A stretch of 64,000 bases of DNA, taken from contig OZ176055.1 in the NCBI GenBank assembly GCA_964247055.1, positions 4,650,001-4,714,000 of the forward strand, in the 5' to 3' direction. Every line of letters starts with the position of its first letter. Positions within the stretch are counted from its first letter, which is position 1. The DNA comes from Paragordius varius (Eukaryota > Animalia > Nematomorpha). Positions 1 to 64,000 of the stretch are shown piece by piece. The translations under genes were made by a program, and so were the position numbers. The notes beneath the pieces were generated by a model, which ran no database searches, had not been told where the DNA came from, and saw only the letters and a list, made by a program, of their open reading frames with translations.

Positions 1-57
1 ACGCCAAATTGCCAAATAGGTTTATATAATTCATGTATAATGATAATGTATTTAAAA

Positions 58-257
58 CAGAGCTTCGAACCTATCTCGAGGAGATTTTAGGAAGAACCGG
101 CTTAGTTGGGTCGGAACCAACCCGGTCCCGGTTTTATTTCTTAGGGAGCCACCCGGCTCCGGATATAATATTTTAGGACCCACTTCGGTTTTATTTTTAA
201 ATTATTAGGAACCAAGCCGGTTGCGGTTCAAATTTTTCGACGCGGTTCGAAGCCCTG
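58..257. mobile_element. hAT-type MITE (~200 bp)
   Basis: TIRs cagagcttcgaacc (58-71) and ggttcgaagccctg (244-257) match 13/14. The 8-bp flanks atttaaaa / atttcaaa match 7/8 with central TA on the left copy. Interior is rich in aaccgg/ccggtt. Confidence 0.7.
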
Positions 258-370
258 ATTTCAAAAATCCATTTTTTTATTAATCTAGTTTTTCATTGCA
301 TTCTAAGATAATTTAAAAATAATTAATTTTACTTTTTGTAATAATATATAAACCTATTTAATTGATAAAG

Positions 371-3300
371 TACCAAACTTTTTACATATAGCGATAAAGG
401 CGTTTTTTCGGTTGTAATCCTGGTAAATCTCTTAAATTTCCAATTTTATTATTAAGGAACGACATTGAAGAAAAAACTGTGATAGCTTATGCCGAAGCGC
501 GATTAAACCCGGCAAAATTCCCAAAGAATTTCGATTTCTTGGAGTATTTTGGGTCCCTTTCTGCCGCACGACTATCCAATGCCCAAAATTCACATATGTC
601 ATCAAGTCTTAACACAATCATAAATTACAATCAACATTCAACGCTTAATAGTTGTTATACACTGAGTAGTAATTACAATACATCATTGAATCCTTACTCA
701 GGTTCTTCTTCAGATTTTGGTGGCGCTTTAAGTGGTGGAGGGTCCGTACCCTATTTGGTTGAGGACGAAAGCTATTTGTTCGAAGAGATGGACTTCCGTT
801 TGGTAGGAATGGTTGCACTCAGAACCTTGGCTCAACAAGACAAAAAATCTACGCGATCTTTAATCAACAGATTCAAAAATGCCGGAATTAAAGTATAATA
901 TTTTTAAATAATATAATTTGAGATAGTTCAGTCAAACTCTTTTTTGTGGATTATTTTGATAAATTCCCCCTTTTTGTGTAAAATATTTTTTATCCCATTT
1001 GTTGTGCTTATATAATAATTTAAATTCGGTTAAACATATTTATTATTTAACATAATTTGAATTCTTTTATTGAATTTATTGTTTTGACCAATAAATGTTA
1101 AAAACAATTGAACAAATCTAGCAATTTCTGGGTGTATGATGTTAAAAGTTCTGATAATATTTTAAAGGCACATAACCTTTTGTGACGGTTTTTGAAAATT
1201 ATTTTTATACACCCCTATCCTAGACAATAATAAAAATTATTTTTTATTACATAGAATATATTGCACAGTCAAGTTTTTTTACAAGAAGGGTTTTACTGTT
1301 GCATATATTAAAAAATAATAAGAAATTATGTAGAATTTTTGGGATCCATTTATGAGATATTGAAATTTTAGGTAATGATTTTAAGCAAAGAGGGCGCAGA
1401 AACAACCAAACAAATGGCAAAAAATTATGGAATATTTGATGAGAATAGCGAAACTTTGGATGATGTGGCCGAAAAATTGAATCTTACTCTAGACAGATTG
1501 GATCCCACGTAAAATCCAATACAATTTAACATTGATTTAAATTCAAAAAAGTCTTTTTCGCGTTAAGTTATTTGAATCTAATGTGATATATATAAAAAAT
1601 TATAATTGTTAACATTAGTCAAGCAACATGTCATATCATTGACTGTGAAATGTTAAAGGATATGTCGTTTGCCGAAATCGACAATACACTTTCAACGCTT
1701 TTATACAACCATTTCAGCAACAACAGTGCAGTAAATACAACTCTAAATACGGTGACGGATTCTTCATGGGGAAAGGGGATGGGTTCGCAAATATCGACAA
1801 CTATATCCGGTAAATTTGATATATTTTATATTAAATTGCTAAAAATACAAGAAAATTTAAAATTCTACAGACAAACCTATTTTTTTCAAAAGACAATCAA
1901 TCGTACTTCTTAAACTTTTTTCCTATATAAATCAGTTAATTCCAATCGTAAAACATATAATTGATTGTGTTACTAGTTTTTAATCTCTATTTCATACTTT
2001 GTTTAACACAATGATTTATATTTTAATAAAATCACTTTTAAAAAGTGCAACGGTCTTTTGTAAAAAAAATTATCCTTATGTTTTCACGTTTTGTCCGCAT
2101 TATCTTAGTTTTTACTATATAAAACAATTTGCGTATATGTATACATTAGTTAACCCCAATCACCAACAACAAATGTACACTAATTATGCAGATAGCCAGA
2201 GTATGACTTCTAGTCGTTTAGGCCTTGTTAATACAGCCAGTATGCACAGTTTAACCTCGGGTAGTCATCCGCATAGCCATTCCCAACATACTTTAACTAA
2301 TTTTCAGGTAGCTTTTTGTTGCAACAAAAGTCTCACGTCTGACCCATCCAAAATATCCGCACTAACGTTCAGTCATCACAAATTACGGCTTATAGAAGCA
2401 TTTCAAAGACTTGGCGATGTCATAGCTGTCATAGGATCAACTACACCTGATTGCGTTGCACTCAAACGATGTGATATAGGTTTTTAGCAGTATTATATAT
2501 TTATATGGGATATATAATGTAATATAACTTAAATACCTAGTATATATGTTTTTTTTTCACTTTATAGGAATAGGTCTTGAACAAGGGAATCAGATCTCTC
2601 ACAAATCCGCTGATCTCATACTCATGCAAGATTCTCTTCAAGATATATTGATTTTGGTCGAAGAAGGTTGGTTTTCATTAAAAAACATTTTCGTAAATAA
2701 TTTTGCTAAAAAAATGTAATCATTTATATGTATTAAATAAATTAGGTCGCGTTTTTTACGACAATTTGAAAAAAGCATTAATCTACATTCTCTCAAGCAA
2801 ATTAGCCCAAATTTTACCAATCATCATTTATTTTACATGCAATATACCAATGCCATTAAGCATCACAACCGTATTTTGTGTGGAAATATGTGTGAACCTG
2901 GTATAAATTTTTTGATAAATATAAGTTAATGCTTAGTCAATTCTTCGCCTTAAATATTTGAGATAAAATTATCTCTAAAATTATTCGTTTAGATTCCATC
3001 GATTGGTCTTTTTAATGAACAGGCAGAAGGAAATGTGATGAAAAGAAGGCCTAGAGATATTTATTCGGAAAAACTGGCTTGTCTACGGTAAATCTTTGAG
3101 ACTATAAAATTTTTTAATTTTATTAATTAAATTGGGGCAGAGAACCTCTAAATATGAGTGAATCAATATTAACCATCACTAATAAACATACAAAGTCCCT
3201 ATCTCTCTTAACTTAGAAAACCTTAATTTTGCAAAAATAGCTTACTCTGACCTATAAGTCGTATTATATCGCCCACCATTTTTGTGTTGAATAAATATTT

Positions 3301-6300
3301 GTTTTTGATTAAATCAAAAAATATATTGCTAAATTTTATTTTAATAAAGATGGTATGTGGGGATCTGGAACAATTCATAACTATACTGATTTACATTTTA
3401 ACGTGTAACGTAATGTTTATATGGGTTGGATAAGGTTTTGATTGCATAATGCCTATTTAGGGTTATACATTATCATAGGAGACTACAATTTGGCAATACA
3501 TTATACGGGATCCTTAATGTCTTTATGACATTTTATATTTATTTAAATATCCAAAATTCTACTTTTATAATCAGATCTACAATGCAGCTTTTACACTTCA
3601 ATTTAAATTGGGTTAATACCTCAGAATATATTTAAGTTGATATTTTTAAAAAACTGAAAGAAACGGTCCCAATAAATTTATATCATCCTAATAAAAACTA
3701 GATAAATAAATATCTAAATAAAATTTATTTTTAGAAAAAAAGTTCCATATCAAACTGCTTCGACGCCATTTTATTTTATAACATTTTCGCTGATTATCGT
3801 GTTTAATTTTAAAGCTAATATTAAAGTTATTTTGTATTTAAGTCACACTAACATTCGAACAGAAAAAGTGGTTTATTTTATATTATTTTTTAATTAATGC
3901 AAACTGTCATATTGACTAAATTCTTACCTTTGTTTACCTTAAAATAAATAAAATCAAGTATTTTTGAAAGAATAATTTATATTTTGGTTCATTAATATAT
4001 AAATGCAAACTTTTTCCATCTTTTTAATTCCTTCAATATGTTTTGAAGTATTGAATTTTAAACAGGCCTGGGGTATTCAAATACCCCATTTTGAATCAAA
4101 GGACTGAAAATAATGCGTTGTATATAAGCAATAAGCATTTTAAACCTCAATTAACACAAATTAGTATAACACATCCGTTTGTTTGAAAATTAGAGCTCAT
4201 AATTTAAGGATATCTACGCCTATTAAATCTATATCTTCAATTATTCATATATTTATTATTAAAGTTTTTTAATTATGCATTAGATTATTTAAAAGGGCCT
4301 TTCTTTTCAACGGACCCATACAACTATTAGCCTGTCTGACCGTATACGTTGTTATAATGGCCGAAAATGGATTTTGGCCTCGCACCTTGTTGGAAAAGCG
4401 TGTTTATTGGAATTCTGAATTCATAAATGATATTACGGATTCCTATGGACAAGATTGGGTAGAGAACATATTTTAAATTAAGTTTTTAGTATTTACATGG
4501 GCTGTTTTGCTGTGTTGGAAAGTTTTTATTTGAAAAACAAAACAGAATTTGTTACCCGTACCATTAGCACATTTGAAATCGGAACCGCGGTTCTGAGAGT
4601 TTTAAAAGAGAATATTGAATGTTTTCCCTTTTTTTCAAATATTCAACACAGTGTAAATAAACATCTGTAAATGCCAATACACCAATAAAATATTTAAAAT
4701 AAAATTTTATGCCTTTAACCAATTCTGTTGTTTTTGATATCCCAAAATATATTGAATCCGAAAATATGATACAAAATGAAGTCGGTATTCCTTGCTTTTT
4801 AGATTTTTGGTTTAAATTTGCTTTTACCAAATTTGAGTCTAATCATTCATTTCCAATTATAATTTAAAATAAGTAAATATTATATTTTACCAGAAAAAGA
4901 CTGTTTTAATCTTTAGATATAACGTATAATAGCGAACAATATTTGTTTAATTTTTTTGATATATTATGATTAAAACCATTCAAAGTTCGTTGCTTTGGTG
5001 CATTAAAATTTCGGAAGTTGCAGAGGTTTAAGCATTGTTTTGTCTTTATAGCATATAATATATATTTAAATTTTAGCTTCATATTTTCTATATTATAGTC
5101 GTTTAATCAATGCATTATTAATATTACATACAGCTGCCTAATTAAGGTAGGTATGAACATTTAAAATTTTAAACGGCACGACCAAAACGCTAAGTATATT
5201 TTATTTACGACATTTTATTTTGTCCGACAGAGTTATTACGATCGAAAAAGGCTTGAATTTGCGTGTCACAGTGGATTTCTCTGGACCCTTTTTATGCTGC
5301 AAGCTGTCAACGCCATAATGTGTACCAAAAAAGTTCATTCCCTATTCGCCAAAAAATCAAAATTCGAGTAAACCTTTTTATTTTAATTAAAATTTTTCCT
5401 ATATTAATTATAATGTTTGTTTGTTCTCCTTTCAGAAATTGGCCATTAGTGTGGTGCCTTTTCCTATGCATGATTATAATATTGTTTGTAATTTATGTGC
5501 CTGGACTCAATTTCCTTCTCAAACTACAGCCTATTAAGTAATATTTGTTGAATATTAAATTTTTACTTATTTTCACAATGTGTACTTTATACTATTATAC
5601 GAAATATATCTAGACTTTGTTAAAAAACCTTTACGATGTTTTGTTATTAAAAAAACAATAAGGTTTTAAAATGATTTGAACATCAAAAACCGTGGCCAGG
5701 TTAAAATAGGGGTGTCCAACATGCGAGCCGCATTCGGCTCTCCTTAGTTTCGACCCGCGAAAAGTTCGAAACATTACCAAATAAAATCGAAATTTCATAA
5801 GCAAAATATTATCCTGGTAAATATTTCACCAAATTTTCTACTTAGGTTTTTCCAAATTTTGGCAATGAAGTAGCAAAAAATGTTGAAGTAAATAGTGGTT
5901 AAATTATATTCGTAATAACAATCTTATGTTAATTCATAAAAATATTTTTAAACCATATATTTTACGGAGCCGCCCACCGGGTTTTTAGAGTCAAAAATGC
6001 GGCCCTTGAAGACGTTTGTCTTGAGACACCTGGTTTAAAATATCATTGGGTAATAGGAAAAATGAAAAGTATATGAAAAAACGACTTAATTCCATAAATG
6101 GATAATTATTTTTATTTAAAATAATACCTCCATTTAATCTATCGAAACATTCCAAGTTAAATAAAATTAGTGTAAATTTATAATAATATAATATGTTTTA
6201 ACCGAAATTTTTAAATTCTACAGATTTTGGTGGCTGTTTCCTGGGATTCCATATGCATTAATTCTATTCTTGTTTGATGAATCTCGTAAATTTATTATTC

Positions 6301-6344
6301 GCCGTGATGGTGAGAGCACTATGGCGCTTGAAACCCTATATTAA
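371..6344 (+). CDS. Divergent Na+/K+-ATPase alpha-like (P2C) paralog, 5' part outside the window; probably catalytically inactive
   Basis: Hand-spliced exons: ~371-413, 457-892, 1372-1508, 1619-1809, 2150-2479, 2568-~2667, ~2747-2901, ~2992-3088, 4284-4458, 5231-5367, 5436-5537, 6224-6344. They align colinearly with the neighbouring pump (NAGIK|V, GRVFYDNLKK, MKRRPRD, NDITDSYGQDW, C-terminal ETLY*). No stop or frameshift in the spliced frame. The start of the first visible exon is uncertain. Confidence 0.85.
5707..6032. mobile_element. hAT (Buster-like) MITE in the last intron of the divergent ATPase
   Basis: Left end taggggtgtccaac, right end gagacacctg. Flanks ggttaaaa / gtttaaaa (7/8). 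Internal sequence resembles the 57647-57945 copy (atgcgg, aaattttggcaatgaa.tagcaaaaaatgt). Confidence 0.75.
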
Positions 6345-9300
6345 TATCTATCATTGTTCCTTATATAATTTTTATCAAATGTGATTTTCTTTATCTTAAT
6401 ATTGTATTTATTTATGCATTTTATAATAAATTGTGAATTATGTAATTTATCAAACTATTGTATCCAACAAGTAAAAATGTTGCTTAATTGGTTAGTTTTG
6501 AAAACATAATTTACAACATCTGGCTGTTTAAAGTAAAACTTTTAAATTTTACGTTAAATATGGACTCAATGTGAAAATGTTATTGTCCAATACTGAATAA
6601 ACCATGTTCAGGCACTAGCCTTTAAAGTAGATATTTAAAAATAAAAAAATTTGCCAAGTTAGAACCGGTTGTTTGAGTTTAAAGTTTTATGCAGTTATGC
6701 AATAGAGCTCTTTTGTTAAAAAAGGAAGATATATAAACTGTAAATAATAAGTTGATTTATAAATTTTTCGCTCTTTTTTTACCTCTTTCTTGAAAATAAT
6801 ATAAAAATGCAACCTCGGATAATCTAACAGCTCAAAATTGGTCTTTTAGGCGTTAATAAATATTTCCAACTCTCATATATTTGTGTAAATTTATAGTTAT
6901 ATCATTTATTTGACACAAACAATTTTCTAATAATTATATTTCATACAATGTTGCAAATAAAAAAATAGCCTTAGGTCATTAATTTTGTTTTTTGCAACAT
7001 ATATTTCAAGGGCATATTTTTATAATATTTATATGTACATAAAGAATAGATGATATTTATGCATATAAGGACGACCAGTGATTATTTCACACTTATGTAG
7101 CATATATTATATTATTGTTTGGTGACGGCTATTAATTTTCAATTTTTTCCGAAATCTTCAACTTTATTTACCATTTTCAAAAAAACCAATTATCAATACT
7201 TATAATTATTTTCTGAATCCCAATTTATTAAACCTTTAAAAAATTAGATGGTAGATATTGGCAAGGTATACGTTGTTTCTGAAATTTATACTTTAAACGG
7301 TAAAGTATTAATAGGTAGTTTAAAACGGAAATAGGTCGCACATAATTTTTATTTATTTCGTTTCGTCGTCACATAGATTTTTACGTATTTTTCCATATTC
7401 ATTCACATTACAAAACCACAGTATGATAAAATTATTTTTGGCATTTTTTTTCATTATACGGTAACGAACAAATCAAATGTTTATCATAAATAGAGAGACA
7501 ACGAAAATAGTGGGGTATAGCTTTGTCACCAAATAATGACATATCAAGAAGATGTATTTTCTTTTATTTTCGCATTCATATTTTTTTATATAAACCTCCA
7601 CAACGTTTTAGTATTTTTATAATTATATTTTTTGCTTAAAGCTAAATATTGTCTATTTTTATTATTAAATTCATTTATGTGTAAGTTATCATTACTATTC
7701 TTAAATAACTTTCACATGGTTTAAGGGATATGCGATAGGTCGTATATTAATTTGAAAAATAAGACGACCCACAAGGTTTTTTTTATAATTTTTTCGCAAT
7801 ATTATTTCTATAATATCCCTCAAAAAATGATCTTATCTCTTCCTAAAGACAAGTTATAATTAACCTATTTGTACACCAATTATTCATATACCAAAATTGA
7901 AATTCTCCATATATTCTAAATTCCATTTTTGCTGAGGATTTGTTATAATTCTTGCCTAAAATCATGGATCGTTTGGTAACATCATTTTAAATCATACATG
8001 TTTAGATAATTGTTTTAGCAAATAATTATAAAAACCATATTTGTTGTACATGCCTTACAATAAGCGGCCGCAGAAGGTCATAAAGTAACACTTTCTAGCA
8101 TAATAAGATCATTTTAGTTTTTTACATTGAAGGTTTATTTTTTAAATTGACGGTTTTCCAACATTAATTTTGAATTACTAAAGATTAGTTTTAATTTCTT
8201 ATATGTATTACAATAATTGCCCACAACGATATATGGACATCCTGTGTTGTGGTCAAAAATCGATTTATCTCAAACGGCCTATTGAGTATAATGCGATTAA
8301 TTTCTACAACTTATGCAATTAAAATTTTAGCATTACTCAGCATACCCATGTTTATTGATTAAATATCATGATATGGGTAAAATATCACACTGGATTAGAT
8401 CTAAACGCTAGTTTTAATAATTATAAAAGATGATAATTTATATAGTTTATTTTTAAAGATGTTAGTAGAATAAATAAATCAATTTAATAATCAATATTTG
8501 GCTGAAAAGCGCACATTTATCATTACTAATTATTGAATTTGTAGGGTAATGATATATGTACTAATAACAATTATTATTGTTAACAATGCCAAGGTTAACA
8601 AATAAACAAATTATGTAATTTTTTAAACAAATTGTAATTCCGTATTTTGAAAACTAAAACTCATTTAATTATTATTCTATGTGTGGTTAATAATTTGTGT
8701 TATGCAACATCTAAAAAATATAATTTTTGCTGATTACTAGAAGCAGCAAAAATGATCCGACGGGCAAGGCGAGTGTTTTGATAGAAATAAGGACTGTCTT
8801 TATCAGAATTAAGATAAAATATCTGACATTATAGTTAATAGGGAATCGGATATAATTCACCAGAGAATCATTGTATAGGATCATTGTCATTAATCATTAT
8901 CAAAGCTATTCTAGCCATTTAGCAAAGACCATCTACCATAGTGTATGAAAATGACTTCCATTTTATGCATGACATATCCAATAGGTGCCATTGTTTTTTA
9001 AATATCCAACTTTCTTGAGTTTAAAATTTAAAAAACGCATAGTTATGCAAAATATCACAGAATTTCAATTCCTTTCCAATCTAATATCATTAAAATAATG
9101 TTGAATCTAAGAGTCATGGCTAAATAATTACATGAGCGGTTTTAGATATTGGTTTGTTATTTTATTAAATATAATTCAGTTTTTTTATCGTCTGCTATGT
9201 CCACCTGTTTCAAAAGAATATTATGTTCTATATTTTAATCTGTTTGCCGTCGTTATTTAAATTTGAAAAAATAGGTTTTTATTTTATAAAACAAATTTGA

Positions 9301-9950
9301 ATGATATTTTACTATTTAATACCTTATCTTCATTCAACACAAGACATATTCCTATAATAAATCCGATGACCGGTTAGTATCGATTTAAATTTTTATATAA
9401 TTCCGCATAAAACGTTTGAATTTCTTTAATATTAAGGACAAAAGTTTAAATATTTATTAAGGACAGATATGTCTATTTATTCCAGACCTTAACGAGTTTT
9501 ACTATAATATGCGTTAATATATTTTGGAGATGTTTTATTATCAATGATTAGATGCCATATTTAAAAATGGGGCTTTTTTGAAGAAATTTGATTATGTCTA
9601 CAATAATATACAGAGTGATAAATTTAATCTTATTTGACATCTAATTCACAGTATTCATTCGGCTTGTAAGAGAGCTTATCTTCGACCCAATCTAGAAAAT
9701 AAAATTTATTTTGTTTGTAAAAATTCTTAAATTATTATATGTTGAAAATATATAACGTTAAAAAATAAATTCTTTTTTAGTTATAAAAACATTTTTTTAA
9801 AAAAATACATTTAAGGCAACACTGTTTGATTTCAGTACTTTTTTCTAAAATGTTTATGAAATTTTGAATTTGATTAGCAAAGTGGGATTAAAGATATTGC
9901 GTATTTGGTTTTAAATCGTTTTAGTATTTAGTATTTAAATTATACGATAA

Positions 9951-17042
<7,092 letters not shown>

Positions 17043-17515
17043 CGGATAATAATATTTTTGTATTAAAATTGTGAACGCATTCTCAATTAAAATCCTGCCT
17101 CTGTAATATTTTTTATGAAACAATTGGCCCTATGCAATATTTAAATTGTTTTATTATTATCTGTATACCGAAAATTAAATAGTTACAAGTATACAATTAA
17201 TAAAAAACCAAATCAAAAAACAATGAGTTAAATTGGTGTACGTATATAGATAGGAACAAAAATATTAGATGTATGTCTTATTTTGTATAAATTAAACTAT
17301 ACTCATACTTATTTGAATCATCTCATTTATAATCCTGCACGTTATAAACATATAAAAATCTCGAAAAATGACTCAAATGCATGCGATGAACTCTAAAAAA
17401 ATGAATTTATATAACTTACACCATTTAAACCTATATGTATGCTAACAAACCCATTTCAAATAAATGAATATAAGATTACGTCTGAAAATTTGAGTTTTTA
17501 AAAAATAGCTTAGAT

Positions 17516-17703
17516 CAGTGATATTCAAACCGTGGCCATAATAATACTCTTGTATGGCAATATATTATTAATTAAATTAATAACTTATTTGGAGTAATAT
17601 CTGCAAAGGCGTCAAACAGCTATGTAAATTTTATCGGTATTATGGCCCTTGAGACAAGAAAAATGTTTTTTTGGCCTTTACAATTATTTGGTAAGTACCA
17701 CTG
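17516..17703. mobile_element. hAT (Buster-like) MITE between the convergent ATP1A and SRPRA 3' ends
   Basis: Ends cagtgatattcaaa ... gtaagtaccactg. Perfect 8-bp TSD gcttagat on both sides (17508-17515, 17704-17711). Confidence 0.85.
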
Positions 17704-18172
17704 GCTTAGATGCAATGCCGATATGGGAAAAAACGTTTTATTTCAAATTTCATTTGAGGATGTGCCTTTTGCCAATTAAAAAAAAGTTTATGATATAAAA
17801 ATTATAAATTTTTAAAAAATAAAGTATCAGTTTATTTTGTTATGTTATAAGGAAAAAGGTGCAAATTCTAATATTAGTAATTATAGAAAGATTAGCCTAC
17901 TAAAAAATCAACAATCATAAATTTTATACAAAAATAATATTTGAAGAATTAATTTATTTTAATGCTTTACAAAATAATTCGGAATAATTTAAATGGCATA
18001 CAGTTATTTTTCTAATTAAAAACAAATTTCACATAATTGTTTCATAATAAAATCTATTTTTAATTTAATTATAATATTATTGGTAACAAAGTTGTCAATA
18101 TAAATTGTTAAATATAATTGACGGGATAAAATGACTTTTAACCAATACATAATAAATGTTTGAGATAAAATT

Positions 18173-20652
18173 TTATTTTAACAAGGAATGGATGACAGAT
18201 TTAACATCTAGTTGACGTAAATCAGTGTAGGTCTGACCAGTTCCAACGAAGAGGATCGGTTTTCCTGATATATATGTCATACTCAGGGCCGCACCAACCT
18301 AAAAATATATTTTAATTTAGATTCATAAAAAAAGACAATTTTTTGATTTGACCAATAAAGCACACCCATTTAATCGCCAAATAAAAATGTCTTATATGAA
18401 AATCATTTTTAAAGTTTTGTGAAAAACTTTAAAATAATTATAAATACTATACAAACTTTATCCCATATAAAATATTAGGCATTTTCTAGATTCCTATATT
18501 AGATTCATTCATATCAAAATAAAATCTTTAAGAAATACAAAAAAATAAAAATTTAGACATGTCATATTTAAGCCTGTTCCCTTAAATGAATTAATTACAA
18601 TGAAATTTATTTAGAATTTACATTACTTTATCTACAATCCAAAACAATAAATAATTTTTAAGAAATCAACTTTCAAAAGTATGGTTGTCCTTTAAAAAAA
18701 TTATCTGCCTTTATGTTACATTTTTTTCTGTATAATTTCACGTTATACTGCATTAACAATAAATTAACGAATTGCGCGAAAAACACATATATATATAAAA
18801 TTGATGCCAATTAATCATTAAATATGCGTAAATACCTTATCGTCGACCGTATCAAACTTTGTGAGCAATATACCATCAATGGTCCGCGCTGGACAATTAA
18901 AACCCAAATCATTTAATGATGATGGGGATTGTTTATTAATATTGAAATCATCATTTGGAATTCCTATAGGCACATTCGAGTAATCAACTAGTGCTCTATT
19001 GAATTTCACCAATTGATCAATTGCTTCGTTCCCAACTAAGGCTTCGCCCACAAAAAGAATTAAGTTTGGATTATTAACCTGTATCAGCTGTATTACGGTA
19101 AAAAATTTAAAAATAAAATATTTTAACAATTAATCCATTGATAAAAAAGATCACGATGTATTATACCTTTGCCAAAGCTCTCATTAAGGGTTCGTTATCT
19201 TGCATTCTACCAGCTGTATCCACGAGTACAACATCAAACCCATTTTCTTGAGCTGTTAAATTTTAAAACAAGATTATTTAATATAAACACCATTTATAGA
19301 CTAAATTTCGCCTCATATTAAGCTTTCTATATAAACAGCGCCTAAAAGCTAATTAGCTCACCCTGATCATTGTACTTTTCCGATTTTTAAATAATATTTT
19401 ATATATTTTTTAAAAGGATCTGCAGATAATGACCCAGGCATTTTTCCTACAATCGGGATCATTTTGAATGGGATAGTTATATAAATACAGTCTTTACTAT
19501 CATAAACAGGTAATAATTGAAAAACATTTACCAATACCAGCAATTATCATTAAAAAATTTACGAATGATAATCTCTAAATTCAATTCTGACAACTTATAC
19601 TAGCGTTGACGCTCACCAACTATCGGCAAACCAATACATAAAAAATTGGACATTATTTTCCTAAAACCATGCTTTAGGGAATAAAATAATCTATATGATA
19701 TATTACCATATTCAATGGCTTCTTTGGCGACTCCAGCAGCATCCTTACCGTAACCCTTTTCATACAATTGAACTTTCCAGGGAATATTTGAGTTCTCTGT
19801 ACCCGAGGGTGGTGGATGTAATGCATTGAGATGGCGTGCGTGAGTCCTCAATTGCTCGACCGCTCCAGACCTAAAAGTGTCACAAGCTGCAATCAGTACC
19901 CTTAAATCATTTTCAATGAGCCAAAATGCGATCTAATGATATATAATATTATATAATGATCCCTTATAGTAAAAATTTCAAAAAAACATAACAAGTATAA
20001 GAGTAATTTTTTTAATAAAGAAAACCATATTTTCAAACCATGATTTTTTTCTAAACACTTTAACAATTAGAGCTGTAAAATATTGGGTATAATACCATTT
20101 TAGATGTATATTCATAACTTCGCAACCAAAAACGATAGGTTATAATAAACAAATCTAGGTTATAAAAAATGGTTGTTCTCATGTATAAAAAATTGTATTT
20201 TAAATTTACGTTTTCTCTGTATAACATTAATTTTTATTGCATCTACAAAAAATTAGTATTGTTCAAACTTTGGCAAGATTAGTGCTTTTTCCCACACCAT
20301 TTACACCGCAAAATGTGATGACATAAGGTCTTTTCTTTTCATTTGTACTATTTTTTCCATTTACTCTTGCTGATTTCATTGCCGATTGACTCCTGATATC
20401 GTGCATAACATTAATTATGCGACCAGGGGATAGAACTTTTTGACATGCATCTTCAAGGGCCTTATTAACCGTAGATTTTAGGGTTGTGAACGTACCCAAA
20501 TTCTAAAATTTAATAATAACAAAGGTAATTTATTATATATTAATAGTTCTTTCATGTGTATGGATTGAAGTATAGTTTGTAATATACTATGTAGGATTTG
20601 TATATTATAATACCCTTTATAAAAGCTGACAAGGTAAAATAAATGTAAGGTT

Positions 20653-20701
<49 letters not shown>

Positions 20702-23700
20702 TATCATATAAATATTAACATAAACCAAGAATTATCATATATATTAGACATAAAACATGTATTTAATAACCTTTCCAATCAAACCCTGGGCTACACTATC
20801 ACAAAGATTAACAGCAACATCGGCAGCCACATTTTTGCCGATCAAATGTTGTTTGAGTGAATCCAAAATTGGCGTTATATCTGATTGCTCAATACATTTA
20901 TTCGTTGCAACATTGTTTATTAAAGACTTCAATTTAGTGGAGAAAAAACTGCCAAAGCTACATTTGTTCCTTTATAAGTTATAAAAATAAAGGTATAGGT
21001 AAAAGTATATAATAATTACCATTTTATAAAATAGTACAAAATAAAGTTTTTATAAAATACCCATTATCATTTGTTGTGTTATGATCCTTGGATGGCTTTA
21101 TATTTGCAGTTTTAATAATATCAAGATCATCAGAATCATTTTCGGATTGCCAAGACAATGCGTCATCATTTATATCTATTGCTCTCAAATCGCCTTTCAT
21201 AAGTCCAATAACTTCCTACATGTATTAAAAAGAGCATAAATATAAAATATGGACTACACATTTAAAAAAATAAATAAAAAATAAAATATATATTGAATGT
21301 ATTAACTATGTTTGATTAATTTATGATTTAACATTATTAATATAAAAATAATTTACTAAATATAAGTTTTAAATATATAAAAGATATTATAAAAAATAAC
21401 CTTTCCCCCAAATTTTTCAGAAGTTGTAATGTCAGTGGTATTGTTTGAAATATTATCTAAATTTAAACATTCCATTTATAATTCCACTTTGTAAAGCAAT
21501 GAAACAAGTATAAAATTATGTAAAAAGGTTTTCACCTTTAAGTCGCTAATTCTTTATAATAAAATATTTTATTTCAATAACAGCCAATATTAAATTTCCG
21601 CTTAAAAATATATATCCTATGACATTTTAATATAATTTTAATCTATTTTTTATTGATGTATCCTAAAAAAATACCCGGTTCAGAAAGCTTTTTGGGTTTA
21701 GAACTAAAATCCAAAAAATCTACGTCCTTCTCTGTCCCTTCGTTGTCCCATCGACGGGCTTCTTTTTTCTTCAAATTTTTACTGTAAGTGATAATATTAT
21801 TTATATGTTTTATTTATTAATGCTATTATATTAATTGTTAATATTTTTCCATATTTTCTTATTTTTACTCACAAATATTTAAAATAATATTGCTTTGGTA
21901 TGATTTTTGTATGCAAAAAACGCTTTTCTAGAACATAATGATCTTAAAAATGCCTTTTTAATATTTAGTGAATGTTTAAAAAATATTTTTTTGTTATTTA
22001 CAAAAGTGTCGAGATTGGAAAAATTTTAAATTCAAAAAAGCACAAAAGAAAGTACTCATTTTTATTAGCAGCGACAGTTTTCTTTCGCATAGCCGGCATT
22101 TGATTTGATGGACTGCTTAAACCATGTCCGATTTGTAGGGAAGGTGGTAAGATTGGGATTTCGCTTTCAAAATGTTTGGGCTTAGCGATTCCATTAGGGA
22201 CCAGGGGTACTTTTATATGCTCTACATAATTGTGTACATATTTTATTGATAAAAAAACTATTTTATGACTAGCATTAGTTTTAATCAAAAGCGTTAAATA
22301 ATTATATCCAAATTATAAAAAATTATTTTGCAACAAATTAAAAGGTGATTGAGGCAAATAAATATATAACTAAAAATAAATTATAATATGTGTGATGATC
22401 CGTTACTTAATAAACAAATAAATTAATAATTGGTTTAACAGGGAAAATTTTCATTGCAAAGTTGTTAGAGAATTTACTTAAAATGACTGATAATAGAGTA
22501 AGATTAATAAATGATTATCACGAAAAAACAAAAGAAAAACATGATTAGCACATGGTGGAAAAAATATGATACAAATACACCAAATACGACCCAAATGAAT
22601 CCTTTCTGTTGTATCTACTTACACATCTAACAAATATTTTAACCATGTGCGAATCATTTTTTATTTGGATATTCATTTGTTTTTTTCGTGATAATCAATT
22701 ATTAATCTTATGATATCAATTATATATAATTATTCAATTTATAAAGATATTGAATTTATTATAGTCTAAACAGTAATGGTGGTCAAGATTTAAACCAAAA
22801 ACAGTTATATCTTCAATTTCACAAATTTTTTAAAAAAATTATTTTGTCAAAAAATTTGGTTCTATTTCCAGTGCTTTTGGTTTAACTTTTAACATAAACA
22901 GTCAAATTATTGTCTGCCAAAAATATTTATAAAATAAAGGCTTCTCTAAAAAATATTTTAAACAATCAAAAAGTATTATTGCTTCCAAATGGGAAAATTC
23001 CAAAAACTTTTGGTTTAATTATCTAATGTCGTAAGTATATTGCATATTAAAGGGGATTTAAGCATATTTTTAAATATAATTATATAAATTTTATACAATA
23101 TATATAAATTATATATACATATATAAGTTGGTAATTAATAAATTAGTTAGGTAAAAAGGTTACAATAGGAAATGACCAAATAATTTAAATATTTAGGTAT
23201 AAACCTTTAACAACTTCGTTAATATCTTTTGAAGAATTTTTATTAGCATGCGATTTCTTTTTTTCTTTCTCATTTTTAACTTGCTGTGTCTGCTTATTTT
23301 GAATAAAACTTTCAATAGTTTTTTTCGATTTCTCTGACTGCTCAAAAGTACGCATTGGTTTAACAAAATCATTAGAAATCATATTAGAAATAGGCACGTA
23401 TCGCTTTTCGACATCTCTCCATACGTTTCCAAAATCTGCATCAAAATCAAAAGAGCCCATATAATTTTTCTAAAATAAATCTAACAATTACCTGCTTAAG
23501 GTCGTTTTTATATTTGTCACGAAATCTTAGTTGTATTTCATCAAGCAATTTATCCATGTAATTTAAAGACAATATTTTATTTGTTATCACAACAAATATT
23601 AATTCAAACTCATTATCCAATTTATAATTAAGGGCTAAATCCCCATTATAAAAAATTGGAGTGTGTTTGGCCTACGCATGAGAATAAAATAAACCGGAAT

Positions 23701-23826
23701 AAGGGCACTATGTATTAAGGAACAAATAGCAATTCGGAAATCCTGCCGATTTTGTAAAAACTTTGCAGTTTGCAGGGACCATAAAGCAATGCCACTGCTG
23801 GTAAATATTGTAAAAAAATCTAGCAT
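18173..23826 (-). CDS. SRPRA: Signal recognition particle receptor subunit alpha (multi-exon)
   Basis: N-terminus [16 protein letters not shown] and [12 protein letters not shown] (longin/SRX domain), KKEARRWD linker, [76 protein letters not shown]. Stop at 18173-18175. The listed ORF 21998-22288 contains an internal linker exon. Confidence 0.95.
20657..20699. repeat. (TA)n microsatellite in an SRPRA intron
   Basis: About 21 TA units. Confidence 0.95.
22499..22710. mobile_element. MITE-like inverted-repeat element in an SRPRA intron
   Basis: ~30-bp TIR taagattaataaatgattatcacgaaaaaa versus ttttttcgtgataatcaattattaatctta (1 mismatch), plus an inner pair atgattagcacatggt / accatgtgcgaatcat. 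TA at both outer ends. Confidence 0.7.
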
Positions 23827-23885
23827 ACGTATTGAGCGTCAAACGCGAAAATGCAAAACCAATCCGTTTAATATTTAAATTTTGA
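23827..23885. promoter_or_regulatory. Very compact bidirectional promoter region, SRPRA / SKI2
   Basis: Only 59 nt separate the two divergent ATGs (83 nt if SKI2 starts at 23910). The region is locally CpG-containing and has a CCAAT. Inferred from gene geometry. Confidence 0.55.
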
Positions 23886-25890
23886 ATGAGCTTGAAAAAT
23901 AATTCTAAAATGTTTATTTCAACTAACGGAGAATATCCAAATATATCTCCAAAAGGTTGTTTTAACTATGCAGTATATATATTTAATTGTTTAGCCCAAT
24001 ATTGATTTACCACCAATTATTACATTGCCCAAAGATAAGTTAAAACAATGCTTGAAAGACGTTCAACATAATTTACTCTTTAATTTAAACCCAAAAGCCA
24101 AGTTATTATAATTTAATTTACAGAATTTTGAAAAGCAACTCAAATTATTCCTCTCTTCTTGACTTTAGTGTACCAGATTGTAATAGTGTCATAAAAAAGG
24201 TTTACAACTTAAAAAACGGGAAAATCATTGGATTTGAAGAGGTAAGTTTTGTATAAAAATAAGGATATAATAAATGACAATATAACTATTCACAATAAAC
24301 ATGCGTCCTCGGAATTATCTAAAATAAGTAAAAAATAATTGTATTATTTAAGATTTTGAGTCACTTTTTTCCGATGCTATAGATTCGACATACGATTCTC
24401 TCCTAACCAATTATAAATTACCAGGTTTTGCTCCTTTTTTATCTCATAGAAATACATGAAACACATTTAACTCAAGGTATGAAAAATATGGATTTAACCA
24501 ATTCTAAGGCTGACGATGTTAATTTACCCGATGAGAGTTGTACTACAAGTATATAATTTAGCTAGAAAAATTGCAATATTCATTAATAATATTTTTTAAC
24601 CAAAAAATTAGAGTTTAAAAACGGTAGATTAGGAAATAATTTAGTTAGAATAATCATTGAAGTATTAAAATTTTAAGGTTTTAGTTGGATTGTCCAAGAG
24701 CATACATAGTTCTAGATCCTAGTATGGCGGTATCACTTTTTATGGTGCCATTAAGTTCTAGAAAAATAAAATTAATTTAAATAATTTTCTAGTATGATAT
24801 CGAAATTCTAAAAAATATGTAGTGTTTTTCAAATTTTTTACTGTTTATAGGCCAGAGGTTATATATCAATTGAAAAGATATTTAATCATATCAACACTGT
24901 GAGGCATGAAAAAGATATTTTTTAATTATAAACATAAATATATGTGGGAAACGGTAAAAGATATTATGGCCAAAAAATATAATATGACTAATTTTTAAAT
25001 ATAAGTATTCTAAATGGTAAAAATTTACTATGTAAGTTTTTTCATTCCATTGTTTAAACAAATTCAAAAGTCCAAATGCCACCTCTCCGCGGTGTTGGCT
25101 GGGGCATGAAAATGCGCTAACGACAAAGGCCAGTTTTCTAATAATATTTAAAATCATTAGTTGCACACAAGCATATGTTTTACGCAATATATCGCCTCAA
25201 TTATCCATGAAGCATAAATATTATGAATATGAATTTTGCGGAAAAACTCCGAATCCGGAGCCTGTTTTTACTCACCGACCTGCCTAAATCCTATTTTTAT
25301 AATTATTTGCCCTCTCATAAATCAATTTTTTAAATGTAAATGATTTATTTTGGCTACAAATGCACATGTATTATATGTGTTAAAAAGAAAAAGATTCTGT
25401 TACATTATTATATATATTTTTGAGACCACTAAATTTTTAATAATTTAATTGGGTTTTCATTATTATATTTTCCCCTTTAATAAATAGGAGATTTACCGGA
25501 CTCGAAACTAGATATTATAAGGCATAAGCCAAAGTCAGCTGTGGATCAAAGCCAAAAACGAAAATACAAGTGGGCCAAAGCAGTCGATTTAATTAATGAT
25601 GCTGATGAAATATCCAACTTTGAAGAAAAGTTAGATTATAAAAAATCATAAATAAACTTTTTAAGGGAATCAAAACCGTTTATGGTCCAATTCCTTTTCC
25701 TAAAAAAATTTTTTTCGTTAAAGATTTTGATTTCTGGTCATAAGACAACGTAAAAAATAAGCCAAAAAATGTAGATATATAGTTAAATGTTGTTTGTTAA
25801 CTGAAAAATTTTAAAAAATTATATATATATATTATCTATAAAATCGAAATTAAAAAATAAGGTAAACATGCAATAAAAACTTAAATGTAT

Positions 25891-25929
<39 letters not shown>

Positions 25930-28900
25930 TATTTTTAAACCTACGGTTGTTTTACAAAAATTAACCTGTCACCGTTTGGTACTAAAATGGATTCAGGATT
26001 GTTTTTAAAACCTATACAAGAATGGCTAATTAGCCCGTTTCTTTAAAATGGTTTCGGTTTTAATCCCTTTATATTTATGCATTCTTTTATGATGTTTCCC
26101 TTAATGTTTCAGATTACCAAATCTTGGGCATTCTTGGCCCTTCACATTAGACGCCTTCCAAAAGCATGCCATTGTCCACATCTCTCGCGGGAACAGTGTT
26201 TTAGTTGCAGCGCACACTTCTGCGGGGAAAACGGTCGTGGCTGAATACGCTATCGCTCTTGCAAAACGAAACAAAACTCGGTTTGTAAAAATTTAATGAA
26301 TGATTATTTTGTTCGCTAGAAACAATTGATTAAATAAAGAATTAATGATAAAAACTTAAGAGATGTTGTATAGCCAAAAAGTGTATTCATCAGGTAAAAC
26401 TTTTAATGAAAACTTTTTCCACAATAAAATCACCGCATTACATTAAGTAATAATATATATATAAAATAAAAATGGTTAACAAATTACAACCTGTTTTATG
26501 CTTAATTTTACATTTAGAGTATAACAAGAACTAAAATTATTTTTATAGCTCAGAAAGATATGTCGATTGTTTCATATATCGCCAAAACCCAAAAAAGATG
26601 ATATTTGTCGGCGCCAAGCTTATTTTTATTTGTTACAAAAATAATTTAAACACGATTTCTGATTGTAGCCTTTTACTATCATAATATTTCCTATCTTAAA
26701 CTCTTACGATTCAAGTAGTTTGATGATTTACTTAAATATATGACGCTAATTGTTTTGTTTAGTGTTGTTTACACATCACCCATAAAAGCTTTAAGCAATC
26801 AAAAATATCGGGATTTCAAGCAAAGATTTGGCGATGATATCGGTCTTATCACAGGTGACATTTATCTCAAAGCGAATGCATTTTGCCTTATTATGACGAC
26901 AGAAATTCTCAAAGTTATGTTATATACTCATGACGATCTCATTTCCGAACTTGAATGGGTCATTTTTGATGAGGTATACGTTTAATAGATAACCAAAAAT
27001 TCTATTTTATAAAATCGACTGCATAAAATTTATTTTAAAATAATGCTTTCAATATTTGTGTGAATCTTCAATACTTAACTCGATTCCTTTTATTTATATA
27101 TTCTATTAAACGGTACCATTTTTATTATATATTGTATTTTTCGCTTATTCGAATTCGACAATTGGCTAAAATACAATGACACTATATTTTATTAGGTTAG
27201 ATGTTATAAATCATATATGCCTGATTTTTTTTATTAATTTACATGAAATTAAAGAATGTTGCATTTTTTCTGTCTTTGCAAAGGTTCATTACATAAACGA
27301 TGAAGAAAGGGGTGTTGTATGGGAAGAGGTCTGTATTCTCCTGCCATCTCATGTCAAAATGATTTTTTTGAGCGCTACTGCCCCAAACGCATTAGAGTTT
27401 GCCGATTGGATAGGTTTTATACCGTTTAATTTCTTCAAATTATAAGGCTAAACGTAAAAATATTTTTTAAAAAGGACAGCCATACTTTTTTAAAGTTGAT
27501 TTTCTCTACAGTTAGGGTTTCAAAGGAATTGAAATATAAATAAATAACACTTTAATTATACATTCCACTTTTGTAAACATAGTTTTCATAGATTAAATAA
27601 GGTTCAAAAAAGTATAGATGTCTAAAAACAATGTTTTCATCATAGTCCCTCTACGTTTTAGACTATGTAATTTCTTAATGAATCTTTCATCTTTTCTAAA
27701 TATTAGGGTCCATTAAAAACAGACAAATTTACGTTATTTACACAACAAAACGTCCAGTTCCACTCGAACATTTTCTTTACATATCCAATTTGCCTGATCA
27801 AAAGCCCAAATTGATAGCGAAATTGCCAAAGAAAAGTATGCTGATATACCATTTACAATTTAATTTCACCCTTAAACAATTCAAATTCACCCTCAAATAA
27901 ATAATATGTTTTTTAAGATTATAAATTACCTATATTTTATATATTTTTTAAAAATAAAAATTTTGTTTTAAATTAAAATAATACTGAAAAAATAATAAAT
28001 TATACCATAAACATATATTTCATATTAATAATGAGTTATATAGTTTGAAAACACATAATTTATTTTTAGGGTGAATTTAAATTGTTCGAGGGTGAATTTG
28101 AATTGTTCAGGGGTGAATTTGAACTGTAAATGGTATATTCCAATTTTATATTTCAAATAACTTAATACTATTATATTGATGGTCTTTATAACAATGACTT
28201 CTTTTGAGTTACTGCCGGAAATATGATGTCGACATTAATATAATAACCAAATTTTCATATGTACTTAAAAAATTATATATTTGTTTTTTAGCAAACACTC
28301 ATTTATACCATTTTTGTTAGTTTTATATATTTTAACTATAAAATCAATCATATAGAAAAAGGTGGATTAAACCATGTGAACAATCACTTTAGTAAGGAAA
28401 TCGCCTTGAAAGAAGCAAATCATAACGAAAATAATTCTAGTACAGGCGATATAGCAGTCTCAGGTCGAACTTTTCTTTTAGTTGATTCCAACAATCAATT
28501 TTTAGGCGAAAATTATCGGGACGCCAAAACTAAATTGCAGGTTTTTTTACAATATTTAATTGTTAATGTTTAAAAAATTGTATAACAATTAATTTTAAAT
28601 TAATTATGCCATATGCAGTTTGTGTATTTTTTATATATAAAAATATAAAACATTGTGTTCCATTTTTAAAAACCTTGCATGATCAAATGAATATATTACT
28701 TGAAATTAAAGCCTTTTTTTAAAAATGTATTAAACATTTCAAAACTGATGACAATAAACTTTGATTTATGTCTGTCATTTTAAAAAGATGAATTTTATTT
28801 CTTTTAGGTAAGATAGGACATTACAAATTGGCATTTTAATTGTTAATGCTTCTGATAAATTCTGTTATTTTAGCATTAAAGATTTGATTTTTATAAATAA

Positions 28901-31900
28901 ACAGCTTATAATTGCTGATTCTTCTATAGATATGCTAATTATTCTAAGGTTTTTACAAGACTATTCAACATGTTTGATATTTTTTAATTAAATATTTAGT
29001 TATATACCAAATGAAGATGTTTGATTAAAGCTTTTAGTAACTGATACCAGATTAAGAACAAAATTAATTCCCTATGTAGTTTTAATAACAAAATAAAATA
29101 AATACAGTTGTTTTACCACACATATCTCCTTTAAATATAACAGTTAGATATGATATTCTGTTTACAATGTTACAACCAAATTGCGTGTTTAATCTAATTA
29201 AAATTGACTCATCTTTTATGATTTATACATTTAACATTTATTGTTTACATAAATATATCAGAATTATAATTAATGTTTTAAAAATTGTATTGTTTTTAGG
29301 AAACATTTGAAAAAATTAACAAAGCCACTCTCATCAGATATGATAAATCTGCAGCACAGAATCAACCCTCATCACAAAAAAATAATCCACAAGATCAGTT
29401 CAAAAAACATTCGAATTCTAAACCGGCTGGAAATATAGCTCCCAAAGGAGGCGGAAAACATGGACCTAAGTTCTCTATTTTTTAAATTAATGATATAACA
29501 AAATGCCTACAATTTTTGGGTGCCGACCCATTTTTTATCTCTTTTGTGTAAAGTAATTTTTTGTGTTTTTTCATACACCTTTACGCACATAAGTAGCTTA
29601 AAATTTTAGTTTTTTATTCGACATCACCCCACATGGAAACTAACAATAAACCTGGTTGTCCTCGTTTAACTTGGGCTAAAGAGATTGATAAACTGCTAAA
29701 AACAGATTGTATTGATAAAGAATTTTTTCATAAGAAGCTGGATAGTTTACAATGGATAGATAGATAGATGGCTGGTGTCAAGGGGCCCCTTTGCATCCCG
29801 TCGTGACGGGGTTTAGGTGTTTGATCATTGCATTGAAGGAATTTTTGTTTAACCAGTCCCCGGCTTTTATGTTTTTTGGCCTGTAGGTATTGGGTAATGT
29901 TTTTGTCCCATGTTATTGCTGGACGAACAACTCTGTTTTGTTTGTTTGGCTCAATTTGTTATATTTTTTATCCAATTGATGGAGTACCATCAAAACTTAT
30001 TGTTAAACAACAATATCAACATAGGATAAATATAAATATGCCAGATACATCTTGCTAACAAGCCATTTTTATATTTTTTTTTCCTAATTATGCTAACCAA
30101 CGAAAGCATGAGATATATAAACCTTCATATTTTTATTATTTTTGTAATCCCCTGTTTTTGAAAAAGAGAGTTTGTATATATTTTTAATTATGTCCCGATA
30201 AAATATAATTATTTAGGCAAATTACACTAACTCCATCATCTCAAAGTTCTAGTCCTTCCTTGGCACCCTTGCGCGATAAACGGGTTTGGATAGATTTCAT
30301 TAAACATTGTCAAACATGGAATAAACTGCCTGCCGTCGTATTTATTTTCAGTAGAAAACGCATTGAACACATTGTACAAATGTTGTTGGAGAATTCGGCT
30401 GCTGACAACCTTAATCTCACCACCAAGGGAGAAAAGGCAAAAATTGAAGTTTTTTGTCGGAAATGCATTTCAAAACTTAACCCATTAGATCAGGAACTTC
30501 CACAGGTACTTTTCAATTGTTTAATTTGGTTAACATATAAATTTCTCCTTGGAAAAGGGTAAACGTGTCTCATGTAAATTATTCTTTTTTTTCTCTGTAA
30601 AACTTTTTAAACACCCATTTTCAGGGTATTGAGAATTGTGAGCTAAAATATATGCATGTAATAGTTTATCATACTAAACGAGTAGTGATTATTCCGTTTA
30701 GCACTGATTTTAATATAAAGAAACATTTTAATTTGAAAACCTACAGCGTTTTTATGATGTACAAATTTTTTTTAATTCCGTAGGTGATTTACATAACTCG
30801 CTTGTTACGGACTGGTATAGGAGTGCATCATAGCGGAATCTTACCCATCCTGAAGGAAATGGTGGAGTTTTTGTTTCACAATTCGTGTGTTAAAGTTCTC
30901 TTTGCAACAGAAACGTTTGCTATGGGACTCAATATGCCAGCGAGAACGGCGGCCTTTGAGCTACTTCGCAAATTCGATGGCACCGGTTTTCGAAATTTAG
31001 CGCCCGCCGAATACATTCAAATGGCGGGTCGTGCTGGTCGAAGGGGTATGGATACCACGGGCGCAGTTTATCTCCTATTTAAGGTTTTCTTTTTTTTTGC
31101 AACAAGAAATCGGTTTGATATTTTCACAAAAAATATGATTTTTTATTGATAGTTGAATAAGTTTATCATGACTTTCGAGCACATAGTGTATAAAGTTTAC
31201 GGATTTTTTTACAAATTGTTCTTGTAAATAATTTTCTAGTGATTTATATATTTTTCAGAACATTCAAAACTGGCTTCTGCTGTAAGTTCACTATGGAAAT
31301 ATGTGATAGTAGGACATTGTTGGGCATAATATGTTATTATCTTTTATAAAAACATTAGGATTGTATTATGGATGAAATCGATTTAAAGATGATTATGTTG
31401 GGTAAACCGGCTAAACTTGAATCCAAATTTTACCTAAACTATGGTATGATACTTCATTTACTCCAAAATGCAAACATTAAAGCCGAGGATATGTTGCGCC
31501 GAAGTTTTGCTGAATTTTATCATCAGGCGAATACTGGTATATTAATATATGTATACTTTATAAATATATTAATAATATGAAACGCTTATAAATTAACCTC
31601 AAGATTTTATAGAGTATTTGGGTGGAGTGGTATTGATATAAAATTAGTTTGGCCCCGCCAAAATTTTTGAATTTGTTTTACGGTCACAAAATTATTTAAT
31701 AGAATAATAATCCATCGATATTTTTCTGTTTCGATTTTATAGAAAAGTGGTTTAAGAATAAATAATAAGAAATATTTTCTTTCTATAATACCAATTACTT
31801 TAAATTTAAGATATGACTTTATATGTTTTTATTCTATCTTTAGGCCTTATATATTCAGAACGAAAGTCCTATATCCCTATCTTATTTGTAAAACATTGAG

Positions 31901-34900
31901 CTTTTATACATCTAAATTTACTTTTATCCATCCAGATTTATAATTTGATCGCATGTGCGATCTGGTTTTGATGGCCAGCAGAAAAACCAAAATAATTTTT
32001 GATTATTTTTATTAAAACTCAGTTTTATTACAAATAACTTAATCTAATTTTTAATTTTTTGTATCCATAATAATAGTTAAGACAAGGTATTATGCATTTA
32101 TTTTTGTGTATGCTATCCACTAGTTTGACAAATAAACTAAAGTAATATTTAGATCGTTTTTAAGAGTCCAATGAGTTTGCAAAAGATTGTCTTTCCAATA
32201 ACAAATTTTAAAGTCATGTTGCAAATTTAATTATTTGATTGCAGGCTTTAGACTGGAAGAATTGAAAAATGTGATGGAACGCATACAAGAACCCGAACCT
32301 TTCTTATGCAAACTTTGTTCAACTGATATTGATTTGTTTTACAAGACTTTTTGCGATTTCTATAATCTACAGCATAGTTTTATGGTACTTTGTCGTTTAG
32401 ATATGATGATATATTGATTGTATCAATTATATTTACTTTATATTTTATTACAGAACAAATTATTTTGCTATAAACGCCTATTTGAAATACTATGCATTGG
32501 TCGCGTTATCATATTTAAACTAATGCATTCAGATCTGCTAAATATGGATATGATAAACTCTAAAAATCCGAAACAAACTGAAAAAGCTCTTTCCCCCTTA
32601 TTGGCCAGTAATGATTAGTTTTGAATAATGCGAAACCAAGCTTTATTTTGATTCTTTTTTCTTGCAAAACGAAAATTATTTTTTATATATCCACCCAAAT
32701 TTTTAGAAGATTCTGAGTCAAAACAAAAGTCAAATAGTGCATATACATTATGTTTGGGTTTAATTCTCAAAACTAACCGGCATTTGAGTGTTCCCCATCT
32801 AAAGGTTATCTATATAAAACCTAAGAATATGTGCCAAAGAAATTTGGATCTCAATGCGTTCCTTAATGAGGGAACTTTAAATGTTGGACATCTCATAGGC
32901 CAGGGTTTATCTACTGGCACCGCAACAAACGATGCATTTAAAGATTTAATAGCCAGTCTAAATGATTATCTCACCATATTGGTTCAAACTGATCAATTTA
33001 TAAGGAGCAATTTTTTACCTCACATTCCACCAAACTCTATGAATGCCAAAATAAATAATGGTTAATATTATATATAGTTTGTCAATCTCAAAAACCAAAT
33101 TTATTAATAAAACTGGATTAATAAATGCAATTAAAAATTAATTGACGACGACCGGTTTTGTGAAACCGGAACCAATACCGAATCTCAATTTATAATCGAG
33201 TACTATGTATACAGCATTAACCCTGTTACATGGTTTTCCTCATTACTTCACATACTGGGTTGTTTTTATAAAAATAAATCAATGATTGATAATTTAAATG
33301 GTAATATTTTTAAGTGTTTTCTAGTTTTTTAAACATTTGTATTATAAATTTTAATTTGTGATAATGATTATATCTCTAAAATTCATTTATATATATTTTA
33401 AGCTCAGTTAATTGGAAACATTCATATTTATAATTTATATTTTATAGAATATCACGATAGGATTGGCATTTTAGAAATCAAAAACTTCCAAAACATAATC
33501 TACATTACTCATCTTAACTGCCAATTGTACAGTGATTCCATTTTACACCAATACAGAAATATAAAGACACGCTCATCATTAGCTTCTTTATCGATGGCGG
33601 GAAAATTCAATACTAATAATAACAATCCGACCTGCCTAACAAACCAAAATCAAACTGATCTCAATAGTGATTTTAACGCCTTTTTTCACTTTGTACCACC
33701 CATTCTTGAACGAATTAAATGTAAGTTTAAATATTTGACATTTTAGATTTTATTTTTATTTAAATATCATTTAAAGCCGATGTATTTTTTTTATCAAACC
33801 TTATAGTTTAAATTTAAAATTTTTATGTTATTATTAAAAAGATGATATCGCTTCCACAACATTAAATCAAGATACTAATTCCCTGTTCATATATGGGAGT
33901 GACAAAGCTATGGGCTTTAGAATTAAATCCAAAGCGCCACATAACTTTGGTTTGAATAGCAGATTGGATGAGATTCGAACATCCATATTATCTCCAACAG
34001 GTCGTTCATGTTTAATTTCAAATTTAACATTATATCTGTAGTTTTTGTAATTATTTCTAGGGTGTGATCTTACTGCTTAGGAAAGCAACCAGATAACATT
34101 TTTAAAGATAGGGCGTTATAGAAATTATTATAAAATAATGGTATACAATATATAAATAATTATATTCAATTTTAACAATTCATCCAATTTTAGTTAATTG
34201 TTATTAAAATTATTATGAATATATTTAAAACTCATTTTTTTTCTTCAATTTCGTTTTATTTTAATTAGTTGTAACGTATATTTCCGTAATCAATTATATG
34301 TTGGCCGATCTAAAGAGCATTATATTTCATCATAGATGTGAAATCTACATGTAGTACAGGAAATTCTGAAACTAAAATCATAAAAGTTGCCTCACATCAA
34401 TGGGAAATAGATTTGGAACTTGAAGAAATGCTCAAAACACTCAGCGCAAAAATTAGATTGGCTCGAGATTTTAGGTGTGTTAAATCGTGTCCGGCTTTGG
34501 TAATTATATTACAAATTTTGTTTATTATTTGTTGTTGTTGTTGTTGTTTGCTAAAGTCGATTCCGACTAATTGCAACATTGAAAAAATGGCTTCTCCATT
34601 CATTGCGATTTCCGGTTTTGGTGTTTAGGTCGGATAAGGATAGGTTGGTTTCTTTAAGGATGTTATCCATCCAACGAGTTCGTCTTCTCCCTCTTTTTCG
34701 GGCACCACTCACTTTCCCCAGCATCAGTGATTTTTCAAGTGAGCTGGATCTCATGATGTGCCCGAAGAAGGAGAGTTTTTGCCGTGTTAAGCTGCCAAGA
34801 AGTGACATTTCTGGGTTTATTTTATTTAGAATGGTGGTGTTTGAAACTTTGTCTGTCCATTTTGTTTGAAGAAGTTTTCTCCAAACCCATAATTCGAAAG

Positions 34901-37900
34901 AATTTATTAGACGTTCATCATATTTTTTCAGTGTCCAGCTTTCCCCCCCATACATGAATGTGGGGAAAACTGTAGCTTTGATTAATCTGATTTTGGTTTG
35001 TAGTTTAATGTCATGTGACATCCAAATCCTGTTATATTTAAAAGTTACTGCTTTAGCAATAGCAATTCTTCGCTTTATTTCAGGCGTAGAGTTGTTCTCA
35101 TTATTAATAATGCTACCTAAGTACGTGTAGCTGCTAACTGTTTCGATCTGGTTGCCGTTGAGGATTATTGGATTGGTTTGAGCCGGATTTATTTGCATGA
35201 CTTTTGTTTTTTTGAAATTGATATTTAATCCAAATTTATTGCATTCAGTTGTAAACACTTGCAAAGCTTGCGATAATGTGTCTAGACTGTCTGCGAATAA
35301 GACTGTATCATCCGCGTAGTGAACGGATGTAAGTAGGTTCCCACCTACGTTGATGCCGTAAGTTTGTGGGATATTTCTTATAATGCACTCCAGGTATGCG
35401 TTAAAAAGAATTGGTGATAAAACGCATCCTTGACGGAGGCCGACTTGTACCCTACATGGGTCAGATATACCGTATGGTGTGGATACTATAGCCGTGGAAT
35501 TTGAATAAATTGAAAATATGATTTTGATTAAATGTGTTGATACTCCGAGTTGTTTTAGAGCTTTCCGTAGTTTATTGTGCTGGGAATCAAATGCTTTGGA
35601 AAAATCGACAAAGCACATATGCAATTCTTTGTTAAATTCGATGTGTTTCTCGATTATCCACCTCATGTTACATATCATATCTCGGCATCCTCTACCTTTT
35701 CGAAAACCAGCCTGAATCGTGGATATTTCCGGGTCAAGAATGGAATTTAGACGAAATTGTATTATTTTTAGAAAAACTTTGGACACCTGGTTTATGAGCG
35801 CTATGGTGCGATAGTTGTCACACAGTTCTGGGTTACCCTTTTTTAAAATCGGAATCATAATGGATGTACACCAATCCTCAGGAATTTTTTCCATCTTAAA
35901 TATGATTTGAAAAAGTTTGGTGAGTATATCGATTGGAATGTATTTTATTATTTTAGTAGGGATGTCTTTGTGGCCCTCTGATTTACCGGTGCTAGAGTGT
36001 TTTATGGCGAGTTCCACTTCTTCTTTCATAATAGGTGGTTCTTTTTGTTTAGTAAGTTCGTTAATAGTTGGGGGGTTATTTACATTGTATAGTTTGTTTA
36101 TATGTTTGTGCCATAGTTTGCGAATTTCGTCTTTTTCAGTGACGATTGAGTTGTTGTCGTTTCTCATAGGTCCCTTATAAAAAACTTTTTTGTGTGGAAT
36201 AATATTGTTTGCATGGGCAAAGAGGTTTTGGTTATTTTTGGCGTCTGTTTCTAATTTTTCACATAGTTGGTCATAATACTTATTTGTGTCCTCTCTTGCA
36301 CTCTTCTGAAATTCACTGTTTAGTTGTTTGTATTTATCCCATTTGCATTTGGTTTTTGAGTCTCTACACTTTTCTGCGATCTCTAGACTTTTGGCTGACA
36401 ATTTCATTTTATTTTTATTGCGTTTGAGAGGCCGAATGAATTCGTCGGCTGTGTCTCGGCAGATTGTATATATATCGTTCCAAAAGAAGTTTATATCCAG
36501 ATAGTTTTCGGAATTATGATCAAGACAATCGAAACGATTTGATAAAGCGGTGCTAAACTTGTCGTCGATTGTATCATAATCTAATCTTGTTCTTGTGGGT
36601 TTGGATGTTTTAGGAAGTTGTAATTTAATTCGGAGTTTGGCGATCAATAGGTTGTGGTCGCTGTAGCAATCCGATCCTGGTAGGCATTTGACATTTTGAA
36701 ATGAACTTTTGTATTTTACCATACCTAATATGAAGTCAATCTGGTTACGGTATCTTTGACACGGGGAACGCCATGTGTATAGACGTCGTTTGGGCTGTTT
36801 AAAAAAGCTGTTTGCGACGAAGAAACGATGGTTAGCACAAAATTCAATCAATCTGTCTCCTCTCTCGTTTTTTAAGCCCAAGCCCATGCCGCCCGTCATA
36901 GGAGGTGTTTTGTCTGTTCCGATGATTGAATTAAAATCGCCTAAGATAAATATATCCTTTTTTGAAATTTGGGAAATCGCCAAGTCGAGATCGCTATAAA
37001 ATTTTTCACAGTCGTCATCGCTGTAAGAGGAGGTAGGTGCGTAAATTTGAAGGATAGTAATGGGTTGAGGGGTTGTATGCATGCACAAGTTAATTAAATT
37101 GTAATTTTATTATTGAGAGATTTTTATCAGCTAATTTTATAATACCCATATTTAAATAATTACTGTTGTAAGGACCGATACATCTTCCTTTTTTGTCTTT
37201 TAAGATTTCTTTAAGAGTTATAAGCCGTGGAAGCATTGTGTCTGTAAATCAGTTATTAAATTTATCCATCATTTAAAACATTGTTGCATCTGTTATTTGG
37301 ATTATAATTATTAGAAAACGGGTAATCTATTTAAGCAAATGTTCCTTTACAATTTAGACTACAACACATTTTGCAAATTTTGTGGCCGGTATGGACTATC
37401 AAACGAAAAAGAGCAAATTGGCAGAATTAGCGAAATCTCTTATGATTAAAACAACCATTATAGGCAATAGTACTTCGAACGAAGGTGGGAGTCTTTTGGA
37501 AAAAGCTGGTGGAAATATATCGATTGCAGATAATTATGAAGATATGCAGTTTCTCCCTGAATATCAACAACGAATCAAAGTATTTACATTTTTAGATTCA
37601 CATTTAATTTTGACAACTTTACGTATGAGATATATTTACAATTATATATTTATATTCATTAATAAACATTATTATACATCAACACGCCAATATTATGCAA
37701 ATTTATACCATATAAATAATATATATTTTTTGTGAATATTTACTAACTAATTAAATGGTTTGACACGCAATATTTATAGATTTTATATTTTTTAATTTTT
37801 ACTAAATTCACGCATGTAAATAACCAGACAAATAAAATTTACTTACACCGATTATCCCCATGTGAATTTTTTTATATTTACGTTTTATGCAGAGGGTAAA

Positions 37901-38880
37901 TTTATTATGGCTGATTAATAGGTTTCAGCATAATTTGATAAACATTACCAAATATTTAATAAATTTTATTGATGAATTTTCGTTAAATGCAACTGACTTT
38001 TTCAAATTTAACGAAAATAAAATATAAATCTTAATTTATATATATATATATATATTATATATATATATATATAGGTACTTAAAGAGTTAGATTATATAGA
38101 TGCCAATCTCGTGACTCTAATGAAGGGCCGAGTAGCTTGTGCCATAACAAACGCAGAAATCGTTTTAACTGAACTTCTTTTTTGGAATTACTTTGAAAAT
38201 TTGGAACCTGAAGTTATTGTTGCCATTCTTTCATCCATCATTTGTCAAGAGAAACATCTCGTTACAGAATCCAAAACTCCCGAATTGTTTGTGGTAATAA
38301 GATTGATATTTTTGAATTTTTACTTTATTCATTTATTACAATATATTGTAATAAAATATTTTTAGCATAAAGAAAATTTCTTGAAAATCGTTAGCAACAT
38401 TGCTTTAGTCGAATCCAAATGTGGCCTAAACTCGCAAAACTTTATGGATTCCTTCAATTTTGGGATGATGGAAGTTGTTTATCAATGGGCTAAAGGAAAG
38501 GTTATTGGGGATTTTAAAAAAATAATGTTTTTACCAAGGGTGTCCAACACAAATGTCTTTGTCGCGGGTGGCTTTTTTGACCAAAAAATCCAGTGGGCCG
38601 CATTTGCAAAATATATGGGCATTTACAAAAATTTTATTAATTTTATTGTTTACTATTTTCCTATCTTGGATCTTAGAGTTTTAAGGAGATCACGACTCTC
38701 ACAAATGCTCAAGAAGGTAGTATAGTTCGATGCATTCAAAGGCTCGAAGAAATTTGTCAAAATTTACGTAATGCTGCAAGACTGATTGGCGAAACAAATC
38801 TCTATCAGAAAATGGAAATCGCATCATTTAAGATTAAACGGGATATAGTTTTTGCTGCAAGTCTATACACTTTGGATTAA
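23886..38880 (+). CDS. SKIC2 (SKIV2L): SKI2-type DExH RNA helicase (Ski complex), multi-exon
   Basis: Ski2 N-terminal similarity ([15 protein letters not shown]), [32 protein letters not shown]|[78 protein letters not shown] (stop 38878-38880). ATG is 23886 or 23910. Exons between ~24570 and 25490 are unresolved. Confidence 0.95.
27845..28137. mobile_element. TIR element with 21-bp subterminal tandem repeats (family copy 1, SKI2 intron)
   Basis: Ends tataccatttaca ... tgtaaatggtata. Inverted arrays of gaacaattcaaattcaccctt-like units. Central ~200 bp nearly identical to 54186-54556. Confidence 0.8.
29752..30005 (-). mobile_element. Decayed 3' fragment of a non-LTR retrotransposon (RTE/RTE-X-like)
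   Basis: Minus strand reads NKF*WY...[13 protein letters not shown], resembling the RLRWFGH...RGRPxxTW C-terminal motif. It ends in an (ATCT)n tail at 29752-29770 and has in-frame stops. Confidence 0.55.
34529..37088 (-). mobile_element. 5'-truncated RTE-clade LINE (partial AP endonuclease + reverse transcriptase, 845-aa open frame) antisense in a SKI2 intron
   Basis: QIYAPT, ILGDFNS, YTWRSP, NQIDFIL, SDHNLL (APE); [37 protein letters not shown] (RT); [13 protein letters not shown]-terminus. A (CAA)n tail starts just after the stop. The ORF begins mid-endonuclease. Confidence 0.95.
38038..38072. repeat. (TA)n microsatellite abutting a SKI2 splice acceptor
   Basis: Interrupted TA run ending in the AG at 38073-38074. 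Confidence 0.9.
38535..38605. mobile_element. hAT MITE remnant (one end only) in the last SKI2 intron
   Basis: caagggtgtccaac resembles the family TIR caggggtgtccaac, followed by gggccgcattt. No partner TIR found. Confidence 0.5.
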
Positions 38881-41364
38881 TGCAATAAACATTTGTCAAT
38901 AAAAACAATGCAATATGTGTTTCACTAATTATATCGGAATCGGATGTAGTAGCAATAAAGCATAATTTTTATCGCTAATATGGTTTATTACAGCGGAATT
39001 TTCACCTAACATAGATAGTAAAATTTGTATAATTTTTCATTTTTATCTTAACAATTTTCTCAACAATTTGATTAGATACAAATAGTTTTTTTCTCATTTA
39101 ATTGTTTATATAAAATTTATAACACTCAACAAATAAAATGCCTATTTTTTAAAAAATATGCTTCATACACCTGTTAGCTCTTATTTCACGTATTGGAAAT
39201 ATACATGTCTCATACCTCGACTTCTAGCTATTTCTTTGCGTATCCTTAAATGGACACTTCTTGTGCCTTTATTTGAATCCAGAGCTTATGGTTTTAATAC
39301 AGTCAGTTTCGGTTTTTTCATATTATTTGGATTTAAAACTCGTTTCTTAAGATAATACTCACTTCTAAAAATAAATATGTTTAAAATTGTGCCATTTATT
39401 TTAATTAGACACAAAAGGTCAAAAAATTATATATCTTAGATTTAATTTGTTGAAGCAAAACCTTTTACAAATTAAGTAGACCGAATTTCAATTTAAAGTT
39501 GTATGTATACTCGTGCATGTTGAGATGTTACGCCGCCCCCTTTATCAACAAACGTTGAAAATACATTTATATAATTACTATTCGTTCAGAGTAGTGTCTG
39601 ATTTTCAATTCTTTTTAAATTCACGGCACGACAAATACGACAAGAGCAAAAAATATATATCATTTTAGTTGGTCCAAAATTAACCAAAAAATATGTATTT
39701 GAAATTTTAATGTAATAATAAACCTATATAATAATATATATTGTCAGCTTTTTACTAAATTGGATTTTTGATTCATATATTTCTTTAAATGTGTGTGTTG
39801 CTCACAAATTTTGATTTATTAGATATTAATGCGACTTAAGCGTAGCTGTGTGCGATAAAATAACCTTAATAACTTTTTTATTATATTTATGTATCAATCA
39901 AAAAGAATTTTAATGAATTTTTAGCTACATAAAAATTTGGATTTGAAAGCTATTTTAATAATTATTACGAAGTTTTGATTTTATAAAAGTATAAATTTAT
40001 GTTTTCATTATGCCGACTATTTTTATTCCATACTTTTACCATTTTTTATACAATAATTGATAAAGGACAAAGTAATGAAAACTGATTTTTTCAGGGAGAG
40101 ATAACTATCTCATTTGCGTGCATGTCCTGATTCTGATTTATGTTTCATGTTGTTTTTGATAAAATATTATTTACTTTAATGTATTGTGGAATTGAAAGAA
40201 AAAACTAAATGGGAAAAAGCTGAACATAACCTTTAGAAAAAATGGAAATATTTTAAAAGTAATCAATTCATTCTTTTAAAATAATTGTGTTTGTTTATAG
40301 CTAAAAATATAATTTATTTTATGACTGTTGTAATTATAAAGAAATAATTAACATTTTATTCTTAATATTTGTGTCATAAATCACTTTCATTTTAATGCTT
40401 ATGATAAATCAAAAATATTTACATGTTTAGTCGAGCATGTTATAAGCTTTAATGAATGAGACATTGGACAAATAATATTTAATAATTATAAAATATAATT
40501 GTGCAATTTTGTTATTGATAAACGAAAGCTCTCAAACGCTACATAGCGTAATGTTTTAACCAACCGCCTTTTCACAAAACCAAATTTACCAAAATGTGGT
40601 CAATAAAAAAAGAATAAATGTTCAAAACATTATTTATATGTAACTAAATCCACAAATTCGCAATCTTAAGAGGAAATAATTATCGTAATTTTTCAAATAA
40701 ATTATTAATTAGTAAGCTTAATTTTTTCACGTTTAACCAATTAAATGTACTTAATAAAAATCCCATTTCCCCGAAATAAATACGAAAATTAAATAATAAC
40801 GCCTTTATGCAATATTTTCTATAACTGAAACAATTAGTCTTACAACTGAGATCAATATTGTTATGGGTGAAAACTAATAATAGATGGCTGCAAATGACTT
40901 TTAATCTCGAATTGGTTTTTCTAAGAAAAAATAAGGTAACAAACGGTTAAAAGAAACTAAAACCCTATAAACCGATACAAACAGCTGTGGTTTAAGAATT
41001 AAGAATACAAAACTGTTGATTGTTTGATTCTAATACACTTATATAGGCAGGAAATAGTAGGATAACCACCCACTTAAATTAATTAGTTCATATGCGGGGA
41101 TAAAGGAATCCCGGTAAATTTGAAATTGGTCTAATCGATTAAATATTTAAAATCTATTTATTGCATGACTTTAAGTTTAATTAAAAACTAAAGATTAGAT
41201 ATATTCTGGGAACAATTAACTTTGTCACTAAAAAATTGCAAGCGAACATTAGTGTCATCACCAAATAGAATAGTCAGGAAAATAGGTATAATTGGAGATT
41301 TAACAATATTAAATAAAATCAGATATTTATTTCAATAGGTACATCAAAATTGATATTTTTAATG

Positions 41365-41427
41365 CAGGGCCATAAAATACATTTTGAGGGCTGTATGCGG
41401 TTCGTAGCCTCGGTTTGAGTACCAGTG
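41365..41427. mobile_element. hAT MITE remnant (3' end)
   Basis: agggccataaa...atgcgg...cggtttgagtaccagtg matches the right half of 55961-56154. Confidence 0.55.
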
Positions 41428-43360
41428 CGTTAGAATGTTATGAATTAATATCAAAACTTTAAAGGGTGATTACAAATAATCAGGAGTCATAAAGGAAAAT
41501 GAGCGCTCATAAATAATTAATAGCATGCTTTATTTCAATTATTATATTCGGCCATTTAAACAAAGATAAAAATTTATTTTGGCTTTTCATAAAATTACTA
41601 AGGTTGCCCGTATTTTTTCAAAAAATGGATTATCTAATAGATTTTTTAATCTTGTTATTAAAAAATAATAATAATAGATCAAAATTGAATGAAATCAAGT
41701 TACAATTTATTGAGATCTAAGATGATTAATTTAAATTAAATACATCTTCTTATATTGAAGCAAACGGGACTTTATAATTATTTAAGTCATAATTGCTTTT
41801 CAATGTTAAACTTATAAAAATGGTTGGAAATTTTTTTCTCATATAAAATCTAAACAATTATCCTATTTTAATTACACTAGACAACAAATTTTAACTTTTT
41901 TTAACAGCCATTCTTGTAAATTTAAAATTTATTTCATTAAAGTACATAATTAGTATATCTGAAAAGAAAATTGGTCCTACATGAAAGAATTTTTTTATAT
42001 TAGAGTTTATCGATAATTTTTGACCCCGATTTAACATTAAACTCGAAATTTCATAAATTTAAAGTTTTAGATATGAAGCCATGTATTTTATATCATTCGA
42101 AAGAGCGCAAAAAACTGCATCTTTTAAATGGTAGTAAGTCAATTAAATCCATCGGATGTAAAAGTTATTTGGATTTAAATGGTCAAAATTTTCAACCCTT
42201 AAATAAGTCAGGAATTTTCACAGACAAACTAATTTTTAAATCATTTAAATTATTTTAATATTATTATTAGGGTTATATTAGTATTTAATTTAAAAAAAAT
42301 GTTTGGAAAAGCTTTTGGTTTGCTTTTTAAATAAAAATTATAATTATCATAAATATTTTACCTAGTGGATACTAAAATGCATAGTTATAACTGTAAATTT
42401 ATTACATAATGGCTATAAAAGATCAAAAATACCTTAAACTTTGTTTTTATTTTTAAATTTTCGAAATTATCAGCCTTGTATATAAAATAAATTAATATTG
42501 ATGAGATGGTAATTTTTAAAAAACAAAAAACTTAAAAATGGCTGTTTTGAGTGACATAAAAGCAATAAAAAATGTTTTAATCAAAAAAAACTTTCTTGTG
42601 TTATCTTTTTTGGACATTCATCTCCATCTAAACAAAGTTTGAGCTATTTTCATCTATTAGTTTTAAAAATATTATAATTAAAAAAAATGCTCCCGCTTCG
42701 CGCGTTTGTCGCTCTTTGTGTCCAATATTAACTGTCGATGTAATACATATTAGTATACATTTTATAGAGTTTTTAATACTCTTTCGAATGATATATTACA
42801 AATGGGCATTACTTGTATACTTTCAAAGAAAAACATTTTTTAGTAAAATTTTGATAAAGAGGGCGCATAATCTAAAAAATCAAATTATACAAAATTCTTC
42901 CAATGAGTTATAATTTTTATTTCAGATTTACTGTTAAAATGATATTAAATATCAAAAAATGCAAAAAACTCGAGTGGAGAAAAAATTTGTTGTCTAGTGT
43001 TATTTAACATAAAATAAGCGCTTCAAATGTCAAAATTTTTCGGGATAGATAAAGTTCATTTATTTCTGTGGATACAAAGCAAACCTAAAAAGGACGCAGC
43101 AATTAGTCACGTTACAATTTAATACACTAGAGATAAAGGATTATAATATTTTACTATTAAAAGGAGAAACCACGGGAAAAAAATGATGAACGAACGGTAT
43201 GGAATGACAATTTGACGTTTTTTGACGCTTTAAAAATTGAAAGTGTGAATATCATTTTTGTTTCATACAAAAAATAATAACAGATATAATTTATTAAAGC
43301 CTTTTATTAAAATAAAATAATCCAAAAATAATTGTTTTTAATATATATGTATATAATGGT

Positions 43361-46300
43361 TTAACTGTAGTTACGACAATTCAATAGTTTTATAAAGGCT
43401 TGTTTGAAATGTACATTGGCAAGGGCATACATAAATGGATTCAAGGGACTGTTAAGATAGCATAACCAATATGTAAAAGCGTAAAAATGTGGATTTATAT
43501 AACAGGAATCACAAAAACCCCAAATTGTTTCCAAGATGTGGTAGGGTGTCCAACATAATACAAATGCTCCCATTATACATGTAATTGTCCGCAATGCCTT
43601 CTTTGCTTTAGTGTTCTTTTTACGCTTTTTCGCAGCACTAATTAGCGCCTTGGTTTTTGCAGCCGTGTACATGTTGGATTTCAATCCACCTCCCGGCCAA
43701 ATAGAACTAATGGCACTACTCCCCAATTTAAGGCTCCCCAATTTAGAAGAGGATGACGAGGTAGATGTTGAATGTTTTATGGTTGATCCTTTCTGTTGTG
43801 ATTTTGAAGGATCTGGCACATCAGATGATTTTTCTTTAGCGTTTAAGGAATCATTGTTTTCCGTATTACAAAAGTTTGTTTTTTCGTTAGTACTTTCACT
43901 TAATTGATCATTCAGCAAATCGGTTTCGTTTATTGATTCGCTCTTTCCCTCATCTTGTGCATCTGCAATCTCATCGGCTAAATCTTCGTCATAACTTATT
44001 TCCTGGTAGTTATGCTTTATTTTTTTATTACTTATTTTAATTTTTACGGAACGTGTTGGTTTAAAATTCTTTGAAAGCGATTTCACGTCCGGTAATGCTG
44101 GTAGTAATTTTTTACTAGAAGTCCTGATCCAAGTTGATTTGTCAGTTATTAAATTGTCTTTTGTTTTTTCCTTTTCAGTCATATATTCATTATTCTCTGA
44201 CGATATAGGTTTATCTTCACTTTGATTTGAATATTGAGTAACAACTTCTTTTGGATGATCTCCCCGTTTACTATTTTGATCGTGAATATTATTTGTCAAG
44301 GTCGTATTTTTATCAAGTAAAGTATCATTGGGTACTATTAATAAAGATTGGCAGTTAGATGCATTTTTCAAAATTTCTCGATTTAAATGATATCCCGTAG
44401 TGGCTTTTGGTTGAGTATTAAAATCAAATGAGTTTCTTATATTTGGGTTAAATGCATTATTACTTAAATTATTTTTTTGTAAATCTATCAATTCATCTCT
44501 ATCAATTTCTTCATGCATTTGGTCGTTGCCGTATGGGGGCTCGTATGCATAGGGGAAATAGGAAAACGGTTTGAACTCAATATTTAATGGGTTTAAACCG
44601 CACGAATGTGCTATAGATCTTTCATTCCTTAAAGTATTAGCTTCAGTATGTTTTTTATCTTGAAGTACATTATTTAACATATCATCATCATATGGATATG
44701 GAAAATCCATACCAAAAGAAGATGTTTTAGGTATTCTGTAATTCTTTTTATTGGTTTCATGCAAAAGCTTATGTGAAAATTTGCGCAACAAATGTGGATT
44801 TGGAAGGGCTCGGCGCTTTTTTTCCCTCGGTATAAGAGGTTGGCCAACTTGGTTAATTATTTTACGATCGGTAGATGAATTCTTTATCCCGCTATTAGGA
44901 ATTTGGGAAATAGAACTTGTTTGCGGATTAGATATTTGTAAATTCCTTTCGTGTGTGATTTTATCACCAAAAAATGAGTTTGTATTTGTCAGCCTTTGTG
45001 TACTAATAAAACTTTTGTGGCCAGGAGTTTCTAAGTTTTTAAATATATTTTTATCATTTTCTTTGTTAATTTCTACCTCATTGGCTATATTTAATGGTGA
45101 ATCCGTCATAATATTACTTGTTTTACCTTCTACCACTTTATTTTGTGACGTACAATCTATAAATTCGTTCATTGATTCATGATTTTTTTGATTATCATTG
45201 AGATCCCTAGGATCTTCCCGTGATGGTGTCTCTAATTTTGTTTTACCAAATTTATTGTTTGACTTTTTAGAGTTAATTATGGGTGCAAGTGATTTAAACC
45301 TTATATGTTTTGCATGAACTGATTTTAAACCAGTTAAATTAGGCAAATTATTGTCCCTGGTTTTACCATTCTTATTTATACCGATGGAACTTTGTGCCAC
45401 ATTTTTGAGAACAGAAGTTAGTTTGTTGGATGAAGTTGGTTTATTAAGAGGATGTGATTCGCTGATTGGCTCAAGGAAACTTCGATGAACCACTTTTTTG
45501 GGTAAACTTGGTTTGTGTCCTATTTCGGTATCATCGTCATCATTATCGAAATCATCTTTATGGTCGTCGGTATCTATATCTTCTGGCTTCCCGAGTAACC
45601 TTGTAAGTTTTTCAGTTTGTTTTTCATAACGTCGCTCTTCATCAGAACTTCGCTTTTTGTCAGTGGCGCCACTCATTCCATGAATAGGGAAAGCTGTCTT
45701 TGCTGTTGTAAATATAATTTGGTTTCCTTTTAGTAGAGTGCTTTTAAGTTTTCGATTGTCACTTTTTTTAGCCATAGTGTATGCCACACGATAGATCCCA
45801 TAGTACAATATTAATAATATAACAAGTGACACCCAAAAATATGCGAATATTAGAGCTGTGTTGAATATTTTATTGTTTCTGAATGGTACATAACATTCAT
45901 GTAAACCACGCGTTCGTTTTCCCGTTATAAGTGGCCAGCCTACGATGGAAGTGAAAAATATCCCAAAGGAAAGGATCCATACAAAACATATAAGAAATTT
46001 GAGTTTAGCTTTAGTTCTCCATATCCTATACTTAGCGGGAATCCGAACTGAACAAAATCGGTCGATAGTTATGAGTAGAACCGTATATTGCGAAACTAAA
46101 CAAGCTGTGTAATCGGTAGTTAGCCAGAGATCACAGAGTAATGGCCCCAGGGGCCAAAAATCTAAAAGTAGATAAAGCGTGTAAAATGGCATGGAAAAAA
46201 GTCCGATTAATAAATCAGAAGCAGCTAGTGACACGATGCAATAATTATTGGGCTGACGGATACTAGGCTCTCTTAGAAATGCCAAAATTACCATAATGTT

Positions 46301-46567
46301 CCCGATAACTGTTACCAAGCATAAAATTCCAACTAGGAGCCAGATTACGATTTCTTGCCACAATAGAAAAGGCTTGTGGCCTATGGTAGCATTAATGGTA
46401 GTGGGCAAACCAAGGGTCGTAGCACCCATCAATAGCGAGCTATTGAAAATTAATTTAGAATTATGTGAATTATTATTGTTCATTGATGAGGATAAAGGAT
46501 GTGTGAGATCCAGTGAAGTAAAATTTATAATATATTTTTTGGTTGATGCTAGCAAATTATTCGACAT
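43361..46567 (-). CDS. mAChR-B: Muscarinic acetylcholine receptor, B-type, intronless CDS, 1068 aa
   Basis: GN in TM1, SLAASDL in TM2, LCDLWLTTDYTACLVSQYTVLLITIDRFCSV (D3.32, DRF), CWTPYH in TM6, YWLCYLNSPLNPFMY in TM7. The third intracellular loop is roughly 720 aa. Which Met is the start is uncertain. Confidence 0.9.
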   Translation of the reverse strand: MSNNLLASTKKYIINFTSLDLTHPLSSSMNNNNSHNSKLIFNSSLLMGATTLGLPTTINATIGHKPFLLWQEIVIWLLVGILCLVTVIGNIMVILAFLREPSIRQPNNYCIVSLAASDLLIGLFSMPFYTLYLLLDFWPLGPLLCDLWLTTDYTACLVSQYTVLLITIDRFCSVRIPAKYRIWRTKAKLKFLICFVWILSFGIFFTSIVGWPLITGKRTRGLHECYVPFRNNKIFNTALIFAYFWVSLVILLILYYGIYRVAYTMAKKSDNRKLKSTLLKGNQIIFTTAKTAFPIHGMSGATDKKRSSDEERRYEKQTEKLTRLLGKPEDIDTDDHKDDFDNDDDDTEIGHKPSLPKKVVHRSFLEPISESHPLNKPTSSNKLTSVLKNVAQSSIGINKNGKTRDNNLPNLTGLKSVHAKHIRFKSLAPIINSKKSNNKFGKTKLETPSREDPRDLNDNQKNHESMNEFIDCTSQNKVVEGKTSNIMTDSPLNIANEVEINKENDKNIFKNLETPGHKSFISTQRLTNTNSFFGDKITHERNLQISNPQTSSISQIPNSGIKNSSTDRKIINQVGQPLIPREKKRRALPNPHLLRKFSHKLLHETNKKNYRIPKTSSFGMDFPYPYDDDMLNNVLQDKKHTEANTLRNERSIAHSCGLNPLNIEFKPFSYFPYAYEPPYGNDQMHEEIDRDELIDLQKNNLSNNAFNPNIRNSFDFNTQPKATTGYHLNREILKNASNCQSLLIVPNDTLLDKNTTLTNNIHDQNSKRGDHPKEVVTQYSNQSEDKPISSENNEYMTEKEKTKDNLITDKSTWIRTSSKKLLPALPDVKSLSKNFKPTRSVKIKISNKKIKHNYQEISYDEDLADEIADAQDEGKSESINETDLLNDQLSESTNEKTNFCNTENNDSLNAKEKSSDVPDPSKSQQKGSTIKHSTSTSSSSSKLGSLKLGSSAISSIWPGGGLKSNMYTAAKTKALISAAKKRKKNTKAKKALRTITCIMGAFVLCWTPYHILETIWGFCDSCYINPHFYAFTYWLCYLNSPLNPFMYALANVHFKQAFIKLLNCRNYS

Positions 46568-48013
46568 TCGATTATTTTTTGGACCTGTATAAATTCAGCT
46601 GGAATGACCTGAGATAGTATAGATGATTTTCATATGCCATGAATACATACAATATTAATATTTTAATGACAGTGGGATTTATAAGGACGAACATTATTTT
46701 CTTACCGTGTAACTGTTTAAGTATATAAAAATTGTGTATTATTATATTCGTTAAAGAATAGCAAAAGCATAAAAGCAATTACTTTAATTGGGTAGGTGTT
46801 ATAAATTATTATTTTCCAAAATTTAACCTGCTTCCATTTATAATCATACAAATGGCATATATTCCAAGTATAACAGCCTATATTTATGATAAAACATATA
46901 TTATTCTGTACATATTTAAGTTTCAAAAATAATATGAAGTTTAAATCAATAAAATTCTAACTGCAAGTCTGTTATAATATTCCATTTTGTGTCATTTTTC
47001 ACTACTGTCAAGATGGATATAGTTATATTTTTATTGTTAATTTTTGAAAGTATATTATATTAGTAATACTATATAAGTTTGTGAGGTTACCAGGCCAAAT
47101 GGTCAATATTATCGGTTTTTATTTCTAAATACTCATATTAATGTGAAAGAAACAAAGTTAAATATCCTCTACCTAGAAAATAAATAATGTTGGGGTCAGT
47201 ACGGAAAACAAATTAAAAAAGGAAAAATTTAAAATATAGATGGTTATAAAAAATATTTTATTTGTAAACCCTTACCTTTGTACAAATATTAATGCATAAA
47301 GAGTAAAATAATTAATAAAACCTTTAAACAATTACGATATTTAACATATTAGGATGGATTCATATCAAAATCCCTTTAAAAATAAAATATTTATAGATAT
47401 TAATATAATTACAAAATAAGTGTTTATACGAGGGAATCCAAATATTTTATTTCGAATATAATTTAACAGGGATTTTAAAAAATGCGTAATAAATAATTAT
47501 TTCACAAAGAGTATGATTTCAAAAATATGTTAAGTAGTAACGGATATGGATATATTTTGAGGGGACATTCAGGATATTGTAATTTTTTAAAATAGATAAA
47601 TATACGGCTTTCGCTCCGCGTCAAACACATGAAAATATGTTAAACAATCAATATGGACAAATCGCAAGAATTAGTAAATTCTGAATTAGGCTACCAAATA
47701 AATAGAGAAATCCTCTAGTAGGATTTTCGTTTTATAATTGATTATTATAATTTTTATATACCAATTATATTCTCGTTTTAATATACTTATTTAATAACTC
47801 CGCCTCAAATTTGAAAGCATGTTAGCGCATAAATTTAATCTTGGAATGGCATCCAGCGCAATTCAAACTAATATAGCACATTTCTTTTGGTTCTGTTAAA
47901 AAATGTTTTCTTAGCCCAATTTTAACATCTACTAAAATGTTGCAATAATAAACATTGTATATGGATTATAGACAGATACTCTTACTGGTCGTATTTCCAA
48001 ATATATATATATC

Positions 48014-49277
48014 CTCTGTGTGCAAAAAAATTTTTAACTAAAAATTGTTTTTTTATGAGATAGCCTATGACCAGCGTATTCATTTGCCGCAAAAATTTTT
48101 ATTTGTTGACAACCTAGTTTTTGAAATATTGAGAGAAAATCGAAATTGGGCATAAAGTGAAAATTAAGGATAATTAAGGATAAAACAAAAAATAATAATA
48201 AAATTTGAAATATTATGGTTTATTATCATTTCAAAATATATTTTCAATAATAGCCTAAAATCATATAGTTAGGGTTTCTATAAAATTTTTGCCCAAAAGA
48301 TGGTGTTTTTCGTTTATCACACTTAAAAGAAAAAAAATTTAATGGAACTATATTAAAATAATTGTTTTTAATTATTTACTACCTATCCTCACTATAAAAA
48401 TCTTAACATTTATATTTTATTCAGTAAAAAATACTTATATATCAAAATTAAACCAAAAATACTGTTTTTTATTTTTGCATTGTTTTGTCATCTGATTTAT
48501 GAGTGTATAAAAAATTTATACTGTTTTATTTTGGTTTCTTACATGAGTGGGAATCATAAAGTATAAAATTTATGCCAAATAAAAAAATAGTGGAATATCA
48601 ACCAACAATCCGTACGAATCTTAATAATAATTTGTCTTAAAACAGACTTGTTACAGGGATTTGTAAGGATTGTTCTTGATATTTTACTACTTTTAAATGC
48701 TATTTTACATAAATTATATACTTTAAATTCGCACTCATGTAAGATTCTAAACTAAAACAGTATAAATTTTTTATACACTCACAAACCAGATGACAAAAAA
48801 ATTTAAAACTAAAAAACAATATTTTTTGGTTTTATTTTGATATATAAGTTTTTTTACTGAATAAAATATGGATGTTAAGATTTTAATAGTGAGTTTAGCT
48901 AGTAAATAATTAAAAAAAATTATATAAATATAGTTTTATAAAAAAAATTTGTCTTGTGAGTGTGTTAAAAGAAAAACGCCATCTTTTGAGCTGAAATTTA
49001 ATAGAAACCCTATCTATATGATTTTAGGCTATTTATATATTGAAAATATATTTTGAAATGATAATAAACCATAATATCTCAAATTTTATCATTATATTTT
49101 GAATTATCCTTAATTATCCTTAATTTTCACTTTTTGCCCGATTTCGATTTTCTCCCAATATTTCAAAAACTAGGTTGTCAAAAAATAATAATTTTTGCGG
49201 CAAATGAATTCACTGGTCATAAGCTATCATGAAAAAAAATTTTTTTCGTATCAAAATGACCCTCATTTTTGCACACA

Positions 49278-49280
<3 letters not shown>
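48014..49280. mobile_element. Foldback (long palindromic) element, ~1.27 kb, within TA-rich flanks
   Basis: Left arm 48016-48611 is an imperfect reverse complement of right arm 48667-49278 (termini ctgtgtgcaaaaa / tttttgcacacag). The spacer is 55 nt. (TA)n flanks both sides. Confidence 0.9.

Positions 49281-49321
<41 letters not shown>
49279..49321. repeat. (TA)n microsatellite
   Basis: About 21 TA units directly after the foldback element. Confidence 0.95.
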
Positions 49322-49323
<2 letters not shown>

Positions 49324-50769
49324 ATAATTTGGGTTTTAAGAAATTTGAATTTCAGAACAATATAATTCATAATTAGGCAAAATATTTTTACTTTAATAAT
49401 TAAATTATATTTTAAACATCTTAGAATGTATATATCATTAGAGAATATGGATTCAAGAGGGATTAAATAAGGTTTATAAAAAATTTATCAATAACTCACG
49501 TTTCGTGATAATCAATTATGGGAATCAAATTTTAAGACAAAAATAAGAATCAATATAAAACAAACGATGTAAATGGGATTAAATTTAACTTGAAGTCAGC
49601 AATGTCATTTAAAAATTGGAGGGATTTATGATTTTTTAGAGATGGAATTAAATATTATTTCAATTTTGAAATCTATATTGACCATTATAAAAAATATGGT
49701 TAATAATCTCTTGGGAGTTTATCAGAGTCACTTATGGTACAATGCAATAAATTAAGAATAAATACCTATAATATATACCATTGTTCTGGAAAAACCATAA
49801 TAACATAAAAAGTATAAATATTTTAATGATAATAAATAATTTAACTATGAAAATTTAAGTTAATAATTTGGTTAAGTAAAAATAATACAAATATAAATGG
49901 TTTGGATTTAGTGCATACTTATTTCAATTTAATTTTATCACATACCACAAAAGCGCTCATAAAAATTACATTTTTTATTCTTCCAATAAAAATAATTACC
50001 TTAATAAGAGTGTTTGAAAGGGGGGAGTACATAATTGTAACATTTTGAAAGGGAAATTCATCGAAATATTTTCTCTCATAGATTGGATAGTGGGAAACAT
50101 AGGTATAAAATTAGTAAAGCAAAAAATAGCGTCATTCTTCCTGATCATAAAACCAATTGTACATTTTGGGTAAAAATATATTATTATATTGATGTCAACG
50201 AAAAATGGGACGTCTCAAACATGATACAGAATAATATGGTAAAATTTGGGAACAAATTAAATATCTTTTCAATTTTGGAATATTATGAATTTCACTCACA
50301 CATTCTTAATATTATGTCTGAAAAGCTTGAATTTTAAGTATGCTCCTAGTTATAAAGCGCAATAATGAAGATTAATGTTTAAATTTGGCACAAAATGATA
50401 CAGCCAGTAATTGTTTCTTTTTTATAATGGAATATTTTAGTCTAATTAAACATTTTTTAAATTATAAACACCATAAAAAAATAACAATAGTTATGGAAAA
50501 TAATTAACGTGGTAAAATAGTATATTTTTTACCGTTGGAATCCATAATTCGATCCATTTTTCATCATAAATTAGTTTAATTGATAAAAAGAATAAATATT
50601 ATCAAGATTCTCTTATTTTATAAAACAATATTTCGTCATTGTTAACTTTATTTTTCACTTTAGCTCAATACTTTTTTTAAACTCGCCATTTTTATTTATA
50701 ATGGCATAAAAGAGTGGAAAGAATATTTATAATAAATTATAAAAATATTTTTAAATAAAACACAGTATT

Positions 50770-51820
50770 CAAATTAAATTTTTTATCATGAGATAGCTTA
50801 TGACCAACAAAATCTTTTGCCGAAAATATTTTAATTTGTTGATGACCTAGTTTTTGAAATATTGAGAGAAACTCGAAATTGGACAAAATGTAAAATTAAG
50901 GATAATTAAAAAATAATGGAACCTATTATATAAAGGTTTATTTTTTTATAAGATATTTAAAATTTATAAGCCTAAAATCATATAGTTAGGGTTTTATTAA
51001 AACTCAGATTAAAAACATACTTTAGAAACAAAAAAATTTTATGAAACTATATAAAAATATTTATTTACTAGCTAAACTCATGATTGAAATCTTAACATTC
51101 ATATTTTATACAGTAAAAATAACTTATATATCAAAATAAAATTAATAAAATATTGTTTTTTATTTTTTTGTCATCTGGTAAATGAAAATTTACTGTTTTA
51201 TTTTGGAATCTTACAGAAAAAAGTATAAAAATTAATACAAAATAGGATTTCGCAAGTAGTGATCCGTACACAGTAATAAGTATTTGTTTTAAGATAAATT
51301 AATATTTTTATTGGGATTAGTACTGATTTTCCGTTGTTTCCACTACTTAATAATCCTATTTTGTATTAATTTATATACTCTGTAATACCCGCTCATGTAA
51401 GATTCCAAAATAAAACAGTAAATTTATATATCTTCATCAACCAGATACAAAAAAAATGTAAAAATAAAAAATAATATTATTAATTTTATCTTAGTAAATG
51501 AGTCATTTTTACTGTTAAGATTTCAAATAGCTTAGTTAATAATTAAAAAAAATTATTTTAATACATTTGATACTTTTTGTCTTTTAAGAAGGAAAAACAG
51601 CATTTTTTGATCTAAAAAAAACCCTAACCATATGATTTAGGTTATTTATCTATTTTTCGTATATTTTTTAATTATCCTTATTTCAATTTTTGTCGGATTT
51701 CGATTTTCTCTCAATTTTTCACAAACTAAATCGAACAAATAAAAATTTTAGCAGCAAATAAATTTGCTAGTGATAAAAAAAATTTTGTTAAAAAAATTGA
51801 CCCTCTTTTTTGCCACAGTG
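50770..51820. mobile_element. Second, more decayed copy of the foldback element
   Basis: Shares arm blocks with 48014-49280 (gagatagc.tatgacca, cctagtttttgaaatattgagagaaa, gcctaaaatcatatagttagggttt, ctcatgtaagattc). The right end is gccacagtg; the left end is eroded. Confidence 0.8.
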
Positions 51821-52586
51821 ATATACTAGTTTTCGGTTATTTTTTAAAGAATATAAAAACATAAAAACCAAGTTAAACATTTTTTAAGGTTCAAATTTTT
51901 CATATGCCTACATCGCTCAAGCTCACTCTTTAAATATTTTTTTGGAAATAAGCTCATTTAAATTTTTAAATTTATAAATTTTTTTAAACCGAAAAATAAA
52001 TAATAATTTACCGAAATTTTTTAAAAGGGTTAGGCAAAATAATTAGCCAAAGAGTGGACAATATAAAACGATTTTTAAATCATTTACCCACCCCAAATTA
52101 GGGTATAATAAAATCAATTTTGTTATTACATTTTATATATTTCAAAAAAGAAATCCAAGGATTCTATAAAATTTGACATATTTAAAACCCAATAATATAA
52201 TTAGAATGATATTGTATTGGTTATATCTGTTTTTGGCCATTTATGTAATTATATCAATTATTTTTGTAAATTTCATAACGGTTACACATATTACTAAATC
52301 AGCAAAATTTTGAGTTATCCAAGCGAACACCTACTAGTTGAATTCTTACCTATGCTTGATTTCAGGTCACCAAATATCTTAAAATACTTGTAATGTTGTG
52401 ATGCCTATAAAAAGTGATATTTTTTTCCACAATAGCAGAGGTATCAATCATTAAATATGAAAGGACCTGTTTATTTTTAAATAGTGCACAAAATCGCAGG
52501 GTCATTAATATCCGATTAAATAAATAAACTGGAAAAAAAATTGGCATTTTCATAGTCCTCTTGCACGACTATAAATTGTTCTATAA

Positions 52587-54024
52587 CAGGGGTGGCCAAC
52601 CTTTTTTTCCCACGGGCTACTTTTTTTTGGAGAATATTTCACGCGGGCACGTATAAGATTCAACCACTTCAATACAATAACTCAAATATATTCATTCTAT
52701 TTACGGAATGCTAGCCCAGCCCATTTTAAATTAGATATTATGAAAAATGATTATTTTTGAGTAGTTATTTTTATATTAAAATACATAAATAATGTTAATT
52801 CAGAAATCTGGTTGCCACCATCAGTACAAATACTAAAAAATTTACATCATTCAATTTATTAAAGTACTGTACATCTTGCGACAGATTTTAGATGATTAAA
52901 GTAAAAAATGGATTTGTAGCTCTTGGTAAAGATATTTTATGGATTACTGCATACCAGGTTTTATGAACATATGTTATAAGATAGTAAATTTCATCAAATC
53001 GAAAAGAGAGTGGTGCCGCACTTTTATATAGAATTAGTTTTGACAGAGTAAACTAGTAAAAACAGATGTAAAATGATTAAGTCGTGCTGCATTTTAGAAA
53101 GTTTTATACAATATCACTATAAATATATCTATTTTACAGCAGAAAAATTATTCATATCTACAGGTCTAAAATCGCTTTGATCTTGCTTTTTAATGCGATA
53201 AAAAAATTGCGCATTGAGTGTTTCTAGCATTTAAATGATCTTTCAATAGCTTGATTGATTTGCAAATATCCTACTATTTTTTATAGTTCATGTGAAGCGT
53301 AATTGTTTTTGGACATTTGCTTTTTTAGGTAAAGCCGCGGTGGAGTTGCATCAAAGTACATTTTTCATCCTTCATTATAAAAAAATATTCTTCCCATTCC
53401 TTTCTAAAACGATATTTTAGCATTTTTTTTGGCTTTAATCATTAATTATACTTAAATATAATTAAAGGTTACCAGCTTCTAATTCAAACTACTAAGGAAA
53501 TTACATATGATATAAAGTTGAAATAAAATTTATATGATTAAATAAATATATAAACACTTGGATACACTAATTTCAATGCTCCTATTCAAACTGGAATTTG
53601 AGGGATCCCATGCCTCTTTTAAATCATACATTTCAAAAAATATAAAATAAAATGAAATTGCAAAAGTTTGCAAAAAAATATAAAAGAATGCATTGAAAAA
53701 TAATTGGTTTATTTTATGGATAAATTTGAAGGGAAAAATTTAGCTCTCATGACAATAAAAATAATGGAATATAAACCACTTGTTTATATGTTAGATGTGA
53801 TTAGAATAACAAATAAGCTTTAGTTTTAGCATTAGTATCAAATAAACACGATAGTTTGCAAAAATAATGTAAAGAAAAATGGCATCGAAGTAGTTTGACA
53901 TGGAAATTTTTTTATAAACTAAACTTTATCTAGTTATTTTGGCTTATTTATATATTTGTTTAAAAAATGAGGCGACGCTTCAAAATTTCGCGGTCACGAA
54001 GGGTCGACCGTTTGGCCACCCCTC
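52587..54024 (-). mobile_element. Internally deleted, decayed hAT transposon with Buster/SPIN-like transposase remnants
   Basis: TIRs caggggtggccaac / tttggccacccctc. Minus-strand peptide remnants occur in the expected order: EWEEYFF (53399) and CNSTAALPKKANV (53350-53311), LSFRFDE (~53010-52990), SICTDGG (~52834-52813). Frameshifts and stops lie between them. Flanks ttctataa / ctctagat. Confidence 0.75.
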
Positions 54025-54185
54025 CTCTAGATAGAACAATCGAGGTATTATGCGGATTTTTTTGATTGGAATCATTGCAAAAATTTGTTTTATATATCAT
54101 AAACTAACTAGAGGTTTATTATTAACACTTCTTTAACCTTTTTTTTATTGGAGTACATAGGATATATTCACAGGCTAAATTTGAA

Positions 54186-54556
54186 TATACCATTTACAGT
54201 TCAATTTCAACAATTTAAATTCACCCTTGAACAATTCAAATTCACCCTTGAACAATTCAAATTCACCCTCGAACAATTCAAATTCACCCTCAAATAAAAT
54301 ATATGTTTTTTAAGATTAAAAATTACCTATATTTTATATATTTTTCAAAAATAAAAGTTTTGTTTTAAAATAAAATAATACTGAAAAAATAATAAACTAT
54401 ACCATAAACATATACTTCATATTAATAATGAATTATACTAGTCCGAAAACACATAATTTATTTTTAGGGTGAATTTGAATTGTTCGAAGGTGAATTTGAA
54501 TTGTTCGAGGGTGAATTTGAGTTGTTCAAGGGTGAATTTGAACTGTAAATGGTATA
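54186..54556. mobile_element. TIR element with 21-bp subterminal tandem repeats (family copy 2)
   Basis: Ends tataccatttacagttcaa / ttgaactgtaaatggtata. About four 21-bp units on the left and three to four inverted units on the right. Core shared with 27845-28137. Confidence 0.85.
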
Positions 54557-55283
54557 TATTGCTACGAAAGGTATTTTAGTGTAATATTGCATTAATGTAT
54601 ACAATACATATTAATAGTTGGATTTTTTACATTTCTAGAGTCAAGTTGGAAATCTCTTTATTCCAAAATACACAAAGCATTACTAAAAGCATCAATTAAT
54701 GATAGTTTGCTGACAAAACAAAGACTGCATATTTTTCAATTATATCATGATTTTTTAAGACGTTTCATTTTATATCCGTTATGGTTAAAAAAAACTGACC
54801 TAGGGCGAGTTTAATATAACTTAAAAAGTATTTATGATGATATCTTTGGATTGCCCAATATACAAATGGTAATCACAAACAAATTATCTTCAATTTGTAA
54901 CGGAAAAATTTTATAAATGGTGGATGCATTACGATTCTAGTTAACTTTAAATTTTTACCGATTTTTAAAATTATTAAACCTGCTTCTTATTTCAAATGGA
55001 GTATCTAAATTATAAGGTATCAGAAAACCTTTCTAATTATATTTGTTTAATTATCCTATAGTCAAACTATTATGATGTTTAAGACATCAATTATAAAAAA
55101 TAACCAGAGAACACTTTTTTAAATGTGTAAATATTTTAAATATATAATTTGATAAAATCCTTTAATTATTGGGCAGATATAATTCTTTATAATAACAGTA
55201 GGATATAGAACAATGTATTTGATACGTTAATAATATCCCATATATATAGTTACTCATAATGGTACTTAAAAAGGTAGACACAT

Positions 55284-57448
55284 ATGATTGAAAAACTTAC
55301 ACCTGTACCCGGGGAAAAAGATTGTAGAATTAATAGCTATATTGATCGGGTAGTTCCAATATAATATTTAGCATGAAAGATATAAAGCTGAGGCCAAGGA
55401 AAGTGAAAGTGATATAGTTTTTATCGGTGACTCTTTGATAGAGCATCTACAACAAACTGAGGTATTTTTTAAATTAAAATTACAGATTTGGGATGTTTTT
55501 AGCCAAATGCATGCCTTAAATTTTGGGATGAGTGGAGACAAAACGCAAAATGTCTTATGGCGCTTACAAAACGGCGAACTAGCTTTTGAAGATTATAAAC
55601 CTAAGGTTTTTTATAATTATATAAATACAAATCTAAAATTCCTACGATAGCGTTGGTCTTTAACGTTATAATTAAAAGTTTTTTTCCCATAATAATCAGA
55701 GCTTTCTTTTGCCGAAAATATTCTTGTTAATTTTTTTCTATTATCATACAACTTTTGTATTTTTATACACGCTATTACATCTTGTAACCTAAACTAACCT
55801 AATGGAAACTAACCCCTAAATTTTTTGGATATAAGATATATTATTAGTTGAGTTTTATAACATATAGATAATTCATTCTGTTAGAATATAAAAATTAAAC
55901 ATGGTAGAGTGGTTACTGCGTTATTATGCTTTGTCTGCTTGAGTATGTGACGGTTAAAACCAGTGGTACTTTTAAAATTTTTAAAGGGCCATAAAAATAT
56001 TATTGAAGGGCCATAATACCGGTTAAAATGATTATAGCTGTTTGGCACATTTGCAGATATTTATGTTCAAAATAAGTACATCGATTTTTTTTCAAATAAT
56101 TTAGGGCCATAAAGGCATTTTGCATGCGGCCCGTGGGCCGCGGTTTGAGTACCAGTTTAAACCCTGAATGCGTCATGATTTTTTTATCCAAACAATTTTA
56201 TCTTTTAGGTTTTTGTTCTCCTCATCGGAACTAATAACGAAGAAAATACTGATGATATTGTCGATAGCATAAATGATATCGTCAATTTGATCCATCAAAT
56301 TATTCCATCCGCCTATATATTAATATTGGTAAATTGTGATCATTTTTTAAAATTCTACTATTACTTATTGGATTAATCAGATTGGGCGCCTAAATTCTGT
56401 CAAATATATTTATATGGTTAAATTCCAATATAAATGAGTTTCTCACTTGTCAAAAATAATATTAGTCTGTCCGATAATGCAGTCATTCATGGTTATCACT
56501 AGTCAATTTATACCACAAATATAAATATATGTAGTCCATTTATAACTCAAAAACAGAATTTGATAATTATACTTTCATTCATAATATTGATACAAATTAT
56601 TGACATACAAATTTACATTTTTATATGTAAATTTTGGAAAGTTTATTAAGGATTTATATCTGGTGATAAATATTAGGTTGAAAAGACTTCTCCGATTAAT
56701 ATTTAAATTTACAGTTGTGCTCCAATTCAGACCTAACCCAATTTTAATAGATTTATTCTTTCAAAACCATTTCCGTAACCAAAACATCCAAATTATCAAA
56801 TTCTTAGTGCAATATAAATTTTTTGTAATATTATTATTACATATTATTTTATATAATTTTTTTTAAAGATTTCATTAAAAGTAGCAGATGTATGACACGG
56901 CCTTTATTTTTATTTTTTTGCGGCTAATTATTTAAAATGTAGATTAAAAATATGAAATTATAATTGGACCATAAATTTAACTGTATAAAATTAATGAATT
57001 AAATTTTTTATAAATATTAATTTTTTCATATATTTTACCATTATAAAAAATTAAAACTCTTTAATCGTTTTAGAAATTATTTCCCAAAGGTCTTTACCCT
57101 TGTCCCGAGCGGGAAAAAATAGGCGTTATTAACAAGCTTCTAGCACAACGTTTCGGGACATTTAATGACACACTAATACAAGCTGTTGCCAATAATTCTT
57201 TACAACATAACCAAATTACTGTAGCTAATCAACAGCATTTCAAACATGGAGACCAATATAAATCTCAACAAATTCAACTTTTAGATTTGGATCCCGGTTT
57301 TGTTCAACCAGATGGTCGCATCAGCCATCTCGATATGTACGATTATTTGCATCTCACAAAACGTGGTTATGAAAAAGCGTTTGGTCCTTTGGTAGAGCTT
57401 TTGAAGTCATTATTGGAAAATGAGTCTCCTCCCGATACCCAAAACTGA
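55284..57448 (+). CDS. PAFAH1B2/3: Platelet-activating factor acetylhydrolase IB catalytic subunit (SGNH hydrolase)
   Basis: Exons 55284-55349, 55372-55461, 55486-~55604, ~56209-56327, ~57074-57448. Motifs: DIVFIGDSL, HALNFGMSGDKTQNVLWRLQNGEL, LIGTNN, DMYDYLHLT. The Ser/Asp/His triad is present. Confidence 0.9.
55961..56154. mobile_element. hAT MITE in a PAFAH1B intron
   Basis: Left cagtggtactttt, right gcggtttgagtacca (terminal bases eroded). Flanks gttaaaac / gtttaaac. Confidence 0.65.
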
Positions 57449-57646
57449 ATATGTGTGATAAAGCATTTCTTGATGTGTCTAAAATATAATCGCTTTAGTG
57501 ATCACGTTATCTATGTTAGATTATTTATTTACTGTTGTGTCAATAGTTATAGTTTTCATTATTTGTCAATATTTATTTTATCTAAAGTAAATTATTGTTA
57601 TATTTATTTTGAAATAATACATAACAAGGTTATTTATCGCTTAAAT

Positions 57647-57945
57647 CAGGGGTGTTCAACACGAGGCCCGCGGGACGCATGCGGCCATCCAAATATTTCG
57701 GCGGCCCACAAGAAATTTCAATTAATAAAATTTCACAATATCTAAGCAAAATTGATTTTATAAAAAAAACTTTCTGAAATAACCTTTCCAAATTTTGGCA
57801 ATGAACTAGCAAAAAATGTCAAAATAAATAGTATTTTTACAGTCTTATATTTATATAAAATATTTCTTAATGCCCATATAATTGCGAATGCGGATCAGAT
57901 ACCCGAAAATGCGGCAGGTGAAGCCGATCATATTAGACACCCCTG
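57647..57945. mobile_element. hAT (Buster-like) MITE
   Basis: TIRs caggggtgttcaa / ttagacacccctg. TSD gcttaaat / gtttaaat (7/8). Confidence 0.85.
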
Positions 57946-58844
57946 GTTTAAATGAAAACATTAATCCCAAGATCAACCATTTTTAAACTAATTATACTAA
58001 TAATATTTGCACTCAACAATTATTAACATGGCATAAAAGTAAATTTTCAATCATAATTTCAGAAGGGTTCCAATAGTTTTTTATATAAATCAATTTTATT
58101 TTGTAACGTATAATATTTGCCTTTGTGATATTATGTTAAATTACCGTATTCTGTAATCTGACCGGTCACTGATTATTGACGGTCAACAGAATTCGATTGT
58201 TTTATCATAGTTTTGAATAACTCCAAAAATTCGATTAAATTTTATCCCTTTTGGTTATTAAATCCATTAAATTATAATTTTGAGGAAAGTGTGTCACATC
58301 AAACCATTTCATCGCCATTCTCTAACCAATTTTCGGTTTTTAAAACTGCTAAAAAATATAGCTTAATAATCATATACAGTGATAATTGAAATTATACGCA
58401 AAATGTAAAAAACAATAATGCCTTTTTTCAAAAATGATTATATCTTTTAAATCTTGCTTTTTATATTATAACTTATAGATTTGGGTTGACATATAGATAT
58501 TAAATATGTATATTGGTAATGAATTACAAAATTATTGTAACTATGAGGCAAAATTCAGGGTTCTTAAAATATGTGGTTGTCTTTTAAAAATATATTTGTC
58601 TTTTAGTTTTTATCCTTTGTGTTTCCGTATTTATCAATAAATTTATTATTTATATATTAAAACCTGTGGGACAAAAATATTACAAGATGTATCAACTTTA
58701 TCTTTTGGGGTAATTACCTCAGAGCAAAATAAAAAATTTAAAAATTATTTATATATATATATATATATATTTATAAGGTCAAACATATTGTTAATTTTTT
58801 AGTTAGTCTATCAAAGATGTTAAGATATAAAATTTATTTATTCA

Positions 58845-59840
58845 TTCTTTATTATTAACCCAGTTTAATAATATTGTAATTTAGATTTTAGTGATATTTT
58901 TGAAATGTTGGTATAATCGTTTTGCTCATGTCATTGATTGTTAGATATAACTCTAATTCTATACTTTTTAACTTAACACTTTGATACTTAACCTAACAAC
59001 ATCACATATTGTATTGATTGTTAACCAATTAAAAAAAATTTATTGACGTAAAATTTTAAAATAAATATGAATTGGCATAGACACAAGATATCTGTCAAGG
59101 ATATTTTAAAGGAAGAGAAACGCAAGCGCCAATTGGCTCTAGATACAGTTTTTGAAAGAGACACTATCGTTTCAGCGATCGATAAATGGATAAATGTTAA
59201 CAGTTATCAAATAAAAGATTTAGTCAAAAATTCGGAAAATATAGAAAAACTTGATGTTGAATGGCATAGAAAATATCTGAAGTTGGCTGAAATTAAAAAT
59301 GCCCCGCAAAAAATCCTCACATATGAGGAGGAATTTCAAAAATTGTCAGATACTACAAAAAATTTTGAAGAGGTTTACTTTTTTATGAAAAGTTATCTGA
59401 AAAAGATAAAAGAGATTGGTGAGAAAGCAAAAGAACCGAAAAAGGAAATTATTACGGAACAACCCTCAAAACCAAAAGGGATTGGAAATTTTTTAAAGAA
59501 ATTTGGATTGAATCTATTTTTCTTTGGAGTTCAGGAGGTGTGTAGCCATATAAGGGGTTACACATAGGACTCTGTTTTATTTTATATTCTATATTTATTA
59601 TATATATATTACGTATATATATATAAATTATAAAATAAATTATAAAAAAATATATAATCAATAACTATCGAAATTATACAGTGATGGCGAAATAATGATA
59701 AAAATAAGTTCCTCCAATCAAAATAAACATCTAAAAATGGTTAAACTGTCTTTAATGTATTTAAAGATTTATTTTATATGGCGATGATCTTAAAAAATAT
59801 TTTGTCAATCTCATAATAGCATCCATTTTACGTTTGGTAG
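58845..59840 (+). repeat. ~1-kb direct duplication, copy 1
   Basis: Colinear with 61650-62650, including the 166-aa ORF. ORF offset is 2794 bp. Confidence 0.95.
59067..59567 (+). CDS. Orphan 166-aa K/E-rich protein, copy 1 (function unknown)
   Basis: A 501-nt open frame in very AT-rich DNA, with ATG in an aaataaatATG context, duplicated intact. I recognise no homology. Confidence 0.5.
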   Translation: MNWHRHKISVKDILKEEKRKRQLALDTVFERDTIVSAIDKWINVNSYQIKDLVKNSENIEKLDVEWHRKYLKLAEIKNAPQKILTYEEEFQKLSDTTKNFEEVYFFMKSYLKKIKEIGEKAKEPKKEIITEQPSKPKGIGNFLKKFGLNLFFFGVQEVCSHIRGYT

Positions 59841-59861
59841 AAATAATCGTTATATGATGTA

Positions 59862-61268
59862 TTTATAGGGCATAAAGATCCCAAATAAACGGCTAATACA
59901 AAACGCCTGACCTTAATTTTTACCTAGTACGTGTAATCTTTCAAGCTTTTAATGAGCTCATATGGCTTAATTTTTAGTAAATTAGCTCGTGGCGCAGTTT
60001 TTGGCGGGTAGCTCGGCAGGTATAAAAAAGCGTTTGCCAAATTTTTTGCCTTTATATGTGGAATGGAATTATCATAAATTCCATATGTTCCTATTAGTCT
60101 AAAATTTAGCTCCAAAGTCACGCTGTATCGATATGGTGGCGCAGTTATTGGCGGGTAGCCCCCTACCCAGAGGCCAATATAAAAAAGACGTTCGATAAAA
60201 ATATTTTCCTTTATAGGGGAATACCTGGAATCATCATTCATTCCATATCTTCTTAATAGTTTTTGGAAGAATGGCTTCAAAACTAAATAATAGTTGAATG
60301 ATAGCGAATTTTTTAGGGCGTAAAGGGCCTGATTGACGGCTAATATAAAAAAAACCGCTCGACTTAAATTTTTGCCTTTTTACGGGTAATAATTCAGTCC
60401 CACATTAAACTAATATGGCCTGATAAGTTTTTTTGAATATTAACTCCTAAATAACGCAATTTCGATATTATGATGCAGTTTTAAACGGGTAGCTCCATAC
60501 CTAGAGGCTGAAAAAAGCGCTTGATATAAAATTTAGTCTTTTTACGGAGAATACTGGAACCATGATTGATTTCAAATGCTCTCATTACTTTTTAAAAAAT
60601 CATTCTATGGGGGCACATTTTTCAGGGCGTGAAGGGCATAAGGGCTAATTTTAAAAAATCGCACAAACTTGTTAGGTACATTTTAAGCAGCTATTGAACT
60701 CGTATGGCCTGATAGGTTTTCTGAAATTCAGCCCCAAAGGCACGCTATTTTGATATGACGGGTCAGTTTTTAGCGAGTATCTCCTAACCCAGCAGCTATC
60801 ATCGATGCTTGACTAAAATTTTTGCCTTTTAACAGGGAATACCTGGAATTCTTATTGGAATTTTTACTGTTTCATACTTTGGGCGAAAAATAGATTCAAA
60901 AAATTATTTTTATGGACTTATTTTTTGAAAAAAATGTCATTTTACGGGGGGAGCGGGTAAAAAGAGGGCATAAATTAAAAATCGAGCCGATTATGTTCGG
61001 CGCAATCGAAAATAAGTAAAAAAAATCATATTTGAAATCGAGTCCAACACGTTTTCCGGAAAATTGTCTCAAAGACACGAGTGGACTCGTCAAAAAAAAC
61101 CCGTTTTTCACACGGAGTGGGCCCGAACTGAAAGCCTAATTCAAAAAAGAGCGGAGCTATTGTCGGGGCCCTCATTAATGATTTTATTTTTTTCGACATT
61201 TGGATTTGGTCTATCGGTTTTGGAAACAGTCACAAAGCCACCACTTTCCATTTTTATAAATATATAGA
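59862..61268 (-). mobile_element. Putative non-autonomous Helitron-like element with ~150-bp degenerate tandem repeats
   Basis: The minus strand starts A|TCTATATATTTATAAAAATGG at 61268, resembling Helitron 5' ends. About seven 125-165-bp units lie in 59862-60860. No 3' CTRR/hairpin terminus was found. Confidence 0.4.
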
Positions 61269-61649
61269 TACATTTTTGCAATTATACGAACTTATAAATT
61301 AAAAAACAAATATTATTAGAAAAAAAAACATATTTTTGTGATCTTAATTTTTTTAGTTATAAGTCATTGTTTTGGGTTGTGAAAAAGAGATAAGAGGTAA
61401 ATTAATATACTCTCAATTATGTAATCATAAATTTTAATTAATAATTTAAGTGGGAAAATAAGGGTTTTAAAAAGTATAAAATATTAGCATGATTTTTTTT
61501 ATTAATTTTTACGCATTTAAACCTATGAAACAAAGATACACCAAAATGTATTCCATTCATCAACTTTTTGAGGTAATTTACACCAACTAATATTTTTTGG
61601 ATTTTTTTGGTTAACAAAAAAATGTTAAAATATAAATAAAGGTTTATAT

Positions 61650-62389
61650 TAACCCAATTTAATAATATTGTGATTAAATTTTAGTGATATTTTTGAAATG
61701 TTGGTATAATCGTTTTGCTCTATGTCATTGATTGGTAGACATAACTATAATCCTATACTTTTTAACTTAACACTTTGATACTTAACCTAACAACATCACA
61801 TATTGTATTGATTGTTAACCAATTAAAAAAAATTTATTGACGTAAAATTTTAAAATAAATATGAATTGGCATAGACACAAGATATCTGTCAAGGATATTT
61901 TAAAGGAAGAGAAACGCAAGCGCCAATTGGCTCTAGATACAGTTTTTGAAAGAGACACTATCGTTTCAGCGATCGATAAATGGATAAATGTTAACAGTTA
62001 TCAAATAAAAGATTTAGTCAAAAATTCGGAAAATATAGAAAAACTTGATGTTGAATGGCATAGAAAATATCTGAAGTTGGCTGAAATTAAAAATGCCCCG
62101 CAAAAAATCCTCACATATGAGGAGGAATTTCAAAAATTGTCAGATACTACAAAAATTTTTGAAGAGGTTTACTTTTTTATGAAAAGTTATTTGAAAAAGT
62201 TAAAAGAGATTGGTGAGAAAGCAAAAGAACCGAAAAAGGAAATTATTACGGAACAACCCTCAAAACCAAAAGGGATTGGAAATTTTTTAAAGAAATTTGG
62301 ATTGAATCTATTTTTCTTTGGAGTTCAGGAGGTGTGTAGCCATATAAGGGGTTACACATAGGACTCTGTTTTATTTTATATTCTATATT

Positions 62390-62423
<34 letters not shown>

Positions 62424-62650
62424 CATATTTATATATAAAATATAAAATAAATTATAAAAAAATATATAATCAATAACTATCGAAATTTTACAGTGATGGC
62501 AAAATAATAATAAAAATAAGTTCCTCTAATCAAAATAAACATCTAAAAATGGTTAAACTGTCTTAAATGTGTATAGATTTATTTTATATGGCGATGATTC
62601 TAAAAAATATTTTGTCAATCTCATAATAGCAATCCATTTTGCGTTTGGTA
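61650..62650 (+). repeat. ~1-kb direct duplication, copy 2
   Basis: Colinear with 58845-59840. Confidence 0.95.
61861..62361 (+). CDS. Orphan 166-aa K/E-rich protein, copy 2
   Basis: Three nucleotide differences from copy 1 by hand comparison (AAT/ATT, CTG/TTG, ATA/TTA). Confidence 0.5.
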   Translation: MNWHRHKISVKDILKEEKRKRQLALDTVFERDTIVSAIDKWINVNSYQIKDLVKNSENIEKLDVEWHRKYLKLAEIKNAPQKILTYEEEFQKLSDTTKIFEEVYFFMKSYLKKLKEIGEKAKEPKKEIITEQPSKPKGIGNFLKKFGLNLFFFGVQEVCSHIRGYT

Positions 62651-63852
62651 AAATTCATTATATAAAATTATATATTTCCCCTTTCACTTAGTTTTATATC
62701 AGAGGGTAATTTATAATTATATAAATTTGATATACTGTCTCTAAAGTTTATTATCTAGATATCATACGCACAGTAAATACTCTCAAGAAATAATGGTTAC
62801 AAAACAGCATTGCTAATATTCGTTTAGATCTATATTAAATATAGTTAACTTTGTTTTGTATAAATCTACATTTAAAAGAACTGTTAAGTAAAATCTGAGT
62901 GAATCCGGAATTTTGTGAAAGCAAAGAGTAAATAAAACGTGTTAATTTTTATAGCAATTTGAAACATCGAGCCTCTACCGCAGTAAAATTTAATTGATAT
63001 CGAATTTCCAAATAAATATTTTAAAGGCATAATTCTAACAAGTAATCAAGTAAAGGGTGTAGTGCCGGAAGATCGTCGGCCACCTGCCGTCAAGGCATGA
63101 CCTACCCACCCCTAACTCATAGATTTCAGAGCAGGGAAATCCAACAAACATGAAATGTATTAGCTTATGTAGGTGACAATATGTATGAACAGCTGTCTAA
63201 AAAAATTATTTGGATCACCGAAACCGTTTTTAATGAAACCGCAATACATATGGTGTCATCTGTAATAAATTTTATTACATAAATTTTTCAATTTCAAAGT
63301 CCAAAATTTGTATATAAAAGCATATAAAACAATAAATGCAAAAAATCAAATACAAAGAAACAGCTGATGATTTTTGATATGCCTTTTTACAACGCAAAAC
63401 GGTTAACTAGATGTAATAAAAAGCTTTATTAATTAAAATATCTCATTTAGCTTTAAAAAAATTAGTGTAAAAGCGTTTTGGGTGTCTGGCATGCGATAGA
63501 TTTTGCGCTTTGTTTTACCTATGTTTATTTCAAAATCCTAGACCATTTTCTATTTGCACGATAGCGTAAAATAGCAAAATAGAGCACATTATTTTTAACA
63601 AATTTTTTTAGGTAAAGCTTAATGCTCAATTCAAAAAATAAAATTATAATATATGATATATTATATTTGAAAAAGAATATATTTATAAAAAATATGATGT
63701 GGGCTAGTTTTTTATAATATATCGAAAAATGTGGAGATTTTGCGACAAAACTTCTAAAATATGGTATATCGCATAAAAAACATGTTGAAAAAGATGAACA
63801 CTTTTTTCAAAATTTAAATTTTAGCAAAAAAATTTTGAGCGTGCTTCATACT

Positions 63853-63868
63853 TAGGGTGACCAGACGT
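63853..63868. mobile_element. Possible solo hAT (Blackjack-like) terminal repeat
   Basis: tagggtgaccagacgt resembles the TAGGGTGACCA terminus of that hAT group. No partner within the window. Confidence 0.3.
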
Positions 63869-64000
63869 AAAATTTTTTTTAAATACATTTAAATTTTTTA
63901 TAAAAAAATTATTTTTTATCCGTTTAAATTTTTTATCATTAGGTATGTTTAAAATCTATATCAATTTAAATTAAAATTTTTTATTTTTTTAAATTTTATT

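What the first reader, a model, noticed from the sequence alone, without database searches (positions are those of the whole stretch)
457..2479. Tandem Na+/K+-ATPase paralog with intact ORF but erased catalytic motifs (candidate pseudo-pump)
Seen: against the canonical pump next door, DPPR is replaced (GMVALRTLAQQD), MVTGDH becomes ILSKEG, and TGDGVNDSP becomes IGSTTPDCV. All visible exons still splice in frame without stops. Established: in P-type ATPases the TGD and GDGVND motifs are needed for nucleotide and Mg2+ coordination and for phosphorylation. Inference: a pump-dead subunit maintained for a scaffold, signalling or regulatory role, for example competing for beta subunits. A pump-independent role has, as I recall, been reported for the C. 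elegans P-type ATPase CATP-1. The DKTGT and TGES motifs lie upstream of the window and cannot be checked here.
Basis: partly seen in the sequence, partly recalled or inferred. Interest (0 to 1): 0.82.

Follow-up and report, generated by a model that had tools for sequence, protein, structure and literature searches.

The report
Conserved pump-dead sodium pump paralog
A hairworm genome carries, next to a normal sodium-pump gene, an intact copy that has lost every residue needed to burn ATP; a second hairworm genus has kept it too, so it is a working pump-dead protein, not a dying gene.

Summary
The window holds only the 3' half of a roughly 23-exon gene (G000:C6:4641859-4656344). I recovered the upstream exons. 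TGES, PEGL and DKTGT are erased too, as are KGAPE, DPPR, TGD and GDGVND; only the phosphorylated Asp, K691 and D714 equivalents remain.

It is not a pseudogene. There are 0 in-frame stops in 1,325 codons, against 7.5% stop codons in its own introns (P about 1e-45), and every junction has a GT-AG solution. A collinear ortholog exists in Gordionus sp. m (XP_065322983.1, 48-53% identity), in the same tandem position upstream of a canonical pump. Synonymous sites between the two species are saturated (pS 0.79) while pN is 0.30.

Catalysis was lost before the two genera split. The cation-site residues are still present in Gordionus but were neutralised later in the window species. The segment best kept relative to canonical pumps is the extracellular SYGQ loop that binds the beta subunit.

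My reading: a selected pseudo-pump, probably a beta-bound membrane scaffold or regulator. Expression is unproven because no usable RNA data were found. The scan noted parts of this same gene twice more (s1-305296, s1-261524). I ran no search with a joined spliced model.

The parts
1..19 (+). Tail of exon 11 (exon starts at L009:9784, i.e. 217 bases before the window). This exon holds RGHPL in place of KGAPE (L009:9877-9891). Upstream exons, all outside the window in L009 (= G000:C6:4640001-4650000): first coding exon 1859-1885, then 5609-5833, 5920-5979, 6075-6314, about 6680-6796, 6992-7129, 7438-7555, 8057-8331, 8402-8741, 8872-8989, 9173-9287.
457..892 (+). Exon 12: end of the N domain (EKTVIAY in place of GERVLGF), a roughly 70-residue Ser/Asn-rich insert, ALRT in place of DPPR (815-826), and NAGIK retained.
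1372..1508 (+). Exon 13: P domain, ILSKEG in place of MVTGDH (1378-1395).
1619..1809 (+). Exon 14: P-domain segment followed by a low-complexity insert that canonical pumps lack and the Gordionus ortholog has.
2150..2479 (+). Exon 15 (acceptor somewhere between 2149 and 2236, unresolved). K691 equivalent kept (SHHKL, 2371-2385). IGSTTPD in place of TGDGVND (2431-2451), with the D714 equivalent kept.
2568..2666 (+). Exon 16: end of the P domain.
2746..2900 (+). Exon 17: TM5-TM6. SSKLAQ in place of TSNIPE (N776 to K, E779 to Q). CVEICVN in place of CIDLGTD (D804 to E, D808 to N).
2993..3087 (+). Exon 18: L6/7 loop, MKRRPRD retained.
4284..4458 (+). Exon 19: TM7 and the extracellular L7/8 loop, with the beta-assembly motif DSYGQDW (4438-4458) retained.
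5231..5367 (+). Exon 20: TM8. Q923 equivalent kept, D926 to N (in both species).
5436..5537 (+). Exon 21: TM9. E954 equivalent replaced by Cys (kept as Glu in Gordionus).
6224..6344 (+). Last exon: TM10 and the C-terminus ending ETLY (canonical ETYY), stop TAA at 6342-6344.
10045..17084 (+). Tandem neighbour: alpha-subunit paralog with all canonical motifs, 77% identical to Gordionus P0160. Context, not part of the pseudo-pump.

Best explanation

It keeps the ten-helix membrane body, folded-looking cytoplasmic domains and the extracellular SYGQ loop. It has lost the residues that bind ATP, transfer phosphate to and from the catalytic Asp, and hold Mg2+. In the window species it has also lost the residues that hold Na+/K+.

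Shown here: it is intact, conserved and constrained, and its motifs were erased before the two hairworm genera split.

Inferred: it still pairs with a beta subunit to reach the membrane. There it acts structurally, as a junctional, adhesion or scaffolding partner like the pump-independent role of the fly alpha/Nrv2 pair in septate junctions, and not as a transporter. My odds are about 0.9 for 'selected and pump-dead' and about 0.4 for the beta-bound scaffold mechanism specifically.
For: - Complete collinear gene of about 23 exons, every junction with a GT-AG solution.
- 0 in-frame stops in 1,325 codons, against 7.2% off-frame and 7.5% in its introns. Exon GC is 0.38 against 0.25 in introns.
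- Its only close relative, found with one 98-residue exon as query among 1.84 billion representative proteins, is Gordionus XP_065322983.1.
- That ortholog is collinear at 48-53% identity, against 30-40% to the window gene's own neighbour. It sits in the same tandem position about 3.7 kb upstream of a canonical pump, with a SKI2-like helicase nearby.
- Even the 9-codon first exon is conserved.
- pN is 0.30 against a saturated pS of 0.79.
- Motif table: TGES, DKTGT, GDASE, FNSTNK, KGAPE (partly kept, KGNPL, in Gordionus), DPPR, TGD and GDGVND are replaced in both species.
- Of 191 universally invariant positions changed in both species, 96 carry the same derived residue.
- In an unbiased sliding-window scan, the SYGQ/L7-8 loop and the TM7 end are the best kept (13/15 and 11/15). 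DKTGT and DPPR are the worst (0-2 of 15).
- SYGQ is reported as the alpha/beta assembly motif (PMC9609216).
- Fly septate junctions need ATPalpha and Nrv2 but not ATPase activity (PMC8006247).
- The four other alpha paralogs in this genome keep the catalytic motifs; the 8.77 Mb copy has small variants (TGEA, HNIPE, IDLGID).
Against: - No transcript evidence. The one run guessed to be RNA gave no contig on the gene, only two short contigs that look like a canonical paralog.
- Beta binding and membrane location are not tested. The only beta gene found is split by very short introns, so I could not set up a complex prediction.
- dN/dS cannot be given as a number because dS is saturated.
- Only two species are available.
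- The Gordionus copy keeps an intact set of site I/II cation ligands. This may mean ion binding still matters there and that the conserved role is not purely structural.
Confidence: 0.75

Rival explanations
1. Regulatory decoy. The protein's job is to titrate beta subunits or other pump partners away from the active alpha subunits, for example the one encoded next door. This would tune pump abundance without building a structure of its own. It is the first reader's example.
For: The SYGQ loop and TM7 are retained. The gene is in tandem with an active paralog in both species. Only one beta-subunit gene was detectable for five alpha-like genes.
Against: A simple sink would need only TM7-TM10 and the L7/8 loop. 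Yet the A, N and P domains are as constrained between the two species (51-63% identity) as the membrane part (44-55%). No expression data exist to show co-expression.
Confidence: 0.15
2. ATP-independent ion-handling protein. The membrane domain still binds cations and works as a sensor, leak or gated pathway, with the dead headpiece acting as a regulator.
For: Gordionus keeps the equivalents of E327, S775, N776, E779, D804 and D808. The membrane domain and C-terminus are among the better-kept parts.
Against: In the window species these ligands are F, K, Q, E and N, and the E954 equivalent is Cys, yet the gene stays intact. Cation binding is therefore dispensable for whatever keeps the gene. 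D926 is Asn in both species.
Confidence: 0.07
3. An ordinary decaying pseudogene, or a gene-model artefact that only happens to stay open.
For: No RNA evidence. Most exons fail to hit Pfam on their own. The branch is extremely long.
Against: P of about 1e-45 for an open frame of this length at the intron stop density. An intact collinear ortholog exists in a species with saturated synonymous divergence. Exon GC is raised. The micro first exon is conserved.
Confidence: 0.02

Closest known systems
Canonical Na,K-ATPase alpha subunit (P2C P-type ATPase; e.g. pig alpha1 in PDB 3wgu/7d91, Drosophila Atpalpha)
   Same: Collinear homology over the whole length. Ten TM segments and the same A/N/P domain order. 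Shared intron positions with the neighbour. SYGQ loop, MKRRPRD loop and a C-terminal E-T-x-Y. Equivalents of D369, K691 and D714 kept.
   Different: TGES, KTGT, GDASE, F475/K480, KGAPE, R544, DPPR, TGD, D710 and N713 are all replaced. It keeps only 43-50% of the 457 positions invariant from echinoderms to nematodes. There are inserts in the TM4-P linker and in the N and P domains. Its tree branch is about 75 times the median.
Gordionus sp. m RMFG-2023 XP_065322983.1 / CAK9303686.1 ('sodium/potassium-transporting ATPase subunit alpha-like')
   Same: Ortholog: collinear at 48-53% identity, the same erased catalytic motifs, the same inserts, the same N- and C-termini, and the same tandem position.
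   Different: It keeps PE of PEGL, SN..E of TM5 and IDLGTD of TM6, which the window species has replaced. 56 invariant positions changed only in the window species against 19 only in Gordionus. The public record gives only an automatic name. I found no paper describing the motif loss.
C. elegans CATP-1 (alpha-like P-type ATPase with reported pump-independent function)
   Same: A divergent ecdysozoan alpha-like paralog for which a role independent of pumping has been proposed (PMC11631496, citing Ruaud and Bessereau 2007).
   Different: CATP-1 keeps the D-K-S/T-G-T site (D409), and its pump activity matters in at least one context (PMC11631496). Divergent C. elegans alpha-like sequences (Ce2C3-5; their match to CATP-1 was not checked here) are reported to lack SYGQ (PMC9609216). 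The hairworm protein is the reverse: SYGQ kept, catalytic motifs gone. Orthology was not testable because I had no CATP sequence in hand.
Pump-independent role of Drosophila ATPalpha/Nrv2 in septate junctions
   Same: It shows that an alpha/beta pair can serve a structural junction role without ATPase activity (PMC8006247, citing Paul et al. 2007).
   Different: In flies the same active gene does both jobs. Here a separate gene appears to have given up catalysis altogether. No junction evidence exists for hairworms.
Artemia alpha2KK and H,K-ATPase (lysine in the TM5 cation site; PDB 8k1l appears among the hits)
   Same: The window species has Lys at the N776 position. From memory, a TM5 lysine occupies or neutralises a cation site in those pumps.
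   Different: Those are active pumps with altered stoichiometry. Here every catalytic motif is gone. The equivalence of the lysine position with alpha2KK was recalled, not tested.

Membership tests
Catalytically competent P-type ATPase | DKTGT phosphorylation motif | tested here: not met
   LIDEHSL at L009:8600-8620 aligns to CSDKTGT of alpha1/alpha3 chains. The Asp369 equivalent is kept and KTGT is replaced. Gordionus has DDSSL.
Catalytically competent P-type ATPase | TGES dephosphorylation loop of the A domain | tested here: not met
   TGAH at L009:7456-7467. FGRH in Gordionus.
Catalytically competent P-type ATPase | P-domain motifs DPPR, TGD and GDGVND (Mg2+ and phosphate coordination) | tested here: not met
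   ALRT, SKE and GSTTPD in the window species. KCHV, SQN and GRNTPD in Gordionus. Only the D714 and K691 equivalents remain.
Catalytically competent P-type ATPase | N-domain ATP-binding residues (GDASE, F475, K480, KGAPE K501, R544) | tested here: not met
   In the window species there is no aligned GDASE, CKT-KQ stands for FNSTNK, RGHPL for KGAPE, and EKTVIAY for GERVLGF. They are likewise replaced in Gordionus, except that KG of KGAPE survives as KGNPL.
Na,K/H,K-ATPase alpha subfamily (P2C), by descent | Whole-length collinear homology to P2C alpha subunits, with best matches in that subfamily | tested here: met
   Exon-by-exon matches to the neighbour. PDB hits are Na,K- and H,K-ATPase alpha chains. 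Pfam E1-E2_ATPase hits two exons. The ortholog carries PF00122, PF13246 and PF00689, and its best relatives are Na,K-ATPase alphas.
Na,K/H,K-ATPase alpha subfamily (P2C), by descent | SYGQ alpha/beta assembly motif in the L7/8 loop | tested here: met
   DSYGQDW at window 4438-4458. DSYGQEW in Gordionus. It is the best-kept window of the protein. The role of the motif is taken from PMC9609216.
Na,K/H,K-ATPase alpha subfamily (P2C), by function | Cation ligands E327, S775, N776, E779, D804, D808, D926 | tested here: not met
   Window species: F, S, K, Q, E, N, N. Gordionus keeps all but D926 (N).
Pseudogene | Stops, frameshifts or lost splice sites, and neutral divergence | tested here: not met
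   0 stops in 1,325 codons (P about 1e-45). GT-AG at every junction. pN 0.30 against saturated pS 0.79 with an intact ortholog.
Pseudoenzyme (dead homolog of an enzyme kept by selection) | Homology to an enzyme family, catalytic residues missing, and evidence of purifying selection | tested here: met
   The rows above, plus conservation across two genera. Expression and protein product are not shown.
Nematode CATP-1-like divergent alpha subunits | Orthology with CATP-1..4; DK(S/T)GT kept; SYGQ absent | tested here: inconclusive
   The motif pattern is the opposite (PMC11631496, PMC9609216). The tree leaves the clade unresolved among protostome pumps, and a hairworm-only clade is not rejected (AU p 0.117). 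No CATP sequence was available to include.

The most novel reading that the evidence does not exclude
Hairworms keep a dedicated, naturally pump-dead Na,K-ATPase alpha subunit that still assembles with beta. This would make it the first P2C P-type ATPase shown to be maintained purely for a non-transport role. Its two orthologs capture an ordered decay: first the ATP and phosphoryl-transfer machinery (shared by both), then the cation sites (window species only, with a lysine placed in the former site).
Probability: 0.5. Interest if true: 0.72.

Novelty: new variant of a known kind. Interest (0 to 1): 0.6.

Why it matters
Pump-independent roles of the sodium pump (junctions, adhesion, signalling) are hard to separate from ion transport, because the same protein does both. 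A natural alpha subunit kept under selection after losing ATP binding, phosphorylation and, in one lineage, ion binding would separate the two.

Its conserved surfaces should mark what the non-pump role needs. These are the SYGQ loop, TM7, the A-domain core, and new shared residues in the dead P domain such as TPDCVALKRCDIG.

It would also add P-type ATPases to the enzyme families with documented pseudoenzyme members. And it flags that automatic naming as 'sodium/potassium-transporting ATPase subunit alpha-like' hides the loss of function.

Tried and rejected
- **RNA evidence.** One search for runs and one laying of four runs. The single run guessed to be RNA did not cover the gene. The DNA runs gave near-identical fragments and repeat pile-ups, too few exonic variants for pN/pS.
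- **Word search with the longest exon.** Nothing found, as expected from its length filter.
- **Pfam on single exons.** Only two of ten exons hit.
- **Numeric dN/dS.** Impossible because pS is at or above 0.75.
- **Sister group of the clade.** The tree is unresolved. Shared derived states with the neighbour are 1 of 20, no better than with other paralogs. The AU test does not reject a hairworm-only clade. So 'tandem duplicate of the neighbour' rests on position alone.
- **ESM Atlas look-alikes.** Only generic P-type ATPase clusters.
- **Literature.** No paper found on motif-dead P-type ATPases or on this gene. Drosophila CG3701 and C. elegans catp-4 are called 'divergent' (PMC3793950), but I could not obtain their sequences to check their motifs.
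- **Complex prediction with a beta subunit.** Not sent. The only beta gene found is split by very short introns, so no contiguous, unaltered piece holds the TM helix.
- **Structure prediction.** Not run. A model built on canonical homologs would only restate the homology.
- **Joined spliced model.** Exons were used one by one, and the Gordionus protein P0001 stood in for full-length work. The window gene is therefore absent from the tree.
Full report
**What is there.** The window is G000:C6:4650001-4714000 of a 110.6-Mb, 44-contig, AT-rich assembly. The finding lies in the 3' half of a gene that starts outside the window, so I fetched the 20 kb upstream (L009, L010). A translated comparison with the canonical gene next door (window 10045-17084) gives a collinear series of matches from L009:6195 to window 6386, covering every part of a Na,K-ATPase alpha subunit.

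HMMER alignments to solved alpha chains put them on DPPR, TGD and TGDGVND.

**Gene model.**
- Every exon pair has at least one GT-AG intron that keeps the frame. Most are unique solutions with good consensus, such as aag|GTAAAA and tttag|.
- Exon 2 opens at a strong acceptor, with no ATG upstream in frame.
- A nine-codon first exon, MPIKHPNNP followed by GTAAAT, lies at L009:1859-1885. It matches the annotated first exon of the Gordionus ortholog, MKHPNNP followed by GTAAGT.
- The gene therefore spans C6:4641859-4656344, with about 23 coding exons and about 1,325 codons, ending in TAA at window 6342-6344.
- Only the acceptor of the exon ending at 2479 is ambiguous (2149-2236).

All are gone as well. 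Pig alpha1 numbering is read off the PDB alignment coordinates.

| Canonical motif | Window species | Gordionus ortholog |
|---|---|---|
| TGES | TGAH | FGRH |
| PEGL | LPFT | PESF |
| CSDKTGT | LIDEHSL (Asp369 equivalent kept) | LIDDSSL |
| GDASE | no aligned counterpart | ESPAD |
| FNSTNK (F475, K480) | CKT-KQ | TKNPKQ |
| KGAPE | RGHPL | KGNPL |
| GERVLGF (R544) | EKTVIAY | GKHVIAY |
| TGD | SKE | SQN |
| TGDGVND | IGSTTPD | TGRNTPD |

The K691 and D714 equivalents survive.

In the membrane, the window species has E327 to F, N776 to K, E779 to Q, D804 to E, D808 to N, D926 to N and E954 to C. This agrees with the scan's separate note s1-261524.

With this set of losses, established P-type ATPase chemistry leaves no route to ATP binding, aspartyl-phosphate formation or its hydrolysis. 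'Pump-dead' is a strong inference from sequence, not a measurement.

**Not a pseudogene.**
- In-frame stops: 0 of 1,325 codons. The other two frames of the same exons hold 7.2% stops and the gene's introns 7.5%. That gives about 1e-45 for an open frame by chance.
- Exon GC is 0.38 against 0.25 in introns.
- The decisive evidence is an ortholog. One exhaustive HMMER search, with the longest well-aligned exon as query against 1.84 billion representative proteins, returned one outstanding hit. P0001 has 51% identity and E 1e-19. Among the rest, full-length canonical pumps match at about 26-40%.
- P0001 is XP_065322983.1 / CAK9303686.1 of Gordionus sp. m RMFG-2023, a freshwater hairworm. Its name is automatic: 'sodium/potassium-transporting ATPase subunit alpha-like'.
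- It aligns to every exon of the window gene in order, at 48.5% identity. It aligns to the window's canonical neighbour at only 30%.
- Its locus has the same layout. The dead copy is followed about 3.65 kb downstream, on the same strand, by a gene with the full Pfam set including Hydrolase. A SKI2-like helicase lies nearby, as in the window.
- Over 1,135 ungapped codon pairs, pS is 0.79 (saturated) and pN is 0.30. Neutral sites have been randomised while the protein has been held.
- For scale, the tandem neighbours of the two species are 72-74% identical. The window's 9.06-Mb copy is 88% identical to Gordionus P0160. So since the split the dead copy has evolved roughly twice as fast as its neighbour, not without limit.

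**History.**
- On a tree of 24 alpha subunits, P0001 sits on a branch of length 10, against a median of 0.13. Its place among protostome pumps is unresolved.
- A clade of P0001 with the Gordionus canonical pumps costs 1.8 log-likelihood units and is not rejected (AU p 0.117).
- Derived states shared with the neighbour are no commoner than with other paralogs.
- The duplication therefore predates the split of the two genera. It may be hairworm-specific, and its source copy cannot be named beyond the suggestive tandem position.
- Of 457 columns invariant in 17 canonical pumps from echinoderms to nematodes, Gordionus keeps 50% and the window species 43%.
- 191 of those columns changed in both species, 96 of them to the same residue. 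56 changed only in the window species and 19 only in Gordionus.
- The order of events is therefore as follows. A burst on the common stem removed catalysis. Constraint followed. The window lineage then additionally lost the cation ligands that Gordionus still has: PE of PEGL, SN..E of TM5 and IDLGTD of TM6.

**What is kept.**
- A sliding 15-residue comparison with the canonical consensus ranks the extracellular L7/8 segment beginning SYGQ first (13/15 and 11/15). The end of TM7 comes next (12/15 and 10/15).
- After those come A-domain core strands, the MKRRPRD loop and the TM10 start.
- The worst windows among normally invariant stretches are DKTGT (1/15 and 1/15), DPPR (2/15 and 0/15), the TM4-P linker and PEGL.
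- SYGQ is reported as the alpha/beta assembly motif (PMC9609216).
- Between the two orthologs, the dead N and P domains are as conserved (51-63%) as the membrane helices (44-55%). They share new residues and inserts, so the headpiece is still under selection for something.

**Mechanism proposed.** The protein folds like an alpha subunit, pairs with a beta subunit through L7/8 and TM7, and reaches a membrane. There it serves as a structural or scaffolding component, with the cytoplasmic headpiece as an interaction surface.

The precedent is the fly septate junction, which needs ATPalpha and Nrv2 but not ATPase activity (PMC8006247). This step is inference.

The lysine at the N776 position in the window species may fill the abandoned cation site. 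From memory, a TM5 lysine does this in H,K-ATPase and Artemia alpha2KK. I did not test that.

Rivals are a beta-titrating decoy, an ATP-independent ion-binding role (argued for by the Gordionus ligands, against by their loss here) and a pseudogene (excluded).

**Context in the genome.** Five alpha-like loci lie on contig C6. The four others keep the catalytic motifs; the 8.77-Mb copy has small variants (TGEA, HNIPE, IDLGID). The 9.06-Mb copy is closest to Gordionus canonical pump P0160, at 88% identity. One beta-subunit gene was detectable.

**Organism.** An earlier scan note called this a hairworm-like animal (s1-261288). The Gordionus ortholog, the synteny and the 88% identical housekeeping pump agree with that. 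The species name is not given to me.

**Comparison with the known.** By descent this is a P2C alpha subunit. By function it fails every catalytic membership test. Divergent nematode alpha-like sequences are reported to lack SYGQ (PMC9609216). The hairworm protein shows the opposite pattern and is not shown to be their ortholog. I found no paper describing a motif-dead P-type ATPase alpha subunit or this gene. Drosophila CG3701 is called divergent (PMC3793950), but I could not check its motifs.

**Limits.**
- There is no RNA evidence. The only run guessed to be RNA did not cover the gene, and its two short contigs there look like a canonical paralog.
- Only two species are available.
- Beta binding is untested.

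Noticed in passing
G000:C6:3497119-3508127, 8772176-8778194 and 9060127-9076891 (all minus strand); window 10045-17084: Including the pseudo-pump, there are five alpha-subunit-like loci, all on one contig. The 9.06-Mb copy is closest (88% identical) to Gordionus canonical pump P0160, so it is probably the housekeeping pump. The 8.77-Mb copy is the most diverged active-looking one and reads TGEA, HNIPE and IDLGID.
   Followed up: partly
G000:C1:10543010-10548121 (L017-L020): This is the only detectable Na,K-ATPase beta-subunit gene. Its transmembrane helix appears to be interrupted by very short introns, in line with the micro-introns noted elsewhere in this genome.
   Followed up: partly
window 80-270: A dispersed repeat lies in the intron between exons 11 and 12. 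At least ten further copies occur on other contigs, at 73-85% identity.
   Followed up: no
window 3620-4220: A high-copy repeat lies inside the 1.2-kb intron. Contig depth runs into the hundreds to thousands in three DNA runs, with many variant copies and internal joints.
   Followed up: no
window 34551-37088 (minus strand): An 845-residue open frame looks by eye like the endonuclease plus reverse-transcriptase ORF of a non-LTR retrotransposon. It sits within the SKI2-like helicase region.
   Followed up: no
window 43361-46567 (minus strand): A single uninterrupted 1,068-residue ORF has a seven-helix receptor-like pattern and a very long third loop. An intron-free gene of that length is unusual in this intron-rich genome.
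   Followed up: no
window 59067-59567 and 61861-62361: Two near-identical 166-residue ORFs lie 2.8 kb apart, a recent tandem duplication of unknown function.
   Followed up: no
L009:5609-5640; P0001 residues 8-20: The N-terminal motif RADSYRVA of the pseudo-pump is shared with Drosophila Atpalpha but not with the Gordionus canonical pump P0160. The dead copy has kept an apparently ancestral N-terminus.
   Followed up: no
L011:1-2789 and 28456-34801: In Gordionus the dead copy, the canonical neighbour and a SKI2-like helicase lie together, as in the window, though the helicase is on the other side and strand. The neighbourhood is conserved with rearrangement.
   Followed up: partly

Follow-up and report, generated by a model that had tools for sequence, protein, structure and literature searches.

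Very short introns are biased towards gene starts in the horsehair worm Paragordius varius

Introduction

The 5′ introns of Schistosoma mansoni are reportedly small, and first or 5′ introns in general are said to be the longest of their genes. Tiny introns of about 26 bp occur in dicyemid mesozoans, and in Paramecium introns that are free of stop codons and a multiple of three in length (3n) are depleted. The closest described system is the monogenean flatworm Gyrodactylus salaris, in which short-mode introns of ~32 bp dominate ordinal positions 1 and 2 and a longer mode prevails from position 3 on (Hahn et al. 2014, PMC4040987). The cause of this pattern is unknown, and the general eukaryotic rule is that first or 5′ introns are longest (PMC4040987). 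Tapeworms have bimodal intron lengths as relayed in the same paper (Tsai et al. 2013, cited in PMC4040987), and S. mansoni is credited with an 'unusual intron size distribution' (Berriman et al. 2009), though not with a bimodal one (PMC4040987). Paramecium is described as having tiny introns, of about 25 nt, throughout its genome (PMC8997360).

Here, we analyse a window of 64,000 nucleotides from Paragordius varius, in which a preliminary description had seen nine introns of 22 to 25 nt close to start codons and had suggested a position-dependent, possibly cap-assisted mode of splicing or a deletion bias near promoters. The gene models of the window are complemented by a genome-wide test on 12 Pfam families in the AT-rich 110-Mb assembly.

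Results

The nine GT-AG introns are all present where they had been placed, two in SRPRA, five in SKI2 and two in a PAF-AH gene, and their reported lengths (22 nt in five cases, then 23, 24, 25 and 25 nt) are borne out. On the minus strand, exon 1 of SRPRA (23695–23826) begins with MLDFFTIF, which we take to be the canonical SR-alpha N-terminus, at an ATG at 23826 that was also chosen by the ab initio model. Intron 1 (23672–23694, 23 nt, GT..AG) carries CTCAT near its 3′ end, and its removal restores the frame. Intron 2 (23470–23491, 22 nt) is flanked by exons that match the Pfam profile SRP-alpha_N at positions 22–77 (exon 2) and 87–166 (exon 3). The first ordinary intron, intron 3 (22222–23204, 983 nt), starts 622 nt past the ATG.

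The divergent SKI2 gene on the plus strand has its putative ATG, predicted from the open frame only, at 23886 (exon 1, 23886–23972), just 59 nt from that of SRPRA. Introns 1 (23973–23994, 22 nt), 2 (24102–24123, 22 nt) and 4 (24328–24352, 25 nt) were placed by open-frame logic. For intron 2 the ab initio model preferred a 67-nt alternative; the 22-nt version retains a stretch, SSLLDF..VP, that presumably resembles human SKIV2L. Intron 3 (24242–24263, 22 nt) has a junction, after ...KIIGFEE, that aligns across ...HIIGYQEAIVQDPNMAANN in a foreign Ski2_N ORF. Intron 5 (24425–24449, 25 nt), the last of the run, contains the CTCAT motif and agrees with the ab initio model. Pfam profiles gave no match in the short exons around introns 1, 2, 4 and 5, and these four introns are predictions from the open frame alone. 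Micro-splicing of the gene yields 182 open codons, compared with a maximum of 152 among 102 control stretches. Intron 6 (approximately 24549–25487, ~940 nt) is the first ordinary intron.

The third gene, previously labelled PAFAH1B, is indeed a PAF-AH Ib gene, but its product is the catalytic alpha subunit and not LIS1. On the plus strand, exon 1 (55284–55349, ATG at 55284) is followed by intron 1 (55350–55371, 22 nt); exon 2 contains no in-frame ATG and has a stop just upstream. Intron 2 (55462–55485, 24 nt) is 3n and stop-free in frame. Its eight codons are without counterpart in the homologue 3dt6_A, to which exons 2 and 3 correspond as residues 27–56 and 57–90, exactly contiguous. Intron 3 (55606–56208, 603 nt) is again the first ordinary one.

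Each of the nine micro-introns lies within ~570 nt of its ATG, as had been claimed, the farthest ending 563 nt past that of SKI2. It also proved correct that no downstream intron is shorter than about 40 nt: the models for SRPRA, SKI2, PAF-AH and ATP1A give 49–983 nt, plus one LINE-bearing intron. The acknowledged exception in the window is the Na,K-ATPase alpha gene (ATP1A, 10039–16388, plus strand), which has no micro-intron among 16 introns of 49–821 nt, the first of them at least 342 nt into the CDS. Across the window, nine micro-introns and six other introns fall into the first 600 nt of the CDS, versus none and ~41 beyond (Fisher p = 6.6e-7).

A curated set, which includes the window and extends genome-wide, comprises 36 micro-introns; two false ones from ab initio modelling were excluded. 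GT..AG ends are present in all 36. The consensus reads GT(A/T)(A/T).T at the 5′ end and T.AG at the 3′ end (T at −3 in 25 of 36), with ~81% A+T and a T-rich 3′ part. YTNAY occurs in 26 of 36, its A mostly 6–10 nt from the 3′ end, and is a motif frequent by chance at 81% A+T. Micro-introns measure 21–36 nt with a mode at 22 nt, and ordinary introns range from 44 nt to kilobases. In the models the range between 36 and 44 nt is empty, as is that between 32 and 46 nt when lengths are estimated from coordinates only. Beyond the valley at ~37–43 nt, a second length cluster at ~50–90 nt is formed by ordinary minimal introns. Removal of micro-introns restores one open frame colinear with homologues, and for four SKI2 introns an open frame only. 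In a Rab gene, GVGKS/SLLLRF, LAIW/DTAGEERF, GAIL/VYDVT and NKIDK/ (slashes mark the junctions) are restored across introns of 21, 22, 22 and 22 nt, and conserved motifs likewise reappear in the N-termini of CCT, Arp4-like and kinesin proteins. Judged from genomic sequence and homology, the segments of 21–36 nt form a discrete class of true spliceosomal GT-AG introns.

Micro-introns are unevenly spread along genes. In the genome-wide test, CDS positions were estimated from Pfam profile coordinates and family offsets, distance from the ATG stands in for distance from the cap, and short exons between micro-introns are under-detected. On coordinates only, 11 of 71 introns in the first ~600 nt of the CDS are micro-introns, compared with 1 of 97 beyond (p = 3.7e-4); the HSP90 and myosin-tail families add ~15 further distal introns, none of them micro. 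The curated DNA-level set gives 16 of 34 versus 7 of 52 (Fisher p = 0.001), with micro-intron shares of 67%, 32%, 9% and 17% in the CDS bins 0–300, 300–600, 600–1200 and >1200 nt. Within genes, a micro-intron lies upstream of ordinary introns in 10 of 11 comparisons. Micro-introns mostly occur in unbroken runs that begin with intron 1 and stop no more than ~600 nt from the start codon, where ordinary introns take over, and each member of such a 5′ run with a known ATG ends within 563 nt of it. Once a long intron has broken the run, later introns in the gene models are almost never micro, even early in the CDS. Many 5′ introns are not micro at all; actins, ATP1A and one of the CCT genes are examples. 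The length of ordinary introns follows no gradient from one end of a gene to the other (Spearman rho −0.08, p = 0.33), and their median is ~490 nt within the initial 300 nt of the CDS and 289–384 nt beyond.

The statement that all micro-introns are promoter-proximal holds for the nine introns in the window and, as a bias, genome-wide, but it is not a strict rule and is broken by three myosin genes with introns of 22–34 nt at ~0.6–2.1 kb into the CDS. Two myosin-I-like genes contain introns of 22, 27, 32, 33, 34 and 31 nt at ~1.1–2.1 kb of CDS. All six are kilobases of DNA away from the gene start and are verified, as the numbering is contiguous both on myosin-Ic (4byf_A) and on the Pfam profile. 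One myosin micro-intron, at ~0.6 kb, is situated downstream of introns of 625 and 110 nt. The shortest distal micro-intron (C5:4359065–4359086) has 22 nt, and 5′ context is thus not strictly needed even at the shortest size. These verified introns argue against a splicing mode that operates strictly next to the cap or promoter. Note that micro-introns of up to 26 nt are proximal in 25 cases and distal in one, whereas those of 27–36 nt are split five to five (p = 0.003), and that the median length is 31.5 nt for distal versus 22.5 nt for proximal ones (p = 0.01), a contrast resting on few independent events, because three myosin genes supply every distal case.

Discussion

The genome-wide bias is in line with the position-dependent mode of splicing proposed in the preliminary description, but micro-introns do not have to be close to the cap or promoter, as the distal myosin introns show. 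The cap-assisted idea survives in a graded form, in keeping with the 25:1 and 5:5 distributions of the two size classes. We see nearly an even chance that micro-introns can be removed anywhere in a transcript and that the smallest well-spliced size is lower near its 5′ end. A factor linked to the cap or to the early polymerase, for example the cap-binding complex, the promoter-proximal CTD or a chromatin state, would help to pair splice sites that are too close to each other. With such help near the cap, introns of up to 26 nt would be tolerated almost exclusively in the 5′ region, and the rare micro-introns farther down would mostly be 27–34 nt long. A bolder version, possible if rather unlikely, assumes a second, distinct mode of intron definition. 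It would handle introns of ~21–26 nt, the shortest modal class known in any animal, only within ~600 nt of the transcription start, with introns of at least ~27 nt or ordinary ones of at least 50 nt farther down, and the minimum size would be set by transcript position, mediated by the cap-binding complex or by the state of the polymerase during early elongation.

According to a different explanation, which we regard as doubtful, splicing is blind to position and introns are forced down to minimal size if they lie no more than ~600 nt from the start site, be it by local deletion bias (transcription-associated damage, open chromatin), by selection against bulk and against the insertion of transposons near promoters, or by both. 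A collapsed intron would draw the next one into the zone, producing runs from intron 1. Such a process would account for runs that extend from intron 1 to a sharp end no more than ~600 nt from the ATG, and for the near absence of micro-introns after a long intron, even early in the CDS. LINE and repeat insertions in long introns fit as well, and so do the distal introns of 22–34 nt, for whose splicing position is not needed. However, within the initial 300 nt of the CDS ordinary introns are no shorter than elsewhere, intermediate sizes in transit are missing, some CCT and actin genes have introns of 61–73 nt within the proposed zone, and the greater length of distal micro-introns is left without a reason. 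A simple deletion-bias gradient near promoters, the other suggestion made at the outset, predicts shorter ordinary 5′ introns and is contradicted by their medians.

It is improbable that selection has shaped the lengths so that nonsense-mediated decay can detect retained introns, with 3n introns, especially stop-free ones, being avoided as in Paramecium. This argument had been built on eight of the nine window micro-introns not being 3n, a count that is true but not beyond chance (P = 0.14), and the length modulo 3 speaks against it: 3n lengths account for 8 of the 27 independent micro-introns (p = 0.84) and for 9 of all 36 (p = 0.38). Only one of nine 3n micro-introns is stop-free, versus 11 of 27 that are not 3n, but this contrast is not significant (p = 0.22) and is biased because detection misses stop-free 3n micro-introns. 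The excess of lengths of 1 mod 3 merely reflects the modal length of 22 nt.

We judge it highly improbable that the segments are not spliceosomal at all and represent assembly insertions, programmed DNA elimination, short coding insertions or ribosomal frameshift sites. While the segment at 55462–55485, 3n and stop-free, could in principle be translated, the invariable GT..AG ends, the T-rich 3′ end and the narrow length peak are not accounted for in this way; moreover, 27 of 36 segments shift the frame, eight of the nine 3n cases contain in-frame stops, invariant motifs (P-loop, WDTAGQE) are interrupted and homologues lack residues at these sites. That micro-introns are evenly spread and the 5′ pattern is a small-sample accident is the least credible explanation, for although the finding came from only three genes with ATP1A as an exception, and distal micro-introns exist, the values obtained with independent families throughout the assembly are p = 3.7e-4 and p = 0.001, and the micro-intron lies upstream in all but one of the 11 within-gene comparisons.

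At 22 nt, an intron is too short for U1 and U2 components to bind side by side in the usual way. The routine occurrence of such introns, mostly at one end of genes, amounts to a natural experiment on the lower size limit of splicing, which also bears on the coupling of splicing to capping and to early transcription. Where gene finders and completeness tools expect every intron to have at least ~40 nt, many housekeeping genes would probably be broken at their 5′ ends, and this could inflate 'missing gene' counts for horsehair worms; the Gordionus paper gives a BUSCO completeness of 71.6%.

The pattern runs counter to the rule by which the first introns of genes are the longest, and it occurs in a lineage remote from the flatworms, for which a similar one has been published. 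Length is tied to ordinal position under that rule as it is here, with opposite sign for the micro class, in which first introns are often the shortest possible. Paramecium and dicyemids, as far as the accounts of them go, share with P. varius the efficient removal of spliceosomal introns of 20–30 nt, so that such sizes are mechanistically possible. In those organisms nearly all introns are tiny at any position, whereas here they are a minority, tied to gene starts and found beside kilobase introns. The depletion of stop-free 3n introns in Paramecium has no detectable equivalent here, in a survey whose detection is biased against such introns. Tapeworms and the schistosome are likewise parasitic worms with a distinct class of very short introns, with modes above 30 bp in the accounts cited. 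In the literature searched, the feature is indeed undescribed for this lineage, as had been supposed, but 5′-biased short introns as such have been published for G. salaris (PMC4040987). Both animals have two discrete modes of small introns beside long ones, with the short mode dominating the first ordinal positions. The modes lie at ~32 and ~58 bp in the flatworm (PMC4040987) and at 22 nt and roughly 50–90 nt here. Mean intron length falls with ordinal position in G. salaris (PMC4040987), unlike the ordinary introns of P. varius, which lack a gradient, and runs of up to five micro-introns with a limit at ~600 nt, as seen here, are not described for it (PMC4040987). G. salaris belongs to the Lophotrochozoa and P. 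varius to the Ecdysozoa, and because the lineages are so distant, it is more likely that the flatworm and hairworm patterns arose by convergence.

Micro-introns at the starts of three genes

Animal genes in the window (G+C content 25-35%) encode a LINE reverse transcriptase and a rhodopsin-type receptor, SRP receptor alpha (SRPRA, -) and a SKI2 helicase (+), Na,K-ATPase alpha (two genes) and the catalytic subunit of PAF acetylhydrolase Ib (PAF-AH). Nine micro-introns, i.e., predicted GT-AG introns of 21-36 nt, had been claimed in the preliminary description for SRPRA (ATG at 23826), SKI2 (ATG at 23886) and PAF-AH (+, ATG at 55284). They exist with the claimed lengths, and all nine have GT..AG ends. 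For SRPRA, the exon-chaining script run without anchors recovered the introns of 23 and 22 nt, followed by introns of 983, 274, 218, 185, 91, 268, 336, 454, 88 and 537 nt. Exon 2 of this gene matched positions 22-77 and exon 3 positions 87-166 of SRP-alpha_N. In PAF-AH, the script placed introns of 22 and 24 nt ahead of two measuring 603 and 745 nt. Exons 2 and 3 of PAF-AH correspond to residues 27-56 and 57-90 of the structure chain 3dt6_A. Since they adjoin on this chain, the stop-free 24-nt segment between them is without equivalent in the homologue. An NCBIfam search with the PAF-AH exons gave no match.

Removal of the five micro-introns from SKI2 leaves an unbroken frame of 182 codons from the ATG at 23886, while the same rule applied to 102 non-coding controls of equal length gave a longest frame of 152 codons and a median of 61.5. 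The junction at intron 3 could be aligned with a foreign Ski2_N sequence in one pairwise N-terminal alignment. For the four other junctions the evidence is the open frame, because Pfam is blind to such short, divergent exons; a Pfam search of the six short 5' exons of SKI2 returned no match. When a SKI2 exon was used in a word search for the orthologous locus in a related worm, only relatives of at most 70% identity were found. Two loci, L063 and L064, were discarded as related-worm orthologues, since these SKI2 genes are compact, have 43-54% G+C and come from unrelated organisms; their use was confined to the N-terminal alignment.

Within the window, coding sequence (CDS) up to 600 nt holds nine micro-introns and six other introns as opposed to none and about 41 beyond (p=6.6e-7). 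ATP1A had been singled out as an exception and is one indeed, as none of its 16 introns (49-821 nt) is a micro-intron.

Further features of the window were recorded. SRPRA (-) and SKI2 (+) are arranged head to head (23826-23886) with 59 nt between the start codons, so that a shared promoter and both 5' UTRs would have hardly any space. The rhodopsin-family receptor is encoded by one exon (1068 aa, 43361-46567, -), and its 7tm_1 match is broken into two stretches, suggesting a very long inserted loop. Two near-identical 171-aa ORFs at 59052-59564 and 61846-62358 (+), spaced by 2.8 kb, represent either a tandem duplication or a repeated element. A short tandem repeat with a unit of about 21-22 nt resembling GGTGAATTTGAATTGTTCGAA lies upstream of the PAF-AH gene (54468-54545), and the same repeat recurs within a SKI2 intron (28059-28157).

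Reliability of the gene models

Without anchors, the exon-chaining model proved unreliable: the 5' end of SKI2 was wrong and spurious upstream exons appeared in several genes. False SKI2 exons were called because antisense frames of a LINE misled the model. This LINE, housed in a SKI2 intron, has an apparently intact ORF of 845 aa with endonuclease and reverse transcriptase (34551-37088, -). Homology searches were run exon by exon, and exons were joined only for translation and for the one pairwise alignment. Two false micro-introns, at profile position 266 in the actin family and at position 553 in a myosin on contig C6 of the assembly, were removed after a Pfam check and paralogue comparison.

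Genome-wide position of micro-introns

Pfam profiles of families covering whole proteins or N-terminal domains were searched against the whole assembly (110.6 Mb) in six frames, first Cpn60_TCP1, Myosin_head, HSP70, Kinesin, Actin, Aldedh, tRNA-synt_1, SNF2, Ras and Proteasome. Genes match these profiles exon by exon. Intron length was thus estimated as the DNA gap between profile-consecutive matches, corrected for profile overlap, and CDS position from profile coordinates and family offsets. For HSP70, most kinesin, Ras, proteasome, SNF2, tRNA-synthetase, HSP90 and myosin-tail genes, coordinates alone were used. The searches with the ten profiles named first gave 168 resolved introns, twelve of which are at most 32 nt long, the next longest measuring 46 nt. 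The share of micro-introns was 11/71 in the first ~600 nt of the estimated CDS (proximal) and 1/97 beyond (distal; p=3.7e-4), in a sample consisting of housekeeping genes in which short exons are under-detected. The searches with HSP90 and Myosin_tail_1 contributed about 15 more resolved distal introns and no micro-intron.

At the DNA level, about 220 kb around 34 of these genes were analyzed with the exon-chaining script anchored on profile matches. Curation left 86 anchored introns in 25 genes, counted only if flanked by profile anchors or clear motifs. Micro-introns made up 10 of 15 introns within estimated CDS positions 0-300 nt, 6 of 19 at 300-600 nt, 2 of 23 at 600-1200 nt and 5 of 29 above 1200 nt. 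The ratio of micro-introns to others was 16/18 in the first 600 nt versus 7/45 beyond (Fisher, p=0.001).

Example genes, judged against well-known protein sequences, carry micro-introns, mostly in runs. A Rab gene of less than 700 nt (L062, G000:C5:5361113-5361799) has four verified introns of 21, 22, 22 and 22 nt interrupting the P-loop, WDTAGQE, YDVT and NKID motifs. Its candidate fifth intron of 39 nt would sit in the otherwise empty size gap of 37-43 nt. Introns of 23, 23, 23 and 21 nt are found in an Arp4-like gene, of 27, 28 and 36 nt in a CCT3-like gene, of 25 and 26, 24, and 29 nt in further CCT genes, and of 27 and 22 as well as 22 and 24 nt in two kinesins. In all genes with a recognisable start codon, the runs start with intron 1, and the last ends at most 563 nt from the ATG.

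The statement that all micro-introns are promoter-proximal does not hold as a rule, as distal ones occur, all in one gene family, the myosins. A myosin-I-like gene on contig C5 (-) has introns of 32, 22 and 27 nt, with exons on Myosin_head positions 314-411 and 413-447. The three exons that border the introns of 22 and 27 nt correspond to the contiguous residues 429-462, 464-491 and 492-532 of myosin-Ic (4byf_A). Its paralogue on C6 (L059/L060, G000:C6:8567024-8578003) has long first introns of 332 and 630 nt and, ~1.7-2.1 kb into the CDS, micro-introns of 34, 33 and 31 nt clustered where the motor domain ends; the 33-nt intron is flanked by Pfam positions 558-591 and about 594-630. This layout is the reverse of the usual one, with long introns first and micro-introns late. 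In a third myosin, an intron of 28 nt at ~600 nt of the CDS is preceded by introns of 625 and 110 nt. A nested or antisense gene that could provide a second promoter was looked for near the distal myosin micro-introns, and none was seen.

Properties of the micro-intron class

Micro-introns form a discrete class with a mode of 22 nt (12/36) and 81% A+T, and 26 of the 36 curated ones contain a YTNAY motif, which chance alone would often produce at this base composition. Their size depends on position: 25 introns of up to 26 nt are proximal and one is distal, as against five and five among those of 27-36 nt (p=0.003), and median lengths are 22.5 nt proximally versus 31.5 nt distally (p=0.01). Ordinary introns (44 nt and above) showed no gradient of length with position (rho -0.08, p=0.33). 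The 5' effect is thus specific to the micro class and does not reflect general shrinkage. Genome-wide, short introns also cluster at roughly 50-90 nt, and these are present at all gene positions, so that there seem to be two distinct minimal intron sizes in this genome.

The observation that eight of the nine micro-introns in the window are not multiples of three is correct, but does not amount to a depletion (P=0.14). Multiples of three account for 8/27 micro-introns in the independent set and 9/36 overall, counts obtained with a method to which stop-free introns of such length are invisible.

Possible origin of the positional pattern

We tentatively favour, at somewhat less than even confidence, a lower limit on the size of spliceable introns that is graded and depends on position, because among the explanations considered it alone would account for both the contrast of length by position and the gradient-free ordinary introns. 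The main rival is an evolutionary collapse of promoter-proximal introns, either via deletion bias or via avoidance of insertions. It explains why runs begin at intron 1, and leaves the two observations just named unaccounted for; we regard it as rather unlikely. Both the graded limit and the collapse would be compatible with an effect of distance along the pre-mRNA. That the micro segments are something other than introns appears very unlikely, judging from sequence and homology. Micro-introns are not spread evenly along genes in either data set; an even spread would have left the pattern in three genes to chance, which is excluded as its source.

Comparison with known systems

Our literature search found no paper linking Nematomorpha to intron size. 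In the flatworm Gyrodactylus salaris, intron lengths peak at ~32 and ~58 bp, and the short mode dominates ordinal positions 1 and 2 (Hahn et al. 2014, PMC4040987). Tapeworms, at least in the passage of PMC4040987 that cites them, are likewise bimodal in intron length. What is added here for P. varius are genome-wide statistics, the exceptions, the negative result for multiples of three, the missing gradient in ordinary introns and the contrast of micro-intron size by position.

Follow-up and report, generated by a model that had tools for sequence, protein, structure and literature searches.

In a survey of 51 animal genomes, dated September 2026, introns shorter than 30 nt were found only in myxobolid myxozoans and in Dicyema japonicum (PMC13644364). 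More lineages with introns below 30 nt are predicted by the same work (PMC13644364). Median intron lengths in myxobolids are between 22 and 27 bp, with a value of 22 for those having the shortest introns (PMC13644364). For D. japonicum, mean intron length is 38 bp, in a genome of 67.5 Mb with 49% repeats (PMC6736024, PMC13644364). Outside animals, introns of Stentor measure just 15-16 nt (cited in PMC13644364). Our literature searches found nothing linking hairworms with ultra-short introns and, among hairworm genome papers with readable text, there is no mention of introns.

The DNA analysed here, called the window throughout, is a 64,000-nucleotide stretch from Paragordius varius with a GC content of ~27%. 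At the 5' end of one gene, SKI2, are five GT..AG segments of 22-25 nt. We conclude that these are very probably genuine GT-AG (U2-type) spliceosomal introns, shrunk to this size and presumably excised from RNA. Below, we describe the locus and compare it with the systems above.

The SKI2 gene and its five short segments

Judged by its sequence, the gene is SKI2, encoding the superkiller complex helicase, and is both intact and colinear. Briefly, individual ORFs of the window, still unspliced, gave colinear matches to a profile of 71 full-length SKI2 sequences, starting at profile position 42 (24001) and ending at position 1247 (38871), and Pfam DEAD matched exons 26105-26293 and 26779-26982. 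When the 92-residue Helicase_C exon was compared with 1.8 billion representatives, the best match was Gordionus 'superkiller complex protein 2-like', with 80% identity. Other matches had 73% identity or less. Database searches gave no identical protein, and the window species is thus judged to be a gordiid related to Gordionus sp. m RMFG-2023 but different from it. We compared the gene with SKI2 loci of Gordionus sp. m RMFG-2023 (XP_065321899.1), Priapulus caudatus, and Lottia gigantea, with proteins mapped exactly on the genomes. The features are as follows, with the five segments named introns A to E in keeping with their probable nature.

23886-23972, plus strand: SKI2 exon 1, 87 nt; the ATG at 23886 is the first after an in-frame TGA; ends in phase 0
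23973-23994, plus strand: intron A, 22 nt, phase 0, GTATAT..TTTAG
23995-24101, plus strand: SKI2 exon 2, 107 nt; size common to Gordionus, Priapulus, and Lottia
24102-24123, plus strand: intron B, 22 nt, phase 2, GTTATT..TACAG; in-frame stop within
24124-24241, plus strand: SKI2 exon 3, 118 nt, ending ..NGKIIGFEE; size equal in all four species
24242-24263, plus strand: intron C, 22 nt, phase 0, GTAAGT..ATAAG; in-frame stop within
24264-24327, plus strand: SKI2 exon 4, 64 nt; the counterpart, 70 nt in Gordionus and 115 nt in Lottia, begins and ends in the same phases
24328-24352, plus strand: intron D, 25 nt, phase 1, GTAAAA..TTAAG; in-frame stop within
24353-24424, plus strand: SKI2 exon 5, 72 nt, phase 1 at both ends, as in Gordionus and Lottia
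24425-24449, plus strand: intron E, 25 nt, phase 1, GTTTTG..CATAG; retention causes a frameshift and then a stop
24450-24548, plus strand: SKI2 exon 6, 99 nt; donor GTATAT at 24549, with an alternative in-phase donor at 24537
24549-25490, plus strand: intron after exon 6, ~942 nt; high-copy repeat at ~24994-25300
25491-38877, plus strand: rest of SKI2, with helicase core, arch, and DSHCT exons, identified with Gordionus SKI2 as query for tblastn and for the spliced aligner; introns that could be placed reliably range from 69 to ~2,860 nt
~34500-37357, plus strand: LINE-bearing SKI2 intron, ~2.9 kb
34554-37088, minus strand: LINE-type retrotransposon ORF, 845 aa; Pfam RVT_1 1.1e-33 and Exo_endo_phos_2 1e-05

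An earlier, sequence-only reading of this DNA had reported the five GT..AG segments, and each was found with the coordinates and sequence that it gave. The reading also held that translation through any segment meets a stop codon. This is indeed so; stops are inside introns B, C, and D, and within ~10 codons after introns A and E. Note that neither 22 nor 25 is divisible by three. Hence, with the frame shifted by any retained intron and a stop soon reached, every one needs to be removed precisely for the protein to be made. With all five removed there is, as had been claimed, a single open frame. This has 182 codons, extends from the ATG at 23886 to 24548, and is preceded directly by the in-frame TGA. 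The introns have an A+T content of 68-88%, compared with 71% for the exons. For intron A, no in-frame GT donor other than that at 23973 is close to the conserved acceptor. Exon 1 has weak similarity to the N-terminus of Gordionus SKI2 and, because of this, assignment of the intron A donor rests on frame logic.

Beyond exon 6, the next profile match is at 25529-25633, on the 3' side of the 942-nt intron. The repeat in this intron has a word depth of ~91,000, against ~450 in the flanks. Later introns that could be placed reliably measure 483, 482, 310, 293, 622, 278, 275, 708, 69, 120, 495, 72, and 176 nt. Among reliably placed introns, SKI2 therefore has two size groups, one of 22-25 nt and the other of 69 nt and above. 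The sequence-only reading had described several multi-kb, transposon-filled introns in the gene. One such intron (~34500-37357, containing the LINE ORF) was verified, and the plural was unsupported. No SKI2 profile matches were found inside the LINE ORF interval, 34554-37088.

Homology across the junctions and intron sites in relatives

We prepared an N-terminal profile from 113 SKI2 sequences, with nematomorphs left out. Against this profile, the spliced peptide reached 29.1 bits (single-target E = 3.6e-11), and none of 2,000 shuffles went above 7.8 bits. The alignment, covering residues 32-111, is ungapped; it reaches from exon 2 over junction B to exon 3, and over junction C into exon 4. 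The expectation that removal of the segments would reveal Ski2 N-terminal similarity is thus borne out by a match across junctions B and C. Conversely, the motif 'LLT..LPG', cited previously, proved to be a product of unspliced reading, and the conserved animal LLS..P..GM motif sits 3' of intron E. Even before splicing, the ORFs of exons 2 and 3 match abutting positions, 42-75 and 74-116, of the 71-sequence full-length profile. Pfam Ski2_N (PF17911) was below threshold on single 5' exons, which are short and divergent pieces. Gordionus SKI2 is itself marginal for Ski2_N (12.2 bits, for a cut-off of 23.1, E = 0.16).

A purpose-written protein-to-genome spliced aligner was also used, with Gordionus SKI2 and 15.4 kb of the window as input, and no prior intron information. 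At the 5' end, exactly these five introns were chosen. When alignment was restricted to the 5' region, all five were recovered with SKI2 of Gordionus and again with that of Priapulus. With Lottia SKI2, three introns were recovered whole, together with the intron A acceptor and the intron D donor. Spliced-alignment scores were above all 100 shuffles for each of the three orthologues (z = 5.3, 3.5, and 3.5). Identity to Gordionus SKI2 is poor in exon 4 (2/17), exon 5 (4/22), and exon 6 (9/26). Note that the low intron penalty of the aligner produces spurious micro-exons in divergent regions. Micro-exons at 24612-24661 and 24685-24754 were dropped, because 24552-24645 is absent from one haplotype. 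Those at 28712-29075, 32944-32955, and 34792-36059 were dropped because profile support was absent.

We then placed the five introns beside those of the relatives. The 5' exons of Gordionus SKI2 are 25, 134, 107, 118, 70, 72, and 41 nt, and its introns begin, in order, 44, 40, 37, 43, 128, 55, 1,666, 916, and 928 nt. In Priapulus caudatus, the 5' exons are 48, 107, 118, and 187 nt, with introns of 2,326, 471, 228, and 323 nt. The corresponding values for Lottia gigantea are 114, 107, 118, 115, and 72 nt for exons, and 432, 228, 276, 399, and 482 nt for introns. Intron lengths at each site are given below.

Site A: window 22 nt, Gordionus 40 nt, Priapulus 2,326 nt, Lottia 432 nt; directly 5' of the 107-nt exon
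Site B: window 22 nt, Gordionus 37 nt, Priapulus 471 nt, Lottia 228 nt; alignment column and phase the same in all four
Site C: window 22 nt, Gordionus 43 nt, Priapulus 228 nt, Lottia 276 nt
Site D: window 25 nt, Gordionus 128 nt, lost in Priapulus, Lottia 399 nt
Site E: window 25 nt, Gordionus 55 nt, Priapulus 323 nt, Lottia 482 nt

The phases at sites A to E (0, 2, 0, 1, and 1) agree in the four species wherever an intron is present. Loss of the site D intron from Priapulus is apparent because the 187-nt exon equals 115 plus 72. Since position and phase are conserved in Gordionus, Priapulus, and Lottia, all five tiny introns are at ancestral bilaterian sites. These ancestral positions and phases, with the match of the spliced product to the SKI2 N-terminus, support the view in the sequence-only reading that the introns are real.

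Gordionus SKI2 is a close comparison. It has the same five sites and phases, and the same gradient from short 5' introns to long 3' introns, at larger sizes. Its genome, with a GC content of 26.9%, is like the window. However, the 5' introns of Gordionus SKI2 measure 37-128 nt, with none below 30 nt, and those of the window species have shrunk further, to 22-25 nt. In addition, the 1,666-nt intron 7 of Gordionus has no counterpart in window SKI2.

Splice signals and alternative explanations

Contigs from four DNA runs read straight through the tiny introns, and one contig spans 23958-24304 with zero differences. Since four DNA runs carry the segments, assembly error is excluded as their source. 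In the list of variants for a second haplotype, those at 23906 (exon 1) and 24308 (exon 4) are both synonymous, and exon 6 has two in-frame 3-nt insertions, at 24495 and 24506. The same list includes four substitutions in intron D and two in intron E, and for neither is a change in length listed; together, this is 6 substitutions in 50 nt. A 94-nt indel polymorphism, 24552-24645, is located just past the donor at 24549. Words from the locus were sought in the RNA runs listed under the same species label and none were found; the runs that contain the locus are all DNA.

Three of the introns have a 5' GTA and two have GTT, with GTW the only element common to all. A full GTAAGT donor occurs once (intron C), as does a pyrimidine tract (intron E). 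The U12-type 5' consensus, [GA]TATCC(TT), is in none of the five. In 4/5 introns the ninth position, counted from the 3' end, is an A, which by itself is not significant; by our own estimate, ~9% of AT-rich random sets have the same property. The window was also scanned with Rfam, and no snRNA was matched.

The likeliest mechanism would be canonical U2-type splicing of minimal introns. In this scheme, ancestral bilaterian introns would have been kept at their original sites, and in their original phases, and shrunk in place. Presumably, recognition involves a 5' site reduced to GTW, the AG at the 3' end, and the A ~8 nt upstream of that end, which may act as branch point. Retention of any single intron would truncate SKI2 ahead of the helicase core. 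From the intact and conserved gene, we infer a spliceosome, in this lineage, able to handle such introns.

Logically, five GT..AG pairs could arise by chance in AT-rich DNA, or from indels introduced by assembly. In the window, with its GC content of 27%, random GT..AG pairs joining open stretches of at least 25 codons are as common as control pairs, and one such candidate, in an ATPase gene (11603-11623), is false. However, 5/5 introns coincide with orthologous intron sites in three other species, and both profile and spliced-alignment scores are above all shuffles. The same segments are also present in DNA contigs of four runs and in the second haplotype. We consider chance and artefact effectively refuted, with a probability close to nil. 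Removal by a route other than the spliceosome, namely somatic DNA elimination, a tRNA-type endonuclease, or ribosomal bypass, is just as improbable. All five introns have GT..AG ends, and in other animals the same sites, in the same phases, are taken by ordinary spliceosomal introns. The segments are also kept in the DNA runs, whatever the tissue.

The 5' exons might instead be a decaying relic, with the functional transcript beginning downstream, for example before the helicase core, such that the tiny introns are never spliced. Exon 1 and exons 4-6 are weakly conserved, Pfam Ski2_N is under threshold, and the runs that contain the locus are of DNA only, all of which would fit. Yet the lengths of the 107-, 118-, and 72-nt exons are exactly kept, along with their phases, the frame is intact once the introns are taken out, and the profile match over the junctions is both ungapped and significant. 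Similarly, listed variants in exons 1 to 4 are synonymous, and those indels found in exon 6 preserve the frame. A relic would not retain GT and AG at all ten ends. Hence, we judge this explanation very unlikely. Less readily dismissed, but still unlikely, is that the introns are real and removed inefficiently or conditionally, so that many transcripts would be unproductive and the tiny introns would be a brake on expression. This is compatible with our main explanation. The splice signals are minimal, with GTAAGT and a pyrimidine tract each in 1/5, and very short microsporidian introns are poorly spliced (as cited in PMC13644364). Conversely, SKI2 is a single conserved housekeeping gene, and any one retained intron truncates the product. 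The SKI2 N-terminus is required for assembly of the SKI complex.

Tiny introns beyond SKI2 and in other lineages

SRPRA, the neighbour of SKI2, is divergently transcribed and contains a similar intron.

23470-23491, minus strand: 22-nt GT..AG intron in SRPRA, joining ORFs of 60 and 94 codons

The flanks of this intron match Pfam SRP-alpha_N at 22-77 and 87-167, and are colinear. In the Na/K-ATPase gene, a 21-nt candidate at 11603-11623 was rejected; the real intron extends from 11603 to ~11933. This intron, and another at ~11356-11489 (~134 nt), are ordinary; tiny size is not universal among 5' introns. Inspection of PAFAH1B identified candidate introns of 22 nt (55350-55371) and 24 nt (55462-55485). 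An ORF-joining census of the window, with thresholds from 25 to 40 codons, gave no enrichment of GT..AG over 11 control dinucleotide pairs. The census is uninformative on the existence of a class; exons beside the tiny introns are 21-39 codons, which is below noise. A genome-wide class of tiny introns is thus an extrapolation that we infer from a verified base, in the window, of SKI2 and one SRPRA intron.

Gordiids are probably the third independent animal lineage, and the first among ecdysozoans, with discrete 22-25-nt introns. These would be mainly at 5' ends, beside kilobase transposon-bearing introns, in a repeat-rich genome. If true, intron miniaturisation would be uncoupled from genome compaction. 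It would also point to a position-dependent constraint, 5'-proximal and perhaps co-transcriptional, and to a spliceosome for which ~22 nt is the strict minimum. Such a class, once confirmed, would demonstrate that introns of ~22 nt can be processed by an animal spliceosome beside multi-kb introns in one transcript. It would also provide a natural shrinkage series, at identical sites, of roughly 2,300 to 230 to 40 to 22 nt.

There may be consequences for annotation. Gene finders with a minimum intron above ~30 nt would cut short many genes at the 5' end, or put them out of frame there. In the submitter's model of Gordionus SKI2, exons beside the 37-43-nt introns are lost. Misannotation of tiny introns may be part of the reason for low BUSCO completeness (Gordionus, 71.6%) and for calls of 'gene loss' in the phylum.

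The SKI2 introns follow the pattern described for animal introns below 30 nt, being of that size at conserved positions, with a reduced 5' signal and a weak 3' signal (PMC13644364). Myxobolids share the 22-27 nt range, the GT-AG ends, and a 5' signal that is down to approximately GTa. The SKI2 signals resemble the reduced 'GTa ... AG' type of myxobolids and Dicyema. In those animals, upstream A residues are weakly conserved, to which the A near the 3' end of four SKI2 introns may correspond. In myxobolids, however, short introns are the genome-wide median, in compact and TE-poor genomes of cnidarian parasites. In the window, they are in the 5' part of a gene, in a repeat-rich ecdysozoan. Furthermore, myxobolid splicing has been checked with long reads, whereas that of the SKI2 introns is predicted from DNA. 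Dicyema is likewise an animal parasite with introns below 30 nt, reduced splice motifs, and a repeat-rich genome. It differs in having a small genome with short introns throughout and, since it is a spiralian, an independent origin is indicated. A search of the literature for a parallel in the small 5' introns of Schistosoma gave nothing.

Further afield, introns of Paramecium are ~25 nt and those of the Bigelowiella nucleomorph 18-21 nt. Such ciliate and nucleomorph introns are also canonical GT-AG, narrowly distributed in length and far below the minimum that is usual in animals. Unlike the window, these are unicellular systems with uniformly tiny introns; SKI2 has two size groups within one animal gene. 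The SKI2 locus is an unusually clean case, with intron positions conserved across four species. What would set the hairworm introns apart is their ecdysozoan lineage, their 5'-end location, and the long transposon-bearing introns alongside.

Divergent neighbours and other reading frames

SKI2, the plus-strand RNA-helicase gene with five introns of 22-25 nt at its 5' end, and its neighbour SRPRA are divergent, with the SRPRA ATG at about 23679 on the minus strand and the SKI2 ATG at 23886. Since the start codons are only about 206 nt apart, a shared bidirectional promoter is likely. Elsewhere in the window, candidate tiny introns fall in a PAFAH1B-like gene, and longer open reading frames are also present. 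These features are as follows.

55350-55371: candidate GT..AG intron of 22 nt, PAFAH1B-like gene
55462-55485: candidate GT..AG intron of 24 nt, PAFAH1B-like gene, in frame and stop-free
43364-46567, minus strand: ORF of 1,068 aa, uninterrupted, whose product has a 7TM domain of the rhodopsin family (7tm_1, 1.1e-56)
59052-59564 and 61846-62358: nearly identical pair of 171-codon ORFs, spaced by about 2.8 kb

The 1,068-aa ORF is a GPCR gene without introns, in a genome that is otherwise intron-rich. A Pfam search with the 171-codon pair returned no match; the pair is a recent tandem duplication.

Repeats and an indel in the SKI2 introns

Repeats occur in the SKI2 introns and elsewhere in the window.

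27855-27897, 28068-28127 (inverted) and 54209-54290: short arrays of the 21-nt unit ACAATTCAAATTCACCCTCAA
34554-37088, minus strand: LINE ORF of 845 aa, with endonuclease and reverse transcriptase, apparently intact, within a SKI2 intron

In the DNA runs, word depth for ACAATTCAAATTCACCCTCAA reaches about 3 million, compared with about 450 in the flanks. This extreme abundance marks the unit as either a satellite or the terminal repeat of a transposon. Note that one SKI2 intron holds two of the arrays, inverted relative to each other. The first ordinary SKI2 intron also contains a high-copy repeat (24994-25300), with a word depth of about 91,000 against about 450 in its flanks.

Immediately 3' of the exon 6 donor, one haplotype in DNA run X1 skips 94 nt (24552-24645). 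This is an intronic indel polymorphism. A micro-exon placed there by spliced alignment was rejected, because the 94-nt stretch is missing from that haplotype. In DNA run X3, which carries a different organism label, the SKI2 locus is covered at only 3-6x depth and with near identity. This run could be a mislabelled sample, a mixed sample (for example, host and parasite) or a sibling species.

Comparison with Gordionus SKI2

At the Gordionus sp. m RMFG-2023 SKI2 locus, phase-0 intron 7 (1,666 nt, L001:3915-5580) apparently has no equivalent in window exon 6 (24450-24548), which seems unbroken at this point, though the alignment there is weak. The difference would reflect either loss in the window gene or gain in Gordionus. 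Upstream (L001:3001-3914), the submitter's protein, CAK9303687.1, lacks a 107-nt exon and part of a 118-nt exon; both are present in the RefSeq twin, XP_065321899.1. Hairworm gene prediction is already misled by introns of only 37-43 nt.
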